NCBI GenBank assembly: GCA_038087875.1
Contig: JAXLNO010002298.1
Location: 1 to 64,000, forward strand
Direction of reading: 5' to 3'
DNA length: 64,000 nucleotides
Source: Malacoraja senta
Lineage: Eukaryota
The position numbers and the translations under genes were made by a program. Under the pieces are notes generated by a model. It did no database searches. It had not been told where the DNA came from and was given only the letters and a program-made list of their open reading frames with translations. Every line of letters begins with the position of its first letter. Position 1 is the stretch's first letter. Below are positions 1-64,000 of this stretch, in pieces.

Positions 1-2052
1 GGTTGAAAGGGTTGAGAGAGAGAGAGAGAGGGACGAGAGTGAGAGAGAGATGAGAGAGAAAGAGAGAGAGGGATGAGGAGAGAGGGAGTGAATGAGTGTG
101 AGAGAAAGTTGGGAGTGTTTTGAATAATTTTGAGAACATTTTGAAGGGAGAGAGGGACGAGGGAGAGAGAGCGAGAGAGAGGGATGAGGGAGAGAGGGAG
201 GGAATGAGTGAGAAAGTTTGGGAGAGTTTTGAAAAGGTTTGTGAAACTTTTGAGAACGTTTTGAAGGGAGAGAGGGAGATAGAAAGAGAGTGGGATGAGG
301 GAGAGAGGGAGGGAATGAGTGTGAGAGAAAGTTTTGGAACGTTTTGAGAAAGCTTGAGGGGAGAGAGAGACAGGGAAGAGAGGGAAGAGAGGGAAGAGAG
401 AGCGAGAGATGGAGGGAGGTAGAGAGGGAGGCAATGAATGTGAGACAGTTTGGGAGAGTTTTGAAAAGTTTTGAGAAAGTTGAGAGGGGAGAGAGAGAGA
501 GAGAGAGGGACGAGGGAGAGAGAGCGTGAGAGAGAGAGGGATGAGGGAGAGAGGGTGCGAATGAGTGTGATAGAAAGTTTGGGAGGGTTTTGAAAAGTTT
601 TGAGAGGGAAGAGAGGGAAGAGGGAAGAGAGAGAAGGAAGAGAGGGAGCGAGGGAGAGAGGGATGAGGAGAGAGAGAGGGGGATGAGGGCGAGAGGGAGG
701 GAATGTGTGTGAGAGAAAGTTTGGGAGAGTTTTGAGAACGTTTTGAGAACGTTTTGAAGGGAGAGAGGGAGGGAATGAGTGAGAGAAAGTTTGGGAGAGT
801 TTTGAGAAAGTTTTGAGAAACATTTGAGAATTTTTTTAGAACGTTTTGAAGGAAGAGAGAGNNNNNNNNNNNNNNNNNNNNNNNNNNNNNNNNNNNNNNN
901 NNNNNNNNNNNNNNNNNNNNNNNNNNNNNNNNNNNNNNNNNNNNNNNNNNNNNNNNNNNNNNNNNNNNNNNNNNNNNNNNNNNNNNNNNNNNNNNNNGTA
1001 GGTAGAGAGGGAGGGAATGAGTGTGAGAGAAAGGTTGGGAGAGTTTTGAGAACGTTTTGAGAATGTTTTGAGGGGAGAGAGGGAAGAGAGAGAGAGAGAT
1101 GGAGGGAGGTAGAGAGGGAGGCAATGAATGCGAGAGAAAGTTTGGGAGAGATTTGAGAAAGTTTTGAAAAGTTTTGAGAAACCTTTGAGAAGGTTTTGAG
1201 GGTAGAGCGAGAGAGAGAGGGGGATGAGAGAGAGAGGGAGGGAATGAGTGTGAGAGAAAGTTTGGGAGAGTTTTGAAAAGTTTTGTGAAACTTTTGAGAA
1301 AGTTTTGAAGGGAGAGAGAGAGGGATGAGGGAGAGAGGGATGGAATGAGAGAGAAAGTTTGGGAGAGTTTTGAAAAGTTTTGAGTGTGAGAGAGGAGGGA
1401 GCGAGGGAGAGCGATGGAGAGGGATGAGGGAGATAGGGAGGGAATGAGTGTGAGAGAAAGTTTGGGAGAGTTTTGAAAAGTTTTGTGAAACTTTTGAGAA
1501 CGTTTTGAAGGGAGAGAGGGAGAGAGAGAGGGATGAGGGAGAGAGGGAGGGAATGAGTCAGAGAAAGTTTGGGAGAGTTTTGAGAAAGTTTTGAGAACGT
1601 TTTGAAGGGAGAGAGTGAGGGAATGAGCGTGAGAGAAAGTTTGGGAGAGTTTTGAGAATGTTTTGAAGGGAGAGAGGAAGAGATGGAGAGAGAAGGGAGA
1701 GAGGGAGAGGGGCGAGAGAGAGAGGGATGAGGGAGAGAGATGTGGAATGAGTGTGAGAGAAAGTTTGGGAGAGTTTTGAGAATTGTTTAGATCGTTTTGA
1801 AGGGAGAGAGGAAGAGAGGGGAGAGGGAAGAGAGAGAGAGAGATCGAGAGAGAGGGAGGGAGGTAGAGAGGGAGGGAATGACCATGAGAGAAAGTTTGCG
1901 AGAGTTTTGAGAAATGTTTTAGATCGTTTTGAAGGGAGAGAAGGAAGAGAGAGAAAGATCAAGAGGGAAAGAGAGAGAGGGGGAGGTAGAGAGGGAGGGA
2001 ATGAGTGTGAGAGAAAGTTTGCGAGAGTTTTGAGAAACTTTTGAGGGGAGAG

Positions 2053-2090
<38 letters not shown>

Positions 2091-5000
2091 GGAGGTAGAC
2101 AGGGAGGGAATGAATGTGAGAGAAAGTTTGGGAGAGTTTTGAGAAACCTTTGAGGGGAGAGAGAGAGAGAGGGACGAGGGAGAGAGAGAGAGTAAGGGAT
2201 GAGGGAGTGAGGGAGGGAATGAGTGTGAGAGAAAGTTTGGGAGCGTTTTGAAAAGTTTTGAGAATCTTTTGAAGGGAGAGAGGAAGAGAGGGACGAGGGA
2301 GAGAGAGGGAAGAGAGAGAGGGATGAGGGAGAGAGGGAGGAAATGAGTGAGAGAAAGTTTGGGAGAGTTTTGAAAAGTTTTGGGAGGGGAGAGAGGGAAG
2401 AGATGGAGAGAGAGGGAGAGAGTGGATGAGGGAGAGAGAGGGAGGGAATGAGTGAGAGAAAGTTTGGGAGAGTTTTGAAAAGTTTTGTGAAACCNNNNNN
2501 NNNNNNNNNNNNNNNNNNNNNNNNNNNNNNNNNNNNNNNNNNNNNNNNNNNNNNNNNNNNNNNNNNNNNNNNNNNNNNNNNNNNNNNNNNNNNNNNNNNN
2601 NNNNNNNNNNNNNNNNNNNNNNNNNNNNGGGAATGAGTGTGAGGGAAAGTTTGGGAGAGTTTTGAGAAACTTTTGAGAAATTTTTGAGATCGTTTTGAAG
2701 GGAGAGAGGGAGAGAAGGGAGAGAGGAAAGAGAGAGCGATCGAGAGAGAGGGAGGGAGGTAGAGAGGGAGGGAATGAGTGTGAGAGAAAGTTTGGGAAAG
2801 TTTTGAGAAAGTTGTGAGGGGAGAGAGGGAAGAGAGAGCAAGAGAGAGAGAGAGATGGAGGGAGGTAGAGAGGGAGGCAATAAATGTGAGAGAAAGTTTG
2901 GGAGAGTTTTGAGAAAGTTTTGAAAACTTTTGAGGGAGAGAGAGAGGGACGAGGGAGAGAGAGCGAGAGAGAGAGAGAGGGAGAGAGGGAGGGCATGAGT
3001 GAGAAAGTTTGGGAGAGTTTTGAAAGTTTTGTGAAAGATTTGAAGCGAGAGAGAGAGAGTGGGATGAGGGAGAGAGGGAGGGAATGAGTGTGAAAGAAAG
3101 TTTGGGAGGTCTCCTGACTTATTAGATAGGATAATTAATATAAAAGCGGAATCAGCTAATTTAATATCATACCTATATAATTCCATTTTAAATATAGAAA
3201 TTCCGTCATTGGACGGGATCAGAAGAGAATGGGAACAGGAATTAGCTATCAAAATCTCGAAAGAGAGTTGGGATAAACATCTATTATATGTGCATAAATG
3301 TTCGATTAACGTAAGACATACTCTGATTCAATTTAAAATTTTACATAGATTATATTATTCAAAGCTAAATTAAGTAAATTTTACCCAAATACCTCTGCTA
3401 ACGGTGATAAATGCCTAGTCCAAGAATCAACTATAGCAAATTATTTTGTTTTTGTATAAAAAATCAAAAATCTTGGAATTAAATTTTTGAAATTTTCACT
3501 AAATTATTTAAAACAAAACTGAAACTGAATGCAGAACTGATTATTTTTGGAACAATAGAAGCAAGTTTGAATTCGTTTCAAAGGAGTTTTCTTAGTTACG
3601 GCTTAATAACGGCAACAAAATTAATACTGAAATTTTGGAAAAATGCTCCTACACCAACAATAAAAATGTGGACTTCTAATATGTCAGAATTGTTACATCT
3701 AGAAGATATGAGATTCCTCCTAGCAGGTAAACAAGACCAATTCCAAAAGATTTGGTCTCCATATATCGACTTATTACAAACATAGGGTGCAACAAAATGA
3801 TGATAATAAATGGTTTTAGGTCCTGGCGAGGGGTGAGTAAGATAAGAAGTAGGTGCATCCCTTTCATATTGTCCTATCATTTTCTTTTTCTCTCTTTTTC
3901 TTTAACTACTTCATGTGGTTTAGGTTCACATGTGTGTTCCTGGACCACTTTTTCATTCACTCACTGACTGTCTGCTAGCTGTTGCTATCCTTTATTTCTA
4001 TTAAAGTTGAAAACAGAAGTGGTACAAGAACTGTATACATTTACGTTATTACAGATTACTGTAATGTAAAATACTTCTAATAAATAAAAAAATATATTAA
4101 AAAAATAAAGTTTGGGAGAATTTTGAGAATGTTTTGAAAACTTTTGAGATAGTTTTGAAGGAAGGGAGGAGAGAGGGATAAGGGAGGGAGGAGAGAGAGA
4201 GAGGAGAGGAGAGGGATAGAGAGAGAGAGAAAGAGAGGGGAGAGAGAGAGGGATGAGGGAGAGAATGAGTGTGAGAGAAAGTTTGGGAGAGTTTTGAGAA
4301 ATGTTTGAGAACGTTTTGAGAAAGTTTTGAGGGGAGAGAGGGAAGAGAGAGCGAGAGAGAGAGAGAGATGGAGGGAGGTAGAGAGGGAGGGAATGAGTGT
4401 GAGAGAAAGTTTGGGCGAGTTTTGAGGACGTTTTGAGAAACGTTTGAGAAAGTTTTGAGGGGTGAGAGGGGAGAGATAGAGAGAGGGACGAGGGAGAGAG
4501 AGCAAGAGAGAGAGGGAGAGGGATGAGGGAGAGAGGGAGGGAATGAGTGTGAGAGAAAGTTTGGGAGAGTTTTAAAAAGTTTTGAGGGGAGAGAGGGAAG
4601 AGATGGAGAGAGAAGGAAGAGAGGGAGAGAGAGGGAGAGTGAGGGAGAGAATGAGGGAATGATGTGTGAGAGAAAGTTTGGGAGAGTTTTGAAAAGTTTT
4701 GAAGGGAGAGAGGAAGAGAGGGACGAACGAAGAGAGAGGGATGAGGGGGAGAGGGAGGGAATGAGTGAGAGAAAGTTTGGGAGAGTTTTGAAAAGTNNNN
4801 NNNNNNNNNNNNNNNNNNNNNNNNNNNNNNNNNNNNNNNNNNNNNNNNNNNNNNNNNNNNNNNNNNNNNNNNNNNNNNNNNNNNNNNNNNNNNNNNNNNN
4901 NNNNNNNNNNNNNNNNNNNNNNNNNNNNNNNNNNNNNNNNNNNNNNNNNNNNNNNTTGGGAGAGTTTTNNNNNNNNNNNNNNNNNNNNNNNNNNNNNNNN

Positions 5001-5100
5001 NNNNNNNNNNNNNNNNNNNNNNNNNNNNNNNNNNNNNNNNNNNNNNNNNNNNNNNNNNNNNNNNNNNNNNNNNNNNNNNNNNNNNNNNNNNNNNNNNNNN
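1..5100. repeat. Purine-rich tandem satellite, ~100-140 bp variable unit (GAGGGAATGAGTGTGAGAGAAAGTTTGGGAGAGTTTTGAGAA..., plus (GA)n tracts); runs off the window start, contains N gaps
   Basis: Core motif recurs dozens of times; + strand is nearly devoid of C. The S/L/P-rich minus-strand ORFs here are artefacts. Confidence 0.95.
3109..4106 (+). mobile_element. 5'-truncated L1-clade LINE (ORF2 C-terminus, 3'UTR, A-rich tail) inserted in the satellite
   Basis: Degenerate SINVRHTLIQFKILHRLYYS..FYPN and WSPYIDLL motifs; A-rich tail; 12-bp TSD AAAGTTTGGGAG at 3097-3108 and 4107-4118. Confidence 0.85.
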
Positions 5101-5125
5101 NAAGTATTCACCTCCCTCCCTCTAT

Positions 5126-5270
5126 GGTCATCACGATGGCGCAACGGTAGAGTTGCCGCCTCACGGCACCAGAGACCCCGGTTCCATCCCGACCACGGGC
5201 GCTGTCTGTACGGAGTTTGCACGTTTTCTCCCCTTGAGCTGCATGGGTTTTCTCCTTTCCTCCCACCAGG
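5126..5270 (+). mobile_element. tRNA-derived SINE head (V-SINE/HE1-like), truncated
   Basis: GGCGCAACGGTAGAGTTGCCGCCTCACGGCACCAGAGACCCCGGTTCCATCCC with A/B-box-like blocks, followed by GTTTGCACGTTTTCTCCCC. Confidence 0.7.
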
Positions 5271-5348
5271 TCCGGATTTACGTATGAGCCAGACAAGCTT
5301 AAGCTTAGGGCCTCGAGATCTAGGGGGCCCCGGCCTGCTCCACCAAGG

Positions 5349-6166
5349 CAGGGGCGGAAAACCCGGGGGGGGGGGGCAGAGGGAACACGTCCCCTCCATG
5401 TTTTGTGAGGTGGGGGACATACCCCCCAAGTTTTTGTAATCCGGATTTTAAAACTCGGTGAAACCTCCGCTTTCCGCGAGACAGTGGGGGTGGGACTGAA
5501 GATCGAGGGAGGGGGCCGATTGGACGAGAGAGACGTCGGTCAGCAGGCAATGGGGGCGGGACGTGATAATTCAGCGCAATGATTGGAGGAGGGAGGGGGT
5601 GGGACTGATGATAGAGTGCGGTGATTGGAGGAGGCAGACGTGGCATAGACCTGCGCTTCATCCGCAGGCAGGATCGATCCCGGCCGGGTCTCCGGCGCTG
5701 TCCCGTCCCCACCCGAGTACCCCCCGCCCCACCTCCGCGGGTGGCCAGAGAGGTCGGCAGCAGAGATCCTCCGCTATAGGATCTTTGGTCGGTAGTCAGA
5801 CGGGCGCGGTTCCCCCAGGCCCACAGCCAGCGCAGAGAAGCAGCGCTAAACCCAGCTCACTCTGCCTGTCTCGCCAGGTGAGCCTGTCGCCTGCCTGGGC
5901 TTGCGGGAAATAATGGCCAGCGCGGAGAAGCAGCGCTGGTATCCTGTCAGTCCAGACAGGGCTGTAGTTAACCCGGTGAGACAGGCAGAGTTGAGCTGCA
6001 TTCAGCGCTGGATTGAGCCCTCCGAAGCAAAGATACTAGAGGAGCAAGATAGACCACTCGCTCCGAAGCCTCGCGCGTGTGTGTGTGAGTGTGTGCATGC
6101 GCGCGCGGACGGCAAAAAATTGTGTCCCCCATCCCCTCCATGTTTTGATAGCGAGTTCCGCTCTTG
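5349..6166. mobile_element. CpG-rich non-autonomous DNA transposon, possibly hAT-like
   Basis: Imperfect TIRs CAGGGGCGGAA / TTCCGCTCTTG; subterminal GTCCCC..TCCCCTCCATGTTTTG at both ends; no convincing 8-bp TSD. Confidence 0.4.
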
Positions 6167-8479
6167 CACAGGAGGGCCAAATGATAGTCAAGGTTGTATT
6201 GTGTAAAGACAGGTGCAAACACTACTGAGTGTGACACTATTGAATGTATAGACACCAAAAGCGTTTGTGTTAGTTTTGTATAGAAATATGGAACTACGGA
6301 TGCTTTTACCAAGGAAAGACATAAATACTGGAGTAACTCAGTGTGTCAGGCAGCATTCCTGGAGAACAAGGATATTTTGAGTTGGGGACTTTCAGACTAG
6401 TTTGGTATATATTTTAATTCTGATATAAAGTTTATTTTTGAATATAAAAAATGTGAGGTTTGAAGAGTGCAAGGATTCTGCCTTTCCCCATATCACATTC
6501 AGGACCTGAAGCAAAATTCAGAGCAATGGTCAAGGCTGCAGGAAGAGCTGTCTTGCAATTTAACCACAATGATTTGTTTTTTTAACCACAATGATTTGCT
6601 TCCTGTTTTTTATCTGACTAAATTTCACAATGTGTAAATAAACATCAGAAGTGTGAAGGACAAAGAAAACATCAAACAATCCCAAAACCTATTGAAACAT
6701 GCAATAGAGAATCAGGGGTGGATTATTTGTCACTTTGAGTCTCTTCAATCATTCCAAACAATCTCATATTCCAATTATCTCCCGATAAATGTTCATGCAT
6801 TTTATGTGAAATAAATCTATCCCCTACTTAACAGGATTCAGTGACATGCCATCTACCATTTTCTGTGGGGTGAATTTCAATGGCTCACCATATTCACAAT
6901 GAAGAAATGTCTCAGCCCTAAATGTTTCACCCCTTATCTTGCGTCCTAAATCCCTTGTTCCAGATCCTACAGTCACTGGAAATATCTTCATGTATCGAGT
7001 CTGTCTAGCTCTGCTTTGAATTTTGTTTCATTTAGAGAGGTCATGTTTAAGTCCTCCAAACTCGAGTGACAACTGGCTCAGTCAGCTCCTCCTCTCCTTA
7101 CACATAAGTCCTGCCATTCAGGAATCAGTCTGGTCAGCCTTGGCTGCATTACATCTGTGGCTGAAAACCCCTTTCTCCGGTAAGGAGAGCACAAACACAT
7201 GTTTGGAGAGACATGGCCCAGGCGCAGCCAATTGTGATGGGGTCAGTTGGACATCTTGGTTAGCATGTGTGCGTTGGGTCGATGTGTCTATTTCCATGCT
7301 CTACAGCTCTATGACTCTCTGCTGCACCTGTGTATATTTGGCAAGTAACTCAACTGACTGACATCACCTGGAAACTCTTTGCATCCTCTTTGCTTCTCCT
7401 ACTTACTCTCATTTTAATGTCATGAACTTAGAAACATTAAATTTGTTTCCTTGTCAATACCATTGATGAACATTGAAAATAACAGACTCAAGAACTGGAT
7501 TGATTCTGGATCATTCATCACCACCTGCCACCCTAACGAAGTCTTCACTCTGTTTCCTGTCTGCTAAATAATTTTCAATTCATGCCTGTTTAATATTGCC
7601 TAGTCCACATATTAAAAAATTCAAAGACCTTCTGAAAATTCGACACATCCTCTTGTTCTCCCTGAAACAAACAAAAACAATCTGCTGGAGGGACTCAGTG
7701 GGTCAGGCAGCGTCTGTCGAGGAAAATGTGCAGATGACCCTGTGTATCGGGACTCTTCTTCAGTTGCAAATTTAGTCATCTGTCCATTTACTTCCACAGA
7801 TGATTCCTGATCCATAAATTCCCTCCAGCAGTTTGCTCTTTGCTCGTGTTTTCAGAATCTGCAAACTCTTGTCTCCACATCTTCTCCCTTATCTATTCTA
7901 CATGGTACATCACCATCATCTCCAGTAGATTTGTTAGCCATGATTTCACTTACATAAATTCAAAAAGACATTGTCTTATCGCATAAATTATTTTAAAATA
8001 TCCAAACACTGTTTTGGAACCTGGAAACACCAAACTAGGTTGGAGATTGAAATATTTTCATCCAGCAAGTAGCAAACTGGAAATTTAATATGTAGAAAAC
8101 AATAAAGAACAGTAATTTAGTAGAGAGAAACACCACAATAGACAATAGGAACAATAGAAACACCACTGTTTTATTTTTTAATCAGTGGGAAGTAGCAACA
8201 ATAATTTTAAAAATTACGCTTTTTGGTCAAGACACCAACAATGCAATAGTTAGTTACTATCCTTATAATAAATACATCCTCAGCACACATGCCCCATGTT
8301 CTGTTCTCATAGTAATTAAAAAAATTACATCAATAGAATTTCGACGGAATTACTTTTAAATGTCAAGGGTAAATAGAGAAGTTGTTTCTGAAGATAACAT
8401 CAGCGTAAAAGAGGAAGGATCTGTGTTAGGTCATGTTTACACTTCTGCTGTGAAACTCAGCAAGTGTCTCAACGGAGAC

Positions 8480-9130
8480 ATTTGCACCAGTTAAGACAGG
8501 GGGTGGGTGTTTCAAATGTAAGAGTGACAGACAGTGTGGGTTGGAGGGGGTGATATGATGAATTACGAAGAGAAAGATTCAGGAGCTGGGGGGAAATATC
8601 AAAACAGAGGTGAGCAGCAATAAAAATGAATTGTATTTCTCTGCAGAATTCACACAATATGGGGAAATGAGTTGTTAACCCTGATTAAGGAAGGAGCCTG
8701 ATTAGATTTCTTGTCATAATGAGGAACGACACTAACTCCTGAGCTGATGATGAGCTGCACTTTGTGATTCCCTCCAAAATTGTTGCTTATAAATCTATGT
8801 TTTTGGATGTGGGCCTCAGTGCTTAGGCTTCCATTTTTAACCCATGAGGATGTGACCATCCTTATTTCACCAATGAGGTGTTTAGTAAATGACGTAAATG
8901 ATAGGAGTAGGCCCCACAAATAAGGAAGGATCAGCAATGTATTTCCAAGTTATGATGGTGACTAACTGGGTCAATTTGTGTCACTCCACTAACTTGACCA
9001 AGCAAATCTGGGTATGGGTTGTGCTTGCATATTGTGGATATATTTTCTAGCACCGATGCAGTCATCAATGTAATGGGGATAGAGTTCGGGGATAGGGCCA
9101 GTGTACACCTGGAACACAATGTATCTCTCG
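8480..9130 (-). mobile_element. Degenerate Penelope-like retroelement RT fragment
   Basis: Minus strand near 9050-9115 reads FQVYTGPIPELYPHYIDDCIGA (YIDD motif in PLE context); boundaries approximate. Confidence 0.5.
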
Positions 9131-9928
9131 TGTCTATATCTCTAGGCTGTGAAGATCTTGGCGCAACTCTGTTGAGGTTGGGCTTGGAGAACACCAAATG
9201 ACATGGGGAAAAACTTGTGATTGTGAAAATGTTTGCTGGAGGTTCTACCTTGAGTGCAATTCAGAACTGATGGAGAAAATGCTCGCAATATTGGACTTAC
9301 TTTGAAAATTGTAGTAGCTTGATTATCATATGCAGCTCATTGATGACCTCATAAGTCCAACCTCCACCATGATCTGATGCAATTGAATATTGGTTTGAAC
9401 AATCGGACCAACTACAGCATGAACAAGGCAAGAATATTGACCGTTCCATTTATGACAAAACAACAGATCATGTCATTTGCCATTATCATAGACATTTCAA
9501 ACATCACAGTCATCTGCTTGAATATGTGTTACTGGAAACTATTCTAACTTCAGTTGTGAATAGCATTCAATTATGCTTGTCTTTCTCCAGGCTGGTTAGC
9601 ACTGCAAAAGCTTTTCTCTTTACCTCAGAAACGTGACACTGAACTAAACTGAATTGAACTGGAAGGGACGTGATTTATTCCCAGAGGTTGTGAAGGTCAT
9701 GCTGCAAACTGTGCGGTTTGATTTGGAGAAAACTGAAAGTTTGCAGAAGAAATTGGATGATCATGAGGATCGTGAGTGGTGGGTTTACCTTGTGTGAAAC
9801 TCAGGAGATTATTACACTGAATATTGGAATAACTGAGTAAATACAGCAATTTTTATTATCACATCTGTTCGTTTGTGTTCTCCTCAACCCAAAACTCACA
9901 TAGTTTTAAACTGCCAAACCACCCAAAT

Positions 9929-10200
9929 CACAGTGGCACAGATGTTAGAGCTGCTGCCTCACAGAGCCGGAGACCAGGGTTCAAATCTGACATCGGTTGA
10001 TCTCTGGGTGGAGATAGCATGCTCCCTGTGGCCACGAATGAGTGGGGTTGTAGGTTACTTGACCTCCATAAATTGCCTGTAGTGTGGTAGGGAGCGGACG
10101 GGAAAGTGAGATAACAGAACGAGCATGAACGGGTGATCAGTGGTCGGCGTGGACGGAGGGCTGAAGGGCATGTTTCCATGCTGTGTCTCAAAACTAAACT
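9929..10200 (+). mobile_element. tRNA-derived SINE (V-SINE-like) with CR1-type 3' end
   Basis: CACAGTGGCACAGATGTTAGAGCTGCTGCCTCACAGAGCCGGAGACCAGGGTTCAAATC head; GGGCTGAAGGGCATGTTTCCATGCTGT tail. Confidence 0.7.
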
Positions 10201-10439
10201 CTATCAGAACATCACTACAGATGCAGGAAGATTGACACCTACTCATCATTACAAAACAATAGATACTCTCATTCCCCAATGCCCTGGACATTTGTTATCC
10301 TCCAATAACCTTTAGAAAGATGAGGTTCCATGTCTCAACGCATGCAATGCATGTTTCAGCTCAGTAAATTCCCATTTTCCTTTGCCGAAATAAGGTTTTA
10401 CAAGATGGGTTTTACGCTGACACAAACGCTTTCAACAGA

Positions 10440-10589
10440 AGTGATGTCTGAACCCTGAGCAGGAGAGGAAGAGGGAGGTCCTGTAGTTTCATAAGACACA
10501 GAGTGAGACTGGGGAACTCAGTGTGTCACCGTGCTTGGAGCTTTGCTGCCCAAGTCTCTGGACTCGTTCACCAGTCTCTTTCCCACAAG
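10440..10589 (+). promoter_or_regulatory. Candidate upstream promoter / non-coding exon 1 (copy A) of the Ig receptor gene
   Basis: Ends in donor CACAAG|GTAGGC; GAGGAA (ETS/PU.1-type) motif upstream; paralogous to 12320-12462. Start is approximate. Confidence 0.35.
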
Positions 10590-10769
10590 GTAGGCGACCT
10601 TACTACAGGTTCACTTCAGGTAAAGGAGTGGTTTAAATGGGATCTAGAAACGGAACTCCGTGTTCAATAATTTCTAACGTGTGATATTCCACTCCTACAA
10701 CCATTTATTAGACTGTTACAGTCTGTTCTGCTTTAGATTTTACATAGAAACGTAATGAATAATGAAGAG

Positions 10770-10990
10770 AAACACAAAATGCTGGAGTAACTCAGCGGGA
10801 CAGGCAGCATCTCTGGAGAGAAAGAATGGATGACGTTTCGGGTCGAGACTATTCTTCAGACCCAGACTTCTTCGACCCGAAACGTCACCTATTCCTTCTC
10901 TCCAGAGATGCTGCCTGTCCCGCCAAGTTACTCCCGCCCAGTTACTTTAGTGTCTATATTCGGAATCAAGCAGCATCTGTAGTTCCTTCC
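10770..10990. mobile_element. Short fold-back element built from Penelope-like terminal repeats
   Basis: GCTGGAGTAACTCAGCGGGACAGGCAGCATCTCTGGAGAG...GACGTTTCGGGTCGA followed by its reverse complement. Confidence 0.7.
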
Positions 10991-11929
10991 AACACGAAAC
11001 TTTATCAATGTATTTTTGTCTCCATTGTTTCCACTAGAAACTTAATGAAGCTAAATTACCAGCATCTGCCATTTTACCCATTTGGGCTTTCTTCTTTGTT
11101 GCCTGGTCAATCTAATGTATCCATGCTCATGTGGATTTTATTTTTCCCATTTCTCCGCCAATCCTCTGGGACTGATTGAGGATGTTCAACGTCCTCGCCG
11201 TTCTGTTGCCCGCTCAATGAATTGACTGCTTAGTGAGGTACAAATGAGTTAAAACCATTCTACCGAGAAGCAGGAAGTAAGTGGGTCAAGAATGATAAAT
11301 GTCGGCGTACAGATGAGCCGTTTCAGTCAAGGCAAACCGACTGAATGTGGTTGTGAAATCCCAGATTACAGCAGTGACAATGTTCCAGTGGCAGATTCCA
11401 CAGAGGAATGGGCCTTCCCCGTGTAATTGTGTGTGGTTAATTCTCAAATGGTCCGGTCCCAGGGTTTTCAAAGTGGCTGTGTTCAATACAACACTTGCCA
11501 ACTAGCAATTTACTGCAGCATTTCCTTTGCAAATTATTTAGTGTCCTGTTCCGTTCAAGATCACACGACGATCAAACATTCTTAAGTATGATTTTATAGA
11601 TCATCACCAAATGGTGACATTGTTTTAGAGAAATGCAAGGTGGTTATGCGGGTTATTCTCAGAGGCTGTGAAGGTCTTTGGTGCACTCGGTGAGGTTGAA
11701 CTTGGAGAACACTGCAAGATGCAGGAACAATTTGGATGCGAATGAAAATGTTGGCTGGAGGTTCCACCTTGAGTGAAATTAAAAGCTCGGGAGAAAATTT
11801 GCATTCAATATTGTACTAAGTTTGAAAAAAAAGTATGATCCTGATTATCAAATGAACCTCCTTTGTAACCCCCTAAACCCACCGTGAACTGATACATTTG
11901 GATATAGGTTTAAACTGCAGGACCAGCTA

Positions 11930-12066
11930 TAATGGTATATGGACATATAATGGTATATGGACACACTGATCTGTTTTGTAGTCAATGCCTACTATGTTCT
12001 GTTGTGCTGAAGCAAGAATTTCATTGTCCTATCAGGGACACATGACAATAAACTCACTTGAACTTG
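11930..12066 (+). mobile_element. Rex1/Babar LINE 3' tail fragment
   Basis: AAGAATTTCATTGTCCTATCAGGGACACATGACAATAAACTCACTTGAACTTG, the same tail as the RT-bearing copy at 15.1-17.1 kb. Confidence 0.7.
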
Positions 12067-12319
12067 TGCTAAAGCTTTAACATCGCTGCAAGGCGTGAAC
12101 ATTGACCATGTTCCCTTCGTTACAAAACAGCAGATTCCCTCGTTTGCCATTATCTTAGACATTTGCCACCCACTAATAGCATTTAATATAAGGAGGTTCC
12201 AAGTCTAAACTTATTCAAAATATTTGTGATCTCAGGAAATTCCCGATTTGGTTTGTCCTAATTAGCTTTTACAAGATGATTTTAAATCTGAGGCAAACAT
12301 TATCAACACAAATGGTGTC

Positions 12320-12462
12320 TGAATCCTGAGGTGGAAAGAAAGAGGAAGGGTGTTTGCCCTTCCAAAGAAACTGTATGAGACTGTGAATCTCAGTGTGTCG
12401 CCGTGCTTGAAGCTTTGTTGCTCAGTCTCTGTACTCGTTCACCATCAGTCTCTTCTCACAAG
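12320..12462 (+). promoter_or_regulatory. Candidate proximal promoter / non-coding exon 1 (copy B)
   Basis: Ends in CACAAG|GTAGGC; GAGGAAG motif upstream; the leader exon is preceded by an acceptor (TTATTTCCAAACAG, ends 13355), implying a spliced 5'UTR exon. Confidence 0.4.
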
Positions 12463-12672
12463 GTAGGCGACCTCACTGCAGTCTCACTTCATGTCAAAGA
12501 GTGGTTTAAAAGGTATCCACAAACTGAACAATGTTGGATGTCCTGTAAACTGTGATATATCACTCATTCAATCAATTTGTTCCACTTTAGATTTGACAAG
12601 GGCATACATACTTTATTAATTTCATTTTGTCTCCTTTGTTTCTCACAGCTAAATGACCATTTTCCTACTGGT

Positions 12673-12908
12673 TTCAATAGACAATAGACAATAGATGCAG
12701 GAGTAGGCCATTCAATGTGATCATGGCTGATCGTCTCCAATCAGTACCCCGTTCCTGCCTTCTCCCCATATCCCGTGACTCCGCTATCTTTAAGATCCCT
12801 ATCTAGCTCTCTCTTGAAAGCATCCAGAGAACCGGCCTCCACCGCCCTCTGAGGCAGAGAATCCCACAGACTCAAACTCTCTGTGAGAAAAAGTGTTTCC
12901 TCGTCTCC
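12673..12908 (-). mobile_element. CR1 LINE 3' fragment
   Basis: Reverse complement of the GGGAGAAGGCAGGAACGGGGTACTGATTG...(CTATTGT)n tail seen in other CR1 copies in this window. Confidence 0.8.
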
Positions 12909-13358
12909 ATTTCCTAGTCAATCTAAATTGAATACTTTTTTCCCATTTCGCTGACAACGTCCTGGGACCGTTTGAGAATATTGAATGTCTCTTGCCATTC
13001 TGTTGCCTTCTCTGTTCATTGACTCACTAGCGAGGTCTGATTGAGTTGAGAATATTTTACCGAGTGGTAGGAGGTAATTGAGTCAAACATTAAAAAAGGC
13101 GGAGTTCAGATGAATGATTTGGGACAAGGCAAACCGATAGCGGTTGAATATGGTGGTGAAATCCCAAATTACTGAAGTGACAATATTCTAGCGGCAGAGT
13201 CCACCAAGCGAATGCATTTTCCCCTTGTAATTGTGTGCGGCCAATTCTAAAGTGACCCGGGGTCAGGAGTTTCAAACTGGCTGTACTCAATACAACATTT
13301 GCCAACTACCAATTTACTGATCCTTAGTCTAAAACTGCACCTTATTTCCAAACAGAGA

Positions 13359-13455
13359 ATGCACAAAATGAGGCCGAGGTTTCTCTGCAGCAGTTTGCCA
13401 GTTGGTTTGATGTTCGGTTTCTTTGTTTTCCTGCTTCGACCAGTTTCCACACAGA
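13359..13455 (+). CDS. Signal-peptide exon of the multi-Ig receptor: MHKMRPRFLCSSLPVGLMFGFFVFLLRPVSTQ
   Basis: ATG at 13359 (alternative 13368), basic n-region and hydrophobic core, phase-1 donor CAGA|GTAAGT matching the phase-1 Ig exons downstream. Confidence 0.8.
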
Positions 13456-13589
13456 GTAAGTGCTTTCTCTTCGCCGGTCACAATCACGTTGCATTAATTA
13501 TCATTGTCCGTGTAAACCCGCACCCATTGTCAATCTCGCTTTCCTCTCCACATCCCTGAATGTCCTGCAGCCTCACAAATCCACGCCAT

Positions 13590-13830
13590 CCTTGCTGGAC
13601 CTCCATTTCTGAGACCATCCCATCAACTCCCTCTCCTTCTCCAGCACCGACACGGTCCTTATCAAAGTCAGAAATGGCCTCCTGTGAGCTTGTTGTAGAG
13701 TTAAACTCTCCCTCCTCATCCCGCTCAGCCTCTGCAGCCTTTGACACGGTTATCCACACAATCCTTCCCAGCATCTCCTCACCACAGTCCAGGTGGGTGG
13801 AACTGCCCTCGACTTATCGATCCAGTCGCA
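13590..13830 (+). mobile_element. Degenerate L2-clade LINE RT fragment
   Basis: STDTVLIKV...KLSLLI.L.LSAAFDTV.HTIL-like translation; similarity may extend over ~13500-14080. Confidence 0.55.
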
Positions 13831-14175
13831 GCCCGAGAACCACGCACAATGTCTTCACTTCACGCTCCCACAAAGTTCCTTCAAAACCAGGTGCAGTTCC
13901 TCCACTACCCTCAACACAACCCCCTATCCCCACCTCCGTCTCCCTCCCTCCCACTCACTCACTTCTCTCATGTGATGAAATATCCCTGCATCAATCAGGC
14001 CAGGTTATTCCAGACAGACATCTCTTCACAAACCGTGTCTTCCTCGCTGGGGTTTCCAAGGAAGATCACAACTGTCTGGAATTAAATTCACTTCAAAATT
14101 AATGATTACAGATATGGGGTGGGTGGGGAAAATGTGTTTTAAATGTTAATTCTTCATTGTTCGTATTCGCAACAG

Positions 14176-14517
14176 AAAACAGAAATCGAATGTATTTCTT
14201 GGATAACCGAAACGACATTGTGTTAAACGGAACAGACAATTCTGAGAAAGACACTGTTGTTGTCTGGAAATGGAAACCACACTCAGGGAAGAAAATCGGA
14301 AAATTGTCGACTTTTAGAAGAACGGGGGGCGATTGGATCAATGAGAAGGCCGCTGGCGAGAGTAAAGTGGACTTGTATCCGGAGATGAAAGTGAATTCCC
14401 GTACCCTTGATCTGACAATTGATAAACCCACATTTAAATGGGCGGGAATTTTCACTTTGGCTCAAACAGAACCGAGAAAGCAAATCCTGAAACAATATGA
14501 AATATTTGGGATGAAAG
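14176..14517 (+). CDS. Ig exon D1: cysteine-free V-like domain (type V'a), intact
   Basis: Acceptor TTCGCAACAG|, donor AAAG|GTGAGT, 342 nt, phase 1/1, open frame (..VVVWKWKPHSG..TLDLTIDKPTFKWAGIFT..); homologous to 25602-25946. Confidence 0.85.
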
Positions 14518-15149
14518 GTGAGTGGGTGCGATAAGGATCAATAATGTTTAATTTATCTCTGTAAATATTGTCACCTATAATGATGAGAGATGGCGGGAAT
14601 TGTGAGACTTCGTCCACCCGGTGAAAAGTTAAACAACTGGGGAAGTGTTTTTGTTCATTGATTCTGTAATGATCAGCAGGGGTGATAATAGTTTGATGAC
14701 TTCACTGGGAACAGCAAATCAACGAATCGACCCGCAGCGAATACCATGGTCTTCTTGCCGGCACACGGTAAGGTGATCGCGGCAAGGTGGTATGAAACCA
14801 ATGTCTCCGTGCAGTGGCCCCGGGGTGACATTGCTACTTAATGTTACCCTGTGACCAGGTGGATGGAAGTCCATCGCCTGTGGAACATGGGCTCTGCCAT
14901 AGAGTTCAGCTCTTGAGAGCAATCAGATACACCTAGAAGGAGTGGAAATAGATGCATTTTCAACAGTTTGTGAATATTTGAAACAGAACATGTGTAAATA
15001 CAACAACGCCTGAATGTTGCCGGTTCCACCTGCATTCCCACGGTGAACAGCCGGCATTTCACTGCGTCAATGTGACCAGCCACGGGTGTCAGGAGTCTGA
15101 GAGCACTGGGGGAGAAGTTGTTCTGACTTTCAGCTAGGCTGTCAGCTTT

Positions 15150-17156
15150 AAGCCCGGTTATTGGATGAACCATGACATCCGCACTCTTCTGAAGTCCAGA
15201 TCCCGGGCATTCAGGTCTGGAGATGCAGAGGTGTACAAGAAGTTCAGATACGACCTTGGTAAGGCCATCAAAAGTCCAAAAGGGACTTCTGCTCCAAGCT
15301 GGAGGATGAGACGGATGTTCGGCAACTGTGGTAGGGCTTGAATGCAATCACCTCCTATAAAGGCAAAATCAGGAGGTATCTCAAATGTCAGCGAGACATC
15401 ACTCCCTGACGAGCTCAATGCGTTCTATGCACGCTTTGATAGGCAGAACACCGATGTGCCTTCCCGAGCCCCCATTCGCTGTGATGGTATTTCAGTCTCA
15501 GTCACAGAGGCCAACGTCAGGAAATCCTTCAGAGGGGTGAACCCTCGAAAAGCGCCTGGACCTGATGGTATACCTGGTCGTGTTCTAAAAACCTGTGTGG
15601 ACCAACTGGCTGGAGTTTTTACGGATATTATCAACCTCTCACTTCTGAGGTCTGAGGTTCCCACCTGCTTTAAAAGGGCATCAATTATACCAGTGCCCAA
15701 GAAGAGCAAGGTGACGTGCCTCAATGACTATCGACCTGTGGCACTAACGCCTGTGGTGATGAAGTGCTTTGAAAGGTTGATCATGGCGCAAATCAACTCC
15801 TACCTCGACAAACACCTGGACCCACTGCAGTTCGCTTACCGCCACAACAGATCAACGGTGGATGCGATCTCGCTGGCCCTCCACTCCGCTCTGGACCACT
15901 TGGAGAACAAAAACTCATATGTCAGGCTGTTATTCATTGATTACAGCTCGGCATTTAACACAATCATCCCCTCCAAGCTGGTTGCCAAATTCTCTTATCT
16001 GGGTCTCTGCGCATCCCTCTGCAATTGGATCCTCGACTGCCTCATTCACAGACCACAGTCTGTTCGTATTGATGGAAATGTGTCAGACTCGATAACAATC
16101 AGCACGGGAGCACCTCAAGGCTGCGTGCTTAGCCCCCTGCCGTACTCACTCTATACTAATGACTGCGTAGCCGGACATAGTGCGAACTCCATCATCAAGT
16201 TCGCCGACAACACCACTGTTGTGGGACGTATCACTGATAGGGACGAGTCAGAGTATAGAAGAGAGATCGAGCAAATGACCAAATGGTGCCAGCACAATAA
16301 CCTGGCCCTCAACACCAGCAAAACCAAGGAACTGATTGTGGACTTCGGAAGGGGTAGGATGGGGACCCACAGTCTCGTTTATATCAACGGGTCGATAGTG
16401 AAAAGGGTCAAGAGCTTCAAATTCCTGGGCGTGCATATTTCTGAAGATCTCTCCTGGTCCCAGAACACTAATGCAATTATAAAGTAAGTACATCAGCGCC
16501 TCTACTTCCTGAGATGATTACGGAGAGTCGGTTTGTCAAGGAGGACTCTCTCGAACTTCTACAGGTGCACAGTAGAGAGCATGCTGACCGGTTGCATCGT
16601 GGCTTGGTTCGGCAACTTGAGCGCCCAGGAGCGGAAAAGACTACAAAAAGTAGTAAACACTGCCCAGTCCATCATCGGCTCTGACCTCCCTTCCATCGAG
16701 GGGATCTATCGCAGTCGCTGCCTCAAAAAGCCTGGCAGCATCATCAAGGACCCACACCATCCTGGCCACACACTCATCTCCCCGCTACCTTCAGGTAGAA
16801 GGTACAGGACCCTGAAATCTGCAACATCCAGGTTCAGGAACAGCTACTTCCCAACAGCCATCAGCCTATTAAACTCAACTTCAAACAAACTCTGAATTAT
16901 AACAGCCTATTACACTTTATCAGTTTATTTATGTGTGTTGCACTTTATCTGTTTATTTAATCAGACTATTAAACACAACTTCAAACAAACTCTGAATTAT
17001 AACAGCCTATTGCACTTTATCTGTTTATTTATGTGTGTATGTATATATATTCTGTGGTACATGGACACACTGATCTGATCTGTATTTATGCCTACAATGT
17101 TCTGTTGTGCTGCAGCAAGCAAGAATGTCATTGTCCTATCTGGGACTTGCCTTGTA
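15150..17156 (+). mobile_element. 5'-truncated Rex1/Babar LINE with RT ORF remnant (15342-16487), inactive
   Basis: Motifs [40 protein letters not shown] (catalytic DD changed to DN); in-frame stops; (CTTGA)n-type tail. Confidence 0.9.
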
Positions 17157-17200
17157 CAAACCACTACTCACTCTGAATCTCATTGATCTGTTTTTCACAG

Positions 17201-17470
17201 TTGAGGCAAGTCCACAGAGGCCTCTGCTGGGCAGTGATGTCACACTCAGCTGCACCATCTCCAGACTTTCAGATACAGTCAGTCTTCACTGGAGACCCAT
17301 GGACTCATCCCAGCAGAACAGGAGCAACACTGATCAGATCCGCCTGGATAACACGGTCTATCTGATGGTTCAACACGTTACAGTGGAGGATGGGAAGCTG
17401 TATGTGTGTGATGTGCAGGAAAACGGAAACATTGTTCACACAAGTAATGGAGATTTTACTGTAGACAACA
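17201..17470 (+). CDS. Ig exon D2: C2-type domain (C2a copy 1), intact
   Basis: TTTTTCACAG| ... AACA|GTGAGT, 270 nt; VTLSC...LHW...LYVC. Confidence 0.9.
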
Positions 17471-18510
17471 GTGAGTGTAAACACCTCCCATTGGATATCA
17501 AGTAGACTCTTGTATCACGGTGCTTCTTGTAATATTATGTGTGCGCCCTGTGAAGAACTGTGGCAGTGACCAACTGCTCTCCAGTATAAAATGCTGCAAT
17601 GAACAGGGAGAAGTTTACAGATAGTCTCTCTGTGGAGCAACTGCCTGCTTGTCTCTGTGTGACAGACACACAGCACAGGAGGGGGTAACCATTGTTCAGT
17701 AAAGTATTTTGTCAGTTTATCTTGCCATCAATGCTCCAGTATCTGGGACTGAGATACTGATACAGGACTCGCGTCAAAGTGTCAGATAGAAAGTGTAGTC
17801 ACCATGACAACCACCAGCGCTTGCTGCTCACACTCACACTGGGGGTCCCGGCCCACACATCAGCACTGAACAACAATCCATCCCCTCTCCCCTCACTGAC
17901 CCTTCTCTCCGAGTCTGGTGTTGCTTGAAGTGATTCCAGCTGCTGCAGACTCTGGCTTCGAATCAGCATTCAGCTGGGAGCAGGACCCGGGAACAGGGAA
18001 GGACAGGGAATCAATGGGTGTGAATGGGAGAGGGATGGTGGGAATAATGGGAATGAAGGGACGTGAAGACCCGACCCACTTGAAGTGCCAACCTGTCCAG
18101 GTCAGTCCCCGCGCAGGCATCCTCTGGGCTGCTTCTGTCCGCAGCCTGAACCTGCATCACCTCCTGCAGACAGACTGACAGAGATATTCACCTCCCAGAC
18201 CGCTCTCGGGAGTCTCCGGGAGGTTTCATTCCATCCCGGGAGATTCCCGGACAGTCCGGGTGTGGGGGCAAACCTAATGTTGAAATGTAGAGTGGAATAT
18301 CCAAACTTCACTGCAATTTACTGCCGTACAGGACATTGTATTTTATAAACATCTGATGAGTTTAGTGCGGCATTCATGAAAGATGTTACATTTGAAACTT
18401 GATCAGCTGAACAAAACACCACGAATGTTTATAAGAATACGGTTGAGAATCTCTGTATGGCACGGTAACTGTAATACTGAAAGGGGTTATCCTCTGTCTC
18501 TCTGATACAG

Positions 18511-18852
18511 ATTTATATAATGGGAGATACACACTTTACCGCTCCAGCACAGATCACAGTGAACTTCACGTGGTTTGTGATAATAGTTATGGTGATGGCT
18601 ATTCCCGTGCTCAGTGGACATGGGCACCTCTTCACCTTCAAAAGCAGAAAGTAATAGCATCTGCAGAACGTTCTCAGCCCATCAATGTCAATGGGACCGA
18701 CTTCGGGAATCGACTGGTTACCTCAGGGAAACCCTTCGATGGCAAGGATTTCAGTGTGAGCATTGTCCCCGTTTTGTTTCAAGATGCCGGAGTTTACACA
18801 TGTTATCTGGAATCAAATCCTTTTTTCGCCATTGATCTAATCACAGTGAAAG
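18511..18852 (+). CDS. Ig exon D3: V-type domain (V copy 1), intact
   Basis: CTGATACAG| ... AAAG|GTAGGA, 342 nt; C..QWTW..RL..DFSVSI..DAGVYTC. Confidence 0.92.
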
Positions 18853-18930
18853 GTAGGAGACAGAATGTTGCCACTGAGTTTAATGATGAACTTATTGTTT
18901 AAAATGTAAACAACCTGCTTGTTTCCACAG

Positions 18931-19191
18931 TCACAGCTGAACCGTCTGATGCAGTGACTGAGGGAGACACCGTTACCCTGACCTGCTCTGTGTCTCACGT
19001 CATTGGGTCAATGAGACTGGTTTGGATCAATGGCGATGGCAAAAGTGTTGGAGAAAAGACACTGACTGTGGAAGAGAAATCACGGAGTCTGTTTATTCAG
19101 TAAGCTGAGAGAGGCAGAGGGAACTGGAGATGTGGTTTGTTTCATCAAGACCTGCCCCGGCTTTTTGTCCCGTACTATCTGGAGCCCCGTG
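18931..19191 (+). pseudogene. Ig exon C2b copy 1 (WRC-type C2) with premature stop
   Basis: Splice sites intact, but in-frame TAA at 19101-19103 where copy 2 has AAA. Confidence 0.9.
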
Positions 19192-20188
19192 GTAAGTGAT
19201 AAGGGTTTGTTCTTCATACTTAGAGTCATGATTGAGTTTTGATGTCGCTTATTGATCCTGAAATTTGACTGCAATATTTTCTTCCAGTTTGAGTGGTCTA
19301 ACTATGTTATGAATACCGAATTCTCAAATTTCAAATAACACTTCCCGAACACCACTTCTCCCCCCCCTTCATTGTGCACGCATTTATCCCACCACCCAGT
19401 TATCCTATTCTCTTCCCTTCCTCTTTCAACTCATTTTCTCCCCCTTCCAATTGCAGTTTTCCTTTTATGTTCTTGCTCCACTTCCACCCATATCACTCCC
19501 TCTGTTACTGATCTGACTGTAGATCAGTCATTATTAGTTGACCTGATCTATGTCATGTTTTGCTGTGTACTCAAACAGTCATCATATTATCTAGTCTGTT
19601 AGTCCAGCCTCTAGTTAGATTCGTTGCTGAGCTTGAGTTTACAACACCTAAGTATTTGAGCTCTGTGTGTTTACTATAACAAACTACTTCTTCTTATGTA
19701 TGGATCCTGTTATTACACATGTTTTTACTGACAACCTTTTGTCTCCATTTCACCCCTCCATTTTGTCATTATCTCCATCCATCTACTCATCACCATTCCC
19801 CACCTGTATCCACCTATCACTCACCATGCTTTGTCTCATGCCTACTTCCCTTCCCCAGTTGTCACTCTCCCATTCCATCAGCCTGAGAATGCATCCTAAC
19901 ATGAAACGTCATCAATCCATTCCCTCCACAGATGCTGCCTGACCCATTGAGTTTCTCCAACACTTTGCGTTTGATCAACATTCCACAATCTGCAGTTTCT
20001 TGTGTCTCCATGGAGACCCACTGGTCAACGTGGACAGATTGCTGCAGAGGGCCTGTTTCCATGCTGTTCTATGATGATGAATTATAACGTACAACTTAGT
20101 AAAGATTAATTATCTGCAATATTGCTAATGACAAGGTCAGTGAAAAATTATTGTCCAACATTTACTAATTTATTCTCTTTTCCTACAG

Positions 20189-20532
20189 GAAGTGGACATT
20201 CTATTTACTTTTTCCATCAGGAAGGCAACTTTGTATTGAAAGGACCAGACAGTCCTGGAAATGACCCCATTGACTTGGAATGGAGGCCACACTCAGAGCA
20301 ACAAACCACAAAGCGATTGGCTCTTTCCGCAGAGAAGATCAGCAGTGGGCCGTACAATGGAGTGATGAGTAAAATCAAATACCAGGCATCTCACAGAGGA
20401 TGCATGCGGACTGGGGTACCCTTAATCTGAGGATCAGGATGCCCATATTCAAACTTGCGGGACTGTTCACCTGGAATCAGACACAGCCCGCTGGGAAAAC
20501 CCTGAGACAGTGGGAACTATTTGGGATTAAAG
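20189..20532 (+). pseudogene. Ig exon V'b copy 1 (Cys-free V-like) with 1-nt deletion
   Basis: 344 nt versus 345 nt in copy 2; TTGGCT-CTTTCC versus TTGGCCACTTTCC near 20321. Confidence 0.9.
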
Positions 20533-20689
20533 GTAATAGAGTCATGGTGTGACACAGCACTGAATCAGGCCCTTTGGCCCAATTCATCCATACTGACTAA
20601 CTACCCATCTAAACATCCAATTTGCCCTCATTTGACCCTTATCCCTTCAAACTTTTTTCCCATATACCTGTGTAAATGCCCTTTATGGA

Positions 20690-21230
20690 ATGGAGCAGGA
20701 ATATGCTGATATTCCCCGACACTGGCGCTGGGAAAACTGTTCCCGGATCCGATGCCTGCAGGGGTGGAGACTCTTCAGGAATCAAAACTAATCGTTACTG
20801 TAGAATTAGACTCTTTCATGATAAAACAAATGAAATATTCAATATTAATAAATGTGTTTACTTCTAAAAGTTGGTGCCACTCAGAACCATTCCAACAGCT
20901 TGGGAGCTTTTGCAGAGGATGAACAAGGCCTTTGCCTCCTGTAGATAATTCTCCACAGGTGTAAAGGGATTGGGATTTGTTCACTGCTCCAACGTTTGCC
21001 GAGATACATTGAATGAGGTTGGATCCAACTACTTTGATCTTCATGTTTTCCACAGCGAAATCTCCATTGCAGAATATTCTAGGCTGCAGGAGTACGTGCT
21101 GAGGGACACACTGAAGATCAGTGCAGACAAAGCAAAGGCATTGTGGAATAGAACTACAGTCCATGTACCTTCTGCCACCAGTCCCCGCCGAGCTAAATCT
21201 AATGTACAAACCTCTGAAACACTCTAATTG
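20690..21230 (+). mobile_element. Degenerate Tx1/L1-type LINE ORF2 C-terminal fragment
   Basis: SEISIAEYSRLQEYVLRDTLKISADKAKALWNRTTV resembles the Tx1 ORF2 end (QDYVLRDALK...WGKTTV); recalled similarity, not a database hit. Confidence 0.5.
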
Positions 21231-21571
21231 GTATAAGCTCAGGATGCAGTATGAGTGTCAAGAGTGTTATGTGCACAAAATGTGTGAACACTGCCAAAGT
21301 GAGGATCAATAACACTATGTCTGTGTAGTCTGAACAATATCAAATTCAGATTTAGATTCATATTAGTTCATTGTCATATACATTTGGGTACAACACATTC
21401 ATTGTTCAGATAAAGTAAATTATAATAAAAGTTACATTAAAAATGCAACAAAAGCAAAACAGCAGAATGGTGCAGAGATTGCAGTGCAGTCTAAAGTATG
21501 CAAAATAAAACTAACGTTTATGAAAATGCCCAATAGGATGATGAGTGTTTGTGGCTCTGTGCTTGGGCTCT

Positions 21572-22173
21572 GGGTCCGAGAACACTGATGCTACTATTAA
21601 GAAAGCACATCAGCGCCTCTACTTCCCGAGAAGATTACGGAGAGTCGGTTTGTCAAGCAGGACTCTCTCTAACTTCTACAGGTGCACAGTATAGAGCATG
21701 CTGACCCGTTGCATCGTGGCTTGGTTCGGCAACTTGAGCGCCCTGGAGAGGAAAAGACTACAAAGAGTAGTAAACACTGCCCAGTCCATCATCGGCTCTG
21801 ACCTCCCTTCCATCGAGGGGATCTATCGCAGTCACTGCCTCAAAAAAGCTGGCAGCATCATCAAGGACCCACACCATCCTGGCCACACACTCGTCTCTCC
21901 GCTGCCATCAGGTAGAAGGTACAGGAGCCTGAAGACTGCAACGTCCAGGTTCAGGAACAGCTACTTCCCCACAGCCATCAGGCTATTAAACACAACTTCA
22001 AACAAACTGTGAACTATAACAGCCTATTGCACTTTATTTGTTTATTTATGTGTGTATGTATATATATTCTATGGTACATGGACACACTGATCTGTTCTGT
22101 ATTTATGCCTACAAGATTCTGTTGTGCTGCAGCAAGCAAGAATGACATTGTCCTATCTGGGACTTGACTTGTA
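21572..22173 (+). mobile_element. Rex1/Babar 3' part; duplicate of 16450-17156 marking the start of tandem-duplication copy 2
   Basis: Same 3' junction (CTGGGACTTG..TTGTACAAACCACTACTC) as the element at 15150-17156. Confidence 0.85.
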
Positions 22174-22217
22174 CAAACCACTACTCACTCTGAATCTCAT
22201 TGATCTGTTTTTCACAG

Positions 22218-22488
22218 TTGAAGCAAGTCCACAGAGGCCTCTGCTGGGCAGTGATGTCACACTCAGCTGCACCATATCCAGACTCTCAGATACAGTCAGT
22301 CTTCACTGGAGACCCATGGACTCATCCCAGCAGAACAGGAGCAACACTGATCAGATCCGCCTGGATAACACGGTCTATCTGATGGTTCAACACGTTACAG
22401 TGGAGGATGGGAAGCTGTTTGTGTGTGATGTGCAGGAAAACGGAAACATTGTTCACACAAGTAACTGAGATTTTTACTGTAAACAAGG
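22218..22488 (+). pseudogene. Ig exon C2a copy 2 with late stop and +1 frameshift
   Basis: TGA at 22466-22468 (GGA in copy 1) followed by an extra T; 271 nt versus 270. Confidence 0.88.
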
Positions 22489-23231
22489 GTAAGTATAAAC
22501 ACCTCCCATTGGATATCAAGTAGACACTTGTATCACGGTGCTTCTTGTAATATTATGTGTGCGCCCTGTGAAGAACTGTGGCAGTGACCAACTGCTCTCC
22601 AGTATAAAATGCTGCAATGATCAGGGAGTTTACAGAAAGTCTCTCTGTGGAGCAGCTGCCTGCTTGTCTCTGTGTAACAGACACACAGCACAGGAGTGGG
22701 ATGTCTTTCTGTAACCATTGTTCAGTAAAGTATTTTGTCAGTTTATGTTGCCATCAATGCTCCAGTATCTGAGATCAAGATACTGATACAGGACTCACGT
22801 CAAAGTGTCAGATATAAAGTGTAGTCACCATGACAACCACCAGCACTTGCTGCTCACACTCACACTGGGGGTCCCGGCCCACACATCAGCACTGAACAAC
22901 AATCCATCCCCTCTCCCCTCACTGACCCTTCTCTCCGAGTCTGGTGTTGCTTGAAGTGATTCCAGCTGCTGCATATTCGGGCTTCGGATCAGCATTCAGC
23001 TGGGAGCAGGGCCCGGGAACAGGGAAGGACAGGGAATCAATGCGTGTGAATGGGAGAGGGATGGTGGGAATAATGGGAATGAAGGGACGGAAAGACCCGA
23101 CCCACTTGAAGTGTCAACCTGTCCGGGTCAGTCCCCGCGCAGGCATCCTCTGGGCTGCTTCTGTCCGCAGCCTGAACCTGCACCACCTCCTCCAAACAGA
23201 CTGACAGAGACATTCACCTCCCATACCTCTC

Positions 23232-23605
23232 TCAAGTCAAGTCAAGTGAGTTTATTGTCATGTGTCCCTGATAGGACAATGAAATTCTTGCTTTGCTTCA
23301 GCACAACAGAACATAGTAGGCATTGACTACAAGGCATTCTGTAAATATATACACACATGAATCAATATACTGATAAAGTGCAAATAACAGTATTGGCTTA
23401 TAAAGTTCAGTGTTATGTCCGAGCCAGGTTTAATAGGCTGATGGCTGTGGGGAAGTAGCTGTTCCTGAACCTGGTCGATGCATTCTTCAGGCTACTGTAC
23501 CTTCTACCTGAAGGTAGTAGGGAGATGAGTGTGTGGCCAGGATGGCGTGGGTCCTTCATGATACTGCCAGCCTTTTTGAGGCAGCAACTGTGATAGATCC
23601 CCTCG
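23232..23605 (-). mobile_element. Rex1/Babar 3' fragment inserted only in tandem copy 2
   Basis: Reverse-complement tail TCAAGTCAAGTCAAGTGAGTTTATTGTCATGTGTCCC; absent at the paralogous site near 18205. Confidence 0.85.
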
Positions 23606-23907
23606 GGAGTCTCCGGGAGGTTTCATTCCATCCCGGGAGATTCCCGGACAGTTCGGGTGTGGGGGAGAACCTAATGTTGAAATGTAGAGTGGAATATCCA
23701 AACTTCACTGCAATTTACTGCCGTACAGGACATTGCATTTTATAAAGATCTGATGAGTTTAGTGCGGCATTCATGAAAGATGTTACATTTGAAACTTGAT
23801 CAGCTGAACAAAACACCACGAATGTTTATAAGAATACGGTTCAGAATCTCTGTATGGCACGGTAACTGTAATAGTGAAAGGAGATATCCTCTGTCACTCT
23901 GATACAG

Positions 23908-24249
23908 ATCTATATAAGAGGAGATACACACTTTACCGCTCCAGCACAGATCACAGTGAACTTCACCTGGTTTGTTCTGTGAGTTATGGTCGTAGCTATT
24001 CCAGTGCTCAGTGGACCTGGGCATCTCATCACCTTCAACAGCAGAAAGTAATAGCATCTGCAGACCGTTCTCAGCCCATCAATGTCAAAGGGACCGACTT
24101 CAGGAAACGACTGGTGACCTCAGGGAAACCCTTCGATGGCAAGGATTTCAGTGTGAGGATTGTACCCGTTTTGTTTCAAGATGCCGGAGTTTACACATGT
24201 TATCTGGAATCAAATCTATTTCCCACCATTGATCTAATCACAGTGAAAG
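23908..24249 (+). CDS. Ig exon V copy 2, intact
   Basis: CTGATACAG| ... AAAG|GTAGGA, 342 nt, open frame, both canonical Cys present. Confidence 0.92.
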
Positions 24250-24327
24250 GTAGGAGTCAGAATGTTGCCACTGAGTTTACTGATGAACTTATTGTTTAAA
24301 ATGTAAACAACCTGCTTGTTTCCACAG

Positions 24328-24588
24328 TCACAGCTGAACCGTCTGATGCAGTGACTGAGGGAGACACCGTTACCCTGACCTGCTCTGTGTCTCACGTCAT
24401 TGGGTCAATGAGACTGGTTTGGATCAATGGCGATGGCAAAAGTGTTGGGGAAATGACACTGACTGTGGAAGAGATATCACTGAGTCTGGTTATTGAGAAA
24501 GCTGAGAGAGGCAGAGGGAACTGGAGATGTGGTTTGTTTCATCAAGACCTGCCCCAGCTTTTTGTCCCGTACTATCAAGAGCCCCGTG
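24328..24588 (+). CDS. Ig exon C2b copy 2 (WRC-type C2), intact
   Basis: TTTCCACAG| ... CGTG|GTAAGT, 261 nt; VTLTC..LVW..GNWRCGLF. Confidence 0.92.
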
Positions 24589-25601
24589 GTAAGTGATAAG
24601 GGTTTGTTCTTCATACTTAGAGTCATGATTGAGTTTTGATGTCGCTTATTGATCCTGAAATTTGAGTGCAATATTTTCTTCCAGTTTGAGTGGTCTAACT
24701 CTGTTATGAATACCTTATTCTCAAATTTCAAATAACACATCCCGAACCCCACTTATCCCCCCCTTCATTGTGCACGCATTTATCCCACCACCCAGTTATC
24801 CTATTCTCTTCCCTTCCTCTTTCAACTCATTTCTCACCCTTCCAATTGCAGAGTATTCCTTTTATGTTCTTGCTCCACTTCCACCCATATCCCTCCCTCT
24901 GTTACTGATCTAACTGTAGATCAGTCAGTATTAGTTGACCTGATCTATGTCATGTTTTACTGCATGCTGCTGTGTACTCAAACAGTCATCATATTATCTA
25001 GTCTGTTAGTCCAGCCTCTAGTTAGATTCGTTGCTGAGCTTGAGCTAACAACACCTAAGTATTTGAGCTCTGTGTGTTTACTATAACAAACACCTTATTC
25101 TTATGTATGGATCCTGTTATTACACATGTTTATACTGACAACCTTTTGTCTCCATTTCACCCCTCCATTTTTTCATTATCTCCATCCATCTACTCATCAC
25201 CATCCCCCACCTGTATCCACCTATCACTCGCCATGCTTTGTCTCATGCCTACTTCCCTTCCCCAGTTGTCACTCTCCCATTCCATCAGCCTGAGAATGCA
25301 TCCTGACATGAAACGTCATCAATCCATTCCCTCCACAGATGCTGCCTGAGTTCATCTCCCTGAGTTTCTCCAACACTTAGCGTTTGATCAACATTCCACA
25401 ATCTGCAGTTTCTTGTGTCTCCATGGAGACCCACTGGTCAGCATGGGCAGATTGCTGCAGAGGGCCTGTTTCCATGCTGTTCCATGATGATGAATTATTA
25501 CGTACAACTTAGTAAAGATTAATTGTCTGCAATATTTCTAATGACAAGGTCAGTGAAAAATTATTGTCCAACATTTACACATTTGTTCTCTTTTCCTACA
25601 G

Positions 25602-25946
25602 GAAGTGGACATTATATTTACTTTTTCCATCAGGAAGGCAACTTTGTATTGAAAGGACCAGACAGTCCTGGAAATGGCCCCATTGACTTGGAATGGAGGC
25701 CACACTCAGGGCAACAAACCACAAAGCAATTGGCCACTTTCCGCAGAGCAGATCAGCAGTGGGCCGTACAATGGAGTGATGAGTACAATCAAATACCAGG
25801 CATCTCCCAGTGGATGCATGCGGACTGGGGTACCCTTAATCTGAGGATCAGGATGCCCACATTCAAATTTGCAGGACTGTTCACCTGGAATCAGACACAG
25901 CCCGCTGGGAAAATCCTGAGACAGTGGGAACTATTTGGGATCAAAG
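25602..25946 (+). CDS. Ig exon V'b copy 2 (Cys-free V-like), intact
   Basis: TTTTCCTACAG| ... AAAG|GTAATA, 345 nt, open frame. Confidence 0.9.
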
Positions 25947-26507
25947 GTAATAGAGTCATAGTGTCACACAGCACTGAAACAGGCACTTTGGCCCAATTCA
26001 TCCATACTGACCAACTACCCATCTAAACATCCAATGTGCCCTCATTTGGCCCATATACCAACCGTTTTTCCATATACCTGTTTAAATGCCATTAAATACT
26101 GTACCTGCATCAAACACTTCCTCTCCTCGATCTTTCCATAAAGTATGTTAATGTACCACACTTTTTGTCAAAAAAATGCCCCTAATATTAAGGGGTATAT
26201 CAAATCTGCCCCACTCACCTTAATCATGTACTATCTAGTTTTTCATTCCACAGCCCTGGAAAAAAGACCATGTGCGTTTACTATAGATATGCCTCTCATG
26301 ATTCACCCCAATATGATCACCCCTCAGTAAAAGACATCCAAGGAAAATAATCAGTCTGAAGAAGGGTCTCGACCTGAAACATCACCTATCTATGTTTTCT
26401 AAAGTTGCTGCTTGATCTACTGAATTGCTGCTGCACTTTATGTCCTTTTATATATTAACCAGCATCTGCAGTTCTGCGTTTCTACTGTACTAAAAACATC
26501 CCTACCT

Positions 26508-26625
26508 GGAAGTGTTGATGTGGGAGACGAGGGGGCGAGGGGGACAGGTGGTCACTACCAGGAAGTGTTGATGTGGGAGACGAGGGGGCGAGGGGGACAG
26601 GTGGTCATTACCAGGAAGTGTTGAT
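26508..26625. repeat. 53-bp VNTR, ~2.2 copies (left arm)
   Basis: GGAAGTGTTGATGTGGGAGACGAGGGGGCGAGGGGGACAGGTGGTCACTACCA at 26508 and 26561. Confidence 0.9.
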
Positions 26626-26748
26626 GCCATCACTGAGCACGGCAGCTCAACATTCAGCCGACTGTCTGTCTGCAGGAAAAAGACAATTCTGCCGACAGTA
26701 GTTCAGAAAGCTGTTGGTGAACTGAACCACATGTGTCTGTTTCCAGAG

Positions 26749-27021
26749 TTGAGGCAGACTCACCGAGGCCAGTGATGGGCAGTGACATCACCCTCAGCTG
26801 TACCATCTCCAGACTCCCAGATACCATCAGTCTTCACTGGAAACCAAGAGGCTCATCTCAGCAGAACAGGAGGAACAACACTGATCAGATGCGTCTGAAT
26901 AACGCCGTCTATCTGATGATCCAACACATTGGAGCAGGAAATCCCAATCTGTACACATGGGAAGTGCAGGAAAATGGCTCCATTGTTCTCACTGGAGACA
27001 CCAATGTTGAAGTGGCTCAGG
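26749..27021 (+). CDS. Ig exon C2c (F-strand Cys replaced by Trp, LYTW); frame open but acceptor mutated
   Basis: 273 nt, donor CAGG|GTGAGT; acceptor TTTCCAGAG versus TTTCCACAG in the right arm, creating a CAG 2 nt upstream. Confidence 0.8.
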
Positions 27022-27709
27022 GTGAGTCCAAAGCTGCCTTGCAGCAGGTATTAAATAGTTCTTGATATCAAACTGTTCCACATGTTGTATAGTGAGCACT
27101 GACTCCACCCGTGGGCTTCCACACTGCAGGATGTGGACATTGCCTTTACCCTGGGACATGGTGTAAATATAAAATGGTGGCACTAAGATTGATGGAGCAA
27201 CACAGGAGAACCAAGAGATTCATTTCATAAATCAAAGGGGATAAAATACATCAATGGTGAGAAGCAAATGGTATCCATCTGGAACGGAGCTGAGAAATAT
27301 GAACTAACTAAAACTACAGGTGCAAGATTGGCTGAGGCATGTTCAATTCCACAGGTCAATTAATTACTCTGAAGAATAAACTGCCCAATAACACTTGACA
27401 GCCCCAGTGAAATGGAGGTGCTACATGAGTGATCATTGAGTGTTGATCTATTGTGGCAGACTTTACCTCAAGTCCAACAGAATCACTTTGCTGGGGGGGG
27501 GTGTGTGTCTGGGGAAGATGGACTTTGTTGAACAAAGGGCACTTGGACCAGCAGCCGGCGTAGTCCAGCTCCCAGCCGACTCCCCTCTTCCAGTGCGGCC
27601 CTCCCAGCTGACATTACAGAGCCGAGGGTTTGTCCCTGTGGAAACTCACAACATTGTATCTCGGCGTGTGTGGAAATCTAATTCTTTGTTCCCTGTCCCT
27701 CTCTTGCAG

Positions 27710-28048
27710 GTTTACATAACAAAACGTACACAGTTTATCGCTCAGTCACAGATCACAGTGAACTCGACCTGATTTGTGAAGCTTCCCCTGAGCTCAGTGA
27801 AACCAAATGGACTTGGAGATCACAACGTTTCCAGAATCAAGAGAAGGAAATAGCTTCTTCTCACAGGTCTGAGCCGATACATGTCGACAGGAGCTACTTT
27901 GGGAATCGACTGGAAACCACAGAGGGAAATGTGAATGGCAAGAATTTCCGTGTGAGGATTGTCCCCGTGCAGTTTGCAGATGCCGGAGTTTACACATGTT
28001 CCACGGGATCAAATATATATGTGACCATTGATCTAATCACAGTTACAG
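27710..28048 (+). CDS. Ig exon V3 (V-type), intact; missed by the ORF track
   Basis: CTCTTGCAG| ... ACAG|GTAGGA, 339 nt; LDLIC..KWTW..NRLE..NFRVRI..DAGVYTC. Confidence 0.92.
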
Positions 28049-28419
28049 GTAGGAGACTGGATGCTGCCAGCTTTTTAGATTCCTTGTAGTAGAGCACCTA
28101 CTTTGAATGCAAGCGGCAATTTCTGTGCAAATTTCTCCAAATATTCCCTTCTTTTAAAGAACTGATTTTGCTCCAGAATTCCAGATATTTATTTGTGTTT
28201 TACTCAACACAAAATCAATCATGAAACAGTGTATCAGGTAGCGTATGGCATTGAAGCATTTTTCTTTTCATATTTAAGGGCGATGATGTGGAATTGATTC
28301 ACCCGCTGGAAATGGGTCCATCATAGAAAAAAATAATCCCCAATGAAGGTCCAATGAGAGTATATTCAGGATCCTGTATCATGTGTCATTCACAGGAGAC
28401 TCTGTGTGGCATCCTGCCA

Positions 28420-28750
28420 TTGGAATGTGTCAGTGTGGGGAAGGGTTTGACCCCAGCACAGTGGAATGTGTCAGTGTGGGGAAGGGTTTGACTCCAGCAC
28501 AGTGGAATGTGTCAGTGTGGGGAAGGGACAGTGGACTGGGGCAGTGTGGGAAAAGGGTTGACTCCAACACAGTGGATTGGGGCAGTGTGGGGAAGGGGTT
28601 GACTCCAACACAGTGGACTGGGGCAGTGTGGGGAAGGGGTTGATTCCAACACAGTGGACTGGGGCAGTGTGGGGAAGGGGTTGACTCCAACACAGTGGAC
28701 TGGGGCAGTGTGGGGAAGGGGTTGACTCCAAAACAGTGGACTGAGGCAGT
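28420..28750. repeat. ~41-bp VNTR, short allele (left arm)
   Basis: CAGTGGACTGGGGCAGTGTGGGGAAGGGGTTGACTCCAACA units. Confidence 0.9.
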
Positions 28751-29128
28751 GCTGTGACCAGCAGCTGCTTGTTGTGCAGTGTTTTGAGTTGGTTTCATTG
28801 ATTGTGGAAACTCAAGTTGCACAATATAAATGTAACCAATTACATTATTAAGTCTTTTCATTCACCTTCAAGGACTCAGCATTGACCCTCCATAGAAAAC
28901 CATTCCCACAGATTGGTCTTTTTACTGGAGATCACCCCTTCATCATTTGTCTGGTGTCTGTGGTCTCTTTTCTATTGCTGTTCACCGCAGCATACAATAA
29001 AACAGTTTCTAAACAATACGAGTTGTCCTTTAGGTCGGTCGTGGGGATATCAGGGCATTGATAAAGAAATCAATAGAGTAGAAACTCTGGCTGCTGTTCA
29101 AAATCACAATGATGTTCTTGTTACACAG

Positions 29129-29373
29129 TCAAAGCCGAACCATCTGATGCAGTGATTGAGGAAAACAAAGTTACCCTGATCTGCTCTGTGTCTCACGTCA
29201 CTGAGTCAATGAGACTGGTTTGGAACAGCAGTGATGGCAAAATTATGGGAGAGACATTTTTGAAGGATTCAAGAGAGGAAGTGTGGTCTTTGCAGCTGAT
29301 TATTCCAAAAGCTGGGACAGTGAGAAGGAAATGGACATGTGGATTGTTTCATCAAAACAGCCTCAAGCTGAGC
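29129..29373 (+). CDS. Ig exon C2d (WTC-type C2); last codons and splice donor removed by a 39-bp deletion
   Basis: TTACACAG| acceptor, RRKWTCGLF; the right arm has 39 extra nt that include AACG|GTAAGT. Confidence 0.85.
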
Positions 29374-29768
29374 TTGTGTTACATCACAACATGTTCTGCT
29401 CAGTTGCTGCTCTCTCTTTTGTATAATGGCCTCACGCCCAATGACTCAGCATTGATCTTCCAAGGAAAATCCTTACCACAGATTGATCTTTTTACCAGAG
29501 TTCACCCCCTAATCATTCGTATAGTGTCTATAGTCTCTCTTCTATTGCTGGTCACTTAGGAAAGGTATAAAGATAGAGATGCTGAACAACAGATTCTAAT
29601 GAAAATTGCTCCAGTCAACTGACAGCAGTGGCTGCTACAACAATGTGTAAAAAAGATCACACATGTATCTTAGGTACACATCAATTATCTTTCAAATGTT
29701 AAAGAGAAATCAGTTCATAACCATAACTACATGCATATGTTGCATGTCAATTGAACTATTAAGAATAA

Positions 29769-30101
29769 CTAGACCAAGAGCAGACCCGTTGGGTTGGGAC
29801 CCTGAACGTGCTTCAGACCCTGGGGTCTGGTTCCCGAACGTGCGGCAGCAGCCGTTATGGTGGCTTTCTAGCAGGAGGCGACAAAATGAGTGTGGGGGGG
29901 GGGGGTTATTTTAAAACGTGTACATAAAAATGTCTAAATCTAATGTGTTAGGGTATGTAAAAGTGTAATGTCTAGCGAAATGGAAAAAATCGCGGAATTT
30001 TCACGTGTGGTTTTGGCGGAGCAAGGAATCAAAGGCCAAATGTGACACCCACAAATAAATAAACACATCCACACACACACAGAGATTTAATAGTATATAG
30101 A
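29769..30101 (-). mobile_element. Complete 333-bp non-autonomous Helitron, left arm only
   Basis: Minus strand: 5' TCTATATAC..., 3' hairpin (ACCCAACGGGT) then CTAG; inserted between A and T with no TSD; empty site present in the right arm near 57536. Confidence 0.9.
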
Positions 30102-31270
30102 TTACAGAATTAACTATTGTTAATGGATGCGTATACACAATCGTTTACTTTATACGGTGATTAGATTTATGTTTATTGTTCTCTTGAGTACAATCTCTAC
30201 ATGTGAATCTAAACTTTTCCACTGCATACAATTCCAGGTTTGATGATTTCAGTGAACATTTCTACAATAGGTTTCGCATCTGATTAATCTCACATTCGGT
30301 AACATAGTTGTACCTTGACTGTAGTAAATACTTGACATTTCAGGCATTTCCAAACAAAATTCTAACTGCAGATTTCACAAGGACAAATAACAACCTTCAA
30401 CTACTACTGGAGTAATAATTAGACTTTTTTCCCAGTATAATCCTAAATAAAACAATTTCTGATTTTAAGTCTCCCATATTTCTATCAATGCCCAATGCTA
30501 CAGATCAAAGTGTAATTACACTGGAGCCTGTCGATTGATGGCATAATGTTATATCAGTGAATAAAGCAAAATCAAATATAAAGCATTTTGTGTTTACATG
30601 TTACAGAAACACAGATCTTTCAAACCCATACATGAGAGTAAAATTGAAGCAAGATTGCACCTTTGTAAAATGGACATTTCTTTAAATAAACCCAAGTGAG
30701 TGAGCCATGCCTCTCACACCTCACTGGGTAATGGATAGAACAGGTTTGTAGGGATATGGACCAAGCTTGGGGGAGGTAGGTAACTGGGACATGTAAGTTG
30801 GGCCGAAAGATTTGTTTCCACGCTGCATCACTCTATGACTCTCTGACTCTATTAGTTTCTCAGGCAATACGGCCCAGAGTAGGAATTCAGATCCTGCAGA
30901 GTCTCAGCTGTGAATCTGTATCCACGCCCTCTTGTGTAGACACATTGGTGAACACCTGGTTGACATCAGTTTAGATAATCGATCAACCTATTTTGTGTAT
31001 ATTTAGACCCAAAAATATTCACAATGTTCCAAAGGTAATGACGCAGAAAATATCAAACAGAAGTCCTCAGATGTTATGGACGCGAAATAAAAGGTACCCT
31101 GGACTTAGACGTGGCACAAATATTTCTCACTGTGTCCCAGTATTTAATTCAGAATGTTTATGATGTCACATCACAGACTGGAGTATTTAATTATGAAACA
31201 CGGTGGAGAAAGAAAATGAAAATGTCAATTTTGTCCTTCACAGGATCATTAGACATTTTGTCCTTCACAG

Positions 31271-31359
31271 ACATTAGGATCATCATAGTTCTGGGCTACT
31301 TGTCGATTAAACTGGCCGTTGCTCTTGAACTAATTTGCTGCGCTTTGTGGATGAACAGG
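31271..31359 (+). CDS. Transmembrane exon: (D)IRIIIVLGYLSIKLAVALELICCALWMNR
   Basis: TTTTGTCCTTCACAG| ... AACAGG|GTGAGA, phase 1/0; hydrophobic helix with Lys (31309-31311); second in-frame acceptor at 31244. Confidence 0.85.
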
Positions 31360-31478
31360 GTGAGAATTTCATGAGCTTTTCAATATATCAGAAACCAATG
31401 GCGGGGTGTCTCTGACATTGAGAAAATGGATGTTCATATTAGAGTGATGACAATCTGTATTTTAGTGTTTTTGCATAG

Positions 31479-31498
31479 AACAGTGCAGCACAGAAATC
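31479..31498 (+). CDS. Candidate 20-nt cytoplasmic micro-exon (NSAAQKS)
   Basis: GTGTTTTTGCATAG| ... TC|GTGTGT; phase 0/2 bridges the TM exon to the next candidate exon; identical in the right arm (55150-55169). Confidence 0.4.
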
Positions 31499-31522
31499 GT
31501 GTGTGGACGTGGCATCGAAGGA

Positions 31523-31966
31523 CGAGAAGCTGAAGCAAAGAAGTCGAAGCCAAATAGCCGAATGGAAACGAAGCCGAAACGCCAACGAACCGAAAGGGCG
31601 TGACGCCGAAACGCCAACAACCCGAAAGGCTGCGTCGCCTACAAGCCAACTAACCGAATGGCCGCTCTGCCGAAAAGCCAAATAATGGCTTGTGTGGGAA
31701 AATGCCCCCCACCCTCCCGTCTCCACCGGCCAGTGATGTGATGGACGAGTTGGTCTGGAACAATCGCTGACAAGTCCCGCCCCCCCGGCGACGTCATGTC
31801 CGTTATTTGACTTTTCGGCAGAGCGGCCATTCGGTTAGTTGGCTTGTAGGTGACGCAGCCTTTCGGTTTCTTGGCTTTTAGGCGTCCCGCCCTTTCGGTT
31901 CATTTGCCGTTTCGGCTTCGTATGCTTTCGGTTATTTGGCTTCGAATTCTTTGCTTCGGCTTCTCG
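31523..31966. mobile_element. Fold-back (MITE-like) element with ~160-bp internally repetitive TIRs
   Basis: CGAGAAGCTGAAGCAAAGAAGTCGAAGCCAAATAGCCGAA... mirrored by ...TTCGGTTATTTGGCTTCGAATTCTTTGCTTCGGCTTCTCG; CCGAA motifs about every 10 bp. Confidence 0.75.
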
Positions 31967-32056
31967 AACGGAGACTTTGGAAATAGATTTGTGGGTTTAT
32001 TGTGCATTTGCTTTGTGCTTGTTTGGTTTGTTGCCGGTGTTGTTTCTATCCCACAG

Positions 32057-32120
32057 TGAACATGTCAACAGTCCCAGTCTCAGTGCTGGTTATTACACTT
32101 CACAAAGACCATCTCCTCAG
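32057..32120 (+). CDS. Candidate 64-nt cytoplasmic exon (EHVNSPSLSAGYYTSQRPSPQ)
   Basis: TTTCTATCCCACAG| ... TCAG|GTCAGT; open in phase 2/0; conserved in the right arm (54529-54592). Read in phase 0 it begins with TGA. Confidence 0.45.
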
Positions 32121-32230
32121 GTCAGTGTGATATTTCTATGAGGGCAACTATTGCTGACTTTGGGGTGAATTCCTGATCTCCACTTGTGTCCAGTGAGGCT
32201 CTACACTTTGACACATTTTTATCGCTGCAG

Positions 32231-32281
32231 GGACTGGTGGTGACCCAGCTGTGTGTGGAGCTTGATGGAATGTGGATTTGA
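32231..32281 (+). CDS. Candidate terminal coding exon (GLVVTQLCVELDGMWI*)
   Basis: TTTTTATCGCTGCAG| acceptor; frame depends on the two preceding candidate exons; right-arm copy at 54368-54418. Confidence 0.35.
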   Translation, partial: GLVVTQLCVELDGMWI

Positions 32282-32994
32282 GACTGTGGGTCATCAGTGA
32301 GTGATCTCGGCTGGACTCACTCTGCCAAAGTGTTGAATTAAGCCGAGCTGTTCAAATGGGAAGGAATGACACGGGGCTCAGTGATCATGGGGTCACCACT
32401 GATTCTGTTGACATAGTGGGAGTGGAACCCTAGTAGAAGGCAGTCTCCACACACTAACCCATGGAACTGCTTTCAGCAGAGTGCCAACAGTCTGCATTGG
32501 AAACTCAGCAATATAATTACTGTCAGTTGTGTCCTTCCTCCCAGCTAAACTCTGCATTCACTCACCACAACACTGAGGTCAATCCATCAATGATCCAATG
32601 AAGCATTTCTTCAGCAAATAACCAACTCACTTACCTGACTTCAATCTTTGTCTCATTGATCCAACTGCTGACATCATCTGGTGAATGACCCACTCACGCT
32701 TTCTGAGTGCTGTGACATTGTCGTCTCTCCTAACTGTCATAAGTCTGTCTTGTGCGCAGACCCCATCCCGACTGCAATAACAGACTGACTGCAGTCCCTC
32801 TGACTGCAGTAACTTTGTGCTGGAACCAACACAAATTTAAGGTAAAATCCTGCTGTGGTAACCAATAGAAACTGCAGAACCCCCTTTGATCTGGCACTGT
32901 TTTCCCACTCTCCCTCCCATGTGAACTTGGGCAAACATCATTTTGGCTCTCTCCCTGGAGTGCCTGTGCCGGCCAATAGATTTAATATTCACTA

Positions 32995-33240
32995 GACTTG
33001 TGGACTCACAGTTGACTCAGTCATGCCTTGTGAACTCCCAGTCCATTCAGTCATGGGTTGTGGACTCACAATTCACTCATTCATGGCTTGTGGACTCACA
33101 GTTCACTCAGCCACGACTTGTGGACTCAAAGTTCACTCAGCCATGGCTTGTGGACTCACAGTTCACTCAGCCACAGCTTGCGGACTCACAGTTCTCTCAC
33201 TCACGGCTTGCGGACTCACTATTCACTCACTCACGGCTTC
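32995..33240. repeat. 30-bp minisatellite, ~8 copies
   Basis: GGACTCACAGTTCACTCAGCCATGGCTTGT units; mirrored at ~53410-53655. Confidence 0.9.
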
Positions 33241-33729
33241 TTGCTATTAAACAAATCCAATTCCATTTATTGTGTAAACAAACCTTCTGCATGTCAGTAT
33301 TTCCCAAAGCAATTCAGGCCACTGTCCCACATCTATATTACTAAAACTAAGATCTTGACCACTTTCTGACTTTCTGTTTCGTGATTTCTGAAAGAACGCC
33401 ACTACTTACGGCCGTGATTTCTGGCCCCCTAGCTCAGAGCCCCCCCGCTGAGCTGGACCAAAGGATTTTTCCCATCGATGAAAAATCAGAGAGTTATTAA
33501 TGTTTTAAAAAATGTCACCATTCTCTCTGCTGCCCCCGCTGGTGGCAGGGGGGTGGACTATAAAACCCGGAAGTGCCGTGCCTCACTCAGTCTCTGCGAG
33601 ATGGAGGAAGCTTGCAAAATTGTTTGTCTTGTCTTTTAAAAATATGTTTTCAGAAAATGTTTTGGTTGTAAAGTGTTTCCGGTATATGTTGTTAATACAT
33701 GAAACGCGTACTTTCCTACCTGTTAAAAA

Positions 33730-33875
33730 CCGCCAAAGTGGTGATTTTTTGCGCTGTAAAAATTGTGGAAGTCGGGATAACCGTGAGAGACATCTATCCT
33801 ACTTCGGAATTCCAAAAGTGAAGAGAAATGAAGGTAAAGAGTAGCGAGAGCTGAATGGACAACAACAGCTAAAAT
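33730..33875 (+). pseudogene. Partial, frameshifted THAP-domain fragment
   Basis: FCAVK.. / CKNCGSRDNRERHLSYFGIPKVKRNEGKE; inverted paralogue of 34295-34518. Confidence 0.5.
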
Positions 33876-34294
33876 TGAAAACGCTGCTGAAGCTAAATCT
33901 ATCATTAAAAAAAATCTGCAGACTTACGAGTGGTGTGTGGAAAAGTAAGTGTTCTACTGTATCATTATGCTATTGAGATGTATGTATTTGGCAAATAATA
34001 AAATGTCCGGACAGCTTAAACACCCACTCCCTTTCAATAGGATATTGTCAATTTGCTGAGGTTGATTATGTCCAATGAACAGCTAACAATTATGCCATTG
34101 CATCTGAGTAAAATGTAATTCCAAACCGACGTATGGTTTGCGATTTTTTTAATGATAAATTTGGCTTCAGAGGCGTTTTTTTAATGTAAAAACCCACTTG
34201 AGAACCATGGGCGATTTTAAAATTGTATACCAGATTTATCACTTCTGAAACTTTTTAGATGCCAAAGGAATCAACAAAAAACACAAACAATGCC

Positions 34295-34518
34295 TTACTG
34301 GTGATGAAATGCAGTGAGCAAACGCGATAGTTCCCAATATTTTCAATCTCGATATCTGCACGGCCAATGTTCACCAAGCACTTTAGCTGTTGTTGTCCCT
34401 TCAGCTCTCGCTTCTCTTTACCTTCATTTCTCCTCACTTTTGGAAATCTGAAGTAGGATAAATGTCTCTCACGCTTACCCTGATTTCCATAATTATTTAC
34501 AGCGCAGAAATTGACCAT
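34295..34518 (-). pseudogene. Degenerate THAP zinc-finger domain (transposon-derived)
   Basis: MVNFCAVNNYGN..SYFRFPK...RADIE..YRVCSLHF matches the C-x2-4-C...FxFP...C-x2-H-F layout; second Cys and the conserved Trp are lost. Confidence 0.7.
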
Positions 34519-36490
34519 TTCGGCGGTTTTAACGGGCCCGCTACGCTGGAAACAATGGTCAGTGCTTACCTGCAGTTCATCGCATGTACTCCAGTTGGCG
34601 TAGCAACAGTATGGGTCATGGGTCGTGACCCTGCTNNNNNNNNNNNNNNNNNNNNNNNNNNNNNNNNNNNNNNNNNNNNNNNNNNNNNNNNNNNNNNNNN
34701 NNNNNNNNNNNNNNNNNNNNNNNNNNNNNNNNNNNNNNNNNNNNNNNNNNNNNNNNNNNNNNNNNNNNNNNNNNNNNNNNNNNNNNNNNNNNNNNNNNNN
34801 NNNGTCTGTGTATGTGTCTGTGTCTGTGTGTGAGTGTCTGTGTGAATGTCTGTGTGAATGTCTGTGTGTGTCTGTGTGTGTGTGTATGTCTGTGTGGTGG
34901 AGGGTGTGTGTGATCAACAAATAACAAATAGTACAAATAATATACTATTTCATAGTTCAGAGCTTATTCGTTATGTTGAATAGCCTGATGGCTGTCAGGA
35001 AGAAACTGTTCCTCAATGTGGATGTTACAGATTTCAGTTTACAAAAGTCGGATGTGACTCCAGAAGTCGGGCATAAGTCACAGTCCACAAGCCGTGATTC
35101 AGTCTGTCAGTCCAGAGGCCACGAGTGCGTGAGTCAGTTCAGAGGCCACGAGTTAGTCCCAAGGCAGTGAGTGAGTCCAGAGGCCATGAGTAGGTCACTC
35201 ACCGCACTCTCCCCCTCCCCCCTCCACTGACATCCCCCACCTCAAGACGCTGCCCTCCGCCTGGCTATAGGATGCTCCACGTCCTGAATCCGCCCCCATC
35301 CCCCGCTGCAGGACACCCCCTCCCTCATCAGCCCACGAGAGCCCCCGCTTGAAGCCGTCCCCCTCCCTCGGCTGCAGGACGTTTGCCACCCCCCACCCCA
35401 CCCCGACAGCCCCCGCCTCAAAAAATGTTTTGCACCAATTCTTCAGTGAGTCCAGAGGATTGAGAATTACAACAAACAATGGAATTCTTTAATTTACCAC
35501 AACCAAGAAATGGAAGGATGCACCTTGATGATGACAATCCAGAATTGCTGCAGGAATTGCAATACGGTAGAACTGAACAACAGCAATTTGTTGAGGAGAA
35601 TGGGCCTCTGCTGAATGCTGAGCAGAGAGCAGTGTCTGCACTCAATTGAACAGAAGATGAAGACATTCCCCTTCAGCAGACCCAATTCCTCATTCAATCA
35701 AGTTTTGCTTTGACGATCGATAAAGGACAAGGACAAACAATGCAGAAGGTGTTGATCTACCTCGACAAACCGGTCTTTCAGCATGGACAACTATATGTGA
35801 ATCTTAGCCGAGGAAAGATGAAGGGAAATGTCAACGTTTTCCTGAAGATGGAACATCGACCAAGAATATTGTCATTAAAAGCGTGCTTCGTTGAATGATG
35901 ACTTCTGAGATAAATTCTCAGATTTTCTTTGTTAAAATTTGACCGTTCAATCTCTCTATATTTAAATTGCCTTTATTTTAAATCAACAGCAGAGACAAAG
36001 ACAGTGAGTAGCAACAAGAGACACAACAAGAAAGAACTTAATAATTCTCATCTTTAACATTTAAATTGTTCTTATATTTTAAGAGTCATTCACATTTTAA
36101 ACTTTAATAAATCATTTTCCCACTTTTCATGCCGGCGTGTTCTTCATCACAATGGGAACCTAATGGGCAGGAATGGCTGTTCTGTGGGAGACCCACATGA
36201 GTGCATGGGGGGGGTTGTGGGAAGATGGACTGAATGCATGGGGGGAGGGGAATGGCAAGGAGCAGAGTGGGGTGAAGGGAGGAGGGGTGACAGAGTGAAC
36301 TGCCAGCATACCTGGTGTGAGTGACTGCACTGCCAGCCCACGAGCCGTGAGTAAGTGAACTGCCAGCCCACCAGCCGTGAGTGACTGAACTGCCAGCCCA
36401 ATAATCCATTCAGTCCACCCTCTCCCCCTTCTCTCACAGAGTCTGTCACCTGTTTTGGGCACAATTTCGGGCAGTTTCTCAGCTGCCAGT

Positions 36491-36564
36491 CTGCCTGGCC
36501 TCAGTGACTGAGCTGCCTGGCCTCAGTGACTGAGCTGCCTGGCCTCAGTGACTGATCTGCCTGG
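36491..36564. repeat. 22-bp tandem repeat, ~3 copies (about 6 in the right arm, 49866-50006)
   Basis: CTGCCTGGCCTCAGTGACTGAG units. Confidence 0.9.
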
Positions 36565-37050
36565 TTCACGAGATTGATCCCTGGCATGGCGGGACTGTCA
36601 TATGAGGAAAGATTGAAAAGACTAGGCTTGTATTCACTGGAGTTTAGAATGATGAGGGGAGATCTTATAGAAACATACAAAATTATAAAAGGACTGGACA
36701 AGCTAGATGCAGGAAAATTGTTCAGAAATATTTGGCGAGTCCAGAACCAGGGGGCCACAGTCTTAGAATAAAGGGGAGGCCATTTAAGACTGAGGTGAGA
36801 AAAAACGTTTTCACCCAGAGAGTTGTGAATTTATGGAATTCCCTGCCACAGAGTGCAGTGGAGACCAAGTCACTGGACGGATTTAAGAGGGAGTTAGATA
36901 GAGCTCTGGGGGCTAATGGAATCAAAGGATATGGGGAGAAGACAGGCACGGGTTATTGATTGGGGACGATCAGCCATGATCACAATGAACGGCAGTGCTG
37001 GCTTGAAAGGCCGAATGGTCTCTTGCTGCACATATTTTCTATGTTTCTAT
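36565..37050 (+). mobile_element. CR1 LINE 3' fragment (direct-repeat partner of 39415-39905)
   Basis: GMAGLSYEERLKRLGLYSLEFR..RGDLIETYKI; (TTTCTATG)n tail. Confidence 0.9.
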
Positions 37051-37363
37051 GACCCGCTGAGTTACTCCAGCACTCTGTGAAATGTCACCTATCCATGTTC
37101 TCCACAGATGCTGCCTGACCGGCTGAGTTACTCCAGCACTTTGTGCATTTTTTTTGTAAACCAGCATCTGCAGTTCCTTGATTTTCATCCCAAATCTTCC
37201 CTGGTTTCAAGCTTTTTACTAAATTTGGCATCTGCGCAATGGGTGCATTACGGGGAAAGGTAAAGGGTCACAGAGCAATAAAGAACCATTTTGCAGTAAA
37301 GAGCACAATATCTAATTTGTAGACAGCGCTCCCAATGTGCAGTGAATTCACATAACAGGTCGC

Positions 37364-37505
37364 TCCAATTTGTGGTCAACACTCCCTCCGTGTGGTGATT
37401 CGCCGCACTGCAGGCCCGTCCAGTTTGTGGTGAACACTCCCACCGTGTGGGGATCTGCTGCACTGCAGGCCCGTCCAATTTGTGGTCAACACTCCCACCG
37501 TGTGG
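37364..37505. repeat. 55-bp tandem repeat, ~2.6 copies
   Basis: TCCA(A/G)TTTGTGGT..ACACTCC at 37364, 37419 and 37474. Confidence 0.85.
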
Positions 37506-37539
37506 ATTAAGAAGGAATTGCAGATGCTTGAAAAATCGA

Positions 37540-38300
37540 AGGTGGACAAAAATGCTGGAGTAACTCAGCGGGTGAGGCAGCATCTATGGAGAGAAGGAAT
37601 AGGTGACGTTTCAGGTCGAGACCCTTCTTCAGACTGAAGTTGGGGTGGGTTGGGGTGCGGGAAGAAGAAAGGAAGAGGCGGAGACAGAGGGCTGAGGGAG
37701 AGCTGGGAAGGGGAGGAGGAAGCAGGGACTACCTGAAATTGGAGAAGTCAATGTTCATGCCACTAGGGTGTAAACTTCCCAAGCGAAATATGAGATGCTG
37801 CTTCTCCAATTTCTGGTGGGCCTCACTCTGGCCACGGAGGAGGCCCAGGGCACAAAGGTCGAATTGGGATTGGGAATGGGAGGGGGAGTTGAAGTACTGA
37901 GCCACCGGGAGATCAGGTTGGTTAATGCGGACCGAGCGGAGGTGTTGGGCGAAAAATGATCGCCAACGCTCTGCTTGGTCTCATCGATGTAGATCAGTTG
38001 ACACCTGGAGCAGCGGATGCAATAGATGAGGTTGGAGGAGATGCAGGTGAACATCTGTCGCAGCTGGAACGACTGCTTGGGTGCTTGGATGGAGTCGAGG
38101 GGGGAGGTGAAGGGACAAGTGTTGCATCTCTTGCGGTTGCAAGGGAAAGTGCCCGGGGAGGGGGCGGTGCGGGAGGAAAGGGAAGAATTGACCAGGGAGT
38201 TACGGAGGGAGCTGTCTCTGCGCAAAGCAGACAGGGGGGGGAGATGGGTAGATGTGGCCAGTGGTGGGGTCACGTTGGAGGTGGTGAAAATGTCACTCTT
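37540..38300 (-). mobile_element. Penelope-like element 3' part with GIY-YIG endonuclease remnant and terminal repeat
   Basis: PCNRKRCNTC...FTCISSNLIYCIRCSRCQLIYIDETK; then HLIFRLG..P.GMNIDFSNF; terminal repeat with CTGAAGA...GAAACGTC. Confidence 0.85.
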
Positions 38301-38366
38301 CAATCCTTATTTACAAAGTTGTAGCACTCTTTGTCACGTCTCCGCCCATCTGCCAACCACACTCTC

Positions 38367-38510
38367 ACCTGTATCCCACCTGTATCCCACCTGTATCCCA
38401 CCTGTATCCCACCTGTATCCCACCTGTATCCCACCTGTATCCCACCTGTATCCCACCTGTATCCACCCCTCACCTGTATCCACCCCCTCACCTGTATCCC
38501 ACCTGTATCC
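38367..38510. repeat. 11-bp tandem repeat (CACCTGTATCC)n expanded from the Penelope 3' region
   Basis: More than 10 near-perfect units. Confidence 0.95.
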
Positions 38511-39099
38511 ACCATCACTCCAGACTCTGCCCCAACTCCATCACTCCATGAAGATTACTGACCCAATACATCTGTCCATTCTCACCACCGTTCACTCTTC
38601 AATCCTCATTTACGATGTTGTACCACTCTTCAATCTTCAGTCTTTGTCACTTCTCCAGTGTAGGAGGGAACTTTGTACCCCACCCTTCACCTGTATCTGG
38701 AACAAACACAAAATAAATCAGCTCTAGATCAGTGGTGAGTCTATCGAACGAGTCTATCAGAATGAAGTGGGGTGTCGACCCGAACGTCGCCTATTCCCTT
38801 CGCTCCACAGATGCTGCCTCCCTCACCTGCTGAGTTTCTCCAGCATTTTTGTCTACTATCAAACAAGTCAGTTCATTCAAGGCCTTATGAGTGCACAGTG
38901 GGAAACACTCTGGGAGAACCCAAAGTGTTTCATAGATTCACAGCACCTGCAGCATTTTTAGATCTTTGTGACCCAAAGGTTATTTGTGGAGTTGAAATAA
39001 ATCAAAGTAACTTTTCATCTTTGTCTTTATTGACATCTGATAAATGGGAGAGAGCTGCTCAGATCAACAGGAAACCTAAAGTTAACTTGAAAGTTGGGT

Positions 39100-39905
39100 G
39101 AAAGTTGGCATGCAGGTATAGCAGGCAGTGTAGAAAGCTAATGGCCGGTTGGCCTTCATAACAAGAGGATTTCAGTATAGGAGTAGAGAGGTCCTTCTGC
39201 AGGTGTACAGGGCTCTGGTAAGACCACATCTAGAGTATTGTGTACAGTTTTGGCCTGTTGGCCTTTATAACAAGAGGATTTCAGTATAGGAGTAAAGAGG
39301 TTCTTCTGCAGTTGTATAGGGCTCTGGTAAGACCACATCTGGAGTATTGTGTACAGTTTTGGTCTCCTAATTTGAGGAAGGACATCCTTGTGATTGAGGC
39401 AGTGCAGCGTAGGTTCACGAGATTGATCCCTGGGATGGCGGGACTGTCATATGAGGAAAGATTGAAAAGACTAGGCTTGTATTCACTGGAGTTTAGAAGG
39501 ATGAGGGGGCATATTATAGAAACATATAAAATTATAAAAGGAATGGACAAGCTAGATGCAGGAAAAAATGTTCCCAATGTTGGGCGAGTCCAGCACCAGG
39601 GGCCACAGTCTTAGAATAAAGGGGAGGCCATTTAAGACTGAGGTGAGAAAAAACGTTTTCACCCAGAGAGTTGTGAATTTGTGGAATTCCCTGCCACAGA
39701 GGGCAGTGGAGGCCAAGTCGCTGGATGGATTTAAGAGAGAGTTAGATAGAGCTCTAGGGGCTAGTGGAGTCAAGGGATATGGGGAGAAGGCAGGCACGGG
39801 TTATTGATTGGAGACGATCAGCTATGATCACAATGAATGGCAGTGCTGGCTCGAAGGGCCGAATGGCATCCTCCTGCACCTATTTCTATGTTTCTATGCT
39901 TCTAT
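39100..39905 (+). mobile_element. CR1 LINE 3' fragment with an internal ~105-bp duplication
   Basis: [33 protein letters not shown]; TTGGCC.TT.ATAACAAGAGGATTTCAG block occurs twice. Confidence 0.9.
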
Positions 39906-40204
39906 GAATTATTCCTGGGTCTATTTATTTATTCTAAAGGCCGTTTGTTAACATTTGTGAGGCCTTAGCCTGACTAACAGTGAGAGAGCAGCTGTAATCT
40001 CAAGGTTGTGTTGGTTGGAACGTGAATGCCTATCTCTCCCCCACAGTAGATAACCGAGCCTGGCTGGTCAGCAGAGAGTCACAATGGTCAACTTGAATGA
40101 ATCTGTGCCGTCAAGGCTGAACACATCCACATGTTTACTTATCACCCCAACAGTCTATCTTGGACAGTGTCCCAGGATGTGAGTTCTAGGGGTAAGCAGA
40201 TTAC

Positions 40205-40790
40205 TCGTGTAGGAAGGAACTGCAGATGCTGGTTTAAACTGAAGATAGACACAGAGTGCTGGAGTAACTCATCGGGTCAGGCAGCATCTGTGGAGAACAT
40301 GGATAGGTGACGTTTCACAGAGTGCTGGAGTCTCAGCGGGTCAATAGACAATAGACAACAGGTGCAGGAATCGGCCATTGGGCCCTTCGAGCCAGCACCG
40401 CCATTCATTGTGATCATGGCTGATCATCCCCAATCAGTACCCCGTTCCTGCCTTCTCCCCATATCCCCTGACTCCGCTCTCTTTAAGAACCCTATCTAGC
40501 TCTCTCTTGAAAGCATCCAGAGAACCGGTCTCCACCGCCCTCTGAGGCAGAGAATTCCAAAGACTCACAACTCTCTGTGAGAAAAAGTGTTTCCTCGTCT
40601 CCGTTCTAAATGGCCGACCAATTATTCTTAAACTGCGTGTGGCCCCTGGTTCTGGACTCCCCCAACATCGGGAACACGTTTCCTGCCTCTAGCGTGTCCA
40701 AACCCTTAATAATCTTATATGTTTCAATGAAATTCCCTCTCATCCTTATAAACTCCAGAGTGTACAAGCCCAGCCGCTCCATTCGCAGTG
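40205..40790 (-). mobile_element. Penelope-type terminal repeat followed by a CR1 3' fragment (mirrored at ~48565-49075)
   Basis: GTGCTGGAGTAACTCATCGGGTCAGGCAGC block, then reverse-complement CR1 tail and ERLGLYTLEF. Confidence 0.8.
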
Positions 40791-41289
40791 AGGGTGGGTG
40801 GGGTGAGGAGGGAGGGGTGAGGAGGGAGGGGTGAGGAGGGAGGGGTGAGGAATGAGAGTAAGGGGGGTGAGGAGGGGGGGTGAGGAATGAGAGGAGGGGG
40901 GTGGGAATGAGGGTGTGTGAAGGGAGGACAGGAACATTGACGGGACGTTGTCCAGTTGGAGACAGGACGATGAAGCACATGGATATTCAACGTCTCTCAC
41001 TCACCAGAATAATCCTGGTTCTGTTACTCAACTTTACAGGTACCGACCCCCCCCCCCCTGGGNNNNNNNNNNNNNNNNNNNNNNNNNNNNNNNNNNNNNN
41101 NNNNNNNNNNNNNNNNNNNNNNNNNNNNNNNNNNNNNNNNNNNNNNNNNNNNNNNNNNNNNNNNNNNNNNNNNNNNNNNNNNNNNNNNNNNNNNNNAACT
41201 TGCTATTGTGCTGTACAGCCTACAGCTGCAAGAATGTGTAGCATCAATAAAGGGCTATAGGTGTATCACGAGTATATATATATATAGAT

Positions 41290-41344
41290 ACTAGACCAAG
41301 TGCGGACCCGTTGGGTCTGTTCCCCCAACGTGCGTTTGCGGCGA

Positions 41345-41345
<1 letters not shown>
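41290..41345 (-). mobile_element. Helitron 3'-end remnant embedded in (TA)n (mirrored at ~48007-48061)
   Basis: CTAGACCAAGTGCGGACCCGTTGGGTC, same terminus as 29769; perfect GACCC-AAC-GGGTC hairpin. Confidence 0.7.
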
Positions 41346-41389
<44 letters not shown>

Positions 41390-42284
41390 GGGACATATCT
41401 ATCCATGCACTGTATACTTGTATTTATATTGATGCATTTTAAATATGGATGTTATGTTTTATACTTTGGCGATATAACCATGTAGTTTATCATGCCAATA
41501 AAGTGTTTTNNNNNNNNNNNNNNNNNNNNNNNNNNNNNNNNNNNNNNNNNNNNNNNNNNNNNNNNNNNNNNNNNNNNNNNNNNNNNNNNNNNNNNNNNNN
41601 NNNNNNNNNNNNNNNNNNNNNNNNNNNNNNNNNNNNNNNNNNNNNNAGGGGGGAGTCAGTAATCTGTTTCTGAACTGTGGAGGCATCTGTCCAGCGCGGG
41701 GTCCAGAGATGTGGGGAATGTGTGTGTGATAGAGAGTGAGAGAGAGAGGGAGTGAGAGAGAAGGGGGACAGGGTGGGGGGAGAGGGGAGTGTGTGTGTGG
41801 GATAGAGAGAGGGAGAGAGAGTGTGAGAGAGAGAGAGGGGGGACAGGGTGGGCGGTGGGCGGGAGGTGGGAGGTCAGTAATCTGTGGAGGCATCTGTCCA
41901 CTCCCCCACCCCTGTGTCTGGGGGCTACTGGATGTGTCTGTCTCTAGTTCTGGGTGGGTTTATTGTCAAATCCCGATACAGAGCGATAACATTCTCATTC
42001 ACAGCATCACGATAAATATCTTGTCTGTATTAGTTAGTGTCTATAGTGTTAATGTGTGGGGATCACGGGCTAGCATGGACTGGGTGGGCCAAAGGGCCTG
42101 TTTCTGTGCTGTATCTCCAGTCTATAGTGTTAGTGTGTGGGGATCGCGGGCCAGCACGGAATGGGTGGGACCGAAGGGCCTGTTTCTGTGCTGTATGTCT
42201 AATCTCTACTGTAGATTGGGTTGAGTTGCCGTGATCTCTCTCTCTCTCTTCCCCTCTCTCCTTCTCTCTCCTCTCTCTCCCTGG

Positions 42285-42562
42285 GGGGTGTGAGGTTGAG
42301 GGGGAAGTGAGGTTGAGGGGGGGGGTGAGGTTCACCGGGGGGGGTACGGTTGAGGGGGGGTGAGGTTGACGGGGGGGGTGAGGTTGAGGGGGGGTGAGGT
42401 TGAGGGGGGGGTGAGGTTGAGGGGGGGTGAGGTTGAGGGGGGGTGAGGTTGAGTGGGGGGTGAGGTTAACGGGGGGGGGGGGTGAGGTTGATGGGGGTGA
42501 GGTTGAGGGGGGGGTGAGGTTGAGGGGGGTGGGGTTGAGGGGGGGTGAGGTTGAGGGGGGGT
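42285..42562. repeat. G-rich tandem repeat (GGGGGGTGAGGTTGA)n, G-quadruplex-competent; C-rich mirror at ~46900-47105
   Basis: More than 15 G-tracts of 5-12 G. Confidence 0.9.
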
Positions 42563-42804
42563 CTCTGGGAGATGAAACATTCACATTCAACGTTAGAAGT
42601 TGCTGCCAAAACTGTGTGGCAGCTGCGGTTGCTTCCTGGAGCCGACCTTGAAGAACCGTGTCCCTGCCTCCACATCTCTGTAACACATGGAACAGCAGCA
42701 GGCCCTTCGGCCCACAGTCTCCAAACTAGATATCCAATGTCCACCAGTCCTCTCTTCATCTTTCTCTCCAACCCCCGCGCTCTAGATTTAAGCTCAGTGG
42801 CGAC

Positions 42805-44282
42805 AATAGACAACAGACAACAGGTGCAGGAGGAGGTCATTCGGTCCCTTCGAGCCAGCACCGCCATTCAATCTGATCATGGCTGATCATCCCCAATCAA
42901 TATCCCGTTCCTGCCTTCTCCCCATACCCCTGACTCCGCTATCTTTAAGAGCCCTATCTAGCTCTCTCTTGAAAGTATCCAGAGAACCGCCCTCCAACGC
43001 CCTCTGAGGCAGAGAATCCCACAGACTCACAACTCTCTGGGTGGAAAAGTTTCTCCTCATGTCAGTCCCAAATGGCCACAGATTCACAACTCTCTGGGTG
43101 GAAAAGTTTCTCCTCACCTCAGTCCCAAATGGCCACTGATTCACAACTCTCTGGGTGGAAAAGTTTCTCCTCGTCTCAGTCCTAAATGGCCGACCCCTTA
43201 TTCTTAAACTGTGTGTGTGGCCCCTGGTTCTGGACTCCCCCAAGATCGGGAACATGTTTCCTGCCTCTAGCGTGCCCAAACCCTTAATAATATTATATGT
43301 TTCAATGAGATTGTGTCCATTGGGCGGCGCGACTTTCGTCTGCAGCGGCCTCTGCAGTCCGTCTGTCTTTTTTATTATTTTTGTCTTGTTTTTATGTAGT
43401 TTTTTATTATTTTTTTTGTCGGGGTATGTGTGTGGGGGGGTGGGGGTGGGGTGGGGGGGGGACTTTGAAATCTTTCCGCTGCACGGGAGACCCGACCTTT
43501 TCTTTGTCGGGTCTCCGTTGTCGTTGGGGCTGGGCAACGTGGAGCGGCCTCCAGCAGGAACGACCTGGGGCTCCAGTTGTGGAGCTGCGGACTACTCACC
43601 GTCGCGGGGCTGGCCGAGTCCGGAGCGGGTGGAGCTGTGGTGGAGACAATCGCTGCTGCTACCCGACCGCCGGAGATTCGGAGGCTACAACCGCGGGTCT
43701 GGCGGACGGCAACACCGTAAGCCCGCGGGTCCCCTGGTGGGAGACCGCTTTTCGGGGCTTCCGCAGCGGCGACTTCTCCCGCCCGAGTTGCGGGGTTGAA
43801 GAGCACCTGGAGCGGGGCTTTACATCGTCCCCCCGCGGCGGCTTGGAATGGCCACCGGACTTTGCGGGCGCACGCCGGGGCTCTAACACCAAGACCCGGT
43901 GCGCAACCTTGCATCGCCCGGCGTGGCTTTAATGGCTGCGGGACAATCACCATCGCCCGCCGGGGGCTTTGACTTTGACTCTGACATGGGGGGGGGGGGG
44001 GGGGGAGTGCAGTGGAGAGATACGTGTTTTTGCCTTCCGTCACAGCGCTGTGATGGATGTATGTGTAAATTGTGTTGTGTCTCGGGTCTTCTTTCGTTTT
44101 GTATTGTATGGCTGCAGAAACGACATTTCGTTTGGACCTCAAGGGGCCCAAATGACAAATTTGTCCAAAAAGACAAATAAATTGAATTGAATTGAGATGC
44201 CCTCTCATCCTTCTAAACTCCAGAGTGTACAAGCCCAGCCGCTCCATTCTCTCAGCATATGACAGTCCCGCCATCCCGGTAA
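42805..44282 (-). mobile_element. CR1 3' fragment with 57-bp tandem expansion, split by an 880-bp insertion; uninterrupted mirror at ~45990-46650
   Basis: GMAGLSYAERMERLGLYTLEFRRMRGHL | IETY.IIKGL on either side of the insertion. Confidence 0.85.
43312..44191 (+). mobile_element. Unclassified 880-bp GC-rich retroposon-like insertion, left arm only
   Basis: Candidate TSD TGAGAT (43306-43311 and 44192-44197); 3' AATAAA then (TTGAA)n; empty site in the right arm at ~46070-46085. Confidence 0.7.
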
Positions 44283-44535
44283 TGGTGTTGGAATTCCGCA
44301 TTAAGTTAGCTGTAATCTAGCAAGGCCGCATCCAANNNNNNNNNNNNNNNNNNNNNNNNNNNNNNNNNNNNNNNNNNNNNNNNNNNNNNNNNNNNNNNNN
44401 NNNNNNNNNNNNNNNNNNNNNNNNNNNNNNNNNNNNNNNNNNNNNNNNNNNNNNNNNNNNNNNNNNNNNNNNNNNNNNNNNNNNNNNNNNNNNNNNNNNN
44501 NNNNNNNNNNNNNNNNNNNNNNNNNNNNNNNNNNN

Positions 44536-44790
44536 TAAGACTGAGGTGAGGAGGAAACTTTTCCACCCAGAGAGTTGTGAATCTGTGGAATTCCCTGCCA
44601 CAGAGGGCAGTGGAGGCCAAATCACTGGATGGATTTAAGAGAGTTAGATAGAGCTCTAGGGGCTAGTGGAGTCAAAGGATATGGGGAGAAGGGCAGGAAC
44701 GGGTTATTGATTGGGGACGATCAGCCATGATCACAATGAATGGCGGTGCTGGCTCGAAGGGCTGAATGGCCTGCTCCTGCCCCTATTGTC
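44536..44790 (+). mobile_element. CR1 3' end forming the innermost part of the left arm
   Basis: Shares the variants ATTTAAGAGAGTTAGA and AAGGGCTGAATGG with the inverted copy starting at 45162. Confidence 0.8.
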
Positions 44791-45161
44791 CATGTATTAA
44801 AAACAACTCTCGTTGCCCAAAGTGCTTTATATCAGTGCAGGTACTAACATGCTACAATGTGGTACACAGATCAACAATACACACACAAATACATACGTAC
44901 CCGCTCCCTCAGTGGGACGTCCAAGAAACGCTTGTGAGTAGAAATAGGTTTTAATTCTAGACTTAAAGGAGTCGCTGGATGGAGGAGGCAGTTCTTAGCA
45001 AGTACGACAAATATTCAAATGCTTTCCCATAAAAAAGCATTAAAAGGTTAGTTAACTTTAAAATTAACAATTTGTTTTCATTTTCTTGAAGTTAGTACAT
45101 AGCAGTTAGATTTTTTACAAAATAAGGGACATTTTAGAAGTATATAGCAAAATAGAAAATA

Positions 45162-45915
45162 GACAATAGGTGCAGGAGGAGACCATTCAGCCCTTCAAGC
45201 CAGCACCGCCATTCATTGTGATCATGGCTGATCATCCCCAATCAATAACCCGTGCCTGCCTTCTCCCCATATCCCTTGACTCCACTAGCCCCTAGAGCTC
45301 TAACTCTCTCTTAAATCAATCCAGTGACTTGGCCTCCACTGCCCTCTGTGGCAGGGAATTCCACAGATTCACAACTCTCTGGGTGGCAAAGTTTCTCCTC
45401 ATCTCAGTCCCAAATGGCCACAGACTCCTAACTCTCTGGGTGGAAAAGTTTCTCCTCATCTCAGTACCAAATGGCCACAGATTCACAACTCTCTGGGTGG
45501 AAAAGTTTCTCCTCATCTCAGTCCCAAATGGCCACAGATTCACTACTCTCGAGGTGAAAACTTTTTTTCTCACCTCAGTCTTAAATGGCCTCCCCCTTTA
45601 TTCTAAGACTGTGGCCCCTGGTTCTTGACTCGCCCAACATTGGGAACATTTTTCCTGCATCTAGCTTGTCCAGTCCTTTTATAATGTTATATGTTTCTAT
45701 AAGATCCCCCCCCCCTCATTCCTTCTAAACTCTAGTGAATACAAGCCTAGTCTTTTCAATCTTTCCTCATATGCCAGTCCCGCCATCCCAGGGATCAATC
45801 TGGTGAACCTACGCTGCACTGCCTCCAATCACAAGGATGTCCTTCCTCAAATAGGAGACCATAACTGTACACAATTACTCCAGTTGTGGTCTCACCAGAG
45901 CCCTATACAACTGCA
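45162..45915 (-). mobile_element. CR1 3' fragment with 57-bp tandem expansion; innermost part of the right arm
   Basis: Reverse-complement CR1 ORF2 end and tail; 57-bp unit at 45362, 45419, 45476. Confidence 0.85.
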
Positions 45916-47804
45916 GAAGAATCTACTTGAAGTGTCTTGGATGCGGCCTTGTTAGATTACAGCTAACTTAATGCGGAATTCCAACACCATTACCGGGATG
46001 GCGGGACTGTCATATGCTGAGAGAATGGAGCGGCTGGGCTTGTACACTCTGGAGTTTAGAAGGATGAGAGGGCATCTCATTGAAACATATAAGATTATTA
46101 AGGGTTTGTGCACGCTAGAGGCAGGAAACATGTTCCCGATGTTGGGGGAGTCCAGAACCAGGGGCCCACACACGCAGTTTAAGAATAAGGGGTCGGCCAA
46201 TTTAGGACTGAGACGAGGAGAAACTTTTCCACCCAGAGAGTTGTGAATCAGTGGCCATTTGGGACTGAGATGAGGAGAAACTTTTCCACACAGAGTTGTG
46301 AATCTGTGGCCATTTGGGACTGAGATGAGGAGAAACTTTTTCCACCCAGAGAGTTGTGAATCTGTGGCCATTTGGGACTAGGATGAGGAGAAACTTTTCC
46401 ACCCAGAGAGTTGTGAGTCTGTGGGATTCTCTGCCTCAGAGGGCGGTGGAGGCCGGTTCTCTGGATACTTTCAAGAGAGAGCTAGATAGGGCTCTTAAAG
46501 ATAGCGGAGTCCGAGGATATGGGGAGAAGGCAGGAACGGGGTACTGATTGGGGATGATCAGCGATGATCACATTGAATGGCGGTGCTGGCTCGAAGGGAC
46601 CGAATGGCCTCTACTCCTGCACCTGTTGTCTTGTTGTCTATTGTCTATGTCTATTGTCGCCCCTGAGCTTAAATCTAGAGCGCGGGGGTTGGAGAGAAAG
46701 ATGAAGAGAGGACTGGTGGACATTGGATATCTAGTTTGGAGACTGTGGGCCGAAGGGCCTGCTGCTGTTCCATGTGTTACAGAGATGTGGAGGCAGGGAC
46801 ACGGTTCTTCAAGGTCGTCTCCAGGAAGCAACCGCAGCTGCCACACAGTTTTGGCAGCAACTTCTAACGTTGAATGTGAATGTTTCATTTCCCAGAGACC
46901 CCTCCCCTCAACCTCACCACCCCCTCAACCTCACCCCCCCTCAACCTCACCCCCCCTTCAACCTCACCCCCCTCAACCTCACCCCCTCAACCTCACACCC
47001 CCTCAACCTCACCCCCCCCGTCAAACTCACCCCCCCCTCAACCTGACCACCCCCCTCAACCTCACCCCCCCCCTCAACCTCACCCCCCCTCAACCTCACA
47101 CCCCCCAGGGAGAGAGAGAAGGAGAAGAGAAGGGGAGAGGGGGAAGAGAGAGAGAGAGAGATCATGGCAACTCAACCCAAGCTGCAGTTGGGATTAGACA
47201 TACAGCACAGAAACGGCCCTTCGGCCCCACCCAATCCGTGCTGGCCCGCGATCCCCACACATAACACTATAGACTGGAGATACAGCAGAGAAAACAGGCC
47301 CTTTGGCCCCACCCAGTCCATGCTAGCACGTGATCCCCACACACTAACACTATAGGACACTAACTAATACAGACAAGATATTTATCGTGATGCTGTGAAT
47401 GAGGAATGTTATCGCTCTCTATCGGGATTTGACAATAAACCCACCCAGAACTAGAGACAGACACATCCAGTAGCCCCCAGACACAGGGGTGGGGGAGTGG
47501 ACAGATGCCTCCACAGATTACTGACCACCCCCCCGCCCACCGCCCACCCTGTCCCCCCTCTCTCTCTCTCTCAACACTCTCTCTCCCTCTCTCTATCCCA
47601 CACATACATTCCCCTCTCCCCCCACCCCTGTCCCCCCCTCTCTCTCACTCCCTCTCTCTCTCACTCTCTATCACACACACATTCCCCACATCTCTGGACC
47701 CCGCGCTGGACAGGATGCTCCACAGTTCAGAAACAGAATTACTGACACCCCCTCCCTGCCACATACCCTCTCTCTCTGTCTCTCTCTCTCTCTGTCTCTC
47801 TCTC

Positions 47805-47857
<53 letters not shown>

Positions 47858-49379
47858 CAATTTTCAATTTAAAACACTTTATTGGCATGATAAAATACAT
47901 GGTTATATCGCCAAAGTATAAATGAACATCCATATTTAAAATGCATCAATATAAATACAAGTATACAGTGCATGGATAGATATGTCCCTGTACATATATA
48001 TATATACTCGCCGCAAACGCACGTTGGGGGAACAGACCCAACGGGTCCGCACTTGGTCTAGTATCTGTATATATATATATATACTCGTGATACACCTATA
48101 GCCCTTTATTGATGCTACACATTCTTGCAGCTGTAAGCTGTACAACACAATAGCAAGTTTAGCAATTCATATTAATTTCTCTCTCTGTCTCTCTCTCTGT
48201 CCCTCTCTCTCTCTCTCGCTTTCTCTCTCTCTCTCTGTGTCCCCCCCTCCTCTCACTCAGTCTCTCTCTCGTGTCTCTCCCTCTCTCCCCCAGTCCCGTT
48301 ACCAGGGGAGGGGTCGGTACCTGTAAAGTTGAGCAACAGAACCAGGATTATTCTGGTGAGTGAGAGACGTTGAATATTCTGTGTTTCATCGTCCTGTCTC
48401 CAACTGGACAACGTCCCGTCAATGTTCCTGTCATCCCTTCACACCCCCTCATTCCCACCCCCCTCCTCTCATTCCTCACCCCCCCTCCTCATCCCCCCTC
48501 CTCTCATTCCTCACCCCTCCTCCTCACCCCTCCCTCCTCACCCCACCCACCCTCACTGCGTATGGAGCGGCTGGGCTTGTACACTCTGGAGTTTAGAAGG
48601 ATGAGAGGGCATCTCATTGAAACATATAAGATTATTAAGGGTTGGACACGCTAGAGGCAGGAACATGTTCCCGATGTTGGGGGAGTCCAAGAACCAGGGG
48701 CCACACACAGTTTAAGAATAATTGGGTCGGCCCATTTAGAACGGAGACGAGGAAACACTTTTTCTCACAGAGTGGTGAGTCTGTGGAATCTCTGCCTCAG
48801 AGGGCCGGTGGAGGCCGGTTCTCTGGATGTTTTCAAGAAAGGAGCTAGATAGGGCTCTTAAAGATAGCGGAGTCAGGGGATATGGGGAGAAGGCAGGAAC
48901 GGGGTACTGATTGGGGATGATCAGCCATGATCACATGAATGGCGGTGCTGGCTCGAAGGGCCGAATGGCCGAACTCCTGCACCTGTTGTCTATTGTCTAT
49001 TGACCCGCTGAGTTACTCCAGCACTCTGTGTCTATCTTCAGTTTAAACAGCATCTGCAGTTCCTTCCTACACGAGTAATCTGCTTACCCTCTAGAACTCA
49101 CATCCTGGGACACTGTCCAAGATAGACTGGTAGGGTGATAAGTAAACATGTGGATGTGTTCAGCCTTGACGGCACAGATTCATTCAAGTTGACCATTGTG
49201 ACTCTCTGCTGACCAGCCAGGCTCGCTTATCTACTGTGGGGGGAGAGATAGACATTCACGTTCCAACCAACACAACCTTGAGATTACAGCTGCTCTCTCA
49301 CTGATAGTCAGGCTAAAGCCTCACAAATGTTAACAAACGGCCTTTTGAATAAATAAAATAGACCCAGGAATAATTCATA

Positions 49380-49866
49380 GAAGCATAGAAACATAGAAAT
49401 AGGTGCAGGAGGAGGCCATTCGGCCCTTCGAGCCAGCACCGCATTCATTGTGATCATAGCTGATCGTCCCCAATCAATAACCCGTGCCTGTCTTCTCCCC
49501 ATATCCTTTAATTCCACTAGCCCGCAGAGCTCTATCTAACTCTCTCTTAAATCCATCCAGTGACTTGGTCTCCACTGCCCTCTGGGCAGGGAATTCCATA
49601 AATTTCACAACTCTCTGGGTGAAAAAGTTTTTTCTCACCTCAGTCTTCAATGGCCTCCCCTTTATTCTAAGACTGTGGCCCCTGGTACTGGATTCGCCCA
49701 ACATTTCTGAACAATTTTCCTGCATCTAGCTTGTCCAGTCCTTTTATATTTTATATGTTTCATATAGATCGCCCCTCATCCTTCTAAACTCCAGTGAATA
49801 CAAGCCTAGTCTTTTCAATCTTTCCTCATATGACAGTCCCGCCATCCCAGGGATCAATCTCGTGAA
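49380..49866 (-). mobile_element. Single chimeric CR1 fragment replacing the two left-arm copies
   Basis: 5' part carries GGAAAATTGTTCAGAAAT of copy 36565; 3' flank CTATGCTTCTATGAATTATTCC is that of copy 39415-39905. Confidence 0.8.
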
Positions 49867-50629
49867 CCAGGCAGATCAGTCACTGAGGCCAGGCAGCTCA
49901 GGTCACTGAGGCCAGGCAGCTCAGTCACTGAGGGCCAGGCAGCTCAGTCACTGAGGCCAGGCAGCTCAGTCACTGAGGCCAGGCAGCTCAGTCACTGAGG
50001 CCTGGCAGTGCAGTCACTCAGACCTCGCAGGCTGGCAGCTGAGAAACTGCCAGAAATTCTGCCCAAAACAGGTGAGAGAAGGGGGAGTGGGTGGACTGAA
50101 TGGATTATTGGGCTGGCAGTTCAGTCACTCACGGCTGGTGGGCTGGCAGTTCACTTACTCACGGCTCGAGGGCTGCAGTGCAGTCACTCACACCAGGTAC
50201 GCTGGCAGTTCACTCAGTCACCCCTCCTCCCTTCACCCCCACTCTGCCTCCTTGCCATTCCCCTCCCCCCATGCATTCAGTCCATCTTCCCACAACCTCC
50301 CCCCATGCTCTCATGTGGCTCTCCCACAGAGCAGCCATTCCTGCCCATTAGGTTACCATTGTGAATGAAGAACACGCCGGCATGAAAAGTGGAAAAAGAT
50401 TTATTAAAGTTTAAAACGTGAATGACTCTTAAAATATAAGAACAATTTAAATGTTAAAGATGAGAATTATTAAGTTCTTTCTTGTTGTGTCTCTTGTTGC
50501 TGCTCACTATGTCTTTGTCTCTTTGCTGTTTATTTAAAATAAAGGCATTTAAATATAGAGAGATTGAACGGTCAAATTTTAACAAAAGAAATCTGAGAAT
50601 TTATCTCAGAAGTCATCATTCAACGAAGC

Positions 50630-53316
50630 ACGCTTTTAATGACCATATCTTGGTCGATGTTCCATCCTTCAGGAAAACGTTGACATTTCCCTTCATCTTT
50701 CCTCGGCTAAGAGACACATATAGGTTTTCCATGCTGAAAATACCGGTTTGTCGAGGTAGATCAACACCTTCTGCATGTTTGTCCTTGTCCTTTATCGATC
50801 GTCATAGCAAACTTGATTGAATGGGGAATGTCTTCATCTTCTGTTAAATTGAGTGCAGACACTGCTCTCTGCTCAGCATTCAGCAGAGGCCCATTCTCCT
50901 CAACAAATTGCTGTTGTTCAGTTCTACCGTATTGCAATTCCTGCAGCATTTCTGGATTGTCATCATCAAGTTGCATCCTTCCATTTCTTGGTTGTGGTAA
51001 ATAAAAGAATTCCTTGTATTGTTGTAATTCTCAATCCTGGACTCACTGAAGAATTGGTACAAAACATGTTTTTGAGGCGGGGGCTGTCGGGATGGGGTGG
51101 GGGGTGGCAAACGTCCTGCAGCCGAGGGAGGGGGACGGCTTCAGGCGGGGGCTCTCGTGGGCCGATGAGGGAGGGGGGTGTCCTGCAGCGGGGGATGGGG
51201 GCGGATTCAGGACGTGGAGCATCCTATAGCCAGGCGGAGGGCAGCGTCTTGAGGTGGGGGATGTCAGTGGGGGGGAGGGGGAGAGTGCGGTGAGTGACCT
51301 ACTCATGGCCTCTGACTCACTCACTGCCTTGGGACTAACTCATGGCCTCTGGACTGACTCACTCACTCGTGGCCTCTGGACTGACAGACTGAATCACGGC
51401 TTGTGGGACTGACTGACTTATGCCCGACTTCTGGAGTCACATCCGGACTTTTGTAAACTGAAATCTGTAAACATCCACATTGAGCAACAGTTTCTTCCTG
51501 ACAGCCATCAGGTTATTCAACATAACGAATAAGCTCTGAACTATGAAATAGTATATTATTTGTACTATATGTTATTTTGTTGATCACACACACCCTCCAC
51601 CACACAGACATACACACACACACAGACACACACACAGACATTCACACAGACACACAGACACTCACACACAGACACAGACACATACACAGACACTCACNNN
51701 NNNNNNNNNNNNNNNNNNNNNNNNNNNNNNNNNNNNNNNNNNNNNNNNNNNNNNNNNNNNNNNNNNNNNNNNNNNNNNNNNNNNNNNNNNNNNNNNNNNN
51801 NNNNNNNNNNNNNNNNNNNNNNNNNNNNNNNNNNNNNNNNNNNNNNNNNNNNNNNNNNNNNNNNNNNNNNNNNNNNNNNNNNNNNNNNNNNNNNNNNNNN
51901 NNNNNNNNNNNNNNNNNNNNCAGCCGGGTCACGACCCATGACGCATACTGTTGCTACGCCAACTGGAGTACATGCGATGAACTGCAGGTAAGCACTGACC
52001 ATTGTTTCCAGCGTAGCGGGCCCGTTAAAATCCGCCGAAATGGTCAATTTCTGCGCTGTAAATAATTATGGAAATCAGGCTAAGCGTGAGAGACATTTAT
52101 CCTACTTCAGATTTCCAAAAGTGAGGAGAAATGAAGGTAAAGAGAAGCGAGAGCTGAAGGGACAACAACAGCTAAAGTACTTGGTGATCATTGGCCGTGC
52201 AGATATCGAGATTGAAAAATATTGGGAACTATCGCGTTTGCTCACTGCCATTTCATCACCAGTAAGGCATTATTTGTGTTTTTGTTGATTCCTTTGGCAT
52301 CTAAAAAGTTTCAGAAGTGATATATCTTGGTACACAATTTTAAAATCGCCCATGGTTCTCAAGTGGGTTTTTACATTAAAAAACGCCTCTGAAGCCAAAT
52401 TTATCATTAAAAAAATCGCAAACCATACGTGGGTTTGAATTACATTTTACCTCAGATGCAAGCCAAGGAATGGCATAAATTGTTAGCTGTTAATTGGACA
52501 TAATCAACCTCAGCAAATTGACAATATCCTATTGAAAGGGAGTGGGTGTTTAAGCTGTCCGGACATTTATTTTATTTGCCAAATATATACATCTCAATAG
52601 CATAATGATACAGTAGAATACTTACTTTTCCACACACCACTCGTAAGTCTGGAGATTTTTTTTAAATAATAGATTTAGCTTCAGCAGCGTTTTCAATTTT
52701 AGCTGTTGTTTGTCCCATTCAGCTCTCGCTTCTCTTTAGCTTCACTTTTGGAATTCCGAAGTAGGATAGATGTCTCTCACGGTTATCCCGACTTCCACAA
52801 TTTTTACAGCGCAAAAAATCACCACTTTGGCGGTTTTAACAGGTAGGAAAGTATGCGTTTCATGTATTAACAACATATACCGGAAACACTTTACAACCAA
52901 AACATTTTCTGGAAAACATGTTTTTAAAAGCCACGACAAACAATTTTGCAGACACTTTACAACCAAAACATGTTCTGAAAACATATTTTTAAAGACAAGA
53001 CAAACAATTTGCAAGCTTCCACCATCTCGCAGAGACTGAGTTGAGGCACGACACTTCCGGGTTTTATAGTCCCCCCCCCCCTGCCACCAGCGGGGGGCAG
53101 CAGAGAGAATGGTGACATTTTAATAAACATTAATAACTCTCTGATTTTTCATCGATGGGAAAAATCCTTTGGTCCAGCTCAGCGGGGGGGGGGGGGGGGG
53201 GGGGGGCTCTGAGCAAGGGGGCCAGAAATCACGGCCGCAAATGGTTTGCGTTCTTTCAGAAATCACGAAACAGAAAAATCAGAAAGTGGTCAAGATCTTA
53301 GTTTTAGTAATATAGA
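50630..53316 (-). mobile_element. Right-arm mirror of the Helitron/THAP composite
   Basis: 5' terminus at 53316; KFAMTIDKGQGQT near 50770-50810; THAP MVNFCAV near 52040. Confidence 0.65.
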
Positions 53317-54682
53317 TGTGGGACAGTAGCCTGAATTGCTTTGGGAAATACTGACATGCAGAAGGTTTGTTTACACAATGCATTGAATTGGATTTGTTTA
53401 ATACCAAGAAGCCGTGAGTGAGTGAGCAGTGAGTCCGCAAGCCGTGTGTGAGAGAACTGTGAGTCCGCAAGCCGTGGCTGAGTGAACTGTGAGTCCACAA
53501 GCCATGGCTGAGTGAACTTTGAGTCCACAAGCCGTGGCTGAGTGAACTGTGAGTCCACAAGCCATGATTGAGTGAATTGTGAGTCCACAACCCATGACTG
53601 AATGGACTGGGAGTCCACAAGGCATGACTGAGTCAACTGTGAGTCCACAAGTCTAGTGAATATTAAATCTATTGGCCGGCACAGGCACTCCAGGGAGAGA
53701 GCCAAAATGACGTTTGCCCAAGTTCACATGGGAGGGAGAGTGGGAAAACAGTGCCAGATCAAAGGGGGTTCTGCAGTTTCTATTGGTTACCACAGCAGGA
53801 TTTTACCTTAAATTTGTGTTGGTTCCAGCACAAAGTTACTGCAGTCAGAGGGACTGCAGTCAGTCTGTTATTGCAGTCGGGATGGGGTCTGCGCACAAGA
53901 TAGACTTATGACAGTTAGGAGAGACGACAATGTCACAGCACTCAGAAAGCGTGAGTGGGTTCATTCACCAGATGATGTCAGCAGTTGGATCAATGAGACA
54001 AAGATTGCAGTCAGGTAAGTGAGTTGGTTATTTGCTGAAGAAATGCTTCATTGGATCATTGATGGAATGACCTCAGTGTTGTGGTGAGTGAATGCAGAGT
54101 TTAGCTGGGAGCAAGGACACAACTGACAGTAATTATATTGCTGAGTTTCCAATGCAGACTGTTGGCACTCTGCTGAAAGCAGTTCCCTGGGTTAGTGTGT
54201 GGAGACTGCCTTCTACTAAGGTTCCACTCCCACTATATCAACAGAATCAGTGGTGACCCCATGATCATTGAGCCCCGTGTCATTCCTTCCCATTTGAACA
54301 GCTCGGCTTCATTCAACACTTTGGCAGAGTGAGTCCAGCTGAGATCACTCACTGGTGACCCACAGTCTCAAATCCACATTCCATCAAGCTCCACACACAG
54401 CTGGGTCACCACCAGTCCCTGCAGCGATAAAAATGTGTCAACGTGTGGAGCCTCACTGGACACAAGTGGAGATCAGGAATTCACCCCAAAGTCAGCATGA
54501 GTTGCCCTCATAGAAATGTCACACTGACCTGATGAGATGGTCTTTGTGAAGTGTAATAACCAGCACTGAGACTGGGACTGTTGACATGTTCACTGTGGGA
54601 TAGAAACAACACCGGCAACAAACCAAACAAGCACAAAGCAAATGCACAATAAACCCACAAATCTATTTCCAAAGTCTCCGTT

Positions 54683-55125
54683 CGAGAAGCCGAAGCAAAG
54701 AATTCGAACCCAAATAACCGAAAACATACGAAGCCGAAACGGCAAATGAACCGAAAGGGCGGGACGCCTAAAAGCCAAGAAACCGAAAGGCTGCGTCACC
54801 TACAAGCCAACTAACCGAATGGCCGCTCTGCCGAAAAGTCAAATAACGGACATGACGTCGCCGGGAGGAGGGACTTGTCAGCGATTGTTCCAGACCCACT
54901 CGTCCATCACATCACTGGCCGGTGGAGAAGGGAGGGTGGGGGGCATTTTCCCACACAAGCCATTATTTGACTTTTCGGCAGAGCGGCCATTCGGTTAGTT
55001 GGCTTGTAGGCGACGCAGCCTTTCGGGTTGTTGGCGTTTCGGCGTCACGCCCTTTCGGTTCGTTGGCGTTTCGGCTTCGTTTCCATTCGGCTATTTGGCT
55101 TCGACTTCTTTGCTTCAGCTTCTCG
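54683..55125. mobile_element. Right-arm mirror of the fold-back element
   Basis: Reverse complement of 31523-31966. Confidence 0.75.
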
Positions 55126-55295
55126 TCCTTCGATGCCACGTCCACACACGATTTCTGTGCTGCACTGTTCTATGCAAAAACACTAAAATACAGATTGTCA
55201 TCACTCTAATATGTTCTGTGAACATCCATTTTCTCAATGTCAGAGACACCCCACCATTGGTTTCTGATATATTGAAAAGCTCATGAAATTCTCAC

Positions 55296-55384
55296 CCTGT
55301 TCATCCACAATGCGCAGCAAGTTAGTCCAAGAGCAACGGCCAGTTTAATCGACAAGTAGCCCAGAACTATGATGATCCTAATGT
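55296..55384 (-). CDS. Transmembrane exon, right copy: (D)IRIIIVLGYLSIKLAVALGLTCCALWMNR
   Basis: 89 nt, intact splice sites, alternative acceptor at 55411; Lys kept, no Glu. Confidence 0.85.
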
Positions 55385-56222
55385 CTGTGAAGGACAAAAT
55401 GTCTAATGATCCTGTGAGGGACAAAATTGACATTTTCATTTTCTTTCTCCACCGTGTTTCATAATTAAATACTCCAGTCTGTGATGTGACATCTAAAACA
55501 TTCTGAATTAGATATTGGGACACAGTGAGAAATATTGTGTCAAGAGTGAGAAATATTTGTGCCACCTCTAAGTCCAGGGTACCTTTTATTTCGCGTCCAT
55601 AACATCTGAGGATTTCCGTTTGATATTTTCTGCTTCATTACCTTTGGAACATTGTGAATATTTTTTTGGTCTGAATATGCACAAAATAGGTTGATCGATT
55701 ATCTAAACTGATGTCAACCAGGTGTTCACCAATGTGTCTACACAAGAGGGCGTGGATACAGATTCACAGCTGAGACTCTGCAGGATCTGAATTCCTACTC
55801 TGGGCCGTAATGCCTGAGGAGCTAATAGAGTCAGAGAGTCATAGAGTGATGCAGCATGGAAACAAATCTTTCGGCCCAACTTACATGTCCCAGTTACACT
55901 AGTCCTACCTCCCCCAAGCTTGGTCCATATACCTACAAACCTGTTCTATCCATCACCCAGTGAGGTGTGAGAGGCATTGCTCACTCACTTGGGTTTAGTT
56001 AAAGAAATGTCCATTTTACAAAGGTGCAATCTTGCTTCAATTTTACCCTCATGTATGGGTTTGAAAGATCTGTGTTTCTGTAACCTGTAAACAAAAAATG
56101 CTTTATATTTGATTTTGCTTTATTCACTGATATAACATTATGCCATCAATCGACAGGCTCCAATGAAATTACACTTTGTTCTGTAGCATTGGGCATTGAT
56201 AGAAATATGAGAGACTTAAAAT

Positions 56223-57178
56223 TAATATCATATTTATATAATAGTATTCTTAATGGAGAATTGCCATCAACAGAGGCAATTAGAGAAGACTGGGAAAAAT
56301 AATTAATGGCAACAATTTCTAAAGAAACATGGGAGAGGTATTTGATATATACATAAATGTTCGATTAACGCCAGACATAATTTAATTCAATTTAAAATAT
56401 AACATAGATTATATTATTCAAAAGTTAGGTTGAATAAATTTTATCCAAATATTTCTCCCATCTGTGATAAATGTCTTTCTTAAAATGCCAATATCACACA
56501 TTCTTTCGTTTCTTGCACAAAACTTCATGGATTTTGGTGGGATATATTTGATATATTTACCAGTTTATTTAAGATAAAAATGGAACCTAATATGGAAACG
56601 ATTATCTTCGGAGTAATAGGAGACGGAAACAAATTAAATATAACCCAAATTTCATTTTTTTAATTATGGTTTAATATCAGCAAAAAAACTCATACTTAAA
56701 TTTTGGAAAAATGCTACTATACCAACACTCAAAATGTGGATTGGTAATATGTTGGAAACTGCCCACTTGGAAGAAATGAGATTCTTCCTAATAGATAAAC
56801 AAGACCAATTCTTAACGAGTTGGTCTCCATTTATTGACCTTGTGGATTCATGTGATGCAACAGTATCGTAAAATTAAAAAATTCTGTGTTTGGGCGAAAA
56901 ATGATTAACAATATAAAAAAGCATCGACTTGTGGCGAGGGAGAATCTCCTTTCTGCTTCACTTTCTTACTTATTTCTTTTCTTTATCTCACACTCACTAG
57001 ACTTTTCTTTACTCTTCACTATTTCTTTCTTTCTCATTTCTTTCTAAAAAAAAAAGGAAGTTGTACTTAGAATGTTTTAATAATTGTGGGAACCTGTAAA
57101 AATGTACCATCAAAATGTAATGTACTCACTTCTAATAAATACAATATTTCTTTTTTTAAATAAAAAATAAATAATGGT
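56223..57178 (+). mobile_element. 5'-truncated L1-clade LINE, right arm only
   Basis: Same family as 3109-4106; 11-bp TSD AGACTTAAAAT (56212-56222, 57179-57189); empty site in the left arm near 30465. Confidence 0.88.
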
Positions 57179-57938
57179 AGACTTAAAATCAGAAATTGTT
57201 TTATTTAGGATTATACAGGGAAAAAAGTAAAATTATTACTCCAGTAGTAGTTGAAGGTTGTTATTTGTCCTTGTGAAATCTGCGGTTAGAATTTTGTTTG
57301 GAAATGCCTTTAATGTCAAGTATTTACTACAGTCACGGTACAACTATGGTACCGGATGTGAGATTAATCAGATGTGAAACCTAGTGGAGAAATGATCACT
57401 GAAATCATCAAACCTGGAATTGTATGCAGTGGAAAAGTTTAGATTCACATGTAGAGATTGTACTCAAGAGAACAATAAACATAAATCTAATTTATGATTG
57501 TATATACGTACCCTTTAACAATAGTTAATTCTGTAATTATTCTTTATTGTTCAATTGACATGCAACATATGCATGTAGTTATGGTTAAGAACTGATTTCT
57601 CTTTAACATTTGAAAGATAATTGATGTGTACCTAAGATAAATGTGTGATATTTTTTACACATTGTTGTAGCAGCCACTGCTGTCAGTTGACTGGAACAAT
57701 TTTCATTAGAATCTGTTGTTCAGCATCTCTATCTTTATACCTTTCCTAAGTGACCAACAATAGAAGAGAGACTATAGACACAATACGAATGATTAGGGGG
57801 TGAACTCTGGTAAAAAGATCAATCTGTGGCAAGGATTTTCCATGGAAGATCAATGCTGAGTCATTGGGCGTGAGACCAAAAGAGAGAGCAGCAACTGAGC
57901 AGAACATGTTGTGATGTAACACAAGCTGAGGAACTTAC

Positions 57939-58208
57939 CGTTCACCTTAAGATAGATTGAATTGCTCAGCTTGAGGCTGTTTTGATGAAACAATCCACAT
58001 GTCCATTTCCTTCTCACTGTCTCAGCTTTTGGAATAATCAGCTGCAAAGACCACACTTCCTCTCTTGAATCCTTCAAAAATGTCTCTCCCATAATTTTGC
58101 CACCACTGTTGATCCAAACCAGTCTCATTGACTCAGTGACGTGAGACACAGAGCAGGTCAGGGTAACGTTGTTTTCCTCAATCACTGCATCAGATGGTTC
58201 GGCTGTGA
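57939..58208 (-). CDS. Ig exon C2d, right copy, intact
   Basis: 270 nt, TTACACAG| ... AACG|GTAAGT; RRKWTCGLFHQNSLKLSNSIYLKVN. Confidence 0.9.
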
Positions 58209-58587
58209 CTGTGTAACAAGAACATCGTTGAGATTTTGAACAGCAGCCATAGTTTCTACTCTATTGATTTCTTTATCAATGCCTTGATATCGCCACGACC
58301 GACCTAAAGGACAACTCGTATTGTTTAGAAACTCTTTTATTGTATGCTGCAGTGAACAGCAATAGAAAAGAGACCACAGACACGACACAAATGATGAAGG
58401 GGTGATCTCCAGTAAAAAGATCAGTCTGTGGGAAGGGTTTTCTATGGAGGGTCAATGCTGAATCCTTGAAGGTGAATGAAAAGACTTAATAATGTAATTG
58501 GTTACATTTATTTTGTGCAACTTGAGTTTCCACAATCAATTAAACCAACTCAAACACTGCACAACAAGCAGCTGCTGGTCGCAGCAT

Positions 58588-60100
58588 TGCCCCAGTCCAC
58601 TGTGTTGGAGTCAAATCCTTCCCCACACTGCCCCAGTCCACTGTGTTGGAGTCAAACCCTTCCCCACACTGCCCCAGTCCACTGTGTTGGAGTCAAACCC
58701 TTCCCCACACTGCCCCAGTCCACTGTGCTGGAGTCAACCTCTTCCCCACACTGCCCCAGTCCACTGTGTTGGAGTCAAACCCTTCCCCACACTGACACAT
58801 TCCACTGTGTTGGAGCCTTCCCCACACTGCCCCAGTCCACTGTGCTGGAGCGAAACCCTTCCCCACACTGCCCCAGTCCACTGTCCCTTTCCTCACACCG
58901 CCCCAGTCCACTGTGCTGGAGCCTTCCCCACACTGCCCCAGTCCACTGTGCTGGAGTCAAACCCTTCCCCACACTGCCCCAGTCCACTGTGCTGGAGTCA
59001 ACCCCTTCCCCACACTGCCTCAGCCCACTGTGCTGGAGTCAAACCCTTCCCCACACTGCCCCAGTCCACTGTGTTGGAGTCTACCCCTTCCCCACACTGC
59101 CCCAGTCCACTGTCCCTTTCCCCACACTGCCCCAGTCCACTGTGCTGGAGCCAAACCCTTCCCCACACTGCCCCAGTCCACTGTCCCTTTCCCCACACTG
59201 CCCCAGTCCACTGTGCTGGAGTCAACCCCTTCCCCACACTGCCCCAGTCCACTGTGTTGGAGCCTTCCCCACACGGCCCCAGTCCACTGTGCTGGAGCCA
59301 AACCCTTCCCCACACTGCCCCAGTCCACTGTATTGGAGCGTTCCCCACACTGCCCCAGTCCCCTGTGCTGGAGTCAACCCCTTCCCCACACTGCCCAGTC
59401 CACTTTGCTGGAGCCTTCCCCACACTGCCCCAGTCCACTGTCCCTTTCCCCACACTGCCCCAGTCCACTGTGTTGGAGCCTTCCCCACACTGCCCCAGTC
59501 CACTGTCCCTTTCCCCACACTGCCCCAGTCCACTGTGCTGGAGCCTTCCCCGCACTGCCCCAGTCCACTGTCCCTTTCCCCACACTGCCCCAGTCCACTG
59601 TGTTGGAGCCTTCCCCACACTGCCCCAGTCCACTGTGCTGGAGTCAACCCCTTCCCCACACTGCCCCAGTCCACTGTGCTGGAGTCAAACCCTTCCCCAC
59701 ACTGACACATTCCACTGTGCTGGAGTCAAACCCTTCCCCACACTGCCCCAGTCCACTGTGCTGGTGCCTTCCCCACACTGCCCCAGTCCACTGTGCTGTA
59801 GTCAAACCCTTCCCCACACTGACACATTCCAGTGTGCTGGGGCCAAATCTTTCCCCACACTGCCTCAGTCCACTGTGCTGAAGTCAAACCCTTCCCCACA
59901 CTGCCCCAGTCCACTGTCCCTTCCCCACACTGCCCCAGTCCACTGTGCTTGGGCCAAACCTTTTCCCACACTGCCCCAGTCCACTGTGCTGGGGCCAAAC
60001 CTTTCCCCACACTGCCCCACTCCACTGTGCTGGGGCCAAACCCTTCCCCACACTGCCCCAGTCCACTGTGCTGGAGCCTTCCCCACACTGACACATTCCA
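58588..60100. repeat. ~41-bp VNTR (with 21-37 bp sub-variants), long allele ~1.5 kb (right arm)
   Basis: CCCCACACTGCCCCAGTCCACTGTG(C/T)TGGAG units; the 322-545 aa ORFs here are artefacts. Confidence 0.95.
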
Positions 60101-60462
60101 ATGGCAGGATGCCACACAGAGTCTCCTGTGAATGACACATGATACAGGATCCTCAATATACTCTCATTGGACCTTCATTTGGTTTATTTTTTTCTATGAT
60201 GGACCCATTTCCAGCGGGTGAATCAATTCCACATCATCGCCCTTAAATATGAAAAGGAAAATGCTTCAATGCCATACGCTGCCTGATGCACTTTCATGAT
60301 TGATTTTGTGTTGAGTAAAACACAAATAAATATCTGGAATTCTGGAGCAAAATCAATTCTTTAAAAGAAGGGAATATTTGGAGAAATTTGCACACAAATT
60401 GCCGTTTGCATTCAAAGTGGGTGTTCTACTACAATGAATCAAACAAGTTGGCAGTCTCCTAC

Positions 60463-60803
60463 CTGTAACTGTGATTAGTTCAATGGTCACATATATATAT
60501 TTGATCCCGTGGAACATGTGTAAACTCCGGCATCTGCAAACTGCACACGGACAATCTTCACATGGAAATTCTTGCCATTCACATTTCCCTCTGTAGTTTC
60601 CAGTCGATTCCCAAAGTAGCTCCTGTCGACATGTATCGGCTCAGACCTGTGAGAAGAAGCTATTTCCTTCTCTTGATTCTGGAAACGTGGTGATCTCCAA
60701 GTCCATTTGGTTTCACTGAGCTCAGGAGAAGCTTCACAAATCAGGTCGAGTTCACTGTGATCTGTGACTGAGCGATAAACTGTGTACGTCCTGTTATGTA
60801 AAT
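60463..60803 (-). pseudogene. Ig exon V3, right copy, +2 frameshift near its 3' end
   Basis: 341 nt versus 339; (AT)5 versus (AT)4 at 60491-60500 gives SNIYM*. Confidence 0.85.
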
Positions 60804-61489
60804 CTGCAAGAGAGGGACAGGGAACAAAGAATTAGATTTCCTCACACGCCGAGATACAATGTTGTGAGTTTCCACAGGGACAAACCCTCGGCTCTGGGAT
60901 GTCAGCTGGGAGGGCCGCACTGGAACAGGGAAGTCGGCTGGGAGTTGGACTACGCCGGCTGCTGGTCCAAGTGCCCTTTGTTCAACAAATTCCATCTTCC
61001 CCAGACACACACACACCCAGCAAAGTGATGCTGTTGGACTTGAGATAAGGTCTGCCACAATAGCTCAATACTCAATGATCACTCATGTAGCACCTCCATT
61101 TTACTGGGGCTGTCAAGTGTTATTGGGCAGTTAATTCTTCAGAGTAATTAATTGACCAGTGGAATTGAACATGCCTCAGCCAATCTTGCACCAGTAGTTT
61201 TAGTTAGTTCATATTTCTCAGCTCCGTTCCAGATGGATACCATTTACTTCTCACCATTGATGTATTTTATCCCCTTTGATTCATGAAATGAATCCCTTGG
61301 TTCTCCTGTGTTGCTCCATCAATCTTAGTGCCACCATTTTATATTTACACCATGTCCCAGGGTAAAGGCAATGTCCACATCCTGCAGTGTGGAAGCCCAC
61401 GGGTGGAGTCAGTGCTCACTATACAACATGTGGAACAGTTTGATATCAAGAACTATTTGATACCTGCTGCAAGGCAGCTTTGGACTCAC

Positions 61490-61762
61490 CCTGAACCACT
61501 TCAACATTGGTGTCTCCAGTGAGAACAATGGAGCCATTTTCCTGCACTCCCCATGTGTACAGATTGGGATTTCCTGCTCCAATGTGTTGGACCATGAGAT
61601 AGACGGCGTTATTCAGACGGATCTGATCAGCGTTGTTCCTCCTGTTCTGCTGAGATGAGCCTCTTGGTTTCCAGTGAAGACTGATGGTATCTGGGAGTCT
61701 GGAGATGGTACAGCTGAGGGTGATGTCACTGCCCATTACTGGCCTCGGTGAGTCGGCCTCAA
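61490..61762 (-). CDS. Ig exon C2c, right copy, intact with canonical acceptor
   Basis: 273 nt, TTTCCACAG| ... CAGG|GTGAGT; LYTWGVQ. Confidence 0.9.
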
Positions 61763-61884
61763 CTGTGGAAACAGACACATGTGGTTCAGTTCACCAGCAG
61801 CTTTCTGAACTACTGTGGGCAGAATTGTCTTTTTCCTGCAGACAGATAGTCGGCTGAATGTTGAGCTGCCGTGCTCAGTGATGT

Positions 61885-62217
61885 CATCAACACTTCCTGG
61901 TAGTGTCCACCTGTCCCCCTCGCCCCCTCGTCTCCCACATCAACACTTCCTGGTAGTGATCACCTGTTCCCCTCGCCCCCTCGTCTCCCACATCAACACT
62001 TCCTGGGAGTGACCACCTGTCCCCCTCGCCCCCTCGTCTCCCACATCAACACTCCTGGTAGTGACCACCTGTCTCCCTCGCCCCCTCGTCTCCCACATCA
62101 ACACTTCCTGGTAGTGACCACCTGTCCCCCTCGCCCCCCTCGTCTCCCACATCAACACTTCCTGGTAGTGACCACCTGTCCCCCTCGCCCCCTCGTCTCC
62201 CACATCAACACTTCCAG
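61885..62217. repeat. 53-bp VNTR, ~6 copies (right arm)
   Basis: Reverse complement of the 26508 unit. Confidence 0.9.
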
Positions 62218-62832
62218 GTAGGGATGTTTTTAGTATAGTAGAAACACAGAACTGCAGATGCTGGTTAATATATAAAAGGACATCAAGTGCAGGAGTAATT
62301 CAGCAGGTCAGGTAATATGAATATCACTGCCCATTAATTGGTACACGTGACAATAAAAGACCTCTGAATTCTAGAGAACATAGATAGGTGACGTTTCAGG
62401 TTGAGACCCTTCTTCAGACTGATTATATTTCTTGGATGTCTTTAACAGAGATTATATGGGAATGAATAAAATCATGAGATGCATATCTTAGTAAACGCGC
62501 ATGGTCTTTTTTTCCAGGGTTGGGGAATCAAAAACTAGTTAGTCCATGTTTAAGGTGAGAGGGGCAGATTTGATATACCCCTTAATATTAGAGGCAGTTT
62601 TTTGACAAAAAGTGTGGTACATGAACATACTTTATGGAAAGATCGAGAAGAGGAAGTGTTTGATGCAGATACAGTATTTAAAGGGCATTTAAACAGGTAT
62701 ATGGGGGGAAAAGGTTAAAGGGATATGGGCCAAATGAGGGCAAATTGGATGTTTAGATGGGTAGTTGGTCAGTATGGATGAATTGGGCCAAAGGGCCTGT
62801 TTCAGTGCTGTGTGACATTATGGCTCTATTAC

Positions 62833-63165
62833 CTTTGATCCCAAATAGTTCCCACTGTCTCAGGATTTTCCCAGCGGGCTGTGTCTGATTTCAGGTGAAC
62901 AGTCCCGCAAGTTTGAATGTGGGCATCCTGATCCTCAGATTAAGGGTACCCCAGTCCGCATGCATCCTCTGGGAGATGCCTGGTATTTGATTGTACTCAT
63001 CACTCCACTGCTGATCTTCTCTGCGGAAAGTGGCCAATCGCTTTGTGGTTTGTTGCCCTGAGTGTGGCCACCATTCCAAGTCAATGGGGCCATTTCCAGG
63101 ACTGTCTGGTCCTTTCAATACAAAGTTGCCTTCCTGATGGAAAAAGTACATATAATGTCCACTTC
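62833..63165 (-). pseudogene. Ig exon V'b, right copy, with nonsense mutation and 12-nt in-frame deletion
   Basis: TGG changed to TGA at 62891-62893; 333 nt versus 345. Confidence 0.88.
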
Positions 63166-64000
63166 CTGTAGGAAAAGAGAACAAATGTGTAAATGTTGGA
63201 CAATAATTTTACACTGACCTTGTCATTAGCAATATTGCAGAGAATGAATCTTTACTAAGTTGTAGGTTATAATTCATCATCATGGAACAGCATGGAAACA
63301 GGCCCTCTGTGGCAATCTGTCCACGCTGACCAGTGGGTCTCCATGGAGACACAAGAAACTGCAGATTGTGGAATGTTGATCAAACGCAAAGTGTTGGAGA
63401 AACTCAATGGAGATGAACTCAGGCAGCATCTGTGGAGGGAATGGATTGATGACGTTTCATGTCAGGATGCATTCTCAGACTGATGGAATGGGAGAGTGAC
63501 AACTGGGGAAGGGAAGTAGACATGAGACAAAGCATGGTGAGTGATAGGTGGATACAGGTGGGGAATGGTGATGAGTAGATGGATGGAGATAATGACAAAA
63601 TGGAGGCGTGAAATGGGGACAAAAGGTTGTCAGTATAAACATGTGTAATAACAGGATCCATACATAAGAAGAAGTTGTTTGTTATAGTAAACACACAGAG
63701 CTCAAATACTTAGGTGTTGTAAGCTCAAGCTCAGCAACGAATCTAACTAGAGGCTGAACTAACAGACTAGATAATATGATGACTGTTTGAGTACACAGCG
63801 GCATGCAGTAAAACATGACATAGATCAGGTCAACTAATACTGACTGATCTACAGTCAGATCAGTAACAGAGGGAGGGATATGGGTGGAAGTGGAGCAAGA
63901 ACATAAAAGGAAGACTCTGCAATTGGAAGGGGTGGCAAATGAGTTGAAAGAGGAAGGGAAGGGAATACGATAACTGGGTAGTGGGATAAATGCGTGCACA

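What the first reader, a model, noticed from the sequence alone, without database searches (positions are those of the whole stretch)
13359..32281. Modular multi-Ig immune-type receptor with CD4/LAG-3-like C2 domains, hidden from the ORF track
Seen: canonical splice sites join a signal peptide, 12 Ig exons, a TM exon and short tail exons. The ectodomain is a four-domain module (Cys-free V, C2, canonical V, WxC-C2) present three times; every Ig exon is phase 1/1. Known: a W-x-C F-strand in C2 domains and a V-C2-V-C2 layout are hallmarks of CD4/LAG-3. Inference: this is not CD4 or LAG-3 itself, since it has at least 8 domains, the Cys-free V comes first, there is no CxC/CxH Lck motif in the predicted tail, and the TM is charged. 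It may be a lineage-specific, possibly uncharacterised relative.
Basis: partly seen in the sequence, partly recalled or inferred. Interest (0 to 1): 0.8.

Follow-up and report, generated by a model that had tools for sequence, protein, structure and literature searches.

The report
Decaying skate CD4/LAG-3-like activating receptor gene
This skate locus holds a real but damaged gene from a large, still unnamed fish family of paired "brake/accelerator" immune receptors built from a four-domain unit shaped like CD4, LAG-3 and G6f. It is an eight-domain gene with a recent internal duplication and several broken exons, not a twelve-domain receptor.

Summary
The exons are real. There is a leader, 12 phase-1 Ig-like exons in the order Cys-free V, C2, V, WxC-C2, and a Lys-bearing TM exon. 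The "three modules" reading is wrong. Domain trees and a 94-96% identical tandem repeat show an ancestral two-module (8-Ig) gene that recently duplicated four exons (D2-D3-D4-D1). Three of the eight duplicated exons are broken: D4a has a stop, D1b a frameshift, D2b a stop. D4c has lost its last strand and splice donor in this assembly, although a DNA run carries an intact allele. An inverted, also broken paralogue lies tail-to-tail. No tail exons were found.

The family is real and large. It occurs in sharks, rays, a chimaera and many teleosts, and nearly all members are annotated "uncharacterized". It has ITIM-tailed forms and short-tailed forms with Lys in the TM; this locus is the second type.

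The family's profile hits LAG-3 first among all PDB sequences. Its predicted structure hits CD4 and LAG-3 first, with G6f-like equally close in shape. It fails the defining CD4 and LAG-3 tail motifs and has WxC only in D4.

This scan had already found the family on other DNA of this genome. Whether this copy still makes an 8-9-Ig receptor by exon skipping is unresolved; I lean towards decay.

The parts
13359..13455 (+). Leader (signal peptide) exon. ATG at 13359, ends in phase 1, donor GTAAGT.
   Evidence: Sequence read. The peptide MHKMRPRFLCSSLPVGLMFGFFVFLL... resembles the leaders of P0008 and P0003.
14176..14517 (+). D1a: Cys-free V-like exon of the first module. Intact.
   Evidence: It clusters with first-module D1 domains (support 96/91). 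Pfam does not recognise it.
17201..17470 (+). D2a: C2-type exon of the first module. Intact.
   Evidence: 88-94% identical to first-module D2 of skate proteins.
18511..18852 (+). D3a: canonical V exon, copy A. Intact.
   Evidence: Sister of D3b inside the first-module D3 clade.
18931..19191 (+). D4a: WxC-C2 exon, copy A. Broken by an in-frame TAA at 19101-19103 (AAA in D4b).
20189..20529 (+). D1b: duplicate of the second-module Cys-free V exon. Broken by a 1-bp deletion near 20322, downstream stops and a TAC>TAA change.
22218..22487 (+). D2b: duplicate C2 exon. Broken near its 3' end by TGA at 22466-22468 and two 1-bp insertions. A shorter exon ending at 22460 is conceivable.
23908..24249 (+). 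D3b: canonical V exon, copy B. Intact. It differs from D3a at 8.5% of bases (19 nonsynonymous and 4 synonymous codon differences), against ~4% in the neighbouring introns.
24328..24588 (+). D4b: WxC-C2 exon, copy B. Intact (NWRCGLF).
25602..25946 (+). D1c: Cys-free V exon of the second module. Intact.
   Evidence: In the second-module clade (support 100/99). The joint 25944>26747 is seen in spliced contigs of a paralogue.
26749..27021 (+). D2c: C2 exon of the second module. Intact. The second Cys is replaced by Trp (YTWEV), as in other batoid second-module D2 domains.
27710..28048 (+). D3c: canonical V exon of the second module. Intact.
29129..29372 (+). D4c: WxC-C2 exon of the second module (KWTCGLF). 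A 39-bp deletion right after 29372 removes the last strand and the GTAAGT donor. A weak cryptic donor lies at 29392.
   Evidence: DNA run X3 has a contig that matches both flanks at ~99% and carries 36 extra letters, including GGTAAGT (tables 5c and 8).
31244..31374 (+). Stalk/TM exon of the activating type: ...DIRIIIVLGYLSIKLAVALELICCALWMNR. There is an alternative acceptor at 31271 and a GT at 31360. If the donor is not used, the frame ends ...VRIS with a stop at 31372-31374.
   Evidence: P0129 of Leucoraja erinacea has the same DIRIII...KL TM. The family consensus has W and G where this copy has R and E.
16456..26093 (+). Two copies of a ~5.4 kb tandem duplication: 16456-20683 and 21573-26093, 94-96% identical. 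Each carries a LINE tail, D2, D3, D4 and the next D1.
52572..64000 (-). Inverted paralogue (gene 2), tail-to-tail, 91-96% identical to 24769-33998. D1 is 63163-62834 (TGA at 62893-62891 and a 12-bp deletion). D2 is 61760-61491. D3 is 60801-60464 (a 2-bp AT insertion causes a frameshift). D4 is 58203-57946, intact with its donor. TM is 55382-55296. Gene 2 runs off the window.

Best explanation
The locus is a member of a large, unnamed multigene family of type I Ig-superfamily receptors. The family is found in cartilaginous fishes and many teleosts.

The family's building block is a four-domain unit: Cys-free V, C2, canonical V, WxC-C2. It forms two rigid V-C2 rods. Its nearest known relatives in sequence and shape are CD4 and LAG-3, and G6f/G6f-like in shape.

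Most members carry ITIM tails and are inferred to be inhibitory through SHP recruitment. A minority have a Lys in the TM helix and a short tail, and are inferred to be activating by pairing with a DAP12- or FcR-gamma-type adaptor. This gene has the second kind of TM exon.

It is ancestrally a two-module, 8-Ig gene. A recent tandem duplication added a second set of the exons D2-D3-D4-D1. Three of those eight exons have since been disabled. In this assembly the last Ig exon has also lost its donor. An inverted paralogue 20 kb downstream is broken too.

As assembled, it cannot make a 12-Ig protein. I judge it most likely a decaying activating-type copy, meaning a pseudogene or a null haplotype of a polymorphic gene. 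This is typical of the fast birth-and-death turnover of such families.

Shown: the exons, the lesions, the duplication history, the breadth of the family, and the structural and sequence neighbours. Inferred: signalling mode, adaptor pairing and functional state.
For: Exons and lesions.

Duplication. The trees place D1a, D3a and D3b in first-module clades and D1c and D3c in second-module clades.

Family:
- D1c found only 34 representative clusters among 1.8 billion proteins; 19 of the 20 best-scoring ones looked up are chondrichthyan.
- 62 and 90 chondrichthyan hits, nearly all 'uncharacterized'.
- 65 hits, nearly all from named teleost species (one carries no name), with the same domain order and WxC in D4 only.
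- Architectures are (D1-D4)n with n = 1-4.
- Tails: 82 of 90 have an ITIM and none an ITAM. 62 of 90 have YxN, against 23% in shuffled tails. 22 of 140 have the GYLxVKL TM.

Neighbours: LAG-3 is first in profile-versus-PDB searches (E 2e-12 and 3e-15). LAG-3 and CD4 are first in Foldseek. CD4 D3-D4 gives Z 15.8. G6f-like clusters come next by features and shape.

Decay:
- Gene 2 has lesions in non-duplicated exons.
- Exon and intron divergence between the two genes are nearly equal: 2.4-3.4% versus 3.2-6.5%.
- The TM carries G>E and W>R against the family consensus.
- The only spliced contigs recovered come from another copy; 7 of 29 diagnostic bases match gene 2 and none match gene 1.
Against: - For every duplicated exon type one intact copy survives, and the unique exons (leader, D1a, D2c, D3c, TM) are all open. 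All Ig exons are phase 1, so skipping the dead exons would give an in-frame 8- or 9-Ig receptor with the family's commonest layout. By my count this pattern has about a 0.15 chance under random hits, so it is only weak evidence for retained function.
- The D4c deletion is not fixed. A DNA run has an intact version.
- D3a and D3b differ mostly by amino-acid-changing substitutions (19 versus 4). This could reflect diversifying selection on a working gene.
- The lesions in 17000-24600 could not be checked against reads.
Confidence: 0.58

Rival explanations
1. The gene is functional. The three dead exons (and one of the two V exons, or neither) are skipped, giving an 8- or 9-Ig activating receptor with a Lys-bearing TM. 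D3a and D3b may serve as alternative V exons.
For: - Exon loss is complementary: one intact copy of each duplicated exon type remains.
- All exons are phase 1/1.
- The resulting D1-D2-D3-D4-D1-D2-D3-D4-TM layout is the family's commonest.
- An intact D4c allele exists in DNA run X3.
- D3a and D3b show excess nonsynonymous divergence.
- K-TM 8-Ig relatives are annotated, such as P0067 and P0089.
Against: - No transcript of this copy was seen.
- The broken exons keep good splice sites, so skipping four consecutive exons is not the default outcome.
- In this assembly the D4c donor is missing.
- The TM has a Glu where the family has an invariant-looking Gly.
- Exon and intron divergence from gene 2 are nearly equal.
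Confidence: 0.33
2. One reading: an intact modular receptor with three four-domain modules (12 Ig domains) plus TM and short tail exons.
For: Twelve Ig-like exons with canonical splice sites are present. Natural 12- and 16-Ig members of the family exist (P0048 and P0001).
Against: - There are stops or frameshifts in D4a, D1b and D2b.
- The 'middle module' is a chimera of duplicated first-module D2-D4 and second-module D1.
- No tail exons were found.
Confidence: 0.03
3. The family is simply the cartilaginous-fish and teleost G6f-like (LY6G6F) lineage, or the DICP family, under automatic 'uncharacterized' names. It would then be known, not new.
For: - ESM Atlas clusters auto-named 'g6f-like' are the nearest by features (0.97) and by shape (TM 0.71-0.76 for D3-D4).
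- Rat LY6G6F matches D3-D4 at TM 0.61.
- The family tails share a YxN motif with G6f/G6fL (PMC3528668).
- DICPs also come as D1a-D2a-D1b-D2b with ITIM or charged-TM forms (bioRxiv 10.1101/2021.06.11.448072).
Against: - G6fL is described as an ITAM-bearing thrombocyte collagen receptor (PMC3528668). None of 90 long family tails has an ITAM and 82 have ITIMs.
- None of the 217 sequence hits carries a g6f or DICP name.
- DICP D1 domains have C23 and C104 plus extra cysteines; the family's D1 has none.
Confidence: 0.12
4. The tandem and inverted duplications are assembly artefacts (mis-joined haplotypes or collapsed paralogues), and only one simple 8-Ig gene exists here.
For: The window has nine N gaps, five of them between the two inverted arms. 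The X3 contig disagrees with the assembly at the D4c deletion.
Against: The copies differ by 4-9% with many indels. That is far above allelic divergence as I understand it for such genomes. The two copies carry different lesions.
Confidence: 0.05

Closest known systems
LAG-3 (CD223)
   Same: - V-C2-V-C2 unit.
- WxC in the F strand of a C2 domain.
- LAG-3 is the best PDB sequence match of the family profile (E 1.9e-12 for the module, 3.4e-15 for D3-D4). The alignment runs from the late V domain through the whole C2, with nWtC aligned on PWGC.
- First Foldseek hits in the PDB.
- LAG-3 D3-D4 matches the D3-D4 rod at Z 12.4.
- An inhibitory family branch exists.
   Different: - No (F/Y)xxL(D/E) tail motif (2 of 140); classical ITIMs plus YxN instead.
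- WxC in D4 only.
- D1 has no disulfide.
- One to four units per protein.
- Dozens of paralogues per genome.
- Bona fide LAG-3 exists separately in sharks (PMC10768021).
CD4
   Same: - A four-domain ectodomain made of two rigid V-C2 rods, each with a continuous strand from V into C2.
- Of the top 17 Swiss-Prot AlphaFold matches, 14 are CD4 and 3 LAG-3, aligned over all four domains.
- Rat CD4 D3-D4 is the best of 48,161 PDB representatives for the D3-D4 rod (Z 15.8, rmsd 2.8 A over 170 of 177 residues).
- One V domain per unit lacks the disulfide.
   Different: - No Cx(C/H) LCK motif (1 of 140).
- The Cys-free V comes first, not third.
- The sequence signal is weaker than for LAG-3 (E ~1e-8 to 1e-6).
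- Multigene family with ITIM or K-TM signalling.
- Shark CD4 is a separate gene (PMC10768021).
G6f (LY6G6F) and teleost G6f-like (G6fL)
   Same: - Ectodomain of Ig-like domains (four in G6fL).
- Conserved membrane-proximal YxN in the tail (PMC3528668).
- Nearest ESM Atlas clusters by features and shape.
- Rat G6f matches at TM 0.61.
   Different: - G6fL signals through an ITAM and is a thrombocyte collagen receptor (PMC3528668); this family has ITIMs or a Lys-bearing TM.
Paired Ig receptor multigene families (KIR/LILR, NITR, DICP, LITR)
   Same: - ITIM-tailed and charged-TM short-tailed members within one family.
- Clustered genes, many pseudogenes and fast birth-and-death turnover, as known for these families.
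- The DICP D1a-D2a-D1b-D2b layout (bioRxiv 10.1101/2021.06.11.448072).
   Different: The domain types and their order are different. D1 lacks the cysteines that define DICP D1 and NITR domains. The family's range includes cartilaginous fishes.

Membership tests
CD4 | Cx(C/H) LCK-binding motif in the cytoplasmic tail (PMC10768021) | tested here: not met
   This gene's possible tail is ...WMNRVRIS. Only 1 of 140 family tails has Cx(C/H).
CD4 / LAG-3 | V-C2-V-C2 ectodomain of two rigid rods | tested here: met
   AF2 models have pLDDT 87.8 and 90.0. CD4 and LAG-3 are the top structural matches over all four domains. hhalign of D1-D2 against D3-D4 gives 97%, E 4e-11.
CD4 / LAG-3 | WxC motif in strand F of both D2 and D4 (PMC10768021) | tested here: not met
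   D4 has an invariant W-x-C. D2 has YxC, or YxW in batoid second modules.
LAG-3 | (F/Y)xxL(D/E) inhibitory tail motif (PMC10768021) | tested here: not met
   Found in 2 of 140 family tails. The tails carry IHYxSI- and VIYAQI-type ITIMs instead.
CD4 / LAG-3 | Single gene in the conserved CD4-LAG3 neighbourhood | not testable with these tools
   The window holds only the two family genes and repeats. The family has many paralogues per species.
G6f / G6f-like | Cytoplasmic YxN (Grb2 site); in G6fL followed by an ITAM (PMC3528668) | tested here: inconclusive
   YxN is present in 62 of 90 long tails, against 23% in shuffled tails. An ITAM is present in 0 of 90. This gene has no long tail.
G6f / G6f-like | Sequence orthology to LY6G6F / G6fL | not tested
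Only structure and feature neighbours are available.
DICP | D1 and D2 domains each with C23 and C104, plus DICP-specific cysteines (bioRxiv 10.1101/2021.06.11.448072) | tested here: not met
   The family's D1 has no cysteine at all. Its invariant residues are Y, G, W, W, G, Q, F.
Unnamed fish (D1-D2-D3-D4)n receptor family | Cys-free V with the W..W..AGxFT..QTxP..F motifs, followed by C2, V and WxC-C2, all on phase-1 exons | tested here: met
Unnamed family, activating subtype | TM motif GYL(x)(V/I)KL with a central Lys and a short tail | tested here: met
   The window has VLGYLSIKLAVALELICC. 22 relatives have the motif, and P0129 shares DIRIII.

The most novel reading that the evidence does not exclude
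The (Cys-free V, C2, V, WxC-C2)n family may be the long-missing multigene sister lineage of CD4, LAG-3 and G6f. It would be an ancient jawed-vertebrate family of paired inhibitory and activating receptors, lost in tetrapods, whose members bind MHC-like or other polymorphic ligands. In this gene the two diverged V exons D3a and D3b would be used as alternative exons to vary ligand recognition.
Probability: 0.15. Interest if true: 0.8.

Novelty: new variant of a known kind. Interest (0 to 1): 0.5.

Why it matters
CD4 and LAG-3 are regarded as a small, isolated pair of MHC class II co-receptors, and their origin is traced only to a V-C2 duplication. This family is large and old, and it spans sharks to teleosts. 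It has the same rod-shaped V-C2-V-C2 unit, a WxC C2 domain, and both ITIM-tailed and Lys-TM forms. It would provide an outgroup for that origin. It would also add an uncharacterised set of candidate innate (NK- or myeloid-type) receptors in cartilaginous fishes, where few such families are described.

This particular copy adds a clear example of the family's birth-and-death dynamics: an intragenic exon-block duplication, complementary exon loss, an inverted gene duplicate, and a deletion that appears to be polymorphic. It is probably not a working receptor itself.

Tried and rejected
- **Pfam on D1.** D1 exons gave no Ig match. A D1 profile against the PDB gave nothing below E 0.05. D1 is called V-like only from the AF2 model and from hhalign against D3.
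- **D1-D2 profile against the PDB.** It gave NCAM and antibody constant domains, not CD4 or LAG-3. The CD4/LAG-3 sequence signal therefore sits in D3-D4 only.
- **D4 profile alone.** It is weak (E ~1e-4, SYG-2 and CD276 on top). Only LAG-3 D2 aligns end to end.
- **Tail exons.** tblastn with the tails of relatives and motif scans found none downstream of the TM exon.
- **RNA evidence for this copy.** Of four runs, the only spliced contigs are ~95% alike and come from another copy or species. No read-level check of the lesions at 17000-24600 was possible, because only one read-laying run is allowed.
- **Word-indexed protein searches.** They never reached CD4, LAG-3 or G6f, so there is no ranking against them at sequence-database scale.
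- **Flanking genes for synteny.** The rest of the window is repeats, LINE fragments and N gaps.
- **Literature.** No paper describing this family was found. The nurse shark entry 'obscurin-like' (V9NJF3) has no associated text in the library.

Full report
**What is in the sequence**

On the + strand there is a leader exon (13359-13455, ATG to a phase-1 GTAAGT donor). Twelve Ig-like exons follow. Each is bounded by AG and GT, has a length divisible by three, and reads in phase 1/1. They repeat in a fixed order:
- D1, a V-sized exon without any cysteine.
- D2, a C2-type exon.
- D3, a canonical V exon.
- D4, a C2-type exon with W-x-C in place of Y-x-C.

Pfam recognises D2, D3 and D4 as Ig/V-set but not D1. 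A stalk/TM exon lies at 31244-31359, with a second in-frame acceptor at 31271. It encodes ...DIRIIIVLGYLSIKLAVALELICCALWMNR, with a Lys in mid-membrane.

**What is not as described**

Three of the twelve Ig exons are broken as assembled:
- D4a has AAA>TAA at 19101-19103.
- D1b has a 1-bp deletion near 20322, with stops downstream and a further TAC>TAA.
- D2b has two 1-bp insertions and TGA at 22466-22468.

The last Ig exon, D4c, lacks 39 bp that D4b and the paralogue both have. This stretch encodes the final strand and contains the GTAAGT donor.

I found no exons resembling the cytoplasmic tails of relatives downstream of the TM exon. If the GT at 31360 is not used, the frame ends five codons later (...VRIS, stop at 31372-31374). 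That resembles the annotated end of a sawfish relative (MNRGRIF...).

**History of the locus**

Segment 16456-20683 recurs at 21573-26093 at 94-96% identity. The repeated unit is a LINE tail, D2, D3, D4 and the next D1. Maximum-likelihood trees of D1 and D3 domains, including 31 eight-domain relatives, give this placement:
- D1a sits in a supported clade of first-module D1 domains (96/91).
- D1c sits in a clade of second-module D1 domains (100/99).
- D3a and D3b are sisters (100/98) inside first-module D3.
- D3c sits inside second-module D3.

The gene is therefore ancestrally D1-D2-D3-D4-D1-D2-D3-D4, which is the family's commonest layout.

For each duplicated exon type one intact copy remains: D2a, D4b and D1c. 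Both D3 copies are intact. D3a and D3b differ at 8.5% of bases, with 19 nonsynonymous and 4 synonymous codon differences, against about 4% in the adjacent introns.

A second copy of the 3' half lies inverted and tail-to-tail (64000-52572 matches 24769-33998 at 91-96%). It has its own lesions:
- TGA and a 12-bp deletion in D1.
- A 2-bp insertion in D3.
- A Pro>Arg change at a near-invariant position.

Its D4 is intact, with its donor.

Substitution divergence between the two genes is 2.4-3.4% in exons and 3.2-6.5% in introns. This means little purifying selection has acted since they separated.

**Read evidence**

Only four runs held parts of the stretch.
- Two runs that are probably RNA contain contigs with GT..AG joints at exactly D1c>D2c, D2c>D3c and D3c>D4c, and a piece of the TM exon. 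These contigs differ from this gene at about 5% of positions, and only 7 of 29 diagnostic bases match gene 2. They validate the exon borders but come from another copy or species.
- One DNA run (X3) has a contig that matches both flanks of the D4c deletion at about 99% and carries 36 extra letters, including the donor (tables 5c and 8). The contig lacks the 7-bp gap that marks gene 2. The deletion is therefore polymorphic or an assembly fault.

**The family**

- The Cys-free D1c exon found only 34 representative clusters among 1.84 billion proteins. Of the 20 best-scoring ones looked up, 19 are chondrichthyan 'uncharacterized proteins' from catshark, manta, electric ray, horn shark, sawfish, sawshark, skates and elephant shark, and the twentieth carries no name; weaker hits include eel.
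- Searches with an 8-Ig manta member and with a module profile gave 62 and 90 hits. All are chondrichthyan. A few carry automatic names: obscurin-like, VCAM1-like and CD276 homolog.
- An eel module found 65 more hits in eels, tarpon, salmonids, mormyrids, and a cypriniform, a characiform and gymnotiforms. These have the same domain order, a Cys-free D1, WxC only in D4, and ITIM tails.
- Architectures are (D1-D4)n with n = 1 to 4.
- Of 90 long tails, 82 have ITIMs and none has an ITAM. 62 have YxN, against 23% in shuffled tails.
- 22 of 140 members have the TM motif GYLxVKL with short tails.

The window's TM belongs to this Lys-TM type. It is closest to Leucoraja erinacea LOC129695223, which shares DIRIII. 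The window's TM has Glu where relatives have Gly.

**Relation to known families**

- A profile of 26 modules searched against all 177,635 PDB sequences ranks LAG-3 first (E 1.9e-12). CEA and pIgR follow closely, and CD4 scores about 2e-6.
- The D3-D4 profile gives LAG-3 at 3.4e-15, pIgR at 2e-13 and CD4 at 1.4e-8. The LAG-3 alignment runs through the whole C2 domain and its WxC.
- D4 alone is weak, D1 alone finds nothing, and D1-D2 finds NCAM and antibody constant domains.
- The AF2 model of a module (pLDDT 87.8) hits LAG-3 and CD4 first in the PDB. In Swiss-Prot AlphaFold the top 17 are all CD4 or LAG-3, aligned over all four domains.
- The D3-D4 model (pLDDT 90) superposes best on rat CD4 D3-D4 (Z 15.8, rmsd 2.8 A over 170 of 177 residues). 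CD4 D1-D2 gives Z 13.1 and LAG-3 D3-D4 gives Z 12.4.
- Rat G6f (TM 0.61) and ESM Atlas clusters named g6f-like are equally near by shape and by language-model features.
- D1-D2 and D3-D4 are themselves related (hhalign 97%, E 4e-11). This fits a V-C2 duplication like the one proposed for CD4/LAG-3 (PMC10768021).

Membership in the known families fails:
- The tails lack Cx(C/H) and (F/Y)xxL(D/E).
- WxC is in D4 only.
- Bona fide CD4 and LAG-3 exist separately in sharks (PMC10768021).
- G6fL is an ITAM-bearing thrombocyte collagen receptor (PMC3528668).
- DICP D1 domains have cysteines that this D1 lacks (bioRxiv 10.1101/2021.06.11.448072).

**Mechanism**

The following is inferred from motifs and from established knowledge of paired receptors.
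- ITIM members would recruit SHP phosphatases.
- Lys-TM members, including this gene if it is expressed, would pair with an acidic TM residue of a DAP12- or FcR-gamma-type ITAM adaptor.
- The ligand is unknown.

**Functional state of this copy**

Complementary exon loss and uniform phase 1 allow an in-frame 8- or 9-Ig product by exon skipping. That pattern alone has roughly a 0.15 chance probability. Several observations argue against function:
- The assembly's D4c lacks a donor.
- The TM carries unusual charges.
- The twin gene is dead.
- Exon and intron divergence are similar.
- No transcript of this copy was seen.

I put decay at about 0.58 and function by exon skipping at about 0.33.

**Earlier notes of this scan**

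The scan had already described the duplication with complementary exon loss, the Lys in the TM, the diverged twin V exons, and, on other pieces of this genome, the same unnamed CD4/LAG-3/G6f-like family. My tests agree with them.

Noticed in passing
15342-16892 (+); partial copy at 21573-22055: A LINE-type reverse-transcriptase ORF (381 aa open) sits in the D1a-D2a intron. Its 3' end forms the upstream edge of the duplicated unit, so the element predates the duplication.
   Followed up: partly
28404-28751 (+) and 58585-60100 (-): A minisatellite of roughly 75-150 bp units lies in the D3c-D4c intron. It is greatly expanded in the inverted paralogue, where it creates spurious open frames of 361-545 aa.
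   Followed up: no
18511-18852 versus 23908-24249: The two intact V exons D3a and D3b differ twice as much as the flanking introns, mostly by amino-acid changes (19 nonsynonymous, 4 synonymous). This could be diversifying selection or conversion from another paralogue.
   Followed up: partly
29372/29373: The 39-bp deletion that removes the D4c donor is absent from a DNA-run contig that matches both flanks at ~99%. This is a presence/absence polymorphism or an assembly fault.
   Followed up: partly
1-6000: There is extreme G-over-C skew (0.90 and 0.57 in the first two 2-kb windows), low-complexity sequence and four N gaps. No gene was seen there.
   Followed up: no
32925-33366 (+) and 53282-53723 (-): Short tandem repeats give open frames such as VDSQFTQ.../HGLWTHSSLS... 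in both arms of the inverted duplication. These are not coding by any test made here.
   Followed up: no
Relatives P0061, P0064, P0065, P0056, P0009 (manta, stingray): A third TM type in the family carries an Arg (IILVITRSLVLL...) with a ~30-50 aa tail that has no ITIM.
   Followed up: no
Relatives P0048 (Heptranchias, 12 Ig), P0001 (catshark, 15-16 Ig), P0025 (eel, 19 or more Ig): Natural long members with three or more modules exist, so module number is labile in the family.
   Followed up: partly
Family cytoplasmic tails (e.g. P0002, P0011, P0174, P0187): A conserved membrane-proximal YxN (mostly LYSN), followed by two ITIMs (IHYxSI and VIYAQI types), is shared between sharks/rays and teleosts. 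YxN is also the motif that links G6f and G6f-like.
   Followed up: partly

Follow-up and report, generated by a model that had tools for sequence, protein, structure and literature searches.

A putative palindrome with opposed LINE tails at its centre in a skate immune-receptor cluster

Two copies of a receptor module face each other in the 64,000-nucleotide stretch of Malacoraja senta DNA analysed here (the window), and the question is whether this mirror arrangement lies on one chromosome or was created during assembly. We favour, at a probability of roughly 55%, an inverted segmental duplication whose arms extend for at least 19 kb on either side of a 371-bp spacer, on one chromosome and within a skate immune-receptor cluster. 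What is observed comprises the mirror alignment, the independent lineages of the arms, the lesions in the genes and, on the right-hand contig, the anatomy of the centre.

The assembled sequence contains one collinear inverted repeat, on which gapless seeds, a BLAST self-comparison and a MAFFT arm alignment agree. It pairs position 24769 with 64000, the window end, and converges inward to 44790/45162:

24769–44790, plus strand: left arm, a collinear inverted alignment to 64000–45162 with 3.6% substitutions
44791–45161, no strand: unique, AT-rich spacer of 371 bp, without an inverted partner
45162–64000, minus strand: right arm, the mirror copy by BLAST and MAFFT

Mirror arms of at least 19 kb around a spacer of about 370 bp had been proposed in a preliminary description, which also called for a self-comparison; seeds, BLAST and MAFFT bear the layout out, and the BLAST self-comparison returned a single collinear inverted repeat. 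The right arm leaves the window at 64000, and the figure of at least 19 kb per arm is therefore a lower bound. The left arm comprises a receptor 3′ module and about 13 kb of transposon-rich DNA downstream, and is interrupted by runs of N at 34636–34803, 41063–41196, 41510–41646 and 44336–44535. The first of these and the run at 51698–51920 occupy mirror-homologous positions, and in length the runs of 134 and 137 N agree with their homologous right-arm stretches of 145 and 118 bp. An older 5-kb tandem duplication (16456–20680 against 21573–26090) overlaps the left arm at its outer end, and the outermost 1.3 kb of the right arm also matches the older tandem unit at 19373–20685.

The centre of the repeat consists of LINE fragments and the N gap that the preliminary description had raised as a caveat, which is indeed present inside the left arm:

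44336–44535, no strand: 200-N gap, 256 bp from the spacer edge (N run)
44536–44790, plus strand: A′, a LINE (CR1/L2-like) 3′ tail, the innermost left-arm piece and inverted partner of A
45151–45936, minus strand: A, a LINE 3′ fragment on the right side of the spacer, followed by B
45937–46643, plus strand: B, adjoining A
42804–43311 plus 44193–44335, minus strand: B′, the mirror of B, divided by an 881-bp insertion

The right-hand contig carries A′–spacer–A–B in one piece, and the homology of the arms reaches precisely to the 3′ ends of both LINE tails beside the spacer. In the right arm, the counterpart of the gap is 527 bp long (45410–45936) and forms the 5′ part of A, while the last base of the left contig corresponds to right-arm 45937, exactly at the B/A junction; one gap within one repeat copy accounts for both contig ends. 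The end of B′ (44193–44335) is 99.3% identical to 46079–45937 right up to the gap. A′ aligns to 45409–45159 over 255 columns with 13 mismatches and 4 gap columns, and of the roughly 10 family copies within the window A matches it best, by a narrow margin; the substitution identity of A′ and A is 94.8%, and unrelated copies of this abundant LINE family reach 95%. The mirror order of the fragments (B′–A′ / A–B) carries on across the 200-N gap, through which we infer that the left arm is continuous.

The history of the arms was assessed with the Leucoraja erinacea ortholog as outgroup and with Logan contigs of relatives, including two samples (X1 and X41) of a close relative, organism A, which lies about 0.7% from the left arm. 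Over the trusted alignment blocks the arms differ by 526 substitutions in 14,716 aligned bases (3.57%, K2P 0.037), ranging from 2.0 to 6.8% per kb, and by 134 small indels. The exon divergence of about 3% given previously approximately holds, with some 10–11 substitutions in V3 (339 bp) and 3 differences in TM (89 bp). Length differences extend to a 41-bp minisatellite (about 8 vs. about 40 copies) and a 53-bp tandem repeat (2.4 vs. 6.4 copies). Of 5,137 sites polarized by the outgroup, 77 carry a change derived on the left and 82 one derived on the right, and at 403 it is the outgroup that differs. Because derived changes are symmetric with respect to L. erinacea, the arms are two independent old lineages evolving at equal rates and not the product of a chimeric read; relative to the Leucoraja split, theirs is about 40% as old, and they have evolved independently since. 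At all 25 alignable arm differences where contigs of relatives depart from the left arm, these contigs read as the right arm does; organisms B and/or F share that letter, which is therefore ancestral there. Large palindromes had been noted to permit arm-to-arm gene conversion, but none is visible here: in arms diverged by 3.6% we found no tract of at least 500 bp, and the longest identical run measures 243 bp, where simulation puts the 99th percentile at 236 bp. Of the old real duplication previously proposed, the two old separate lineages stand, while the left arm reaches the centre only via the 200-N gap.

Each arm also has its own transposon history:

about 29768–30104, minus strand: Helitron-like insertion of about 333–335 bp, left arm only; the right arm is the empty site
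56223–57189, minus strand: LINE 3′ fragment of 967 bp, right arm only, with a target-site duplication of about 11 bp, ATTTTAAGTCT
43312–44192, no strand: insertion of 881 bp inside B′, left arm only, with a duplication of about 6 bp (TGAGAT) and an (AATTG)n tail
36578–39411, no strand: segment of 2.85 kb between 0.5-kb direct LINE repeats, left arm only, from the MAFFT alignment

Three arm-specific insertions with clean empty sites were confirmed, two of them with target-site duplications. The Helitron-like element belongs to a high-copy repeat and sits between A and T, with minus-strand ends 5′-TC...CTAG-3′ and no target-site duplication; this target and these ends fit a Helitron, and its 3′ hairpin is no better than shuffles (z = −0.44). 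Its empty-site joint is present in all 4 of the 4 contig runs of relatives. The right-arm LINE fragment is L1-like, judging by a motif. The 2.85-kb segment, whose right-arm counterpart is one LINE copy (49367–49868), may have been inserted on the left or lost from the right by recombination.

Each arm carries the exons D1–D2–V3–D4–TM of a CD4/LAG-3-like multi-Ig receptor, a large elasmobranch family, and the window holds the 3′ module alone of each gene copy:

25601–25946, plus strand: left D1 exon, an open Ig-like domain with splice signals cag/G...G/gtaat
62833–63166, minus strand: right D1 exon, mirror of left D1, stop-bearing
26745–27035, plus strand: left D2 exon, C2-like Ig, open
61766–61476, minus strand: right D2 exon, mirror of left D2, open
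27710–28048, plus strand: left V3 exon, V-set Ig, 339 bp, open
60463–60803, minus strand: right V3 exon, frameshifted
29128–29369, plus strand: left D4 exon, truncated
57928–58209, minus strand: right D4 exon, complete with donor
31271–31359, plus strand: left TM exon, 89 bp, with a lysine in the helix
55384–55296, minus strand: right TM exon, 3 differences from left TM

The left gene is collinear with L. erinacea LOC129701495, to which its V3 protein is 93.9% identical. Searches with V3 gave generic V-set matches only, those in the PDB being V-type Ig domains, and its sister tandem-copy exon has a Pfam V-set match of 2e-6; the rat CD4 D3–D4 structure 1cid aligned full-length, but weakly (E = 0.15), and D1 had no significant match in Pfam or PDB. 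In the right D1, a change at 62891 turns TGG into the stop TGA, and a 12-bp in-frame deletion lies opposite left 25760–25771. The right V3 has a 2-bp (AT) insertion at 60499–60500 within an (AT)n run, which results in a frameshift and stops; this insertion was absent from the earlier count of V3 differences. On the left, D4 has lost 39 bp after 29369, and with them its final 9 codons and its GT donor; the right arm (57966–57928), L. erinacea and contigs from organisms A and B all keep these 39 bp. With a dN/dS of 0.84 between the arm copies, the receptor modules drifted neutrally and each gained disabling lesions. The pair is convergent, as first described, but consists of two decaying 3′ gene halves with lesions in both, and is no working receptor pair.

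Of the alternatives, a false duplication survives best, although we consider it unlikely: two haplotype versions of one locus would have been scaffolded head-to-head across the 200-N gap. The two versions may be alleles of deep age, or paralogs specific to one haplotype of the kind seen in immune clusters with variable gene content, and both haplotype contigs may have broken at one LINE-rich spot, with A′–spacer–A being a local inverted LINE pair. One listed hallmark of such errors is that the copies share a scaffold and are separated by a gap (PMC9516828), as they are here; the identity of A′ and A, barely distinguishable from that of unrelated family copies, also counts against a palindrome. 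The tree is ((left, A), right), so that organism A is expected to have inherited the right arm, which branches before the left/A split; no right-derived letters were seen in the contigs of its two samples where these could be judged, and over stretches such as 32203–33032 a single contig type is present. In addition, the X1 word share for the centre exceeds that of other organisms by just about 0.10, weakly indicating a spacer distance of about 2% rather than 0.7%. However, absence from a relative's contigs is no proof of absence, and contig depth is per contig. Three variant places in X41 stand at a depth of about 1:3, and the Helitron-empty form and the variants 31004/31010 coexist with the left-type form in this sample (in X1 the 31004/31010 pair does so too), which weakly hints at more than two copies.

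The arms themselves argue against haplotypes. A divergence of 3.6% with four kb-scale indels is high for alleles, though possible in an immune cluster; taken with the minisatellite lengths and extending, in mostly non-coding DNA, for 19 kb or more, it would amount to a very old non-recombining allelic block, and a block of this size and age needs suppressed recombination. Balancing selection is unlikely to have acted on these copies, because both look neutral or dead given the dN/dS and the lesions. Two independent contig ends would also have to imitate the mirror order B′–A′ / A–B by chance.

It is improbable that both copies lie on one chromosome in the wrong orientation or position, for example as a tandem or dispersed duplication whose right contig was flipped or misplaced. 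The orientation across the gap does rest on scaffolding evidence, and this locus also duplicates in tandem, but A′–spacer–A–B lies in one contig, the left contig stops exactly at the expected start of A′, and a flipped contig would hardly reproduce the mirror order; the missing right lineage in organism A counts equally against this arrangement and a palindrome. A chimeric palindromic long read, arising from a missed adapter or by fold-back and assembled as a hairpin contig, has the fitting shape, with two arms, a short loop and arms of long-read order, but is refuted, as the preliminary description had argued in favour of separate copies, by transposon differences (two with target-site duplications), by the many differing sites at which one arm retains the ancestral letter of the outgroup and by the symmetry of derived changes, since sequencing error cannot yield these.

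For the inverted duplication, we infer a fold-back mechanism: the spacer is single-copy and is flanked at both edges by inverted homologous sequence, the A′ and A tails. On the ancestral chromosome there would have been the receptor gene with about 13 kb of DNA downstream, and the LINE 3′ fragments A′ and A facing in opposite directions across 371 bp. Breakage or fork stalling beyond A may have let the strand fold back so that A paired with A′, and synthesis would then have copied everything left of A′ in reverse, giving the product gene–B′–A′–spacer–A–B–reversed gene. The arms have evolved separately since, each with its own transposon gains. Convergent gene pairs also occur within the receptor cluster of an independent L. 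erinacea assembly. Tentatively, and at a little short of even odds, the locus may be an autosomal palindrome, 39 kb or longer and with a 371-bp spacer, that was born by fold-back at inverted LINEs, has been long-lived without conversion or deletion, and is one of several that drive gene birth and death in skate immune clusters.

If the palindrome is real, it offers a base-level view of an immune-receptor cluster growing by inverted duplication at a pre-existing inverted LINE pair, and shows that such a structure, long but with a short spacer, can survive as its arms diverge and its genes die. Should it be a false join, receptor-family gene counts in the skate assembly would be inflated. Either way, the two arm copies are no basis for counting two functional receptor genes.

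Ampliconic palindromes of primate sex chromosomes combine large inverted arms, a short spacer and mirror gene pairs with an identity above 99.9% maintained by gene conversion. The skate locus shares their arms, spacer and mirror genes, but its arms are 96.4% identical, without conversion tracts and with decaying genes. Its exon types and order are those of the elasmobranch eight-Ig (V-C2-V-C2)x2 CD4/LAG-3/G6F-like receptors, a family found in sharks, rays and skates, from which it differs by an extra intragenic tandem unit in the left gene and by lesions in both copies of the 3′ module. With the false heterotype duplications reported in vertebrate assemblies (PMC9516828, PMC8081667) it has in common diverged copies of a polymorphic immune gene family on one scaffold with an intervening gap; unlike these, it shows large divergence and transposon differences, its gap lies 256 bp inside an arm, and its mirror order crosses that gap. 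Human constitutional fold-back inverted duplications had a spacer at 21 of 21 junctions and, at 3 of 21, about 300 bp of LINE/SINE homology with 90% identity; they are Mb-sized, recent and located beside terminal deletions, with spacers of 766 bp to 70 kb (PMC3907307). The skate arms, at about 20 kb or more, are interstitial, 3.6% diverged and known from the assembly alone, and the 371-bp spacer falls below the human range; nevertheless, the locus resembles the human cases in its short non-duplicated spacer and in the opposed LINE copies at the spacer edges, here with tails of at least 252 bp and about 95% identity.

Exact-seed, BLAST and MAFFT comparisons all agree on a single collinear inverted repeat, which bears out the preliminary description of two mirrored arms. 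The arms, aligned with MAFFT FFT-NS-1 and BLAST chains, are at least 19 kb long, a minimum since the window end cuts the right arm. In trusted blocks they differ by 526 substitutions over 14,716 paired bases (3.57%; K2P 0.037) and by 134 small indels, 96 of them of 1–2 bp, and divergence per kb spans 2.0 to 6.8%. The alignment diagonal jumps at a few large arm differences.

Arms of the inverted repeat and larger differences between them
24769–44790: left arm, pairing with 64000–45162
44791–45161: unique spacer of 371 bp between the arms
~29768–30104: insertion of ~333–335 bp, left only; target between A and T, minus-strand 5'-TC...CTAG-3', without duplication
36578–39411: segment of 2.85 kb, left only; flanked by 0.5-kb direct LINE repeats
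43312–44192: insertion of 881 bp, left only; ~6-bp duplication
56223–57189: insertion of 967 bp, right only; target-site duplication of ~11 bp
28421–28751 (left) and 58588–60090 (right): 41-bp minisatellite in the V3–D4 intron, ~8 vs ~40 copies, a length difference of 1.2 kb
Both arms: 53-bp repeat, 2.4 vs 6.4 copies

The 3' hairpin of the Helitron-like left insertion was not significant, and the Rfam scan returned no match. Within the left-only 2.85-kb segment, a minus-strand ORF (37755–38303) encodes a cysteine-rich motif followed by an “IYIDETK”-type motif, which we take to resemble the GIY-YIG nuclease of Penelope-like elements; the ORF had no Pfam match.

Each arm carries five exons (D1, D2, V3, D4 and TM) of a multi-Ig receptor, oriented toward the centre. 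Right D1 has a TGG to TGA change (changed base at 62891) and additionally a 12-bp deletion, right V3 is frameshifted by a 2-bp insertion (60499–60500), and left D4 has lost 39 bp after 29369, taking with them the exon end and its GT donor. The exon difference counts first given were correct to within one substitution but overlooked the 2-bp V3 indel. Between the copies 27 differences are nonsynonymous and 9 synonymous (dN/dS 0.84), and synonymous divergence (3.3%) equals that of non-coding DNA. The arms hold two decaying 3' gene halves rather than two intact receptors. The 39-bp deletion (29369/29370) is missing from organism B, from Leucoraja erinacea and from an otherwise left-like contig of sample X1, which belongs to a close relative (organism A) ~0.7% from the left arm; the presence of the 39 bp there makes the deletion specific to the window's left copy, where it is either of very recent origin, a polymorphism or an error in the assembly.

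By family, V3 of the sister tandem copy matches Pfam V-set, while the remaining domains give weak Ig matches only. In the PDB, V3 matches V-type Ig domains including rat CD4 D3 (a full-length but weak alignment), and D1 has no significant solved relative. Exhaustive HMMER and word-based searches recovered a large family of “uncharacterized proteins” across sharks, rays and skates. The nearest annotated gene is LOC129701495 of L. erinacea; its V3 is 93.9% identical, and the gene runs collinear with the left one with 85–91% identity in DNA. The V3 stretch had no match in a set of 5.8 billion proteins, so this search linked neither left-type nor right-type products to samples.

Downstream of this ortholog, ~8 kb off, L. 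erinacea has a convergent neighbour of the same family (27725–28939 of locus L002, CM054017.1), merely 43–54% identical in protein, and LOC129701495 and LOC129701496 lie in divergent orientation with 82 kb between them; opposed gene pairs are thus common in the cluster. The comparison loci of L. erinacea and A. radiata (L001–L003) cannot confirm a palindrome, because the left/right split is younger than the split from those genera and because conservation in them does not extend to the inner DNA of the arms.

With the L. erinacea ortholog as outgroup for arm polarity (5,137 sites), the left arm carries 77 derived changes and the right arm 82, the outgroup differing at 403 sites; the arms are therefore equal in quality and in evolutionary rate, and their split lies at ~40% of the depth to Leucoraja. 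A chimeric read is ruled out, since the target-site-duplicated insertions and the ancestral letters retained in the outgroup comparison are beyond the reach of sequencing error. The earlier claim of an old real duplication rather than a chimeric read consequently stands for distinct lineages, given the symmetric derived changes and the target-site duplications. Assembly error is likewise ruled out as the main source of the differences between the arms, as one arm retains the outgroup letter at many sites and organism A shares about half of the left-derived letters. Nothing points to recent gene conversion between the arms: no tracts were found, and identical stretches reach at most 243 bp (simulated 99th percentile, 236 bp).

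Ts/Tv is 0.89 between the arms (24769–64000) and 0.80 between the units of a tandem duplication (16456–26090). Neutral divergence in vertebrates does not usually give ratios this low together with such frequent 1–2-bp indels, and some of the differences may be base errors of the assembly. The tandem duplication is direct and intragenic (16456–20680 and 21573–26090; period 5.1–5.4 kb, with D2-D3-D1 exons); its units are 4.8% diverged, against 3.5% for the inverted duplication, and it is therefore the older of the two. The L. erinacea ortholog has one unit only. The left receptor gene carries, inserted in one of its introns, a LINE ORF for reverse transcriptase (15342–16900; Pfam RVT_1, E = 3e-31), and the tail of this LINE has a partial second copy at 21573–22055. 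The first 5 kb (1–5100) is occupied by a GA-rich satellite with units of ~100–128 bp, containing four N runs (862–997, 2495–2628, 4797–4955 and 4969–5101) of the nine in the window.

From left to right, the centre, most of it high-copy LINE sequence, reads B', a 200-N gap, A', spacer, A and B, primes marking the left-arm copies of mirrored LINE fragments.

Elements at the centre
B': LINE 3' fragment, minus strand; interrupted by the 881-bp insertion, with the final 143 bp 99.3% identical to B
44336–44535: 200-N gap
A': LINE tail of 255 bp, plus strand; between the gap and the spacer
A: LINE fragment of 786 bp, minus strand; right of the spacer
B: LINE fragment, plus strand; beyond A

The left contig stops precisely where the B/A junction has its homolog, and the following contig starts within A', at the base corresponding to 45409 in A, so that 527 bp of A would have their counterpart hidden in the gap. 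Of 251 paired bases, 13 mismatch between A' and A, with 4 gap columns in addition, and their homology ends exactly at the 3' ends of both elements. Within the window A' matches A best, but unrelated copies of the family reach up to 95% identity, and the pair is by itself no proof. A and B form their own local inverted repeat (45161–45789 vs 45995–46631; 82% identical, ~205-bp gap), which is mirrored in the left arm, making the centre a set of nested inverted repeats. Other left-arm N runs match the right arm in length (134 N vs 145 bp; 137 N vs 118 bp). The runs at 34636–34803 and 51698–51920 are mirror-homologous across the arms, each adjoining CA-type microsatellite sequence; the same type of sequence is unreadable or masked in both arms.

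We favour a real palindrome on one chromosome, with a probability of roughly 0.55. Across 19 kb or more of largely non-coding sequence the differences between the arms are of great age and rich in transposons, both gene copies are decaying neutrally, and the mirror order resumes past the gap, where a single gap in a single LINE copy explains both contig ends; each of these points argues for the palindrome.

That haplotype-specific copies were falsely joined is possible, if on balance unlikely. Genuine long palindromes are also difficult to assemble through the centre. The 200-N gap nevertheless speaks for such a join, since one of four hallmarks of false duplication is that the two copies share a scaffold and are separated by a gap (PMC9516828). 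So does the failure to detect the right lineage in organism A, whose samples X1 and X41 cover roughly two thirds of the sequence words in a unique stretch of arm (0.1–0.2 in other organisms). Contigs of X1, X41 and two other organisms were aligned to the gap-free left-arm stretch 28800–34400; all four runs consist of short Logan contigs, where absence is no proof of absence. At 25 of the 26 left/right difference sites shown where contigs depart from the left arm, their letter is that of the right arm (the arm alignment has a gap opposite the 26th), and because the related organisms B and/or F carry it at all 25, the left-arm letters there are derived. All four runs have the Helitron-empty joint, and X1 and X2 have the 39 bp that left D4 lacks.

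Over ~2.9 kb of X1 contigs we counted ~16 left-derived letters common to organism A, ~15 private to the left arm, ~5 private to organism A and no right-derived letter, though contigs cannot prove absence; this sharing gives the tree ((left, A), right). Over stretches such as 32203–33032, X1 and X41 have one contig type each. Two forms occur together at a few places only, with X41 depth of ~1:3 at three of them, a hint of more than two copies, and ~1:1 at a fourth (30263), where the arms agree. The right lineage, which predates the left/A split, thus went undetected in short contigs of two animals of the close relative; this weakens but does not refute a fixed palindrome.

That both copies are real but wrongly oriented is improbable, and other explanations share the small remainder.

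Inverted segmental duplications within multigene immune clusters are a known kind of structure, and the members here are pseudogenising; the inverted repeat helps both the annotation of the receptor family and the audit of the assembly. The palindrome is also favoured by the fit of the centre to sequenced fold-back inverted duplications, in which a single-copy spacer is edged by oppositely oriented repeats (PMC3907307): like them, the window centre has a single-copy spacer between opposed LINE repeats.
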